A stretch of DNA of 44,118 nucleotides from a virus (taxonomy: Duplodnaviria > Caudoviricetes). Both the position numbers and the translations under genes were made by a program. The stretch lies in the IMG/VR virus record IMGVR_UViG_3300030372_001002, positions 1 through 44,118 of that record; one strand, written 5' to 3'. Positions 1-44,118 of the stretch are shown here, one piece after another. Under the pieces are notes generated by a model. That model did no database searches. It saw nothing but the letters and a program-made list of their open reading frames with translations, and was not told the origin of the DNA. The number at the start of each line of letters is the position of its first letter. Positions within the stretch are counted from its first letter, which is position 1.

Positions 1-461
1 GATGTTAGATCATTACCTGAAGACTGACCTGAGAATGCAGTATCAACTTCATCAAAGAAGGTCTCACTGCCACCCATTCTGTCATACTTGGAGCGCATTG
101 CAAAGATTAGTCCAGTAGGACCACTCATTGGTTGCACACCAGCTAGGTCATAAGCAACCAAGTTAGGCATTGAACGTCTAATTAAAGAAATTAGAACAGG
201 GTCAAAACCAGCTTGATGACCAGCAGCGTTTGCACTACCACTAAAACCACCTGAATTACCAGCTGTGTTTGCGTGGTTTGTTGGAACTGCTTCGTTTATA
301 GTTCCAGCTTGAGAGAATGATTGCTCATCTCTTAAAAACTTTTCTTGGTTTTCTAACAGGACAGCGGTGACTGCTCTACGATGAGGATCTTTGATCTCAT
401 CAACACCCTCTGCATTAAGCAAGGGAGCCCACTTTTCCTGCAGATGTTCAGCATTGAACAT
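1..461 (-). CDS. g23: Major capsid protein gp23, N-terminal part (runs off the left edge; not in the ORF track)
   Basis: Manual translation from ATG at 461: MFNAEHLQEKWAPLLNAEGVDEIKDPHRRAVTAVLLENQEK...AGFDPVLISLIRRSMPNLVAYDLAGVQPMSGPTGLIFAMRSKY, the T4-like gp23 signature. SD-like AGAGGT at 470-475. Probable gp21 cleavage site I-N-E|A at residues 55-57 (nt 291-299). Confidence 0.98.
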   Translation of the reverse strand, partial: MFNAEHLQEKWAPLLNAEGVDEIKDPHRRAVTAVLLENQEKFLRDEQSFSQAGTINEAVPTNHANTAGNSGGFSGSANAAGHQAGFDPVLISLIRRSMPNLVAYDLAGVQPMSGPTGLIFAMRSKYDRMGGSETFFDEVDTAFSGQSSGNDLT

Positions 462-501
462 TTGCGTTTACCTCTTGTTGTGTTTGATTAAAATACTAAA
501 A

Positions 502-1584
502 TCATTTCTTAGCAACTGCTTGCAATGTCTTAAGATATGCAGCCATTGACCCAGAGACATCTCCCTGTGTATGATCTACAGTCTCAGAAATTGTTTCTCC
601 TGTTGCTTTTGGAGAACTGCTTTGGAAATAAGATTCCCTTAATGTCTCCAACTTTTCACGATATTGACCTTCACTTTCAAACTCAACACTTTCTGCAAGT
701 GAGGCGAGCTTTTCTTTCTGTGTGGCAGCAAGGCCATCAGAAACTGAGTCAAGAATTCCATCAGCAACAGACTCAGCAAGTCTGCCATTTAATGAAACAT
801 TCTTCTCTATTTGCTCGTTGAGCTTGGTCTCCATGTCATCTAGTTTTTCTACCATGCTTTCTAGCACATCATATTTATCTTCAGGGATTTGTACATAATG
901 TTCTTCAAAAAGACCCTTCATTCCAGAAAGGAATGATTCAGTCAATTCATTTTTGAGTCCATGCTCAATAGCAAGTTCATTTTCAACGAACCACTCTTCA
1001 GCAACATACTCAAGATATTGGTCAACTCTTTCTGCAAGTGCAGTCTTAGTTGCCTCTACCTCTTCTGCAAACTGCTTTTCATATGCAGATTGCAAATCTT
1101 CTTTAAGTTCAGATACTTTAGAATTTAAAGCAGCCTCAAAAACTGTCTTTGCTTTCTCTCTGAACTCTTCAGATAACTCCTCTCCACCAAGGAGAGCATT
1201 GACATCAGCTTCAATGTCAATTTCTACAGTGTCCTCTTCTACTGTTTCTGGTTGTTCTGTCACTATCTCTTGCTCCTCTGTTTCTACTTCTTCTGGAACA
1301 TTTGATAGTTTTGAACCAGGTTGTACATCACCAGATTGAACACCTGATTTTGCACCACTATTAACCACATCCTTTACTGTTTTAATCTTAGGCTCTTTGA
1401 TCTTCGCAGAGTCATCATCTGGTTTATAATTTTCTGGTGTAGGACCACCCAGATCCTCATAACCTACTGATGTTCCACCAGTAGTTAGTTTTGGCATAGG
1501 ATCTCCAGCTTTTGCATTAGCATTAACTGCAGTCTTGGATTGGTTAGTGCCTACTTCCATTTCTTGTAAATCTCCACGAGACAT
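502..1584 (-). CDS. g22: Prohead core scaffold protein gp22
   Basis: Acidic coiled-coil protein with ELSEEFREKAKTVFEAA, VDQYLEYVAEEW and C-terminal MAAYL motifs; lies between g21 and g23. Confidence 0.95.
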   Translation of the reverse strand: MSRGDLQEMEVGTNQSKTAVNANAKAGDPMPKLTTGGTSVGYEDLGGPTPENYKPDDDSAKIKEPKIKTVKDVVNSGAKSGVQSGDVQPGSKLSNVPEEVETEEQEIVTEQPETVEEDTVEIDIEADVNALLGGEELSEEFREKAKTVFEAALNSKVSELKEDLQSAYEKQFAEEVEATKTALAERVDQYLEYVAEEWFVENELAIEHGLKNELTESFLSGMKGLFEEHYVQIPEDKYDVLESMVEKLDDMETKLNEQIEKNVSLNGRLAESVADGILDSVSDGLAATQKEKLASLAESVEFESEGQYREKLETLRESYFQSSSPKATGETISETVDHTQGDVSGSMAAYLKTLQAVAKK

Positions 1585-1618
1585 TTGTAAACCCTCTGAT
1601 TACCGAGTACTTAAACTA

Positions 1619-1626
1619 TATTTATT
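1619..1626 (-). promoter_or_regulatory. T4-type late promoter (AATAAATA) upstream of g22
   Basis: One mismatch to TATAAATA, about 35 nt upstream of the g22 ATG. Confidence 0.7.
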
Positions 1627-1634
1627 TAGATAAA

Positions 1635-2285
1635 TTATAAGTTTGATAAGAAATCATTAAATAGATTCAACTTATGTTCATCTAATTTTTTCTGATCAAC
1701 TAATGTGTTGATTGTTTTGTATGTTTTTTCAGCATACTTCTCACGAAGAATACCTCCATCCCATACCCAGTCTTTTCCTTCCATGATACCAGATACAAAT
1801 GCATCTGGTGCTGAAGGATCAGCCACTATATCTGCTGCAGTTGCTAACATAAAGTCTTCACCTACAACATTAATTCCTTCACGAGTTTGTTTCAGTGAAC
1901 CAATACCCCTAGAAGAAACACCTAACTTTACACCTTCTCCTATCAATGAAGATGCAATTTTACCCATTGGGGTAGAAAGGATTTTTGCTTTACCTACAAA
2001 ATTAGAACCACTTTCTTTAAGTGAAGTAATTTTGTGAGATACTCTATCAAGATTAACAGTTGGACCCTCTGGATGTCCCAGTTCTCCAAGTGCTCTACCT
2101 GATGCCACATGATTCTCATTATAACGAGAAACTTCTCTACGAAGAGTCTCCATAGGATACATACGACCATTTCTGTTCTTTATGTTTCCTTGAAGGAATA
2201 CTCCTTCTATGTACAGTTGTTTTTTACCGCCTCTGTTTTCAACAATAAATTCAACTGTTTCTATCTCTTCTCTGATTAGTTTCAT
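1635..2285 (-). CDS. g21: Prohead core protease gp21
   Basis: YIEGVFLQ..IKNRNGRMYP, catalytic GELGHP and GVSSRG motifs, DIVADPSAPDAFV. Confidence 0.97.
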   Translation of the reverse strand: MKLIREEIETVEFIVENRGGKKQLYIEGVFLQGNIKNRNGRMYPMETLRREVSRYNENHVASGRALGELGHPEGPTVNLDRVSHKITSLKESGSNFVGKAKILSTPMGKIASSLIGEGVKLGVSSRGIGSLKQTREGINVVGEDFMLATAADIVADPSAPDAFVSGIMEGKDWVWDGGILREKYAEKTYKTINTLVDQKKLDEHKLNLFNDFLSNL

Positions 2286-2854
2286 TATGCTTGTCCTGTG
2301 ATTTGAACTTGTTGAATGTATACTTTACCAGAACCACTATCAGTTCTAGCAGCTACTTTAAGAGATGCTCTCAAAGTTGCATCTGGATCATTAAAAGTAC
2401 CACTAACTCCAGAACTGTTATGCTCAACTATGATTCTTTGACCAAAGAAGTTTTCTCCTAGTCCTCTGTCTGGAGCACTAGATTTATTAAACACAGTTTT
2501 TACTCTCTTATGAGTAAAATCAAAATCAGTTTGAGATGAACAACTTAAACTAACAAAGTCACCTACTCCAAATGGAGATGATGTCCCTTCTGGAAAATCT
2601 AATATGGTGGTTGATCCTTTAGCATAACTAACCACCCTAGCAGATGTATTAGTAAATCCTAATACAGCAGCACTATCTTTTAAAATTATAAAGTCAGTTA
2701 CAGCTGCAGTAGGTCCAGTTCCAATAGCAACATGTGTATTTTGTCCAGTAGCAACCACTCTAATTGCAGTAGATTTACCAGATATTGGAATAGACTGCTG
2801 AGATGCTGCACCTGTAGTTATTGAAGTTCCTGCTCCAACTGTCCTAAGCGTCAT
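2285..2854 (-). CDS. Hypothetical beta-rich protein, probably virion-associated
   Basis: 189-aa ORF, TAATG-coupled to g21, preceded by a canonical late promoter; Thr/Ser/Gly/Val-rich. Confidence 0.8.
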   Translation of the reverse strand: MTLRTVGAGTSITTGAASQQSIPISGKSTAIRVVATGQNTHVAIGTGPTAAVTDFIILKDSAAVLGFTNTSARVVSYAKGSTTILDFPEGTSSPFGVGDFVSLSCSSQTDFDFTHKRVKTVFNKSSAPDRGLGENFFGQRIIVEHNSSGVSGTFNDPDATLRASLKVAARTDSGSGKVYIQQVQITGQA

Positions 2855-2879
2855 TCTCTTTATACAGAATCATTTTATT

Positions 2880-2887
2880 TATTTATA
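2880..2887 (-). promoter_or_regulatory. T4-type late promoter (TATAAATA, exact consensus)
   Basis: Plus-strand tatttata in the intergenic gap, 26 nt upstream of the ATG at 2854. Confidence 0.8.
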
Positions 2888-2888
2888 A

Positions 2889-3155
2889 TTATTCTTCATC
2901 CTCTGGTTCAGACTCTACTTCTGCTTCTCCATTCTGATCATCTCCAGAAATTCTATCAGAGTAATCTTGTATATCCTGTTGTAGTTCAGCTTCTTCCTCT
3001 GTCTCTGGTTCATTATCACCAAAGAGTGAGTTTGCTACACTATCTTTATGAGCACCTATTTTTTCAGCAGACTTAGCATATAGCATATCTTTTATAGCAT
3101 CACTGATACCTGAAGGACTTTCATCCTGAGTAATCATATCCATTAATTCATCCAT
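2889..3155 (-). CDS. Small acidic protein, positional equivalent of T4 prohead core gp67
   Basis: 88 aa, very acidic, directly downstream of g20 with its own late promoter. Identity inferred from position only. Confidence 0.75.
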   Translation of the reverse strand: MDELMDMITQDESPSGISDAIKDMLYAKSAEKIGAHKDSVANSLFGDNEPETEEEAELQQDIQDYSDRISGDDQNGEAEVESEPEDEE

Positions 3156-3176
3156 TGTTTTAAAATCCTTACAGTT

Positions 3177-3184
3177 TATTTATT
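3177..3184 (-). promoter_or_regulatory. Late promoter AATAAATA overlapping the g20 stop
   Basis: Minus strand reads ATC TAA TAAATA. Confidence 0.7.
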
Positions 3185-4838
3185 AGATTTCTCCACCTTT
3201 AGGTAGTTCTGGAGCTTCTGTTGCAGCTCCTTGAGATTCTAAATCTGGTTCTGTTACTGGTTTGCCCAGATCACCACCAGAACCTCCTTCCATGTTGGGG
3301 TCCATCATCATTGCTGGATCAGGAACTACCCCATCAGCAATCTCCTTCTTCATCAACTTATCTTGTTCAATAATTTCCTCATCAGTTTGACGAAGAATCT
3401 TACGTCTTAGATAATCTTGTGAGAAGTATCTACCAACATATGGTTCAGCAGATGCTACCATAGTTAGTCTTTCTGCCATTAATTCAGACTCTTTGAGTTC
3501 TGCAAAATGGTTGTCATAGAGGAAGTCATATTGAATATGCTCACTCATTATTTCCCAGTCTTCTGGGGTAATGACATTTTTAAGTAATAGTTGTGTCTTA
3601 AGAATATCATTGAATAGATTGGAAAATCTTTTTCTTAATCTACCCACAAATTTAGAGAACTTAACTTCATCTCTAAGTATTTCAGATGATCTTCCTAAGT
3701 TAAAACCACTTTCTCCACCTATTCTGCTAGGAGGAACATTCAATGACTTATATAATTTCTCCTGAAAATACTTGATATCTGTGATCTCTCCTAAGTTTTG
3801 TCCACCTGGCAGTGTAGTAATCTCAGTTCCTCTACCACCCTCTCTTCTAGGAAGCCAAAAATCTTCCAACATGGACATATATTTCTTATCATCTCTAATC
3901 TCACCAGTGTCAGCATTATAAACCATCTTATTACGATACCTCATCATCACATCTCTGAGGTATTGTTCTGCCTTAATTTTTGGAAGATTGCCTACATCAA
4001 TGTAGAAAATTCTTCTTTCTGGTGCTCTTGATAATCTGTATATAACAAGACTATCCTCAATCATTCTAAGTTGATTGACTGCTTTGATTGCTTTGTGTAA
4101 GTATGATAAGTTTGATCCTTTGTTTCTATCTACTAATCCACTTGTGCAATATGCAATAGAATCTCTAGTAAATTTAATTCCTTTGTTTCCACCAGTCATA
4201 GCTGATGGCAATTGAGAAGGATAAGTTGACTTAGGACTGTATACAAAATACTCTTCAATCTCAGGAAATTCATATTCCATAGGATTGTCATTATTGATAT
4301 TTGCTAGTCTTGCATCCTTATCTTGCTTCTTTTGTTGTCTTACATAACGCATTTTCATTGCGTCAATGTATCTTAATTCTACTATTCCCTCTTCTGGTTT
4401 TTTAAAATCAATTACTTTATGATAATATAATCTACCATCTATGTACCAATTTCTATAAATTTCATGTGCCTTTTTATCAAAATCTAGTAGATCTTTGACT
4501 GCCTTAAACTCTTCTCTAAGTCTTTTCTTTATTCCATCACTAGCATTTAAATTTGATAACTCAATTTCTACTGGAGAATCATTAGTGTCTGATACTATAG
4601 CTTCATTTACTATATCTTCTATTGCACTATCACACTCAGGGTGTAGTGCCATTTCTCTATATCTTTTTATTAAATCAAATTCAGTTCTATATACACCCTC
4701 TATATCTACATACGATCCAAAAAAACCACTAGTCAAGTAGTGGTCAGATCCATCTGCATTATTTTCAGGAACTGGAGATACCACACCAGGTGATATCTTC
4801 TCAGTATCCTCTATAGAAAATCCAAATAACCTTGCCAT
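3183..4838 (-). CDS. g20: Portal vertex protein gp20
   Basis: Hallmark motifs YRLSRAPERRIFYIDVGNLPKIKAEQYL and EDFWLPRREGGRGTEITTLPGGQNLG. Confidence 0.99.
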   Translation of the reverse strand: MARLFGFSIEDTEKISPGVVSPVPENNADGSDHYLTSGFFGSYVDIEGVYRTEFDLIKRYREMALHPECDSAIEDIVNEAIVSDTNDSPVEIELSNLNASDGIKKRLREEFKAVKDLLDFDKKAHEIYRNWYIDGRLYYHKVIDFKKPEEGIVELRYIDAMKMRYVRQQKKQDKDARLANINNDNPMEYEFPEIEEYFVYSPKSTYPSQLPSAMTGGNKGIKFTRDSIAYCTSGLVDRNKGSNLSYLHKAIKAVNQLRMIEDSLVIYRLSRAPERRIFYIDVGNLPKIKAEQYLRDVMMRYRNKMVYNADTGEIRDDKKYMSMLEDFWLPRREGGRGTEITTLPGGQNLGEITDIKYFQEKLYKSLNVPPSRIGGESGFNLGRSSEILRDEVKFSKFVGRLRKRFSNLFNDILKTQLLLKNVITPEDWEIMSEHIQYDFLYDNHFAELKESELMAERLTMVASAEPYVGRYFSQDYLRRKILRQTDEEIIEQDKLMKKEIADGVVPDPAMMMDPNMEGGSGGDLGKPVTEPDLESQGAATEAPELPKGGEI

Positions 4839-4862
4839 TATTAAAAGTTAACCTTATATGTT

Positions 4863-4870
4863 TATTTATT
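4863..4870 (-). promoter_or_regulatory. Late promoter AATAAATA upstream of g20, overlapping the g19 stop
   Basis: Minus strand reads GCG TAA TAAATA. Confidence 0.7.
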
Positions 4871-5483
4871 ACGCTCCAGAACCTGCTGCCTCAGGGAACC
4901 AGTATTGTACTTGGAAGTCAACTGTAAATTCTTCTATAGCATCAGAACTATCATATGATAGGTCAATAGAAGAAACTGTGCTTGGGAAAATATCCACAAA
5001 CTTATATTGAGCAAGAATATTGCTATCAGTAGCAGGACTATTAGAACCTTGCTGACTAGTTACATTTCTGCCAAGTTGATATACAGTTGCTTGTCCCATA
5101 TATGATGAAGGATCAGTTAAACCTGATGAATCTCCATATTGTGCTATGTTTTGAGCCCATGCTTGGAATGCTCTGTAGTGACCAAAATCTTGATCATTGA
5201 TTACTGTAACAGTCCAAGGGTCAAATGTTCTATCACCAGCAACTTTCATTACACGTCCTCTAAAAGGAACTTCTAATACACCTACATTTGATGCAGGTAA
5301 TTGAGCTGCTTTACATAAAAATCTAAATCTATCTCCATCAAATTGACCATCACCATCACCTTGTATTCCAAGGTTTACTGTGTCAGGAAAGTTGACTTGC
5401 ACCTCAAACAGATTGGGGCGAGTACCACCTCCAATCAGTTTGGATTTAAATTGAGAAATAGTTCTCTGTGGGATTGTTGCCAT
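4869..5483 (-). CDS. g19: Tail tube protein gp19
   Basis: GGTRPNLFEV, CKAAQLPAS..G..EVPFRGR..KVAGDRTFDPWTVTVIND, IEEFTVDFQ motifs. Confidence 0.97.
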   Translation of the reverse strand: MATIPQRTISQFKSKLIGGGTRPNLFEVQVNFPDTVNLGIQGDGDGQFDGDRFRFLCKAAQLPASNVGVLEVPFRGRVMKVAGDRTFDPWTVTVINDQDFGHYRAFQAWAQNIAQYGDSSGLTDPSSYMGQATVYQLGRNVTSQQGSNSPATDSNILAQYKFVDIFPSTVSSIDLSYDSSDAIEEFTVDFQVQYWFPEAAGSGA

Positions 5484-5503
5484 TTTTTAGAATCTCCTTT
5501 GGT

Positions 5504-5511
5504 TATTTAGA
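5504..5511 (-). promoter_or_regulatory. Late promoter variant TCTAAATA upstream of g19
   Basis: TAAATA core in the intergenic gap, followed by SD AAGGAG. Confidence 0.65.
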
Positions 5512-5520
5512 TATGATAAG

Positions 5521-7677
5521 TTAAACTCGACCTGCTACTTCTTCAAAGCTAACACCAGTTCTGGTGGCAACAAATGTAAGAGTAACATAGTTGATTGATC
5601 TAGCAGGCTTCAAGAAGATGTCTGCTCTAAATTCATTATTATCAATCACATCAGGAGTGTTGTTTGTCTCATCACAAATAACTAGGAAACCATTTAGTCC
5701 CCTCTTTGCCTCAACATCCCTTAGGAATGGTTCAACAATATTAACAAAATTTGCTCTTGTAACCTGATCATTAAGTTCAAATAGTTGTGCTTCTGCTGCT
5801 TTCTGTAGTGATTGTTCAATTGTTAGGAATAACCTTCTAACATTGATTCTATCAAATGCAGATGCAAATGCCAAACCAGTTTTATCTCCAAAGAGTAGAA
5901 TACCAGTACCAGGTTGATTAACTATAGAGTTAATTCTAAGAGGGTAGAGTTGATCTCTTTGTGCTTTATTTGGATTGTATGCAAGTTTGATTGCATTATT
6001 CAAAATTCCTCTTTGCTGTCCAGCAGGTGAGAACCAAGGGAATGAATTGACACTTGTTCTTACCATCAATCCAGCAACATCACCATTAGTTGGGATGAAT
6101 CTGAATGTGTTATTGAACCTATCAAACATATACTTGTATCCAGTATCAAATACTGCGTATGATGATGAGGATAATGGACTGTAGAATTTAATTATGTTGT
6201 CTGTTTGAGTATCTGTATTTGTGATATTGACAACTCCAGTTCTATGAGGAGAAATGACTGCCATGCAATCTTTTCTCTCACCAGCTATGGAGATTAGTTT
6301 ATTTGCTTTTGCTTGAGAATCATTTATACCACTTAATCCAGGTCCCATGATTAAGTAATCAACTGCTATCTCATCCTTATTGGAGAATAAGTTATAAGAT
6401 GTGATTAGATTACCAAGAGTTGCTTGGAATCCACCAGTAGCAGAGTAATCTGCACCAGCAGTAAGTGTGTATGTATTATTTCCAACTACATTGAAAGTAA
6501 TACCTTGTGCATTTCTATTCCATCCACCAGATGCAGTGGTTATAGGAGTATAACCAGAACTGAAACCTGATGCAGCAACAAAACCATCTGAACCATCTGA
6601 TGGATCATCTCCTGCATAGATGTATTGTGAATAGAGTGCTAACCAATCTTTATAGAATATCTTCTGAGGTGCATTTTCTGAGGAAACTGCATCAGTTGCT
6701 TTAGATAAGTTTAAATTTTTCTCAAGAATATTACCTTGTATTCCTGTTACATCACCTAGATCATCTACAACTACTACATGCATTCCATCATTCTTGGAAG
6801 ATCTATCATTTGCCCATACAGTTGTATCTGGTCTAGGAGAAATTGCCTTCCAGAATACTGTTGAGTTTGTTAATCCAAGAGTTTGCTCATCATACCAATC
6901 TTTAACAAAGTTACCACCTACAGTGGCAAATGTAGCAATACCTGTAGCAGAAGAGTTAATAATACTAATATTATTTCCTGCTATGATAGACCTTGCTTGA
7001 TCTCCTTGAGCATAAGTTATATCAGTTGAGACTCCAGCAGTAGTAACCCTATTGGTTATCTTAACATCAATAGTTGTTGCTCCAAGTCCAGTAATGATAC
7101 CTTTGATGTGTCCTGTAAACTCAGAAGTTCCTCCTACTCCTGCTATGATTTCATTAGTAAGTGAAACACTAACACCCATACCAACTGATACACCAGTTGT
7201 TGTTCCTATACCAATTCTTTGATCTGCTTGATTGTCAATGGTACAAACCTTAAGGTTGTTTGCCCATGTACCAGGTGTTTTAGCAGCGTATCCAAATGTT
7301 TGACCTACACCAGCATAGTTTGCTATGTAATCATCATAGTTCTTGATCTTAAGATCAGTAACATTAACTTGATGAGATCTGTTGCCATTAGCATTTACTA
7401 GATCATCATCATCAGTTCTTGCTACTTTGAGAACTCCTCCATAAGAAAGGAAGGATGAAGCACTCATCCAATACTCATATTGAGCATCAGTTCCTAGTGG
7501 TTTTCCAAAAGTTTTAATTAACTCAGTTTCATTTGTAATGTCAATAGCTTCATCTATAGGTCCAATTTCAAATGGACCAGCAATGGCGCCAATGTTATCT
7601 AATACATTTTCTGCTCTCCCTACAGTCAGATCCACCTCCCTTACTAATACTCCAGGAGATAATTGTGGAGTCGCCAT
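5521..7677 (-). CDS. g18: Contractile tail sheath protein gp18
   Basis: SPGVLVREVDLT N-terminus; PWFSPAG, FDRINVRRLF, KPARSINYVTLTFVATRTGVSFEE C-terminus. Confidence 0.98.
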   Translation of the reverse strand: MATPQLSPGVLVREVDLTVGRAENVLDNIGAIAGPFEIGPIDEAIDITNETELIKTFGKPLGTDAQYEYWMSASSFLSYGGVLKVARTDDDDLVNANGNRSHQVNVTDLKIKNYDDYIANYAGVGQTFGYAAKTPGTWANNLKVCTIDNQADQRIGIGTTTGVSVGMGVSVSLTNEIIAGVGGTSEFTGHIKGIITGLGATTIDVKITNRVTTAGVSTDITYAQGDQARSIIAGNNISIINSSATGIATFATVGGNFVKDWYDEQTLGLTNSTVFWKAISPRPDTTVWANDRSSKNDGMHVVVVDDLGDVTGIQGNILEKNLNLSKATDAVSSENAPQKIFYKDWLALYSQYIYAGDDPSDGSDGFVAASGFSSGYTPITTASGGWNRNAQGITFNVVGNNTYTLTAGADYSATGGFQATLGNLITSYNLFSNKDEIAVDYLIMGPGLSGINDSQAKANKLISIAGERKDCMAVISPHRTGVVNITNTDTQTDNIIKFYSPLSSSSYAVFDTGYKYMFDRFNNTFRFIPTNGDVAGLMVRTSVNSFPWFSPAGQQRGILNNAIKLAYNPNKAQRDQLYPLRINSIVNQPGTGILLFGDKTGLAFASAFDRINVRRLFLTIEQSLQKAAEAQLFELNDQVTRANFVNIVEPFLRDVEAKRGLNGFLVICDETNNTPDVIDNNEFRADIFLKPARSINYVTLTFVATRTGVSFEEVAGRV

Positions 7678-7709
7678 GTCGTCTAGCCTCGTCTCAGTTT
7701 ATCTAAAAA

Positions 7710-7717
7710 TATTTATT
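7710..7717 (-). promoter_or_regulatory. Late promoter AATAAATA upstream of g18
   Basis: About 33 nt upstream of the g18 ATG. Confidence 0.7.
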
Positions 7718-7755
7718 GTTTTCTATGTTTTCATTGGGGAAACAATACATGAACA

Positions 7756-7986
7756 CTACCAATCTGGATAGTTCCAATCTGTATGAGGATCTGATTTTTT
7801 TCTAGAATCAACAATTCTTCTTATAGTGCATACTTTACATTCATATGAATAAGCAGATGCCAATGTCCCTCTATCTTTACGTGTCAAGTAAAATCCATCT
7901 ATTAAATTTTTTGTTTCTCCACATACTCTACACTTTCTATCAGAGAGTAATAAATGTCCTAGCCTTATTTGACTATCTAATTCCAC
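7756..7986 (-). CDS. Small zinc-ribbon protein (CxxC-x28-CxxC)
   Basis: CRVC...CKVC; GTG start overlaps the g17 TAG stop. Confidence 0.75.
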   Translation of the reverse strand: MELDSQIRLGHLLLSDRKCRVCGETKNLIDGFYLTRKDRGTLASAYSYECKVCTIRRIVDSRKKSDPHTDWNYPDW

Positions 7987-9689
7987 TACTTATAATCCCA
8001 CATGTAAGAACGATCTCCATATTCATCAACATTCCAAGATCCAGGTGTTCCTGCTAATCTATCTAATTCTAAACTACCATTATCTATTTTCCATGTATCT
8101 CCATCAGAATCAACAAATGTTTCATCATCTAAACCATCCATAATAAATCCAAATGGAGCCATGTCTTGTTCTATTTGATTCTTTTGTTCTTCATATAATC
8201 TTTTTCTTACATCTTGATCTGTAAGTTCTTTGAAATAATCCTGTGCTACTAACCATGCATATATGACAAGACACATTGCAAGATCATCATTACATCCTTC
8301 TTCTGCTTCAAAGGAATTATGTTTTTGAATAAAAGTTGTAAGTTCACTTAATATCTCATAATCCTTAAAAATAAGTTTATCTTCTTCTATAAGAGTTTTT
8401 AAGTTTAGAGAACCTACCTTTTTTACTGTCTTTGACATCTTGACACCTAATTGTGTCTTCTTGCCAGAGAATCCTTGACCTACAATTTGACCTGCCCTAC
8501 CCCTCATAGAACACATCAATAGATTTTCATACTCTAGATCAAAGTTAAGAATAGCAGCAACTTGATCTCCTACATCATTTACCTCACATAATATAAAAGC
8601 ATTATTATAACTCTTTGCTACTTCCCATATGACATTTGGAAATAGCATAGGTTTAATTTCATTATTTCTAAATTTGGCAACAACTTTATGTGGAAACTCA
8701 GTTATATCAATAACCACAAAGGCAGAATAATCACCACCAACTCCTCTTGCCACATCAACTGTAAGAACATAATCATGTTCTCTATTGCATACCTCATATA
8801 CATCTAATCCAGCACTTCTAGTTCTTGGTTCATCATAAACTAATGCCCTTAATTTGCTAGGTGCAATTAGAGTATCAACAGATCCTAAAAATTCACACTC
8901 AAACTCAACCTTAAATTGTGCTTCTGATGTGTTGGCAATTGTAGATTTTTTCCACTTATCATCCCTACCAGGCACTTCACTCCAATGCACATCAGTAGGA
9001 ACATATTCATTTTTTCCCTTTTCTGCATCATGCCACATCCTATAGAAGTGGTTCATACCATGAGGAGTAGAGACTATGATAACCTTAGTGCTCTTACCTG
9101 AGGTAATAGTGGGATAAACTGAACTAAAGAATTGATCAGCAATATGATTAGGAACAAAAGCAAATTCATCCAAGAATAGGATATTGAATGACATACCCCT
9201 AACAGCAGATGCTGATGTAGAAGCAGCAAGAATCTTAGATCCATTCTCTAATTCAAGACTTCCTCTATTCCATGCTATGATACCCTGTTGCATCCACTTT
9301 GGTAAATTCTCATAAGCAGTCTGCAATCTACCTAGCAGTTCTCTAGCAGTGGCTGCTTTGTTAGCTAGTATACCAACATTAACACTATCATTAAAAACAA
9401 CATAGTGTAGTAGATATGCCACACAGGTAGTAGACTTACCAGTCTGTCTGGGCATCTTACAGATGTTAAATCTAGACTCATGAAAGTTTTTAATTAACTT
9501 TTTTTGAAAGTGATAAGGTTTGAATGATGTTAAACCTTCATCTAGACTCACAATTTTTACATACTTTTCTGCAAAATAAATTGGATCATTTCTACAAGCA
9601 TAGAATTCAAGAACTTGTTCTTGAGTAAACTCTTGCTGTACGTTTGCTTTTTTTAGATTGGGATTGCCTAGATAAATGTTGTCTGCCAT
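7986..9689 (-). CDS. g17: Terminase large subunit gp17
   Basis: YLGNPNLKK N-terminus, Walker A PRQTGKS, Walker B LFLDEFA, RNase H-like nuclease motifs VDVARG and NDDLAM. No intein or intron seen. Confidence 0.99.
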   Translation of the reverse strand: MADNIYLGNPNLKKANVQQEFTQEQVLEFYACRNDPIYFAEKYVKIVSLDEGLTSFKPYHFQKKLIKNFHESRFNICKMPRQTGKSTTCVAYLLHYVVFNDSVNVGILANKAATARELLGRLQTAYENLPKWMQQGIIAWNRGSLELENGSKILAASTSASAVRGMSFNILFLDEFAFVPNHIADQFFSSVYPTITSGKSTKVIIVSTPHGMNHFYRMWHDAEKGKNEYVPTDVHWSEVPGRDDKWKKSTIANTSEAQFKVEFECEFLGSVDTLIAPSKLRALVYDEPRTRSAGLDVYEVCNREHDYVLTVDVARGVGGDYSAFVVIDITEFPHKVVAKFRNNEIKPMLFPNVIWEVAKSYNNAFILCEVNDVGDQVAAILNFDLEYENLLMCSMRGRAGQIVGQGFSGKKTQLGVKMSKTVKKVGSLNLKTLIEEDKLIFKDYEILSELTTFIQKHNSFEAEEGCNDDLAMCLVIYAWLVAQDYFKELTDQDVRKRLYEEQKNQIEQDMAPFGFIMDGLDDETFVDSDGDTWKIDNGSLELDRLAGTPGSWNVDEYGDRSYMWDYK

Positions 9690-9698
9690 GATAACCTC

Positions 9699-9845
9699 CT
9701 ACATCATTTCATATTTGCCAAACTTAAGATCATGATCTCTAGTCTTTATAGTCATATCTATAATTCTTTCCAACTGTCTAACTTTCTTTTCTAAATCTTT
9801 AGTACGCTGATCCTCCTGTTTGGAGGAGTGGTTCTCCTGGTTCAT
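9699..9845 (-). CDS. Hypothetical 48-aa coiled-coil peptide (below the ORF-track cutoff)
   Basis: Manual translation MNQENHSSKQEDQRTKDLEKKVRQLERIIDMTIKTRDHDLKFGKYEMM*. It fills the 100-nt gap before g17, and its TAG runs into the g17 SD (TAGGAGGT). Confidence 0.55.
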   Translation of the reverse strand: MNQENHSSKQEDQRTKDLEKKVRQLERIIDMTIKTRDHDLKFGKYEMM

Positions 9846-10044
9846 AGGTTGAAACTTGGTAATTCCAGAGTTTTGCGCCAGGATACACTTTTACCACTTG
9901 ATCCTGAACTTCTCTGCGTGATGGTTTTTTGATTGAAGGGAAAAACATTTTTAACATGTAGTTCTTGCCTCTCCAAGACAAATAAACGTCAATAACATTT
10001 CCTATTCTAGACCTTAACTTAGTAGCCTCTCTAAAGGAAATCAT
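9799..10044 (-). CDS. Hypothetical 81-aa basic protein
   Basis: Co-oriented ORF with a late-promoter-like TAAATA 26 nt upstream. Confidence 0.75.
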   Translation of the reverse strand: MISFREATKLRSRIGNVIDVYLSWRGKNYMLKMFFPSIKKPSRREVQDQVVKVYPGAKLWNYQVSTYEPGEPLLQTGGSAY

Positions 10045-10069
10045 TATGATAGTACATCATTTACCTTTA

Positions 10070-10077
10070 TATTTAGC
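10070..10077 (-). promoter_or_regulatory. Late promoter variant GCTAAATA overlapping the stop of the 645-aa gene
   Basis: Minus strand reads CGC TAA ATA. Confidence 0.55.
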
Positions 10078-12010
10078 GATCTACTGCGGTTGAGAAGACT
10101 TTGAAGGTAGTAGAAGTAGTAGAAGAAGCATATCCTATAAGTCTTAACTTACCACTACTAATATCTGTATTATATGTTGCTATTCCTGTTGGTTGATTGA
10201 TAGTTCCATATTCTGTCATATATGTATTTGTATCATCATGAATAACATTAATAGTTGTCATATTAAAATTAGAACCTTGAGTTGCCTGTATTTGATAAGT
10301 AGCAGATCTATAAGCAGTAGTAAGTCCAAGAATAACTACTCCACTAGTTGAAGTGACAGTTGTAGAAATTCCTCTTATTTCTCCAATAGATGTATCAAAA
10401 GCAGTAGCAGTTACAACTCCTACAAAACTAGCATTACCACTAGCATCTGCAATCTTACTACCACCAACTTCAATTGTATTTGTAGCAGCATTTATAGTAA
10501 TTCCAGTTCCAACATTTAATTTATTAGCATCACCATCAATAGTAATAGATGAACCACCTACAGTAAGAATACCAACTATTGTGGCATTCCCAAGGATATT
10601 CATATCCTTTCTACCAGTAATAATACCAATAGAATCTAAATTCTTTATATTTTCTTGAGTTGTGATTCCACTTACAACAAGATTCTGTAGTGTAAGATTT
10701 GTTCCTTCACAAAATTCTGCCAATTCAGAGGCAGCACCAACAAGAGCAGTACTAGCAATACCAACCCATCTAGAACCCTCAGACTGATATATTAATAAGT
10801 CATTGTTGGTAGCATCAAAATTAACATCATCAAGGTCTTTGATGAATCCTGCACCACCTCCACCAATGGTATATAACTGTTGCTCAACTCTATTAACAAA
10901 GAGTCTGTAGTTTGCTGCTAAGTCTTGAAGAGTAGCAAACTTCTGATCTGTAGGAGTAAGAGGATCATCTCCTTGTTTCTCAGATGGATCAGGTGCAATA
11001 GGACGATTGTTAACTATCTCCTCACTCAAAGTTTCTTGAGTTCCTTTTATATCTTCTACAATTTTATAAAGTTCTGCAATATTAATGGTATGAGTTTCTG
11101 CTTTGTCACTTAATTTTTTAATATCTTTATCATAGTATTTTACCTCTGGCAAATTAGCAACTTCTTCCTTCAGTCCATTAAAGTAGTTTTTTATTTCTTT
11201 ATTAGCATCTCTATACTTACTATTAGATTCATTAATCTTCTTTTCAATATTTTGTTTTGCTTCATTCAATTTACTCAATACACTCTTCTTCAATAATCTA
11301 TCATCATCTTTAAATTGATTCCTATGCTCATATATTTTAAGAGCAGTTTCTTTTAGTTCCTCATATATTTTATCTTTAGTTTCTTGCAGATACTTCTTTA
11401 CTTCTTTAATCTCAACTTTCTTTTCAAAATCTTTGGTGTCAAAATTTTCTGTTAGATTCTCAATGTCTTGATTGAATGTATCTTTGAGAGTTCTAAGATT
11501 ATCATTGACTTTATCAAAGTCATCATCTATAACACTAAAAGTTTTTCCAATCCAAGAAAAATCAGGAACTTCATTTACCTCATTGACCCACTTAGGAAAT
11601 TTAGGAATATCTGCTCTGACACCATCTATGCTTTCTTTTAAAGATTCTATATCACTTTCATAGTATCTTACTTCTGGAACTTCTGGAATGCTTTCTTTAA
11701 CTTGCTCTATATGAGTAAGGAGTTCTTGCAACTCATTATCATATGATTTTATTTCAGGTATCTCAGGAATACTTTCTTTTACATCATTGACTAGACGTAG
11801 TAACTCAGGCCAAGGAGGAACAATGTCCTTTACTTCTGCAAAAGTTTCTCCATTAGCATCTTCTATGGTTTGTGTTTCTTCCTCTACTTCTATATAACCT
11901 TCTACTGAGGGTAAATCTTCTTCTTCTAATAAGTCAGCAACTGACGGAAGTTCTTCTAAACTCTCTGAAAAGTCGTCAATAGATGGCAAATTTTTATAGT
12001 CGTCAGACAT
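10073..12010 (-). CDS. Putative segmented coiled-coil fibre (fibritin/whisker-like) with a C-terminal beta domain
   Basis: Acidic LPS[IV] repeats, coiled-coil segments separated by PE[IV][KR][SY]Y[DE] linkers, a GGGGAG hinge, fibre-like G/T/V repeats, then an ~80-aa terminal domain also found in the g7-like protein. Confidence 0.7.
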   Translation of the reverse strand: MSDDYKNLPSIDDFSESLEELPSVADLLEEEDLPSVEGYIEVEEETQTIEDANGETFAEVKDIVPPWPELLRLVNDVKESIPEIPEIKSYDNELQELLTHIEQVKESIPEVPEVRYYESDIESLKESIDGVRADIPKFPKWVNEVNEVPDFSWIGKTFSVIDDDFDKVNDNLRTLKDTFNQDIENLTENFDTKDFEKKVEIKEVKKYLQETKDKIYEELKETALKIYEHRNQFKDDDRLLKKSVLSKLNEAKQNIEKKINESNSKYRDANKEIKNYFNGLKEEVANLPEVKYYDKDIKKLSDKAETHTINIAELYKIVEDIKGTQETLSEEIVNNRPIAPDPSEKQGDDPLTPTDQKFATLQDLAANYRLFVNRVEQQLYTIGGGGAGFIKDLDDVNFDATNNDLLIYQSEGSRWVGIASTALVGAASELAEFCEGTNLTLQNLVVSGITTQENIKNLDSIGIITGRKDMNILGNATIVGILTVGGSSITIDGDANKLNVGTGITINAATNTIEVGGSKIADASGNASFVGVVTATAFDTSIGEIRGISTTVTSTSGVVILGLTTAYRSATYQIQATQGSNFNMTTINVIHDDTNTYMTEYGTINQPTGIATYNTDISSGKLRLIGYASSTTSTTFKVFSTAVDR

Positions 12011-12052
12011 GTTATGAGTATCTTAGTACTTTGGGATTTCTCTCCCTATGTT

Positions 12053-12478
12053 TTATTTAGAATCTTTTGGAATGCTATTCTTTAATAATTTTTGCAATTC
12101 TGCAGTTGATCCAACAAATAAAGCATTGTTGACAGTGTTGGGACCTTTAGATACTTTATCTTCTTCTACATCTTTTAATTTCTTTTGCAAATCCATAAGT
12201 TTGTCAGTAGCATCAGATACACTCTTAATTAACTGACCAGCAACTTCATATGCTCTAGGCATTTCACTATCCTGAGCTAACTCAAGAATACCATCAATTG
12301 CCTCTTGCCCCTTTTCTATTATACTGTATAGATTACCTCTTGTATATTCATAATCTCTTTCTATATCTGACCTTTCATGCTTCTCAGGTTTAGTAATTCC
12401 AACTTCAGTAGTTTCAGTAGAGACTACTTCCCCAGTGACATTAAATGCATCATTTAATTTGTCAAAGTTTTTAGTCAT
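12053..12478 (-). CDS. g16: Terminase small subunit gp16
   Basis: DYEYTRGNLYSIIEKGQEAIDG, PRAYEVAGQLIK, NNALFVGSTAELQK motifs; TAATG-coupled to g15. Confidence 0.95.
   Translation of the reverse strand: MTKNFDKLNDAFNVTGEVVSTETTEVGITKPEKHERSDIERDYEYTRGNLYSIIEKGQEAIDGILELAQDSEMPRAYEVAGQLIKSVSDATDKLMDLQKKLKDVEEDKVSKGPNTVNNALFVGSTAELQKLLKNSIPKDSK
12054..12061 (-). promoter_or_regulatory. Late promoter variant TCTAAATA in the last codons of g16
   Basis: Minus strand reads TCT AAA TAA; 44 nt upstream of the 645-aa ATG. Confidence 0.6.
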
Positions 12479-13479
12479 TAGATGGTTCCATCAAATCCAA
12501 AGTCATCACCAAATTCTATGGCACTATTATCACTAGCAGTGATAACTTTAATTTCTGCACCAAGAACATGAGATGCTGCAGTGCTGTTGTCTTGTGCTCT
12601 CTTGACAGTTAGTGTTGTGCCAGAGATAGACTCTACAAACATCTCCTCTTGATCTATGTATATGTAATTAGTTTTCTGTATGCCATCTACACTATTAACA
12701 CTAAAGATTGCCACTTTATCATCTATGTTCTCACTTAGGTTTGTAGTGACTGTATCTCCATACGCTTTAGTGGCTCTAGGTACAACACTATAAGTAACCT
12801 CCCTAACTGGGGTTGTAGTTTTGGAACCAGCAACATATCCAATAGATGCCTTTTTGATAATATCTTTGGATACATCTGTGTTGACTGGACCAAAGAAATA
12901 TGTCTTGGCAGTAAATCTCATAGTATAGATTAATGCTCTTCTAGTGGAGAAATCACTCTCATAATCATCACTAGTAGTAATTGAATTTAAAACAATGGGA
13001 ATATCTCTCTTCTCTCCAATAGTATCAATTAAGTCTACTGATACAGTGTAAGCAGGTTGAAAATATGGAAGTATCTGCTCTACTATCTGAAGCATATCAT
13101 CATTTAACTTAGTAAAAATACTAAGTTCAAAATCTAAGTTATATGGTACAGGAAGATATGTTTTTGCTATTGTACTTTTATCTCCCTTTACACCTTTTAA
13201 AAATGTTTGTGTGGTTGTAGATTTTCTAGATGGATCATAATTCAGACCATTCATTTCAAAGGACATTCTAGGCAAACTGATCTGAACAGGTCTGTTTAGA
13301 TCTGGAACTTGCTCCAATCTTGCTAAAAATTTCTGAGTAGGACCATATGCTAGAGGCACTTTAGTGGTGCTAACAACAGAGTCATCGCTACTAGTATGTT
13401 GTATATTTACGTTGTTAAAGATAGAACCAAATGATATAATGGTTCTTCTCATTATTTCGTGATAAAAATACTCAAACAT
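12478..13479 (-). CDS. g15: Tail sheath stabiliser / tail terminator gp15 with an extra C-terminal domain
   Basis: YFYHEIMRRTIISFGSIFN, KVPLAYGP.QKF, LPRMSFEM, QIVEQILPYFQP motifs. Confidence 0.96.
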   Translation of the reverse strand: MFEYFYHEIMRRTIISFGSIFNNVNIQHTSSDDSVVSTTKVPLAYGPTQKFLARLEQVPDLNRPVQISLPRMSFEMNGLNYDPSRKSTTTQTFLKGVKGDKSTIAKTYLPVPYNLDFELSIFTKLNDDMLQIVEQILPYFQPAYTVSVDLIDTIGEKRDIPIVLNSITTSDDYESDFSTRRALIYTMRFTAKTYFFGPVNTDVSKDIIKKASIGYVAGSKTTTPVREVTYSVVPRATKAYGDTVTTNLSENIDDKVAIFSVNSVDGIQKTNYIYIDQEEMFVESISGTTLTVKRAQDNSTAASHVLGAEIKVITASDNSAIEFGDDFGFDGTI

Positions 13480-13500
13480 TTTTATAATCCTTTTATATTG

Positions 13501-13508
13501 TATTTATG
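13501..13508 (-). promoter_or_regulatory. Late promoter CATAAATA overlapping the g14 stop
   Basis: Minus strand reads CCA TAA ATA; about 22 nt upstream of g15. Confidence 0.7.
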
Positions 13509-14892
13509 GCATTCCAAATGGATTAGACTCTGTAAAGTCTAAGATGTCATCTGCAGCACTTTGTATTGGCGTATTCTCTGCAAATCCATCATCATCATTT
13601 GTAGCAGCAACTATTTGATACTCATAAGTAGCACCTGATGTACCACCTGTGATAACTTCTCCAACTGTAAATTCACCACTTGTGATAGAAACTTTAAGTT
13701 CTCTAGTAGATGCATCCCATGATTTGACTCTAGCAGTTGTGCTACTTGCAGCACCAGTTACAACTTCATTGAATATGTAATTTCCAGAACCACCTGTAAA
13801 TGGTGAAGTAACTGTTGCAGTAGGAGCACTAGTATATCCAGAACCACCATTAGTAATTCCAATCTGAGTAACAATACCAACTGTGTTACCACTACCTACA
13901 TACGCAATTGCAGTTGCTGTTGTTCCTGATCCTGGTGCTGATGAGAAAGTAATTGTTGGTGCAGTAGAATATCCACTACCACCAGTAAATGTAACAACTC
14001 CTAGTGTGCCATCACTGATTGTAGCAGTAGCAGCAAAACCTGCTCCTCCACCACCCACAACAACTACGCTTGGAGCAACTGTATATCCAGAGCCTGGATT
14101 GATGATATCAATTCTTTGTATTTTAGAAGATTTAACTCCATCATAATCAACTATGTCATCTGTCATAGATGCTATACCAATAGCAGTGATTCCTCCTGCA
14201 GGTGCAGATGAGATTGCCACTCTTGGGAGACTAGTATAATCCTCTCCTCTGTTAGATATAGTAACAAAAGATATTCCACCATCCACTATGCCAGTTGTAA
14301 GCACTGCAGGTGTTCCTGATGCCACTAGAGTAAGTGTCTCAATGTAACCTGCTTTTTCTAGGTTATCATCAATATCACCCACTCCTGTATCAACCACCTC
14401 ATCCTCATATCTGTAAAGCTCACATCTAAGTTCATATACATAATTCTTCTTTAACTGGTAGAATGGTTTTTCATGTTCTACAAATTTAATTTCAAACAAT
14501 CTATCTCCTAGTGGGAAATATACAAGATCTCCCTCTTTTGGTCTAGTTGCTAATTCTATATTTGGTATATTTTTGATTAGTGGCGTAATATAATTTTCAA
14601 ATCTATCTCTTGAGATAACCAAGGTTAAATCATCAAGTGCCTGAACACCAAACTTAGATAGAAGAGAACCTTGTCCTTCATAACCATCAAAGGTATCTAC
14701 ATATGCTTCAAGTGGTATTGCTTCTTCAAATTTAGATTCTATGACCTCCTGTATTACAGTGTTTTTAGTAATGTATGTTCTAGGAATGTAGTAAATCTCC
14801 ACTCCATACATTTTAATCTGTTCATTTATTAAACTTTGAACTAGATTTTGTTCACCAGAAGACCCTTGTAGAAAGAAAGGATTGAGTGCCAT
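13504..14892 (-). CDS. g14: Neck protein gp14 (head closure), extended by Gly-rich repeats
   Basis: INEQIKMYG.EIYYIPR, RPKEGDLVYFP, FEIKFVEHEKPFYQL, C-terminal DFTESNPFG; internal G[SE][GD]Y[TS]..P repeats. Confidence 0.95.
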   Translation of the reverse strand: MALNPFFLQGSSGEQNLVQSLINEQIKMYGVEIYYIPRTYITKNTVIQEVIESKFEEAIPLEAYVDTFDGYEGQGSLLSKFGVQALDDLTLVISRDRFENYITPLIKNIPNIELATRPKEGDLVYFPLGDRLFEIKFVEHEKPFYQLKKNYVYELRCELYRYEDEVVDTGVGDIDDNLEKAGYIETLTLVASGTPAVLTTGIVDGGISFVTISNRGEDYTSLPRVAISSAPAGGITAIGIASMTDDIVDYDGVKSSKIQRIDIINPGSGYTVAPSVVVVGGGGAGFAATATISDGTLGVVTFTGGSGYSTAPTITFSSAPGSGTTATAIAYVGSGNTVGIVTQIGITNGGSGYTSAPTATVTSPFTGGSGNYIFNEVVTGAASSTTARVKSWDASTRELKVSITSGEFTVGEVITGGTSGATYEYQIVAATNDDDGFAENTPIQSAADDILDFTESNPFGMP

Positions 14893-14896
14893 ATTA

Positions 14897-15730
14897 TTAA
14901 CCTATCATATCTAGTGGAGGAAGTTCATAAGTATTAGACATCATCTCTCTTATCTTATCTAAGTCTTTTTCAGCATCTTCATATATCTCTCTCCCATTTA
15001 ATTCTACTCCACCTGGCAACTTAACTCCCTGAAACTTCATGAGATTTTGCCCCCACTGTCTCTTGATAAGTGCAGTAGCATATGGTTTTAAGAATGAATC
15101 ATTATAGACTCTAGGATATGAATCTGGATCTAGAAGTGTAAAACAATCAATCACTAGATGATCATCAACAGATAAACTACCCCAGTCAAGGTCTAAGTAT
15201 AATCTATCTTGTCTCTTATTAAATCTTATCTGCTTCTCTGTGGTAAGTAAAAAATTAATATCTTCCAAATAAGTTTTTACCATAGCGTATGAAAGAAGTT
15301 CAGTAGCACCCCAATAATATATGTCATTCAAAAACAACTGATACTTCACACTAAACATATTGTTAGTGATGGTGTTACTTCCATCAAAGTGAAAAATTTT
15401 AGTTACTCCTAATACTTCTGGAGGAATAGGAAGGAAGTTGCTATTCTCAGTATATCCAAATTGAGTTGTTACTCCTACTGTAGTATTAACTGTGGTAGTT
15501 GTTATACCTGCACCACCAGTTGCCTTTCCTCTATCAATATCTTCTTGTGTTATCTTATACTTTAAATAGGTTTGATATACACCATCAAAGTGTCTCTCTT
15601 GAAAGTATTGAATAGCATCATCTATCAGATCATCTATTTGCTCATCAGCAACATTTATTTCTAGAACAGGCGCACCAAGTTTTCTTTTGCAGTAATCAAT
15701 GAGCTCTGATCTAGTGGAAGGTTGCGCCAT
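14897..15730 (-). CDS. g13: Neck protein gp13 (adaptor)
   Basis: YCKRKLGAPVLEINVADEQIDD, YFQERHFDG, KRQWGQNL.KF.GV.LPGGVELNG motifs. Confidence 0.97.
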   Translation of the reverse strand: MAQPSTRSELIDYCKRKLGAPVLEINVADEQIDDLIDDAIQYFQERHFDGVYQTYLKYKITQEDIDRGKATGGAGITTTTVNTTVGVTTQFGYTENSNFLPIPPEVLGVTKIFHFDGSNTITNNMFSVKYQLFLNDIYYWGATELLSYAMVKTYLEDINFLLTTEKQIRFNKRQDRLYLDLDWGSLSVDDHLVIDCFTLLDPDSYPRVYNDSFLKPYATALIKRQWGQNLMKFQGVKLPGGVELNGREIYEDAEKDLDKIREMMSNTYELPPLDMIG

Positions 15731-15754
15731 CTATCTACTTTACTATTATAAGTT

Positions 15755-15762
15755 TATTTATG
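15755..15762 (-). promoter_or_regulatory. Late promoter CATAAATA upstream of g13
   Basis: Overlaps the stop of the 128-aa gene (CCA TAA ATA). Confidence 0.7.
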
Positions 15763-16144
15763 GTGCTGATGAAATACCAGATATTACTAATACATCTCCT
15801 GACACTATTCTAAAAATTGATGATCCAGATCCAACCAATACATCATATACATACCTACCTTCTTTTAAATTTCTAGTAGCAGTAGATCCTAATGACAATC
15901 TAAACTCCCCACCCTTGGCACTGGTGAATCCAACATTGAATGTTGCTTGAGCACCTAGTGTAGCACCAATAGCAACACTCTTTGCAAGTTGAGCAGAACC
16001 AGTATATCCAGTAAAATCAAAAGCAGTTCCTGAAGTTCCAACTACAGTATAGTCAGCATCCAAGTCTGCTCCTGTATTGATGGTGAGATTTACACCATAT
16101 GCAACACCTGAACTAGGATCAAAAGTAAAAGTGTTTTTAGCCAT
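15758..16144 (-). CDS. Small beta-sandwich virion structural protein
   Basis: 128 aa with FDFTGYTGSAQL and GRYVYDVLV...RIVSG patterns typical of Ig-like/BppU-like phage domains. Confidence 0.75.
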   Translation of the reverse strand: MAKNTFTFDPSSGVAYGVNLTINTGADLDADYTVVGTSGTAFDFTGYTGSAQLAKSVAIGATLGAQATFNVGFTSAKGGEFRLSLGSTATRNLKEGRYVYDVLVGSGSSIFRIVSGDVLVISGISSAP

Positions 16145-16358
16145 TAGATAATGCTCTTAGTAAATTTTTGATTTCATTTATATCATCCTTTAAATTTTTC
16201 AAATCACTCTCCATATTATCTATTCTATCTTCTCCTTGTTGCCTTTGGGCACGTCTTTTGAGATAGTTGTCATACTGAGATGAATCATTATTTAAAATAG
16301 CTCTGGTGCTATTGTCACGAATCAAATCAGTATGTCCTTTTACATTTGAGTATTTCAT
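16137..16358 (-). CDS. Hypothetical 73-aa coiled-coil protein
   Basis: Start moved to the ATG at 16358 (MKYSNVKGH...), just after the VrlC-like stop; heptad-rich C-terminus. Confidence 0.8.
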   Translation of the reverse strand: MKYSNVKGHTDLIRDNSTRAILNNDSSQYDNYLKRRAQRQQGEDRIDNMESDLKNLKDDINEIKNLLRALSNG

Positions 16359-16359
16359 A

Positions 16360-19300
16360 TTATGCAAGTGCAAGAACTCTTAAGTTTCTCATTCTAGGTG
16401 GTTGAGCTTGGTTAGTACCAGTTCCAACTAACTTAATACTAAAGTTTCTAAATGTTGGTAGATTATCAATTGTAAATTCATAATCATTATAGACAACCTG
16501 ATTAGATGTATATGCTATCACATCAGTTTTTGGAACTAATTTATCAGGTAAACCATTACTCTTATATGGATCTATCACCTGTCCAGTGTTGAACAAATTA
16601 TTAAATCCAGGGAATGGTTGATAAATCAAATCACCATTAGGATCATCAGTTATAGCATAGAATGCTCTAATGTCACTAGTCACATTAATATGTGCTTCTA
16701 AATGAATTTTAATAGAAGTTGCTCCATTTTCCAAGGTGATTGGTTTAGTAGCATATACAAAAGAGTTAGGATCATCTAATAAATTATTAATCCTATTGTC
16801 AGTAATGTAATTTGTAATAGGTTGATTTATTCTATTAGATGTAAGAATAACAGCAACTCTATCTAAATCAACTATGGGTGATACAAAAGGAGATCCACTC
16901 TCAAGAGATAAATTCATTGTGAATGATCTATTATCTGGCAAATCAGATAATAAAGTTGTTTCATTAATTCTAGAAGCTATGATTCTAGGACTAGACATAT
17001 AATTGTTTGTTGCTAAACTAATATCTTCAAAACCTTGATCTATAAATGAAGACTCTGATCCATTAACACTAGATCCACTAACAGTTCTTATTTGAGAAGT
17101 TACATTAGTTGTAGTTGGTGTAATATTTTGAACAATGGGTCTTACAATTTCAAATGGCATATTCTCACTGGAGAGAGAATTTTCTCCTCCTGTTGATTTA
17201 GTGTCATTGAAGTGTAATATTGGAAGACTAGTTCCTACTGATCTATTCACACCATTAGTTGACATATCAACTTTAATATTGTAATGATCTAATCCTATTG
17301 GATCTGATACAGTAACACTTGATAAGTTATGATTTGTGTTAATCCTCCTTAAAGATACACCATTCAATTCATACTTATGAACTAAGTCTCCACTAGCATG
17401 TGTTAGAGTTTGACTAGAATCCACTCCCCTAGTAACACCAGTTAGTGTATTGCCAGATACTCCACTATATGAAAGAATCTCACTTCCAACTTTGACAAAT
17501 CCAAGATTGGTAGATCCAACACCTACATTTTCAAATTGTGCAAAGTTTGTGCCATCATTCACCACAAGAGATCCTGTGGAAGTTGAATCATATCCTGTAG
17601 CCAATTCAGTTGCAGGAACATCAGTCTTAATATTTTCAAGAGTCACTGTATTTTGAGTAGAGTGCATTCCATGATTTTTTTGATTGACTTTAATATGTAC
17701 ACCATCAGTAACTGTTTCTGGTGTTGCTGATAGGAATACATTTCCACCAGCACTAAAGTTAAGAGTTGTTGTTACACCAGAACTATTAATGTACTGGAAT
17801 GTTTTTCCTACTCCAGTAGCAAATTCTCCCTGAACATTATCAAGAACAAATTCATTAGTTCCAGTCAATGTGGTTATTGAGAATTGAATGCCACTTCCAA
17901 GAGAATTAATTCCAACAGATGATATACCAACAACATCACCTAGTGAGTATCCAATACCACCACTAGCAATGGTTGCAGCCACTGCCACACCATTACTGAT
18001 GGTTATATTAGCAGTACCATTTTTACCTGTTCCAGTGATTGCATTAAGATTGACATTGGAATAAACTTGACTTCCTGATGAAGGTGTATATCCAAATCCA
18101 GCATTTGTAATTGTTAAATTACCAGTTGCTGTGCCAGCAGCACCAACATAATTTCCAGTAGCATTGCTACCTAATTGTAGAACTGTGTTACCTAAATTTA
18201 ATCCAGTATCAGATATTGTAGTGTTAAATCCAATTCTTATTTTATTAGAAGAAATTTGTAAAGAGTCTTTACGTAATGGATGAATATCATCAGAGGCTGG
18301 AAGTAAAGATGGATTATGGAAATTTATATTTCCAGTTTTCTTATTAAACTGTGCTCTCCAAAGATTAAATTTCAAATCTTCAAACTGACTTGGGTTCCAT
18401 GTTTGTCCATTTTGAGACTTAAATAGTGAACCAAGAGTTGGTTGAGAAGACACTTGTACTTGCTCAGCTTCTGGATTGTTAACTGTTTGAATATCAATCT
18501 CACCCATTCTTGATATCCAAGCATGATAATTAGGACTTACTGACATCAACACTATGCAATAAGTTTCACCTGGTGATAGATAAACTGGAGATGGGAATAC
18601 AACACTTGTTGGTATGCTTGCATTATCAGAAGTGTTTACATATCCAGGTTGAAGAACAACCTCACCAAAAGGTATTACCTCTTCAGTAGGAATACCAAGT
18701 TTGACTGTTCTTAACTGAACTATCAAAGGTAGTGTTTCATCTTTAGAGGCAATGAATATATCTGCTTGAGTAATGAATACTCCATGAGTATTTTCAACAA
18801 AGAATGATTGTGCTAGAGGATCAGTTTTGTTTTCACAAACCCAATAAGCATCCTCACCATAAGTATCAAAAGTATTGGTATATGTACCAGCAGCTTTGTC
18901 CTGACCCTCTTGAGAAACTCCAAATTGTTTTGCAAGATAATTTGTAATTGTATTAGCAGCAGATATTCCAGCTAAATTACCTGCACCCTCACTATTTTCT
19001 ACACTTCCTATGACAGCAAAAGCAGCTGCAGTTTCTGGGTTATTTTGAATATCTTCTTTCCAATAATCATAACCAGGACCATCAGGTTGTCTACCTAAAA
19101 GATCTAGATATGCTTGTTCAATAATATCAGGATCATCCTCTTGAGCAACAGCTCTCATTGTTCCACTTGAGTGAACACTACCTTGCTCTTCAACCCAATC
19201 AGTATCTCTGAATGTATTAAAATCACCAACTAATAAATTTTGATCTTCAATAGTCTGTGCATTAATTACAGTATCTGTACCATACTCATTAGCAACAACA

Positions 19301-22300
19301 TTACCTTTAATTAGTATGGCACCAGTAGTATCAGATACCTCATATAAACCAGTGATTTCTGTGCCATCAGGTTGTGTAACTACAGGAATATCATTATGCC
19401 ATTGTTCAGGATATCCTATGACTTCATTCTCAGTTCCTATAATTTCTGTACTAGATACTGTATAACTATCACCACCAATAGTTTGAGTTTCTATTTGTTG
19501 TTGTGTATGAGTATTGATATTCCTTACACTAATGATAGTGGATTGAAGAGTATCAATATTACCAGTTGCTTCAAATGTAGATGAACAATCTGTTTTAACA
19601 TTACCAGGAGCTTGACTATTAGTAGGACTACTAGAAAGTCTAAAGATTTTTTTGCCACATTCAAATTTAGGTGTAGTTATGTCATTAGGATTTGGTATAA
19701 AGAATGAACCTCTTACATATCCAATATTGTCTGTTTTTAAATTAATTTGACTTACTGTTGCTTGAGCGCTAGATGTTTGACCAACTAATTTAAGATCTTT
19801 CTCTACATATCCAAAGAAAGTATTTTCAGATTTATCAGCTAAACTTAAAGTATCAATATTAATCAGTGTGCTTGTAGTAGAATATTCTGCAGGAACACTA
19901 AGAAGATTAGTATCAGTAGCTTCAATATTAACTCTTTCTGGAGCTGAACCAAAGTTTATAACAGTGGCAAGTTCTGGAGTGATAGTATCAATTATTCTAG
20001 TTCTATTTCCTCCCAATTCTCCTATAGCCAAAGGAGTTTGAGTGAAGTATGGATTGGTGTTATATATCACAGCAGGATTATCAAAATCACCCAACTTATG
20101 ATTTGATTTTGCTACTCTGAATCTAATTAATTCTGTTCCATCAGCAGTTGTTCCAATAACAGTTTCTCCCACTTGGAAAGTTCCTGTAACCATTGAAATT
20201 TGTAAGAGTTTAGGAACTATAAATTTATTAACATTTTCACCATCAAAGAATCCAAAAACATTAGTTGTTGGTTTTAAACTACTAGCAGAAAACTCAATAT
20301 TTCTAGATCTCATGAAAGGAGCTAGATCTGTGTTAACTACTTTTGGACCTTCATTTATAGTGCTGAAGGTTTCTCTAACTATATTTCTACTTCCAACTCT
20401 TTGTTGTGTTGAACTTTCAGATGTAAATGTTTGAGTTGTAGTTCTAGTCTTATCTCTTTGATTTGTATCATTATTTACAGAATGCCAAGATCCCCAAGAT
20501 TCATCACTACTTTCACTAACCAATCCACCACCACCAGTCCAAGTGGTCTCCCATGCTCCCCATGTTACTGGACTGTAACCAGTATCTGGATCAAATCCTC
20601 CAGCTGCAACTTGCTCACTAGTTTCTGTATAAGTAGTGAGATCTTCTTTTTTAGCCTCTATAGTAACCTGATCTAACCACACATCTGATGATGGTGTTAA
20701 GTTCATAACACCTCCATAGTAATTAATAAGGAAAGGTGTTACACTTTCAGTTCTAGTAGCAAATGGTTGATGGACAAAAGGAACTGTATCATAATCTAGA
20801 GATAATACTCTACCAGTTTTTCTAATTCCATTACTACTATTTAAATCCAACTTAAGATCTAATTCAGTAGTATAAGGAGCAGGTCTAAGTTCTCCTTTCT
20901 GATAGTCAATACTATTCTTAACTATAGTCTTTTTAATTTGATTTTCTGTATCTGAAAAATCATCTACAAAAAATCCTGATTTGAATCTATTTAAACCATC
21001 AGCATCTGTAACCTGCATGTTTAAAGTATCTCTTTCCAAAAGTGAAAGAGAAGTGTAAAATTCTAAACTTTCTATTCTCTGCTCAAGTCTATTGATATCT
21101 CTCATCTGATATCTTTTGTACTCAGCCAAGTTAATACTTACATCTGTTACATTGTACAAGAAAGCTGGTAAAGATATAGATGCTACTTCTAAAGCACCAT
21201 CAATAGCATTTGGAAGTTCTGGTGTCTCTGCAGGAATACCATTTACTAATTGAAATTCTCCTTTATCATTCAAATAAATTCTATCTAATCTAGCAAGATA
21301 GAATGCATAATCCACTAATATTGACTCATCTGATGCCAGTATATTTTTAGCAGAATTTCCTGATGCAGTAAATGCTCTTCCTAAAAATTCAAAAGGTGAA
21401 TAAGAAGTTCCTGAAAACTCAGATACTCTAGGTCTTATATCAATTATATCACTAACTCTAGAAGTATTAATCTGAGGTAGTTTTGCATAGTTAAAGTTAT
21501 CATAAGAATTGACAGTTGTAATATCTCCTGTATCAGATGCAGCAAAAAATGCAGATTCAAATACTACCAACAATCTTCTAGATGGTGGATTAAAACCAGA
21601 TTTTCTTACTATTCTAGAATAATCATATATGGTATTTCTTTGACCATCATCATAATTAAATTCTTCAGTGATATTATTAGATCCTATGACCAAACTATCT
21701 GTTGTAGCAGAAATACCAGACTCTTTAAATGTTATCTCTTCATTTTTTTGAAGAGTAAAATCATTCAAAGCAATATAATTTATAGTGCTATCATCAAATT
21801 TGCTTACATATATTCCTTTAAAATTACTGGTGGTAGCTTGGAAAGTATCACCAATAAGTAAATCTCCAGTTTTACCAGTAGCACTATTGATAGAAGTTAA
21901 TGATACTCTAGGTAGAACAGGAGCACTTGAATCAAATGATTCAAAGACACCATAAACTAGAGTTGCATCAGGAACTCCAAGAGAAATTTCTTCATCTTGA
22001 ACCCTAGTTCCATAAACAGCAGAGAATGTTAAACCATCATTTAAAGTAGTAGCTCCAACACCAGAAGATGAATTGTTAGAATTGACCACAGATACTTGAT
22101 TTATCTTTTGCTTTTGTTTAACTTTTTCTTTAACATTAACTTTTCTAAGAGTTGCAATTAATTTAGCAGCACTATTGGTACCTAGTCCATTAACAGTAAC
22201 TTCAGTAGATCCTGAATTAAATTCAAACTTATCTGCAGATAGTGATTCAGTTGTGCCATCAGTTCTAATTAATACATATCTTTCTTCATCATATGGTAAG

Positions 22301-24456
22301 AATGTTTGACTAGCATCTCCACTAGAAACTGCTCCAGTAGAGTTGTTTGTAATATTTACATCATATTGTTTTCTGATTGTTATATGAGAATTAGTTAAAT
22401 CTACACTAGCAACATTTCTTTTTGATAAAGGAGTGAATAATGTATTATCAGTAGATGATTGGAACTGAGAAGTTAATACTTTAAAATCTGCTGGATTAAT
22501 AGCAGTTGATGGTAGTCCACCCTCACATATACCAGTGACAGTTGTGACTCCTGAAATTGTTAATGATCTTTGAGATACACTTTCTATTCTTGCATATGAA
22601 GTTGTATTCAAACCAGAGTTTGTATATTCTACAATGTTTCCTACTGTAGCGATACCAATAAAGAATTTATTTGGATCTGTAAAAGTAACTGTACTTATAC
22701 CAGCAGAAGCTCCAGCAGTAGGTGGGTCTGTAATTTTAACTTGACCTATTGATACTAAATCTGACTGCTTTACATCTGCATTAAAAGTGCTTGCAGTACT
22801 TACAGTTCCATGAATAGATTTAATATCATTAGTTCTATATGCAGTTGTTGCTACAGAGATGACACCACTTTCTTCACCATTGAAAATAAATTGTTCACCT
22901 GCAACAAAATTACCTTTAGTATTGTATGCTGTAACTGCTGTTGAACTAGTAACACCATATCTTAAAAATCCAGTAGCACCACTAGACTTTCCTTTTATAT
23001 GAGTGGGTACAGTTAAAGTTGTAGGATTATTTAAAGCTATCTCAGTGTATGGTTGAATATCATATAATGATATATCCCACTCATTTAAATCTGTATTATC
23101 AACATTATATGAACCTGATTCTAAAGCAAAATCATACACACGTGCTAATCCTATCTCTTTGCCTGAAGCAGTGGTAGCAGCAGCACCAACTCTTTCATCT
23201 CTTAAACTAACAGTATAGTCTGTTCCAATTCCTACAGATGGAGATCCAGAAACTCTATTTAAAGTGAATGTAGGTCCAGTAACATAGTTGATACTCTGAC
23301 CTTCTAATAACTTAGTTGTTCTTGGTTTTTTAAAATCTAAAAATCCAGGAACTACAGTCTCTACTTCATATCCTCTAATATATGCTTTTCCTGGTGAAAT
23401 TCTATATGTTCCTAAATCATCAGATGGGGTGTTATTATTATATGTAACCTGATCTGAAGTAAATACACCATTATTACCTTCAAAATCATTTAATGTATTT
23501 CTTGCAGCAATTGTATATGGTTTTACATAATAGTTGCCAGATTCATCAAATGTTCTTCTAGCAAATTCAGTGGATAGATCATTATATTGAACCTTATCAA
23601 GCACAGAAGCAACTTTACCATTCCTAATCTCCATTATTTCTATGAAGTTTGGAGATTTATCTTCTGCTATAGGAACTGCTTCTAATTTTAATTCTATACG
23701 CAATCTATCAGCACCAGGTGCAGTGAAGTTACTAAATCCAGCTGCATTATCATTCAATCTTGAATTAATATCAGAATTTATTATATCCTCATAAACTCTG
23801 AGACCTACTTTAACATTTACATCACTAGTATATGGATTTATTATAAGTGTTTGTTTTTTAACATCTAGAAAATATCCTCTAGCAAAATAGATACCTGCAG
23901 ATAAAACAGCAGCACATCCAATATAGTTACATGAACCAGTATGCAATTGAGCTATTGGTTCTCCTACTTGAAAAGTTATACCATTTTTAGTAACAAAAGA
24001 TTCTCCATCTAAAAGTAAACTTTCTCCAGATATAAATTGATCACTATTATTAGCACCACTGTTTAAATAATTTACAAATAAAGTATAAGTTCCATCCTCT
24101 GCTATGTTAGGTAGATATGCAGTTATTTTTGCTTTTATGCCAGATTGACTTCCAATTACAGTTCTTCCTTTAACATTGAACAAATAAGACTTTACATCAA
24201 ATCCTTCATTGGAAGATTGAATTAATATAGAAGTATATGCATTTGTAAATTTTACACCACCACCAGTTACAGAACTTCCCTCTTTGAAAGTATGACTTCC
24301 AAACTTTTCAATCTGATCCTGCAGTATAGATTGTATACCTGTTAATTCTCTTGCTTGAACAGGGAATCCTGGTTTAAATAAAATTTTAAAATACTTATCA
24401 CTTCTATCAAAATCATCAAAATAAGGAGCGACGTTTAAATTTGTTTCCTGTGGCAT
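16360..24456 (-). CDS. VrlC-like / DUF4815-type large baseplate-tail structural protein (2698 aa)
   Basis: N-terminal NLNVAPYFDDF...KILFKPGFPVQARELT, APGADRL, ARRTFDESGNY, RFKSGFFVDDF, DPLAQSFFV, GSLFKSQNGQTW motifs. Confidence 0.9.
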   Translation of the reverse strand: MPQETNLNVAPYFDDFDRSDKYFKILFKPGFPVQARELTGIQSILQDQIEKFGSHTFKEGSSVTGGGVKFTNAYTSILIQSSNEGFDVKSYLFNVKGRTVIGSQSGIKAKITAYLPNIAEDGTYTLFVNYLNSGANNSDQFISGESLLLDGESFVTKNGITFQVGEPIAQLHTGSCNYIGCAAVLSAGIYFARGYFLDVKKQTLIINPYTSDVNVKVGLRVYEDIINSDINSRLNDNAAGFSNFTAPGADRLRIELKLEAVPIAEDKSPNFIEIMEIRNGKVASVLDKVQYNDLSTEFARRTFDESGNYYVKPYTIAARNTLNDFEGNNGVFTSDQVTYNNNTPSDDLGTYRISPGKAYIRGYEVETVVPGFLDFKKPRTTKLLEGQSINYVTGPTFTLNRVSGSPSVGIGTDYTVSLRDERVGAAATTASGKEIGLARVYDFALESGSYNVDNTDLNEWDISLYDIQPYTEIALNNPTTLTVPTHIKGKSSGATGFLRYGVTSSTAVTAYNTKGNFVAGEQFIFNGEESGVISVATTAYRTNDIKSIHGTVSTASTFNADVKQSDLVSIGQVKITDPPTAGASAGISTVTFTDPNKFFIGIATVGNIVEYTNSGLNTTSYARIESVSQRSLTISGVTTVTGICEGGLPSTAINPADFKVLTSQFQSSTDNTLFTPLSKRNVASVDLTNSHITIRKQYDVNITNNSTGAVSSGDASQTFLPYDEERYVLIRTDGTTESLSADKFEFNSGSTEVTVNGLGTNSAAKLIATLRKVNVKEKVKQKQKINQVSVVNSNNSSSGVGATTLNDGLTFSAVYGTRVQDEEISLGVPDATLVYGVFESFDSSAPVLPRVSLTSINSATGKTGDLLIGDTFQATTSNFKGIYVSKFDDSTINYIALNDFTLQKNEEITFKESGISATTDSLVIGSNNITEEFNYDDGQRNTIYDYSRIVRKSGFNPPSRRLLVVFESAFFAASDTGDITTVNSYDNFNYAKLPQINTSRVSDIIDIRPRVSEFSGTSYSPFEFLGRAFTASGNSAKNILASDESILVDYAFYLARLDRIYLNDKGEFQLVNGIPAETPELPNAIDGALEVASISLPAFLYNVTDVSINLAEYKRYQMRDINRLEQRIESLEFYTSLSLLERDTLNMQVTDADGLNRFKSGFFVDDFSDTENQIKKTIVKNSIDYQKGELRPAPYTTELDLKLDLNSSNGIRKTGRVLSLDYDTVPFVHQPFATRTESVTPFLINYYGGVMNLTPSSDVWLDQVTIEAKKEDLTTYTETSEQVAAGGFDPDTGYSPVTWGAWETTWTGGGGLVSESSDESWGSWHSVNNDTNQRDKTRTTTQTFTSESSTQQRVGSRNIVRETFSTINEGPKVVNTDLAPFMRSRNIEFSASSLKPTTNVFGFFDGENVNKFIVPKLLQISMVTGTFQVGETVIGTTADGTELIRFRVAKSNHKLGDFDNPAVIYNTNPYFTQTPLAIGELGGNRTRIIDTITPELATVINFGSAPERVNIEATDTNLLSVPAEYSTTSTLINIDTLSLADKSENTFFGYVEKDLKLVGQTSSAQATVSQINLKTDNIGYVRGSFFIPNPNDITTPKFECGKKIFRLSSSPTNSQAPGNVKTDCSSTFEATGNIDTLQSTIISVRNINTHTQQQIETQTIGGDSYTVSSTEIIGTENEVIGYPEQWHNDIPVVTQPDGTEITGLYEVSDTTGAILIKGNVVANEYGTDTVINAQTIEDQNLLVGDFNTFRDTDWVEEQGSVHSSGTMRAVAQEDDPDIIEQAYLDLLGRQPDGPGYDYWKEDIQNNPETAAAFAVIGSVENSEGAGNLAGISAANTITNYLAKQFGVSQEGQDKAAGTYTNTFDTYGEDAYWVCENKTDPLAQSFFVENTHGVFITQADIFIASKDETLPLIVQLRTVKLGIPTEEVIPFGEVVLQPGYVNTSDNASIPTSVVFPSPVYLSPGETYCIVLMSVSPNYHAWISRMGEIDIQTVNNPEAEQVQVSSQPTLGSLFKSQNGQTWNPSQFEDLKFNLWRAQFNKKTGNINFHNPSLLPASDDIHPLRKDSLQISSNKIRIGFNTTISDTGLNLGNTVLQLGSNATGNYVGAAGTATGNLTITNAGFGYTPSSGSQVYSNVNLNAITGTGKNGTANITISNGVAVAATIASGGIGYSLGDVVGISSVGINSLGSGIQFSITTLTGTNEFVLDNVQGEFATGVGKTFQYINSSGVTTTLNFSAGGNVFLSATPETVTDGVHIKVNQKNHGMHSTQNTVTLENIKTDVPATELATGYDSTSTGSLVVNDGTNFAQFENVGVGSTNLGFVKVGSEILSYSGVSGNTLTGVTRGVDSSQTLTHASGDLVHKYELNGVSLRRINTNHNLSSVTVSDPIGLDHYNIKVDMSTNGVNRSVGTSLPILHFNDTKSTGGENSLSSENMPFEIVRPIVQNITPTTTNVTSQIRTVSGSSVNGSESSFIDQGFEDISLATNNYMSSPRIIASRINETTLLSDLPDNRSFTMNLSLESGSPFVSPIVDLDRVAVILTSNRINQPITNYITDNRINNLLDDPNSFVYATKPITLENGATSIKIHLEAHINVTSDIRAFYAITDDPNGDLIYQPFPGFNNLFNTGQVIDPYKSNGLPDKLVPKTDVIAYTSNQVVYNDYEFTIDNLPTFRNFSIKLVGTGTNQAQPPRMRNLRVLALA

Positions 24457-24462
24457 GATTCT

Positions 24463-26031
24463 TTAGAATTGCAAAATGACTTTGATATCTTCTCTTTGGT
24501 TAGCAGACCTAGTAATAGAAGGTCTATTATCCACATAGATTATAGTTCCAGAGTATTTTTCTACCTCAGGGTTTGCAACCCCTTGAACAAAACTCTGTCC
24601 TAGAAAATATTTTCTATTATTTATTACAGTACTCACACCAGGACTACCTGATGATCCAAAACTAGTGTCTATTCCTAAAGTCCCCTCATTGCTAGCTATA
24701 TTCACATTTCCCCCTGTAGAGGGATTTGCTGTAAATCTATGTAGAGCAAATCCAAATGTAGGATCTGTTTTCAAAGATCCATCACTATTAAATCCAACTA
24801 AACTCTTATCTTGCCAGTATTTTAAAACTCCAGTTGTTTGGTCATAAGACACTACTCTACCAATAGCAGTAGAACCAACTCCAATAGTTTGTGTTACATT
24901 ACTATCAGCATTAAATGTTGCTGTTGTATGTCCAGCTCCAGTTAACTTCAATGCATAGAGAGCACTAGCTTTAGTTAGAGATAAATTTGAGGTGGATTGA
25001 TATGCTAGAGGATTTTCTACAATTCCTATTCTAGCAATTTGGTTTCCAGTAATAAAATCTGGGTTTTCTGGATCATTTTCAATTTTAGAATATACTAAGA
25101 CATTACTAGCACCCAATTCCCTATAAATGTCTGCTCCATGACCATCTTGAGGTGGAATAATAACATTAAAAACAGGAGTAGTGGTTCCTACTGGAACTCC
25201 ACCAGCAACTAAATCTAAACTTCCATAAGTATATCCAGAACCACCTTTAGAAATATCTACTGATTCTACTTTTGCATCATTGTTGATAACAACAGTTGCC
25301 TCTGCTCCAGATCCATCTCCATTAATAGGAACATTTGTATAAGTTCTATTAGCAGTTCCTATACCAGATCCTCTATTTACTATGGTGACAATTTTTAATT
25401 GACCACTGCTTGAGGCATTATCTCTTACTGGAGCATTATCTGTGCCATTCTCCCAATTATCAGGAACAGGTATAAAATTAGTAGAATTAAATTTTATAAT
25501 ATCATTAGGTTTTATAGTATAAAGATACTTCCAAATATACCCATCTCCACTGTCACCTGCTGCTTTTGGTTCAAGATCTGTGAAGGTTGGTTCATCTAGG
25601 GAAGGTCTGCCTGAAACATTTTCTGGATTTGTTCCATTTTGTAGACAAACATAAACCTTAAAGTCCTCATTTACTACAAAATATTTTGATGAATATAAAC
25701 TAGTTGCTCCTGATGGTTTTGCTGTATTTGTCCTACTAATATCCCCTCTATACATGTCATAAGTAACACCTGATGTCCAAGTATATCTGTTCACCATTCT
25801 ACGCACATCAGAAGCAGTAATCTTCTTCAATGCCACCATGGTATCCCAATAATCATTTTCTTGCTCAAAACTATCTTTTGGAGCAGGTGGATTTGTATCC
25901 CAAGTAGAGGAATAATTAGTGGCATTAGGTAAACCAACAAAAGAATAGTAAGAATTAACTGAAGAAGTTGCTGTGGCAACAAAATTCTTCGCGTTCAATA
26001 TTCTAAGTTGATCAGTTATAATGGCAGACAT
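24463..26031 (-). CDS. g8: Baseplate wedge protein gp8
   Basis: MSAIITDQLRILNA, DGYIWKYLYTI, GHGAD...LG, C-terminal IYVDNRPSITRS.NQ.EDIKVILQF. Confidence 0.95.
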   Translation of the reverse strand: MSAIITDQLRILNAKNFVATATSSVNSYYSFVGLPNATNYSSTWDTNPPAPKDSFEQENDYWDTMVALKKITASDVRRMVNRYTWTSGVTYDMYRGDISRTNTAKPSGATSLYSSKYFVVNEDFKVYVCLQNGTNPENVSGRPSLDEPTFTDLEPKAAGDSGDGYIWKYLYTIKPNDIIKFNSTNFIPVPDNWENGTDNAPVRDNASSSGQLKIVTIVNRGSGIGTANRTYTNVPINGDGSGAEATVVINNDAKVESVDISKGGSGYTYGSLDLVAGGVPVGTTTPVFNVIIPPQDGHGADIYRELGASNVLVYSKIENDPENPDFITGNQIARIGIVENPLAYQSTSNLSLTKASALYALKLTGAGHTTATFNADSNVTQTIGVGSTAIGRVVSYDQTTGVLKYWQDKSLVGFNSDGSLKTDPTFGFALHRFTANPSTGGNVNIASNEGTLGIDTSFGSSGSPGVSTVINNRKYFLGQSFVQGVANPEVEKYSGTIIYVDNRPSITRSANQREDIKVILQF

Positions 26032-26048
26032 TTGACAATTTTTTTAGT

Positions 26049-26056
26049 TATTTATT
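26049..26056 (-). promoter_or_regulatory. Late promoter AATAAATA upstream of g8
   Basis: In the intergenic gap, 18 nt upstream of the ATG. Confidence 0.7.
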
Positions 26057-26066
26057 ACATTAAATG

Positions 26067-26948
26067 CTAACTGACATTGACAGTCTTTAAGCTTCCATCA
26101 TTTTCAACTAATAATCTATATTGAGTTCCATTTGGAGAAGTTAATACAACTCCAGCAGCAGTGCTAACTCCAATGAAAGCATCATTTACTGCATTTATTC
26201 CAGTGGTGCTAATAGTAACACCATATCCAATGACTGCTTCTCTAATTGAGGCAATACCAGTCATTCTCATACCACCTTCTTTATTAAAGGTATTACCAGT
26301 TCCAACAGTAGATATTCCAACTATAGATAAATTACCAGCAACACTTACATCACTAGCAAAAGTTCCTACACCTGCTGCATTGACACCTCTGGTATTAACA
26401 TCATCCCCAAGTGTGGTGCTATTACCAACACTAACTAATGAACTAAATGTAGATGCTCCAGATACATTGACTTGAACAGCATTAAGGGCAACAGATGTAA
26501 ATGAGGTTATACCAGTTACTTTTAAACCACCTGTCAATGTAGTTTCTCCAGTAACATTACCACCACCAGTAACAACTAATCCACTGCTTACAGTTAATCC
26601 ACCTCCAATATTTCCACCACCAACAACAGTTAATTTGGAGGTAACTGTTGTAGTTCCTATACCAACTCCTCTTGATACAGTAGTAATACCTGTAGTATTT
26701 TCATTCCAATAAGATGATATACCAGTTGTTTCTAAAGCAGTGACAGTAACTTGTCCAAATGCAGTGCTAATACTTATATTATCTCCCGCAGCAATTGCTG
26801 TTACAATTCCTGGTGATAGATTAGTTCCATCACCACAAAGAGTATAGACCTCAGTGAAATTTGCATTTACCTTTTCAGCACCAGACAGTAAGGTATCACC
26901 TGTTCCATCATTTGGCTGTGATCCAGTGCTTATGCCCAGTTTTGCCAT
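26067..26948 (-). CDS. Short fibre / baseplate fibre connector with a gp9/gp10-type N-terminus
   Basis: N-terminal PNDGTGDTL...KVNANFTEVY motif, G/V/T beta-helix-like shaft, C-terminal LTSPNGTQYRLLVENDGSL motif. Confidence 0.8.
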   Translation of the reverse strand: MAKLGISTGSQPNDGTGDTLLSGAEKVNANFTEVYTLCGDGTNLSPGIVTAIAAGDNISISTAFGQVTVTALETTGISSYWNENTTGITTVSRGVGIGTTTVTSKLTVVGGGNIGGGLTVSSGLVVTGGGNVTGETTLTGGLKVTGITSFTSVALNAVQVNVSGASTFSSLVSVGNSTTLGDDVNTRGVNAAGVGTFASDVSVAGNLSIVGISTVGTGNTFNKEGGMRMTGIASIREAVIGYGVTISTTGINAVNDAFIGVSTAAGVVLTSPNGTQYRLLVENDGSLKTVNVS

Positions 26949-26968
26949 TTTGCGTTATCTATTTTAGT

Positions 26969-26976
26969 TATTTAGA
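26969..26976 (-). promoter_or_regulatory. Late promoter variant TCTAAATA overlapping the g7 stop
   Basis: Minus strand reads CTC TAA ATA. Confidence 0.6.
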
Positions 26977-29900
26977 GATATTCCTTATCTCTTAAAGGGT
27001 TGAATCTTTGGATAAATCCTGAAGTGGAGATACCTGTAAGACCATCTTGACCATAGAATTTAAAGTCTCTAGCTTGAGTTCTTGAACCTAACTCTAGGTA
27101 TCCCCAACTATAAGTGCCAAAGAATGGAGCATTATGTACATTACCAGTAAAGGTAACACCTATTCCATTAGAATCAAATTTAGTATTGGTTGAGTCAAAC
27201 TTTAATATAGAAGAGTCAAATGAGTCTGTAGTAAATAAATCAATATTTACAAACACTCTAGTTACAAATGTTGTTGCTGTTCCCACAGTGGATATGCCAA
27301 TTGCAGTATTAGCAACACTGACAGTATTAACATCTGATACTTGATAAACATTATCTATAAATTGAGTTCCCACTCCAATAGTGGTAGCTCCTCCAACATT
27401 AAATGATCTTAATGTAGTGGATGCTGATCCAACATTACTTTCATCTACTAGGAAGAAATCACCCACACTTAAAGAACTCAAAGTCACTGCAGTGCCAACA
27501 TAAGCACTATCCCTTAAGAAAGAATCTTCAGGAATATACAAGTCAAACATAAATTTGTTTTGACCTCCAGATGTTGTTGTTCCAAAACCAACTATTGTGC
27601 CATAATCACCAGAGTAGGTTATTGAAGTTACTTTTTCAACTCTGTTAGCCATCTTTGGTTCTTCAATAAGAACTGCAGGAGGACTAGAAACAGTGTATCC
27701 ACTACCAATGTTACTAATGGTAATAGATCCTACACTATCACCATCCATAATAGCAACTGCTTTTGCTACTTGAGTAGTTCCCATTCCAACAGGTTGTTCA
27801 ATGGACACTGTAGGAGTAAAGGTATAACCAATTCCTACATCAGATATAACAATAGATGTAATAGATCCAGCAGCAGAAACTAAAGCTGTGCCAGCAGCAC
27901 CTGATGCATCTTCTTGAGAAACTATGTTTATAGAATCTTGTGATCCATAATTCTCCTTAGTGCTATCAAAGAATATTCTAATATTTTCAACATATGCTTC
28001 TGTAGAAGCTATACCCACTGGTTGTATCAAAGTGGTAGTTGGATAAATCAGTGGTTCATAATGAGATCTATCTTTAGTAATTGATTGACCATCAATAACC
28101 TTATCTACAATTTGTTTATGCCAATTAATTGGTCTATCAAAAGTTTCATTAGTAGTGATACCAGGACCAGGATATGGATTAGTATTAACGTTATCAGCAG
28201 CATTGATGCTTGTTACTGTTCTAAGATCTTGTTCTAATGCTAAATCTTGATTATGCAATCTTACTTCATCACCTGTCTGAATTGTTTCTAAAATATCAAC
28301 AGTGGCAGTATCAACTGATGCAGTTCCTTTATAGAATAAAATTTTAGAAGTATCACCTTTCTTAGGTGCTTCCTTAAAGGTGATAAAACTACCACCTTTA
28401 AATTCATATCCATTACCAGGAACTTGCAGAATATCATTTATGAATACTAGAATAGTAAATTCAACATCAACATTAGATCCTGGTTGTGATTGAATTGTCT
28501 GTTGAGTGCCATTCAATTTTAATGGGAAGGATGTGTCTTGACCATCAAATAAATTATCTAAAGGATCTAATACCTCCAGATCTCCAATAGTCCAAGCAGC
28601 AAAACTATCACTTCCAACTTCTCTTACAGTAACTTCAAATTGTCTGGATGGACTGAAGTTACTGTCAGTTGGTATACCTACTGTTCCACCAACACCAATT
28701 GTTAGAACTTGATCTTCACCATAACCAAATCCTTCATTAATAATTTCAAAATCAATAACACTAGATCCTTGTCCTACAACTATATTAGCTCTTGCCTCAG
28801 ATCCAATTCCACTAGATGAAGAAGCATAGAATAAAGGCATATTGGTGTATGATAATGGTTCATCAATAACCACCAATGGAGGATTAGTTGTTGTATATCC
28901 AGTGCCAGGATTAGTAATTGCAACACTTACTATATTACCATTACTAATTGCAGCAGTACCAATGAACTCAATAGCTGGTGTTCCAGTGCTTAGTGTTTGA
29001 ACACCAACATTAACTACAGTTTGAATACCAGATCTATATCCAGAACCACTATTACCAATACTAACAGAAGTGATAGTACCTAAACCAGATACAACAGCAG
29101 TACCACCTGCAGCTACTAATGGTTGATATCCAAATCCTTCTGTAGATCCAACAGAGACAACCACACCACCTAAAGGAACATTAGCAGTGTTTGGATCATA
29201 TGATACAGAGGCAATGGTTCCTGTAAATTGTATACTTGTAATACCAACACTTTCCCTTAGTGTATAATCACCACTGACACTCACTCTCTTAGATTCAATA
29301 CCAGTGAATCTTTGTGGTCCTTGTGCTATTTGATTAACCAAAACAATTGCATTGCTTGTAGAAAATCCTGTTACATTACTTCCTCCAACCTGTAAAGTAA
29401 ATTCAGTGGAAAGTCCAGAGAATCCATGAGAAATATCATCAAAGATATAATTTAAACTATATGGTTCTACAGAACTACCAGTAATACCAGATCTCATGAA
29501 AGATCTACCATTGAATGTAGAGTGTGTTGCAACACCTACAAAATCTCTAGAATCAGGTTCATTAGTTGTAGAAGATAAAGGAGTTAATCCAACTGGAGCA
29601 CTGAAGAAGTGAACTTCATTATCTACTATGTTATAATTACCATCAATTTTTGTAACCAAATCACCAGAACTATAATTAGAAACTCCTGTTCCCATCCAAG
29701 GTCTAGTAACCAATAACCTATTAGTTGCACCAAGTCCAATAGAATCAACTTTAACAATTTCATTACCAATCTTTAACATATCTCCACCAGTTATAGATGT
29801 GATACCTGAAATTGTTATTGTGTCTGAGGTTGTTGATACATCAGCAACAAGATGAGTAGTGACAGAAGTAGATACAATGGGTTGCTGAATTACATTATCA

Positions 29901-32900
29901 ATACTGATGATACATCTTGAATTTTGTTTTTTAGATGTAAATGAATGAGAAGTACCTACACCAACAGCAGTGATGTCTATGAAGGTAGGATTGGTTTTAA
30001 GAGCATTCTCAGCACTTGTTGCTAGTTGTAATGTTTTATCATCTTTTTTGATAGCAAAGACTGTAGAAGGTAATTTATCTGTAACTCCAACACCTGGAAT
30101 AGATTGAGATGTAATCTCAATAGCAGATGTAGTTCCAGCTCCAGTAAATCTATATTCTAATTCTTCACCAGTAACAAAGAAATGATTTGGAATTATCACA
30201 CTATCTGTAATAGTGCTAACAACAGTAGATGCTCCTCCTACAAAGTCTCTTTTAAATATTGGTAATTGTTTGTGTTTGAGTTCAAATTGTCTCTTAACAT
30301 CAGTTTCAGTTGCAGTATAAGCACCTGATCCTGTATTAACACTAGCATTAGTAAATCCTATTTCTTGATTAGCATTAGCATCATCAACTAATCTTAGAGA
30401 ATTTTGTAATACTCTAACTTGTACATCTGCACTTGCTAAAGGTTTAAATCCTAGATGTGTGAAATCACCATTAATGTTAATAGAGAAATCACCTAAATTA
30501 CCACCAGTCTGAACAATACCATATTCAGTTAGGTTTCCATTTGTTCCATCATCCACCACTAGTATCTCAGATACTTGATACTGACTATTGCTTAAATCTT
30601 CTATGCTTACAATATAATATGCAGCAGCAAAGGTTTCAGTTTCATATTTTGCCACAGTAGTAATACCAGGAGAACCACTAGATGAAATAGTGGTGAGTCT
30701 GCTATCTAATGTTCCAGTGTTTAATGCATCAGTTCCCACACCTGCAGATAATGAATTACCAATGCTAACTTGTATACTATTAGCTATAAAAGTGGTAGCT
30801 GTGCTTACTGTAGGATGAAGATCAACAAAAATATGAGAACCTGAATAGTATGCACTATAAGTTCCTAATCCAGGAGTTCCTGCAGGACTACCTAAATTAT
30901 CAGTATTTAATTGACCATACTCTAATAATTCTACATCAGAACCATTGTGCAATATGGTTAACTCTTCTGTCTCAAAGTAAGATGAATCACTAGAGGCATA
31001 GGAAACTAATACCTTAGAAGATCTGTAAGTTGATGCAATACCTACAACAGTGGCAGAAGTGCTAATACCTGCTTCTATTAAGTGACTCTCACTGGCAATT
31101 TTTACAATACTACCAAAATCAGTAGATCCTATTCCAGCAGTGGAATCTCCTACATTATAAGCAAGCACAGATACATCATAATTATTAAATGAGAATTTTT
31201 TAGGGAAGAATTGAAGTTGACCATTACTACCAGATTGTGTCATATCAAATGAACCTAAGTCCTTCTGAGTAAACACTGATCCATATTGATTCAAGAATAA
31301 ATTACCAGAATCATCATGAAGTGCATTTACAATCATGGCTTGTCTTTCACCAGTAAATCTTTTATCTCTTACATAGATAATTGATTTCCTATCTCTTGAT
31401 CCAGATAATGTAAATGTATCAACAGCAACAAAAGGATCTGTTCTTGCATTATCATTAAAGTCTTGACTGATATCGTCAATTGATAATACTCTGTTACCAA
31501 CAGATTCTGTATAATCTTTAAGATCTCTAGAACTAAAAACTATTTCATCTGATAATACAGAATTATCAATATTTTCAGTTTTTTCTCTTGCTAAATCAAA
31601 ATCAAATACAGTGTTAATGCTAATTGGTTCTACTAGATCAGTTTGAACATCAAAACTACTTCCATCTTGAGCAGTTGATAATCCTACAGAAGTTTCACTT
31701 CTTAGTATTAAATCACTAAACTTTTTAAATCCTGCAGTGTGATTTAAAGAAGATACCACCTCTTTCCACTTTTCAAATTCACATTCTGATTTTAATGAAT
31801 ATGAGAAGTATTGATAGTAATCACTATCAAATAATCTTTGTTCATTATTATTTAAGAATCCAAAATTATCTTTCCAACCCTCATTCTTTATTGAAAATGA
31901 TTCTATATTATAAAGAGATTTGTATGAAATATGTTCAATTACTGTAGCTTTAGTTCCTGAAGATTGTCCAACAACAATATCTCCTACTTTAAAGTCTCCA
32001 GATGATGAAACTTTCAAGAATCCATTGAAATCATTTCTTGATTGTAAGATACCAACTGCTGTATCAGATTCTAAAGTTTCTCCAATATCAAATTCATTAC
32101 CTTTTAAAGTGGTGCTAAATGTGGGGAAATCTTCTTCTCTAATAATCCTACCAATAGAAGACTCATTAAAAGTTCCAGCTATATCACCATCAGGAATAAC
32201 ACCAGATAAACTATAGGTTATACTTCCTAAAGTTCCACCAATGTTAGGATCAGTAGCTAATATTTCAAACAACTTATATTCATAGTTTGCAGAATTATAT
32301 CCTTTACCAGTGCTTCCTACTCCCACACTGATACCCTCAATCATCACTTTCTTACCAACCTCAAATGGATAATCATCTAAGGAACTGTAACTGACACCAA
32401 TTGATATTGTTACTTTTTGATCAGATTCATTAAAATCTGCAGAAGCAATTTTAATTCCATTAGAGTTTCCAGTGGGAAGAATGGTAGGTTCAACTTGGTT
32501 TAAATTTCTACTATTTTTTAAAATAGTAACATTCTCATCACCCAACTTGTAAGTTAAATCTATATCACTAATAGTTTTTTTAGTAACTCCATCCAACACC
32601 ACTAAACCAGGTGCATTTAAATAATCATTTCCAGTGGAAGTAATGCCAATATTCTCAAGAGAGAAGAAACTATTAATTTTAATTAATTGAGGAATTTGAG
32701 CTTCTGGTTTAAGAGTTCTGTCTGCAGAATAATCAAATCCAATATCTTGAACGTCTATGTTTGATATTCTTCCTATAGAAAAACTATCTGGTTCTAAAAT
32801 TGCATCATCACCTAGATCTGATACTATTGTGCTAATTCCTGGTAAAGATCTATACTCTCTACCTGAATTTATTAATTTAATATCACTTATAGGTCCATAA

Positions 32901-35900
32901 GAATGATAACTAAAAGAATCATATGACAACTCACCATCAGTATTTGAAAATTCTAATTTTTTAGGTGCTCTTTTAACTGCTATATTAAAAGTGGTAGAGG
33001 CAGCACTCACAACTGCATGAGTTCCATTCAATTCATTATCTCTCAAAACCAACTTACTAGGACAAGTAATATTTAAATTATCTCTAATAATTTCTCTCTT
33101 AACATTACTATTCAGTTCTAAATTGACAGGAACTAAATTATAATATAGATTTTGAGTAATTTCTTTTATATTTTTAATAGTGAGTTTTGCAGTGGCATCA
33201 ACTCCAATAGTTCCAACTTTACTTACATTGAAATCATCAGTCTCTTGTGATGTATGAAAAACATTTGTTAAATCCTTATCAGTGTAAAGGACAAAATCAA
33301 AAGCAGCGTATTGCACTTCATTACTTAAGAAAGATAAAGAAGAATCTGATAAATCAAAATCAACTTGTTGATTTCTCTCTATGATTATTTCAGGGTTTAC
33401 TGCAGATATAGTTCCAGATTGAGCACTTGTTATATTAATTACTTTAGGATGTTTCTCTACAGACTCATGATATTGATTTGATAATTTTATGGTATTTTCA
33501 TCTACTATAAACACATAATATATTTGATTATTTGCTAATCCACCAGATGGTGTGGTTGCAGTGTAAATAACCTTTTGTCCACTAACATAATCATGTTTTG
33601 GTATGGTAATGGTGTTGTTTGTGGTATTAACATTTCCTGAAGCAAATGTTCTAGGATTAATTACCAATCTTCTATTAAAGTCATTATATGCCACACTTAC
33701 TGTGGTGGTTATTCCTGGTAGAACTTTTAAATCTATGGCATCATTTGCTAATAATCCATGAGTAGATGATGTGGATACTGTAGCTAAAGATCTTTTTATA
33801 TTTCCACCTAACACATTACTATAGTTAGTTTTAAAACTATGATTCAATCCAGTTCCAATTCCAATAAAGAATAACGTGCTAATATTAGTAGTGCTATTAA
33901 TTCCAGTAAATGAACCAGTAGCTCCTAGACCAACTCTAGCAGTTGATATTCCTATGAGATCACGTGATATAGGAGCAGCAAATAAAGATTGACCCTCTGC
34001 AAGAGTAAACTCCATGGTGCCATCAGTAGATACTCCTAAAGCAGTTCCCCCATTAGTATTGTATGTTAAGGAATCTCCTATAGCAAGTTTATGATTTGGT
34101 AGATAAACAGCTTTGGTAGGAATAAATATTTCAGATATACCTGTGCCAGGATTGGAGAAAAATAAAGTAGATCCAATACCAACCCCAGATACATTGCCTA
34201 GCGCTATGGATTCTTTAGGATTGAAATAAAATTGTCTATTTAATTTAAAATCATTATTACCAACACTTGTAGATCTAAATGCAAATTTTCTAGGTTTATC
34301 TTCTATCAAAGAAGTAGCAGTATGAGCAGATCCTATAGTAGATTGATGATTTCTAAGAACTCTTATTCTTCTTAGATCTTTTTCTACATTCAATACCTTT
34401 ACGCACTCAGTTCCTATTCCTAAAACATCATTAGGTAGAATATTCAATTCATCAAAATTACCATCTATATTAAAATATGTTGTAAGACCAGTAGCACCTG
34501 CAGAACTTATTCCTACATTTAACTTAAATCTACTTGTGGTTATCCCTATGGGAAATACAGAATCATTAACAAATGTTTCTGTGCTCAATCCACTGATAGT
34601 TATAAATTCCTTGAGATTGAAATTATGAGGAACAGTGGTATATCCTATGAATTCATTTGGAGATTTACCCAAAATAAATTCTACATTTGAAAACTCAGTA
34701 TTAGCAATACTAATGTTGCTGATAGTTTTCCCACCAACAGATAATACCTTTGCTTCTGCTCCATATCCACTAGTACCAGAATCATCAAATACTATGACAT
34801 CATTTACTCTATAATTTGATCCTCCTGTTTTTATACCAACAGACTCAACTACTCCAGTAGATGTTTCAGTTATAAAGGTTTTTTGATTTCTAATAGAGTT
34901 TGGATTTACTAAGAAATCATAACTAGTTTTATTTAAAAGGAAGTTATATACTCTAGTATTTCTAATATAATCAGTTTGATTTAAATCAGTATCATCTTGA
35001 TTTGAAAGGAAACTAAAATTATATTCTATTGATTTTGATTTATAAGAATTACCTATAAAATAAGGAAATTCTGGTTTTCTGAAATTCTTAAATACTCCCT
35101 CTGAATCCAAAGCATCAGGGTTAACTGTGGCAAAATATGCATACACTCCATTTGGATATTCTGGTGTTTTGCAGAATCTACCATTATGTTGATCTAAATC
35201 TTTACCTTCCTCAAATATATAATCCTCTACAAAAAATCCATTAGAATATACTTGCTCTCCCTCAACAGTAAGTGGATTTGGTCTTTCTGATGATATTGAA
35301 ATTGAATATCCAGATTCAAGTATAGTAACAGGTCCACCAGAATTATTCTTAAATCCATATGGACCATAGATGGGAGATCCATCATATGACCATCCAATAA
35401 TTGGAGAATGACTGCCAGAAGTATCTTCTTGAGCATTCTTATTTAAAGATAAATCAGGAATAAACAACTCCTTGTCGCCTACAGACTTCTTAGTGAAAAC
35501 AGATTGTCTTAACTTTCTAGGAGCATAAGCATGAGAATACTCTAAACCATACCTATCATTAAAACCAGTGCTAACTACACCATCATCAGATGTAATTTGA
35601 TTATTTTGAATTAATCTTTGAACATTGTTTATAGTCCAAGATTTTATATTTGAATAAAATTTAGCACTCTGTCCATTTGGTGTTACTGATACATTAATAT
35701 TAGATGAAGTGTGTCCTATTCCACTATGAACTACTTTTACAGAATCTATAGATCCTGATTTCATTATTGGAATCAATACAGTGCCAGAACCATCTCCTGA
35801 TACTTTTAATTCTGGAGGTGAATTATATTCAGATCCACCATTTAATACTAATACTTCAGATACTCTTCCAGTTTCACTACTTACAATTGGAAGTAGTTGA

Positions 35901-38900
35901 GCATCTTTACCACTCTTAAGAGCAATATCAGGTTGTCTGTTATAGTTGATAACATCTGCTGAACCATACTCAATTCCACCAGAAGGGACAAATACAGATT
36001 TTACAGATCCCTTTACAATTGGTCTTAAATCTGCTTGAAAGTTTTGTCCACTAAATGTAGATACTCCTATGTTACCATCCACTGTTACTGTTATTGGTGG
36101 GTAGTTAAATTCATGAATTCCAGTTCCACCAGAAAGTAAATTTAAATATTCTTTATTTCTTAAATAATGATTTACTGCAGTAGATCCTACACCTACAGCA
36201 GATAATCTAAATGAATTACCATCAACAATTGAAGCATAGTAATCAGTTTGTGTTGTTAAACCTAAAATTGGTGTTGTGGACTTAGTATTATATCTTATCT
36301 TCTCACCAGTCCTATATCCATGATTTGGAATGTTTATAGTGTTATTTGCAGTATTGATTCCAGATGAAGTTGTAGATGTCAATCTATTTCTATATCCTAT
36401 GCCTGAATTAGCGATAGTTACAGAACTAATGACTCTTTTCTGATTGACAGACTCTAAATTATGAAGACCTGTTCCAAAAGCTGTTAAGTCTATAGGAGAT
36501 AATCCATCAACAGAATCATCATAATTTTTATGCAAAGTTACTGTTGTTGCACTTTTGACACAACAATGATATGCAGCACCAGTAGTAAGTCCAGCTATTG
36601 CAGTTTGACCTTCTGTGTTGTATGTAATTAACTCTCCATCTGCAAATTTATGGAAAGTTGAGAATCCAATTATGTTAGAACTAATGTCTACTAGTCCACC
36701 ATCCTCAGTTGAATCAAATTCTACAGAATGACTTTTTAAAACTAAATTAGGTGTTGCAACACATCCAATTCCATTACCTCCACTTACTTTTAAGGTAGGT
36801 GTGGAAATATAATCAAATCCACCATCAACTACATCAATTCTCTCCAAAGAACCTTGAACTTCGCAATAAGCTGATGCTCCAGAACCAACTGGGTCTGTAA
36901 TAGAAACTATAGGTGGATTTACCACATCATAACCAGATCCTTCAGCAGTAACAGATATATCATTTACCTTACCAAAGTAAACAATATCATTTGACTTATA
37001 ATTAAGTATCTCAACACCATTCACCAATATACCAGTCTTACCTATTGGAGTTGACTCAGATATAGGAGAAACAACTGGTGTATCAATTTTTCTCAATAAA
37101 TTTTGAGCTAATATTGTTTTATTAGAAAAACGTGCTAATTCAAATCTATTATTTGCAACATTACCAGTGAGTCCTATAAAGTTCTCATTTGAAACATTAG
37201 AAAGACTTCTAGCAATTTTAATTGTGTTAATATCTACTTTTTTGATAAAATATTCTTCTTCTAAAATATCTAATTTATTTTCTCCAGTACCTGGTATATA
37301 CTTTACTTTTTCTCCAGTCATCAATCCATGATTAGGGATTATGATATCAGTATTGTTTATAAAATTACCAGAAAAAGTAAGAGTGGTATCTCTAATATCC
37401 AAATCCTCATTTAAGTAATCTGGAATAGATGGTGATGCAATATAGACACAATTATCACCATCTATGTAAGAATTCTGAACATTTGTAGTATAAATGCTAG
37501 ATTCAGGATAATTACTTAAATTTGCTTTAGAAAGTAATCTTTGAATTTTATATGATATTATTTCATTCAATTCTCCAGCACCTTTTATCAATACTTGTTT
37601 AGAACTGATAAGGGAAATAATTGAGCATGGTGTTGTGTTAATAAGAGCACTATCACCCACAACAAAGTCATGAGCATCAAAAAGATTTAATTGATATGTA
37701 AAGTTTGATTTATCTACTAACTCTATGGAGTCTACATCATATGTGGTAGAAATATTTGAGAATAAAGATTTAGAAACAATATCATCAGACTTAGATCCTA
37801 ATCCTCTAGGTTCTATGACATCTCCAATCTCATTATAGGTAGCAGTAGTTAAATTTAAATCTAAATCCTTTAAAACACCTGTTACTCTAAATCTAATCTC
37901 ATCAGCAGTTCCTATGCCAGCATATCCATATGCATAGGCATCCATTTTAAGATCTTGAGTTGAATCTATGGTTCTTTCAACTCCAGAGCATCCAAAAAAC
38001 TGAGTTAATGATTTTGAATCATATTTAATGGTGGTTGAAGTGCCATCATCAAAATTAGCAATTAAAGAACCAGTAGTTCCAAATCCAACAGTAGAATCAA
38101 CAGTTAAAACAGTTGAACCAATAGAAACACCCTCAATCAACTTTGTATTTGGATGAATAGGGAATTCTGCAGATACTACTTGAGAATTTTTATCAAAATC
38201 CAAAGAAAGTCTATAATATGTCTTAGTCCCTCTTACAATAGCCTCTACATCACTTACAGCAGCTGTAACTGAAGCAAACCCATCTACAGGGTCTTGAAAT
38301 ATGTTTCTATTAACAAGATCTGATGGATTACCTAATACTGGTTCAACTACAATTTGTTTAGATACCTTATAGTTAGCTGCAGAGGGTGTAAATAGAAAAT
38401 CACGTGGTTTTAATACTTCTACATCCTTTCCATACAATGCACGAAACAATATCTCAAAAGATTGATCAGTTCCTTTAGAAGAATAGAAATCTTTTGATTG
38501 TTTAATGAATAATCTTTGATCAATACTTGTAGATAATGGTCTTTCCTCAAATCCAGGTATAACTTGTTTTTTTACCTTCTTAAAAAACTCTTGTAAAAAT
38601 CTAATGCTTAAATTATTGACTACAGCATCCTTTGAGTGTTCATCAATGTTAGATTCAGAAAATACAAGCTCATCAGATTTATTAGGACTTCTATATGATG
38701 TAATTCCACTGAATCCTCTAGAACATCCAGTAAATGAAGTAGCAGTTATTCCAGTATAAGTAATAATCTCAGAATCAATCTGAATCAACCCATATGACTC
38801 TGGGAACCCCACAGTAGACTCAACAGGTATGATATCATCAAAAAGTTCTATATCACTAGAAAGGGTTGTAGAATCTATTAGATCTGTTAACTCATCTAAC

Positions 38901-39070
38901 TTTACATAATTGTCAATATTTTGAATTATATCAAGAGGTGAACCTTGATTCTCTATTGCAGTATAATATTGTGATAAAAAATCACCAGCAAGTGGAAAAT
39001 CTGCTCTTATAAAATCTGGCAGTTGATTTTTAACAACTGAACTAATTTTGACTCTTGTATTGTCTGACAT
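26972..39070 (-). CDS. g7: Giant baseplate wedge initiator, gp7-like (4032 aa)
   Basis: Position between g6 and g8; N-terminal VKISSVVKNQLPDFIR..FP...FL.QYY and KDFYSSKGTDQSF.ILFRALYG; DSDYYQYFSYSLKS...HTAGFKKF core; many repeated accessory domains. Confidence 0.88.
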   Translation of the reverse strand: MSDNTRVKISSVVKNQLPDFIRADFPLAGDFLSQYYTAIENQGSPLDIIQNIDNYVKLDELTDLIDSTTLSSDIELFDDIIPVESTVGFPESYGLIQIDSEIITYTGITATSFTGCSRGFSGITSYRSPNKSDELVFSESNIDEHSKDAVVNNLSIRFLQEFFKKVKKQVIPGFEERPLSTSIDQRLFIKQSKDFYSSKGTDQSFEILFRALYGKDVEVLKPRDFLFTPSAANYKVSKQIVVEPVLGNPSDLVNRNIFQDPVDGFASVTAAVSDVEAIVRGTKTYYRLSLDFDKNSQVVSAEFPIHPNTKLIEGVSIGSTVLTVDSTVGFGTTGSLIANFDDGTSTTIKYDSKSLTQFFGCSGVERTIDSTQDLKMDAYAYGYAGIGTADEIRFRVTGVLKDLDLNLTTATYNEIGDVIEPRGLGSKSDDIVSKSLFSNISTTYDVDSIELVDKSNFTYQLNLFDAHDFVVGDSALINTTPCSIISLISSKQVLIKGAGELNEIISYKIQRLLSKANLSNYPESSIYTTNVQNSYIDGDNCVYIASPSIPDYLNEDLDIRDTTLTFSGNFINNTDIIIPNHGLMTGEKVKYIPGTGENKLDILEEEYFIKKVDINTIKIARSLSNVSNENFIGLTGNVANNRFELARFSNKTILAQNLLRKIDTPVVSPISESTPIGKTGILVNGVEILNYKSNDIVYFGKVNDISVTAEGSGYDVVNPPIVSITDPVGSGASAYCEVQGSLERIDVVDGGFDYISTPTLKVSGGNGIGCVATPNLVLKSHSVEFDSTEDGGLVDISSNIIGFSTFHKFADGELITYNTEGQTAIAGLTTGAAYHCCVKSATTVTLHKNYDDSVDGLSPIDLTAFGTGLHNLESVNQKRVISSVTIANSGIGYRNRLTSTTSSGINTANNTINIPNHGYRTGEKIRYNTKSTTPILGLTTQTDYYASIVDGNSFRLSAVGVGSTAVNHYLRNKEYLNLLSGGTGIHEFNYPPITVTVDGNIGVSTFSGQNFQADLRPIVKGSVKSVFVPSGGIEYGSADVINYNRQPDIALKSGKDAQLLPIVSSETGRVSEVLVLNGGSEYNSPPELKVSGDGSGTVLIPIMKSGSIDSVKVVHSGIGHTSSNINVSVTPNGQSAKFYSNIKSWTINNVQRLIQNNQITSDDGVVSTGFNDRYGLEYSHAYAPRKLRQSVFTKKSVGDKELFIPDLSLNKNAQEDTSGSHSPIIGWSYDGSPIYGPYGFKNNSGGPVTILESGYSISISSERPNPLTVEGEQVYSNGFFVEDYIFEEGKDLDQHNGRFCKTPEYPNGVYAYFATVNPDALDSEGVFKNFRKPEFPYFIGNSYKSKSIEYNFSFLSNQDDTDLNQTDYIRNTRVYNFLLNKTSYDFLVNPNSIRNQKTFITETSTGVVESVGIKTGGSNYRVNDVIVFDDSGTSGYGAEAKVLSVGGKTISNISIANTEFSNVEFILGKSPNEFIGYTTVPHNFNLKEFITISGLSTETFVNDSVFPIGITTSRFKLNVGISSAGATGLTTYFNIDGNFDELNILPNDVLGIGTECVKVLNVEKDLRRIRVLRNHQSTIGSAHTATSLIEDKPRKFAFRSTSVGNNDFKLNRQFYFNPKESIALGNVSGVGIGSTLFFSNPGTGISEIFIPTKAVYLPNHKLAIGDSLTYNTNGGTALGVSTDGTMEFTLAEGQSLFAAPISRDLIGISTARVGLGATGSFTGINSTTNISTLFFIGIGTGLNHSFKTNYSNVLGGNIKRSLATVSTSSTHGLLANDAIDLKVLPGITTTVSVAYNDFNRRLVINPRTFASGNVNTTNNTITIPKHDYVSGQKVIYTATTPSGGLANNQIYYVFIVDENTIKLSNQYHESVEKHPKVINITSAQSGTISAVNPEIIIERNQQVDFDLSDSSLSFLSNEVQYAAFDFVLYTDKDLTNVFHTSQETDDFNVSKVGTIGVDATAKLTIKNIKEITQNLYYNLVPVNLELNSNVKREIIRDNLNITCPSKLVLRDNELNGTHAVVSAASTTFNIAVKRAPKKLEFSNTDGELSYDSFSYHSYGPISDIKLINSGREYRSLPGISTIVSDLGDDAILEPDSFSIGRISNIDVQDIGFDYSADRTLKPEAQIPQLIKINSFFSLENIGITSTGNDYLNAPGLVVLDGVTKKTISDIDLTYKLGDENVTILKNSRNLNQVEPTILPTGNSNGIKIASADFNESDQKVTISIGVSYSSLDDYPFEVGKKVMIEGISVGVGSTGKGYNSANYEYKLFEILATDPNIGGTLGSITYSLSGVIPDGDIAGTFNESSIGRIIREEDFPTFSTTLKGNEFDIGETLESDTAVGILQSRNDFNGFLKVSSSGDFKVGDIVVGQSSGTKATVIEHISYKSLYNIESFSIKNEGWKDNFGFLNNNEQRLFDSDYYQYFSYSLKSECEFEKWKEVVSSLNHTAGFKKFSDLILRSETSVGLSTAQDGSSFDVQTDLVEPISINTVFDFDLAREKTENIDNSVLSDEIVFSSRDLKDYTESVGNRVLSIDDISQDFNDNARTDPFVAVDTFTLSGSRDRKSIIYVRDKRFTGERQAMIVNALHDDSGNLFLNQYGSVFTQKDLGSFDMTQSGSNGQLQFFPKKFSFNNYDVSVLAYNVGDSTAGIGSTDFGSIVKIASESHLIEAGISTSATVVGIASTYRSSKVLVSYASSDSSYFETEELTILHNGSDVELLEYGQLNTDNLGSPAGTPGLGTYSAYYSGSHIFVDLHPTVSTATTFIANSIQVSIGNSLSAGVGTDALNTGTLDSRLTTISSSGSPGITTVAKYETETFAAAYYIVSIEDLSNSQYQVSEILVVDDGTNGNLTEYGIVQTGGNLGDFSININGDFTHLGFKPLASADVQVRVLQNSLRLVDDANANQEIGFTNASVNTGSGAYTATETDVKRQFELKHKQLPIFKRDFVGGASTVVSTITDSVIIPNHFFVTGEELEYRFTGAGTTSAIEITSQSIPGVGVTDKLPSTVFAIKKDDKTLQLATSAENALKTNPTFIDITAVGVGTSHSFTSKKQNSRCIISIDNVIQQPIVSTSVTTHLVADVSTTSDTITISGITSITGGDMLKIGNEIVKVDSIGLGATNRLLVTRPWMGTGVSNYSSGDLVTKIDGNYNIVDNEVHFFSAPVGLTPLSSTTNEPDSRDFVGVATHSTFNGRSFMRSGITGSSVEPYSLNYIFDDISHGFSGLSTEFTLQVGGSNVTGFSTSNAIVLVNQIAQGPQRFTGIESKRVSVSGDYTLRESVGITSIQFTGTIASVSYDPNTANVPLGGVVVSVGSTEGFGYQPLVAAGGTAVVSGLGTITSVSIGNSGSGYRSGIQTVVNVGVQTLSTGTPAIEFIGTAAISNGNIVSVAITNPGTGYTTTNPPLVVIDEPLSYTNMPLFYASSSSGIGSEARANIVVGQGSSVIDFEIINEGFGYGEDQVLTIGVGGTVGIPTDSNFSPSRQFEVTVREVGSDSFAAWTIGDLEVLDPLDNLFDGQDTSFPLKLNGTQQTIQSQPGSNVDVEFTILVFINDILQVPGNGYEFKGGSFITFKEAPKKGDTSKILFYKGTASVDTATVDILETIQTGDEVRLHNQDLALEQDLRTVTSINAADNVNTNPYPGPGITTNETFDRPINWHKQIVDKVIDGQSITKDRSHYEPLIYPTTTLIQPVGIASTEAYVENIRIFFDSTKENYGSQDSINIVSQEDASGAAGTALVSAAGSITSIVISDVGIGYTFTPTVSIEQPVGMGTTQVAKAVAIMDGDSVGSITISNIGSGYTVSSPPAVLIEEPKMANRVEKVTSITYSGDYGTIVGFGTTTSGGQNKFMFDLYIPEDSFLRDSAYVGTAVTLSSLSVGDFFLVDESNVGSASTTLRSFNVGGATTIGVGTQFIDNVYQVSDVNTVSVANTAIGISTVGTATTFVTRVFVNIDLFTTDSFDSSILKFDSTNTKFDSNGIGVTFTGNVHNAPFFGTYSWGYLELGSRTQARDFKFYGQDGLTGISTSGFIQRFNPLRDKEYL

Positions 39071-39084
39071 TTTATATTAAAATA

Positions 39085-41154
39085 TTAATATGAAGATGAA
39101 GAAGATGACGATGATGAAGGAGCTGTGGGTGTAAATGTGGTAGACCCTACTCTATATGTATCTGAGGTAGTAGAACTTGTATTTACATTAGTTGTCTCTG
39201 TATCAGTTCCAATAGTTGCATTCGCTATTTCACTGTCAGTCAATCTTGCTATATTAGCAGTTTTGTAACTAGATGTAGCAGTATAAAGATTTCCTGATGT
39301 ATTATCACCAGATTCTATGGTATCAACTAACATATCTACAGAACTCTTACTTACATCTAATTGCAAGTAAAGATCTTGCAGTCCAATCACATCATTTGAC
39401 TGAGGACATGCTGATACTTCAATAATTGGTATGTCTTGAATTGTTTTACTTGTTCCTGTAATATTTACAGGTTTCAATAACAGTTCACCTTTCTCATAAT
39501 CAATAGTTCCAACATTATTGCTTACTATGATTGGATTGTTAGTTCCTTGTAATCTAAAGAAGAATAAAGAACCAGTTTTACCACCTTTTGCAGGTAAGTC
39601 ACTTAAGTAGACAGTATTGGATAAACCAAAGATAGTAAACCCTGATGATTTGATATTATAACCACTCATTCTCTTTATATAGAATTGATTGCCAAAACAT
39701 AACTCATATTCTGCAGATTGGTTCAATGCAGGTTTCATATCTCTTCTAATTTCAATCTTGGTAATATTAGAAGTGATTGAATCATGACTATTATCTACAA
39801 TTCCTTGAAATCTACTATATTTGAATTTTGCACCATATTTATTCAGTTCTGTTGAGTCTGCATATTGATTAATATTATTTGTAACCACAGTTCTGACTGC
39901 ATTTGCATCAGGAGCTAAATTTGGGTTATAATATGCATTAACATCAACCTCAACATACAAAAATTTCAAATCTTGTATTTCACAAACAATTCCAGCAACA
40001 GAATATTTTTTTATTAGAGTTTTTAGGTTATTTTTAATGGCATCTGGAACAAAAGGTCCATAAAATGGTTTTATGGTAATAAAAACCTTTCCAAACTGTG
40101 GTGGACTTAGTTCTTCACCTCCAAAAACTGAAACTGACTCTGCTTCAGGGTAAATTTTGGGAATTAGTGCTTCATAATCACTTGCAGTGACTGCTCTATT
40201 GAATGTAGAGTATATTTTAGGTGCAAAACGCTTTACAGACTCCACAGATTCAATTTCTTTGCCTCCTAAAGAGGCATTTACAGTGGTGATGACTGAAATT
40301 CCTGTGCTCACAAGATTATTGTTGTTATCAACCACTCTTCCATTGAAAGAAAAGGAAGAAATACCATTTCCATCACTTCCATTAGTGGTAATATAGGAAA
40401 CATCAATATAATTCAGTGATTCTAACTTTTTACCAAAGACACCATCACCAAAAATGAGTTCATATCTTTGATCTTCCACTTCTTGAACAAAATATACACA
40501 AGAAGTGTCTGTAACTTCTATTAGGGTATCAGAAAATACATATTTTTTAGAAGTAGTGCTTGCTTCAGTGTCTCTTACAGCTACTTCTAGAGTAGAAGTG
40601 TCAATATATGGGTTATCTAGGATATATCTTACTGGTGGTGCAGGGTTTTCTGAGGTAACAGTGAAGTTTGCTGTTAAAAATGACCCCTCAAAGATCTCAA
40701 CATCACCAAAAGTGGCAATTCCATCAACTACAGGGACTGTAATGTCACTTGGAATGGAAAATGAGTAACTTTCTGACCCAAATGTTGCTGCAGAAGTTGC
40801 TACAATACCTTTCTTAAGGGTTAGAGTGATAGGTTTAGTAGTAAATCCAGTTGTATCTACAAAAAATGAAACTACTGCCTTTGCAGAAGTCCTTGATCTG
40901 GGTGTATAACCTATATTTCTTGCTAGTGCAACTACATTTTCTCTCAAAGTAGCACTATCTATGAAAACCTCATTGCTAATCATGTTAGCATTGTATGAGG
41001 AGATGTATGTATTGTATGCTAATACATCAATTATGCTTGCAAGGTTTGATCCTTCAAAGTCATAGTCAGTAAAATTGGAATTTGCTCTCAAATAATCCTT
41101 CAGAGAAGTCTTTATTTGATCAAAATCTAGATTTGTGAAATTAACTAGTGCCAT
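39085..41154 (-). CDS. g6: Baseplate wedge protein gp6
   Basis: LDFDQIK.SLKDYLR...FTDYDFEGSNL..IIDVLAYNTY, FIDSATLRENVV.LARNIGY.P, RAVTASDYE motifs. Confidence 0.96.
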   Translation of the reverse strand: MALVNFTNLDFDQIKTSLKDYLRANSNFTDYDFEGSNLASIIDVLAYNTYISSYNANMISNEVFIDSATLRENVVALARNIGYTPRSRTSAKAVVSFFVDTTGFTTKPITLTLKKGIVATSAATFGSESYSFSIPSDITVPVVDGIATFGDVEIFEGSFLTANFTVTSENPAPPVRYILDNPYIDTSTLEVAVRDTEASTTSKKYVFSDTLIEVTDTSCVYFVQEVEDQRYELIFGDGVFGKKLESLNYIDVSYITTNGSDGNGISSFSFNGRVVDNNNNLVSTGISVITTVNASLGGKEIESVESVKRFAPKIYSTFNRAVTASDYEALIPKIYPEAESVSVFGGEELSPPQFGKVFITIKPFYGPFVPDAIKNNLKTLIKKYSVAGIVCEIQDLKFLYVEVDVNAYYNPNLAPDANAVRTVVTNNINQYADSTELNKYGAKFKYSRFQGIVDNSHDSITSNITKIEIRRDMKPALNQSAEYELCFGNQFYIKRMSGYNIKSSGFTIFGLSNTVYLSDLPAKGGKTGSLFFFRLQGTNNPIIVSNNVGTIDYEKGELLLKPVNITGTSKTIQDIPIIEVSACPQSNDVIGLQDLYLQLDVSKSSVDMLVDTIESGDNTSGNLYTATSSYKTANIARLTDSEIANATIGTDTETTNVNTSSTTSDTYRVGSTTFTPTAPSSSSSSSSSY

Positions 41155-41556
41155 TTATCTTGTTGGCTGTAGTGCAAATGCTAATTGTTGAGGAAGAGCA
41201 TCAATTCCTATGATATTATATGTAAGTACAACATCAAAAGCATTCCCTTCAGGGTCAGGAGTTGCCTTTACGCTAATCAATTTCACTCTAGGTTCATAAT
41301 TATCAAGGGTATCCTTAATATCATCCTCAACAATGGAGGCAGATATCTCATCTACATTGTCAAATAGTGATTCATACACTCTAGAACCCAGATCTGGATT
41401 AAAAAATCTTTCACCAGGTCTTGTCAGTACTAAATTACGCACAGAACGAGCAATTGCAACCTCATTTTTGGTTGCAATTAGGTCTGAGCTGATAGGATTA
41501 ACATCAAAAGACATGCTAATGTCCTTAAATCCCCTACTAATCCTCTCTACAGGCAT
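41155..41556 (-). CDS. g25: Baseplate wedge subunit gp25
   Basis: FKDISMSF, AIARSVRNLVLT.PGERFFNPDLGS, NYEPRV motifs. Confidence 0.96.
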   Translation of the reverse strand: MPVERISRGFKDISMSFDVNPISSDLIATKNEVAIARSVRNLVLTRPGERFFNPDLGSRVYESLFDNVDEISASIVEDDIKDTLDNYEPRVKLISVKATPDPEGNAFDVVLTYNIIGIDALPQQLAFALQPTR

Positions 41557-41577
41557 GAAATAACGTTAAATATAAGT

Positions 41578-41585
41578 TATTTATT
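41578..41585 (-). promoter_or_regulatory. Late promoter AATAAATA heading the baseplate operon
   Basis: Overlaps the stop of the 216-aa gene (GAA TAA ATA), 22 nt upstream of g25. Confidence 0.7.
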
Positions 41586-42231
41586 CACGTTCTTTTGCTA
41601 TTTTCCAGAAGTAATCATCCTGATCACCCATTCCATCATACTCCCTACCATTTTCTACCTGATAATACTGTGTAGACACCTTAAAGTCAGGTTGTTTAGG
41701 TTCTTTGGGTGTAATACTATTGTCATATATTCTCATTCTGTTGTTTGGGTACAGAGCATACTGTCCATTTTCCAATTCAATAAGGTTATGTGACTTATGT
41801 TCTGCAGGTGTCTCACTTGTAGAGTAATCTACAAAGTCAGGATGGTCATGATAGTTATCCAGAGTGGCAACATAAGTGCCCTTCATGACTCCATGATCCC
41901 TTGTATACAACTCATATGACATAGAACCTATAAATTGCTTTTGAACTGCTGTGACTCCATAATCCATACAGTTCCAAAACTGTAGATTATACAGATTCAT
42001 ATCAGGATCTGGTATCTCAGGATCAGTTAAGAATGCACTGATAGGTAACTTATCAAACATTGCAGCATATTCTGGTAAATATGTCTCAAAATAAAAAGCA
42101 CGTCCAGGCATACTCTTTGCAGATACCCAGACGCCTCTTGTAAATTCACCAAAACCATGTTTAAAGTCAGTTAAATACTCCTTTCTTACCCATACCTCAA
42201 TGGCAGGAAGATTGCAGATTAGTGAACTCAT
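41581..42231 (-). CDS. Conserved phage hypothetical protein (216 aa, aromatic-rich)
   Basis: Long ORF abutting the upstream gene; NLP...WVRKEYL, W[ND]C.DY, EHKSHN and YPNNR motifs look like a conserved cyanophage family. Function unknown. Confidence 0.85.
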   Translation of the reverse strand: MSSLICNLPAIEVWVRKEYLTDFKHGFGEFTRGVWVSAKSMPGRAFYFETYLPEYAAMFDKLPISAFLTDPEIPDPDMNLYNLQFWNCMDYGVTAVQKQFIGSMSYELYTRDHGVMKGTYVATLDNYHDHPDFVDYSTSETPAEHKSHNLIELENGQYALYPNNRMRIYDNSITPKEPKQPDFKVSTQYYQVENGREYDGMGDQDDYFWKIAKERE

Positions 42232-42375
42232 TTACTTTCCTTGCCCCCTATACTTCTTTTTTGCTTTATTGGAACTAGTAGCAGCATACTTGGTGTGCTT
42301 ACCATATCCTTGACTAGTTTTCTTGGGTATGGTCTCTACAAACTCATTTCCAGAGAGAGATTTTCTGATTGGCAT
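42232..42375 (-). CDS. 47-aa highly basic peptide (below the ORF-track cutoff)
   Basis: Manual translation MPIRKSLSGNEFVETIPKKTSQGYGKHTKYAATSSNKAKKKYRGQGK*. TAATG overlap with the upstream gene; its TAA directly abuts the next ATG. Confidence 0.85.
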   Translation of the reverse strand: MPIRKSLSGNEFVETIPKKTSQGYGKHTKYAATSSNKAKKKYRGQGK

Positions 42376-42581
42376 TACTCTTCTTCCTCCAATTTTTTCA
42401 TAATTTGCTCAGACATTGCAAGAACATTAGATACATTCTTGAGATTTTCTATTTGAAACATTACATCAGCAATGTGTTTACTAATATAAGGTTCCTCACT
42501 TCTTGCTGCAAAAGCAAGAGCATTCCTAAGTGATGCAACTGCCTCATCCAATGAGTCTTGCACTTGTTTTGATAGTGTCAT
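42375..42581 (-). CDS. Hypothetical 68-aa helical protein
   Basis: The true start is probably the ATG at 42581 (MTLSKQVQDSLDEAVASLRNALAFAAR...), preceded by SD AGGAG. The 140-aa track ORF extends spuriously into the GT gene. Confidence 0.8.
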   Translation of the reverse strand: MTLSKQVQDSLDEAVASLRNALAFAARSEEPYISKHIADVMFQIENLKNVSNVLAMSEQIMKKLEEEE

Positions 42582-42591
42582 TAGAGGTCTC

Positions 42592-43359
42592 CTAGATAAC
42601 TCTTGTTTTCTCATGACCCACTCTGATTCTTGGATCACACCATATCTCCTCACCTTGCTCAATGGCATCCAAGCAGAATGAGACATCCTCACCACACATA
42701 TCTTGCACTGCCCCTGACTCAAAGACTTGCATCTTAGGTGCAAACCAAGGATAAGGCAGATTCTCAAAGACACCATTCTTAATGAGTACCCAACCAAAAC
42801 CTGTATAGTCTACTGTGAAAGGCTTTCTACGCTTACTCATAGACTCCACAGTCTCATGATTCATTACGCCACCATTCTTTCTGAAATCATCTTCTTCCAA
42901 CCAGTGAGCAACTGAGGTGGTTGTGCCATCTTCAGTAGCATACCAACCTGCTGAAATAGGTCTTTCATCACCTTCTGCTGGAACTGCTACATCACAGAGT
43001 TGCCAGAACTTTTCTGTAGTAAAGACAATATCAGAGTCAATCCATAACTGATAGTCATAGTTAAGTTTGCCATCCCAAGGAATTTGCTTTGGTCCTCTGA
43101 GAACATTTGCACCAAGAACCTTACATCTTGCAAAGTTTACCATAGAAGAGTAGTCTTGACTAATCTGTATAGACATACCATTCTGTACCATGTCAAAACA
43201 TAGTTGTACAAAGTTCTTTAAAAAGATATATGAGCATCCTCTACCTGGTAAGCAAAACACTATGGTCTTACCTTTCATTCTTTCCTTGATAGCATCATAA
43301 TCCCAATCCTCTGCCTTGGGTTTTGGTGCTGCTGCTTTAACAGTAAATCCTTTTGCCAT
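42592..43359 (-). CDS. GT-A fold (GT2-like) glycosyltransferase
   Basis: IVFCLPG strand, SSMVNFAR helix, DxD motif in YQLWIDSDIVF, YTGFGWVLIK, acceptor-side GEDVSFC, and DPRIRVGHEK with a C-terminal His. Confidence 0.85.
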   Translation of the reverse strand: MAKGFTVKAAAPKPKAEDWDYDAIKERMKGKTIVFCLPGRGCSYIFLKNFVQLCFDMVQNGMSIQISQDYSSMVNFARCKVLGANVLRGPKQIPWDGKLNYDYQLWIDSDIVFTTEKFWQLCDVAVPAEGDERPISAGWYATEDGTTTSVAHWLEEDDFRKNGGVMNHETVESMSKRRKPFTVDYTGFGWVLIKNGVFENLPYPWFAPKMQVFESGAVQDMCGEDVSFCLDAIEQGEEIWCDPRIRVGHEKTRVI

Positions 43360-43382
43360 AACTGTGTAATACCTTCAATTCA

Positions 43383-43411
43383 ATTATAGGGTATAATATG
43401 TATTATGTCAA
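43383..43411 (-). promoter_or_regulatory. Perfect sigma70-consensus promoter TTGACA-N17-TATAAT upstream of the glycosyltransferase
   Basis: Minus strand reads TTGACA taatacatattataccc TATAAT (-35 at 43411-43406, -10 at 43388-43383), 24 nt upstream of the GT ATG. Confidence 0.88.
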
Positions 43412-43635
43412 TAAGAATCTTCTTCCCACTTATGTTTGTAGATAACCCTACCTGGTCCTCCAACACCTGCCTTGGGACCTAACTTGATATATGATAAATC
43501 TCTCTCAGTATAATCTGTCTTGAGCAACCCTACCATGACATTCAGTAGTTGCCATTTCTCCTCAAAATCTTCCTCACTTAAATTGCAATATAATACTCTG
43601 TCTCTTGCATATATGTGATAACTGGTTGTCTCCAT
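43408..43635 (-). CDS. Hypothetical 75-aa protein
   Basis: Co-oriented ORF; its TGA stop forms part of the -35 box of the next promoter. Confidence 0.75.
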   Translation of the reverse strand: METTSYHIYARDRVLYCNLSEEDFEEKWQLLNVMVGLLKTDYTERDLSYIKLGPKAGVGGPGRVIYKHKWEEDSY

Positions 43636-43639
43636 AATA

Positions 43640-43741
43640 TCAGGAATTAAACACTTTATATATGCTCACTGCAATTACTCCAAGGGCAGTCCACATACAA
43701 AAGTTAAGTATCCTGAAAGGTAATAGAATGAAAAACTTCAT
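43640..43741 (-). CDS. Putative 33-aa single-pass membrane peptide
   Basis: Manual translation MKFFILLPFRILNFCMWTALGVIAVSIYKVFNS*; stop 4 nt before the next ATG; no clear SD. Confidence 0.5.
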   Translation of the reverse strand: MKFFILLPFRILNFCMWTALGVIAVSIYKVFNS

Positions 43742-43742
43742 G

Positions 43743-43900
43743 GGCAAATTTTTTTAGGCAAAATTTTTTTTTATATCTCTATATCTCTATCTCAATTTGT
43801 CACCTCTGTAGGTTAGGGTCTCTTTGTTTTTTTCGCCACGCCCCCCACAAACAAACACAAACCAACACAAATAACTGCTGATTCACTAACACCAACACCA
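43743..43900. repeat. Non-coding low-complexity block: duplicated GGCAAA(A)T-tract, ATATCTCT tandem, C6 run, AAC[AC]C-type repeats
   Basis: ggcaaa-T7-a-ggcaaaa-T-run; tatatctctatatctctatctc; ccccccacaaacaaacacaaaccaacacaa...aacaccaacaccaa. No plausible ORF. Confidence 0.7.
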
Positions 43901-43935
43901 ATAAAATAAGGGTGCTAATTAACACATAGCACCCT
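43899..43935 (-). terminator. Intrinsic terminator downstream of the 34-aa ORF
   Basis: Perfect 9-bp stem AGGGTGCTA (43909-43917) / TAGCACCCT (43927-43935) with a 9-nt loop, followed on the minus strand by UAUUUUAUU. Confidence 0.8.
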
Positions 43936-43950
43936 CACAGTTGTTGTTAC

Positions 43951-44055
43951 TTATAGTACTGTATCTTTCACCTCTACAATATCATCTAGCACTGATAATA
44001 TGTCTGCTCCAGTGTTAGTTTGCTCAAGTAGAAAAAATGCAAAGTTAGGTGACAT
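43951..44055 (-). CDS. Hypothetical 34-aa peptide
   Basis: Manual translation MSPNFAFFLLEQTNTGADILSVLDDIVEVKDTVL*, bracketed by a structured leader and a terminator. Confidence 0.65.
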   Translation of the reverse strand: MSPNFAFFLLEQTNTGADILSVLDDIVEVKDTVL

Positions 44056-44077
44056 AATCACTAATAATAAATGTACA

Positions 44078-44104
44078 GAATAGTTTAGAGACTTACTCAG
44101 GTCT
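44078..44104 (-). other. Predicted compact H-type RNA pseudoknot in the leader of the 34-aa ORF
   Basis: AGAC CUGAGUAA GUCU CUAAAC UAUUC: stem 1 AGAC/GUCU; the loop GAGUA pairs with downstream UAUUC (one G-U). Confidence 0.45.
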
Positions 44105-44118
44105 GATAACATTTAGTG

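Follow-up and report, generated by a model that had tools for sequence, protein, structure and literature searches.

CG loss in a lineage of T4-like cyanophages bears a signature of selection and tracks a predicted N4-cytosine methylase–nuclease cassette

The dinucleotide CG has been largely purged from the window, a virus record of 44,118 bases that forms a whole contig and that, judged by its genes, covers the structural half of a T4-like cyanophage genome. The loss is lineage-specific, it bears the signature of selection and not of 5mC or m4C decay, and purging is tightly linked to a two-gene cassette between mazG and a cytidyltransferase gene, in which a predicted N4-cytosine methylase has a restriction-enzyme-like gene directly upstream. 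We consider the chances about even that the loss reflects a phage-borne, CG-directed restriction-modification-like pair whose carrier avoids its own sites. Such deep CpG loss is commonly attributed to 5mC decay or to immune pressure in animals; in these ocean phages neither is at work, and a selection signature is present.

The window and its CG deficit

All real genes of the window lie on the minus strand and make up a T4-like structural module that spans baseplate genes through to the beginning of g23 (Table 1). The g20 portal and the g15-g23 gene order of cyanomyoviruses are present (Kyanoviridae-like, T4-like cyanophages), and the portal shares 77% identity with its counterparts in Synechococcus phages Bellamy and S-SM2 and 74% with that of Prochlorococcus phage P-TIM68; the host is presumably a marine picocyanobacterium. 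The replication module is absent from the contig, and no methylase gene is encoded in these 44,118 bases of structural module. By the gene order of P-TIM68, the cassette-bearing replication module of relatives lies past the g23 end of the contig.

Table 1. Features of the window (positions in the 44,118-base record).
Feature	Position	Strand	Basis or remark
CG purge, O/E 0.08, graded by context	1..44118		base counts, codon shuffles, comparison with unpurged loci
Longest CG-free run, within the 4,032-aa baseplate-type gene	28191..31473		flanking CG at 28189 and 31474
Major capsid gene g23, start only, at contig end	3..461	-	complete gene on L187, 99.6% identical
Scaffold gene g22	502..1584	-	served to find same-species contigs L187 and L188
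Portal gene g20	3183..4838	-	places the window among T4-like cyanophages, purged subclade
Terminase large subunit gene g17, 2 CG	7986..9689	-	gene order and sequence
2,698-aa structural gene; 7 CG, O/E 0.03	16360..24456	-	position of P-TIM68 'putative neck protein'
4,032-aa gene; 14 CG, O/E 0.04	26972..39070	-	position of P-TIM68 'putative baseplate wedge initiator'

Counting gave 105 CG against 1,270 expected from base counts (O/E 0.083; 0.081 on both strands), that is, about 92% of the expected CG are missing, in close agreement with the by-eye tally of the preliminary description (roughly 100-110 observed, 1,100-1,300 expected, O/E near 0.1). The long CG-free run, the local counts for the 8,097-base gene and for g17 (Table 1) and the half a dozen CCG or CGG that it listed (6 counted) were likewise reproduced. 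The G+C content is 34.2%, GC stands at 0.89 beside the 0.083 of CG, and C and G spaced by 1-7 bases occur near expectation (O/E 0.77-1.24). The earlier claim that the avoidance is not simple codon preference is borne out by 300 synonymous-codon shuffles, in which, with protein and codon usage fixed, CG at codon junctions numbered 419 +/- 15 against 39 in the window. Only 19 NCG codons occur, and 39 of the 490 Arg codons are of the CGN type; the CGN share among Arg codons falls from 41% in unpurged loci to 17% in purged loci and about 7% in the window, and for Arg following C, where the amino acid is fixed, it is 47% in unpurged loci, 7% in purged loci and nil in the window. Codon bias as the cause of the loss is ruled out by the shuffles and the amino-acid-fixed Arg test, the depletion surviving codon correction instead of returning to an O/E near 1.

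The loss is not confined to one 4-mer, as all 16 NCGN contexts are depleted to a graded extent. Relative to their level in 68 unpurged structural loci, CCGG, TCGA, CCGA/TCGG and ACGG/CCGT stand at 0-1%, and RCGY, the least lost context, at 32-61%.

Distribution among phages and hosts

The same depletion in all relatives and their hosts would, as the preliminary description put it, remove the novelty, but it is found in only part of them: among 80 IMG/VR portal relatives, 11 lie below an O/E of 0.4 and 69 at or above 0.42 (about 0.42-0.75), and all 26 Prochlorococcus loci fall at 0.36-0.72. The window belongs to a starred eight-row portal clade at 0.08-0.29, with neighbours at 0.31-0.53. Outside this clade, on another branch, the cultured and complete phage P-TIM68 has an O/E of 0.108 over its whole 197 kb, and around the portal it stands fourfold apart from a second Prochlorococcus phage, P-SSM2 (0.12 vs 0.52). 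On a portal tree of 49 chosen rows rather than all loci (L228, at 273 aa, was left out as short), the purged label requires 3 changes, vs 13 when shuffled, and starred branches force 2 of them; three separate portal lineages, that of P-TIM68 included, appear purged.

Host mimicry was rejected as a cause of the loss, the Prochlorococcus loci lying well above the window. Per kb, the host has 18 CG vs 2.4 in the window and 4.6 YCGR vs 0.045, an excess of about 7-fold for CG and about 100-fold for YCGR. Phage dinucleotide content tends to follow that of the host (PMC11282364), and the purged phages, sitting well below the Prochlorococcus CG level, depart from the general trend given in the available text of that article.

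The methylase and its upstream neighbour

Of the two PF01555 genes in P-TIM68, one, AIR93494, is the methylase of the cassette. Methylases of this type (P-TIM68, L129, L153) have the PF01555 domain with the catalytic SPPY ahead of the SAM-binding motif, and their nearest solved relative, with characterised relatives judged among PDB entries only, is N4CMT (8S9M; E 1.3e-44 and 1.8e-44, about 220 residues aligned), the next enzyme reaching only 8e-14 and 3.5e-15. By motif order and relationship, the cassette methylase is an N4CMT-like N4-cytosine methyltransferase of the beta class, and it is predicted to mark CG at cytosine N4; the flank preference of N4CMT gives no clean prediction of the surviving contexts. 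Among cultured phages, no relative of AIR93494 exceeds 41% identity.

CG is scarce in every IMG/VR locus kept for this methylase, with an O/E of 0.115-0.335 in 80 of 80 loci (80 kept of 102 found). In a helicase-anchored control of the same region, 35 of 80 loci span the slot; the three with the methylase (one being the query's own contig) have an O/E of 0.12-0.28, and the 32 without it all lie at 0.435-0.745. Distant methylase relatives (37-40% identity) occur in DNA with a CG O/E of 0.63-0.88. The other N6_N4 methylase of P-TIM68 (46248-47162) was rejected as the cause, a close counterpart being present in unpurged P-SSM2.

The nuclease-like gene is kept beside the methylase in 78 of the 78 loci with a whole upstream ORF, out of 80 methylase loci. 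It comes in two unrelated families, A1 (AIR93493 in P-TIM68) and A2 (hhalign probability 0.2), and the A1 gene adjoins the methylase in 140 of 140 evaluable A1 rows, which are redundant and partly circular. Weak Atlas and fold leads to the HpaII/MspI and HhaI/HinP1I enzymes, with no match at the sequence level, hint that the upstream gene encodes a DNA-cutting enzyme, for which a PD-(D/E)XK fold with catalytic Asp and Lys residues is a candidate. The predicted A1 structure (pLDDT 89.6) had no Foldseek match in the PDB at E 0.001, and in a wider search helical matches to residues 1-66 took up the results, so that the core was hardly probed; the predicted A2 structure had no Foldseek match in the PDB.

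A chain of overlapping contigs ties this cassette to the clade of the window, leading from the window to L187 (99.6%), on to L270 (86.5% over 2.9 kb), L348 (98.2%), L590 (99.4%) and finally L153 (98.3%), which carries both cassette genes. The single weak step matches the 84-88% identity between the window and its portal clade. An unfiltered overlap component (88%/1 kb) comprises 79 loci, five of them methylase-seeded; one has an O/E of 0.53, and all the others lie at 0.07-0.39. Contigs of the window's own species were followed as far as g46 and did not reach the cassette, and the 9 long records from the methylase side that have a portal match all lie outside the clade of the window (67-77% identity). 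We infer that the window's own species carries the cassette, its clade being tied to it through a chain with one 86.5% link.

The signature of selection

Near-identical genes were compared in 94 disjoint pairs from purged loci (95-99.7% identity) and in 80 control pairs, all phylogenetically non-independent. At twofold sites of the purged pairs, C/T differences per T amounted to 0.0094 before G vs 0.075 before other bases, against 0.045 and 0.070 in the controls; new CG are thus gained 8-fold too rarely. Per C, the same differences were 0.16 before G vs 0.14 elsewhere in purged pairs (ratio 1.13) and 0.137 vs 0.106 in controls (ratio 1.30), and surviving CG are therefore not hypermutable. A dinucleotide that is seldom gained and not quickly lost indicates weak selection per site.

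These results bear on the readings offered in the preliminary description. Its proposal that the lineage is linked to a CG-directed modification gene is supported, and selection against CG-containing sites, its second suggestion, fits the data. The C5 methylation with deamination that it named does not: no C5 methyltransferase (PF00145) was detected in any of 5 phage records, the complete and purged P-TIM68 included (the control was positive in 9 of 14), the enzyme that tracks the loss is of the N4-cytosine SPPY type, and surviving CG mutate no faster. Nor does the TpG/CpA excess that was to reveal deamination set the window apart, since its value of 1.25 lies within the 1.08-1.29 of the 80 portal relatives and so gives no special footprint. 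A phage-borne system is more likely than escape from a CG sensor encoded by the host alone, since CG loss goes with the phage cassette and P-TIM68 and P-SSM2 stand so far apart.

Proposed mechanism and alternatives

In the proposed mechanism, the methylase would mark CG at cytosine N4 and thereby shield the phage's own new DNA, and the neighbouring predicted nuclease would cut CG DNA that is unmarked. The targets would be host DNA, which is richer in CG and YCGR and would be shredded, or the DNA of co-infecting or rival phages. Each leftover CG would carry a small risk of self-cutting before marking, and selection would remove new CG, with most force in CCG/CGG and YCGR contexts. The CG specificity, the nuclease activity and its target are all presumed here. 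More tentatively, and at somewhat under even chances, at least three lytic T4-like cyanophage lineages, P-TIM68 too, would carry a mobile cassette that reads bare CG, uniting an m4C CpG methylase from the parent family of N4CMT with interchangeable CG-cutting nucleases; it would destroy host or competitor DNA and bring about CpG loss on a vertebrate scale by selection alone.

The methylase might drive the purge alone, as a broad anti-restriction shield under which each marked CG is costly, with the upstream gene a passenger or aimed at another target; the cost may come from a modification-dependent host nuclease or from disturbed phage transcription or replication. We regard this as possible but improbable. 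It is favoured by the constancy of the methylase (80/80) beside upstream genes from two unrelated families, by a context ranking that is alike with either family, by the complete lack of RGCY beside a paralogous methylase in S-RIM12 and S-CAM22, and by the late structural genes being the most purged part of P-TIM68. However, the invariable retention of the nuclease-like neighbour speaks against it, as does L252, where a methylase relative (63%) without such a neighbour goes with an O/E of 0.45 (one case, in which specificity may differ), and a shield would presumably ease the selection against the sites that it marks.

A host defence that attacks phage DNA with unmethylated CG, the methylase and the purge being parallel countermeasures, is a still less probable account: CCGG and GCGC at an O/E of 0.00-0.03 even in unpurged phage stretches (P-SSM2, AG-341-P01, AG-345-O18, AG-345-L05) do suggest host pressure on CG-core sites, but the hosts are CG-rich relative to the phage, a search of 301 host-family genomes yielded no methylase ortholog, phages that infect that host genus are commonly unpurged, and the neighbouring gene is left unexplained. 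Methylation-driven hypermutation, C-to-T by deamination or C-to-A at m4C, can draw on a roughly 500-fold rise in C-to-A by m4C at one Salmonella Type III site (10.1101/2021.01.19.427316), on the frequent alignment of CG with AG/CT in unpurged relatives, on a per-C ratio of 1.7 vs 1.4 in controls at 88-95% identity, and on a slight preference, in the window alone, for A ahead of G and for T in NCN codons. Both forms are nevertheless rejected by the pair comparison, whose per-C ratio would need to be about 10 and which has no C/A excess (2 vs 11 C/T before G; 15 vs 94 elsewhere), and by the fourfold-site A/T balance, nearly equal in 117 purged and 184 unpurged loci; 42 of the 48 CG of L188 are moreover retained in the window at 96.8% identity, and we hold hypermutation to be very unlikely. 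Just as unlikely is that the window's species lost the cassette or never had one, its purge being inherited or otherwise caused; the chain does contain its one weaker step, with no direct contig link, but within its portal clade the window has lost the most CG, and the 79-locus component is low in CG almost throughout and contains methylase-seeded loci.

Relation to known systems

Virus-borne restriction systems and CpG methylases are already known. We found no report of CG purging or of this methylase-nuclease cassette in cyanophages in a literature search that covered subscription journals thinly, and the available text of 10.1101/2025.05.15.652987 does not mention cyanophages. The association gives an orphan phage methylase and a phage family (the phrog_1462 subfamily) a job that can be tested in a cultured phage. 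If the restriction-modification-like reading is true, the cassette would be a restriction system from nature whose core is only two bases long, and its m4C CpG writer, a new one, and its CG nuclease, sensitive to methylation, might serve as tools. It would further suggest that the rotifer 4mC writer stems from a phage family, and CG content would mark the cassette in fragmented viromes.

HpaII/MspI and HhaI/HinP1I are Type II restriction-modification systems with CG-core 4-base sites. The cyanophage cassette resembles them in its adjacent methylase and nuclease-like genes and in the avoidance of its own sites, but its carrier is a lytic T4-like phage, the purge spans all NCGN contexts, and no sequence-level match to them exists. 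Chloroviruses, which are algal giant viruses with C5 and N6 methylases, degrade host DNA with restriction-modification and nicking systems; the likeness lies in a virus-encoded methylase with a predicted nuclease, very short sites and the proposed aim at host DNA, whereas the present cassette sits in a bacteriophage and has a predicted N4 enzyme. In Mollicutes, CpG loss goes with a C5 enzyme and deamination. Their strong CpG under-representation has been linked to the CpG-specific methylase M.MpeI/M.SssI (PMC11282364), much as the deficit here is linked to a predicted CpG methylase, but P-TIM68 has no C5 enzyme and its CG are not hypermutable. Marine Myoviridae-like genomes encode several methylases, with m4C at RGCY, CCWGG and GGWCC (Hiraoka et al., PMC8919816), and the available text of that study describes for them neither a CG motif nor a loss of CG nor a nuclease partner. 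The closest parallel is N4CMT of the bdelloid rotifer Adineta vaga (PDB 8S9M/8S9N/8S9O), a beta-class enzyme with SPPY that methylates CpG at N4 (PMC10406627, PMC8885841) and whose lineage groups with phage methylases for which no specificity is known (PMC8885841). The phage methylase shares its class and SPPY motif and has it as best solved relative; N4CMT, however, is an epigenetic writer in the rotifer, with no deamination signature in the CpG ratios (PMC8885841), whereas the phage gene, of predicted CG specificity, adjoins a nuclease-like gene in a genome short of 70-90% of its CG.

Surviving CG and the end of the window

The CG dinucleotides that remain in the window are concentrated at gene starts, with 9.3 per kb in the first 40 codons versus 1.6 per kb deeper in genes, as counted over its 17 genes of at least 200 aa; the pooled loci show this clustering to a slight degree, and in the cultured, strongly CG-depleted Prochlorococcus phage P-TIM68 it is weaker than in the window. 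The ORF-poor stretch that closes the window is likely a promoter or origin region; two CG fall within it, at positions 43834 and 43839, with a spacing of 5 bases. Of the two PHROG-matched genes before it (see table), the phrog_1574 gene also weakly matches a glycosyltransferase.

Features in the window and in other viral loci
Feature	Location	Strand	Remarks
phrog_3704 (label: ferredoxin)	window 41581-42231	-	PHROG match
phrog_1574	window 42592-43359	-	PHROG match
ORF-poor stretch	window 43640-44118		No ORF of 70 aa; T runs and A/C-rich tract
Methylase relative, 63%	L252 10469-11326		Between g55 and g47
Adenine-methylase-like gene	L756 2481-3400		Between nuclease-like gene and methylase

Variants of the methylase cassette

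The cassette of related phages pairs a predicted N4-cytosine methylase with an upstream nuclease-like gene. The methylase relative in L252 carries an insertion after SPPY and has no adjoining nuclease-like gene, and the CG O/E of this locus is 0.45. The upstream side of many cassettes includes a second variable gene (e.g., AIR93492 in P-TIM68); in L766 this gene, from position 168 onward, is a distant relative of A1, one of the two nuclease-like families, with the ISLK motif. Fusion to DUF6267 is frequent among remote A1 relatives.

Depletion of other short words

GTAC, CATG, TGCA, and AGCT lie 7–10 z under Markov expectation in the window and are likewise below it in P-TIM68. CCGG and GCGC stand at O/E 0.00–0.03 even in four phage stretches without strong CG depletion (L087, L083, L084, and L088). 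RGCY is also under-used, with an O/E of 0.33 in the window versus 1.2–1.8 in Prochlorococcus, and a median of approximately 0.25 across 377 viral loci. It is absent altogether from two 12.7-kb stretches, those of S-RIM12 and S-CAM22 (L177 and L178), both of which surround a 38% paralogue of the cassette methylase. RGCY depletion possibly reflects a system parallel to the CG one; PMC8919816 gives RGCY as one of the m4C motifs of marine myoviruses.
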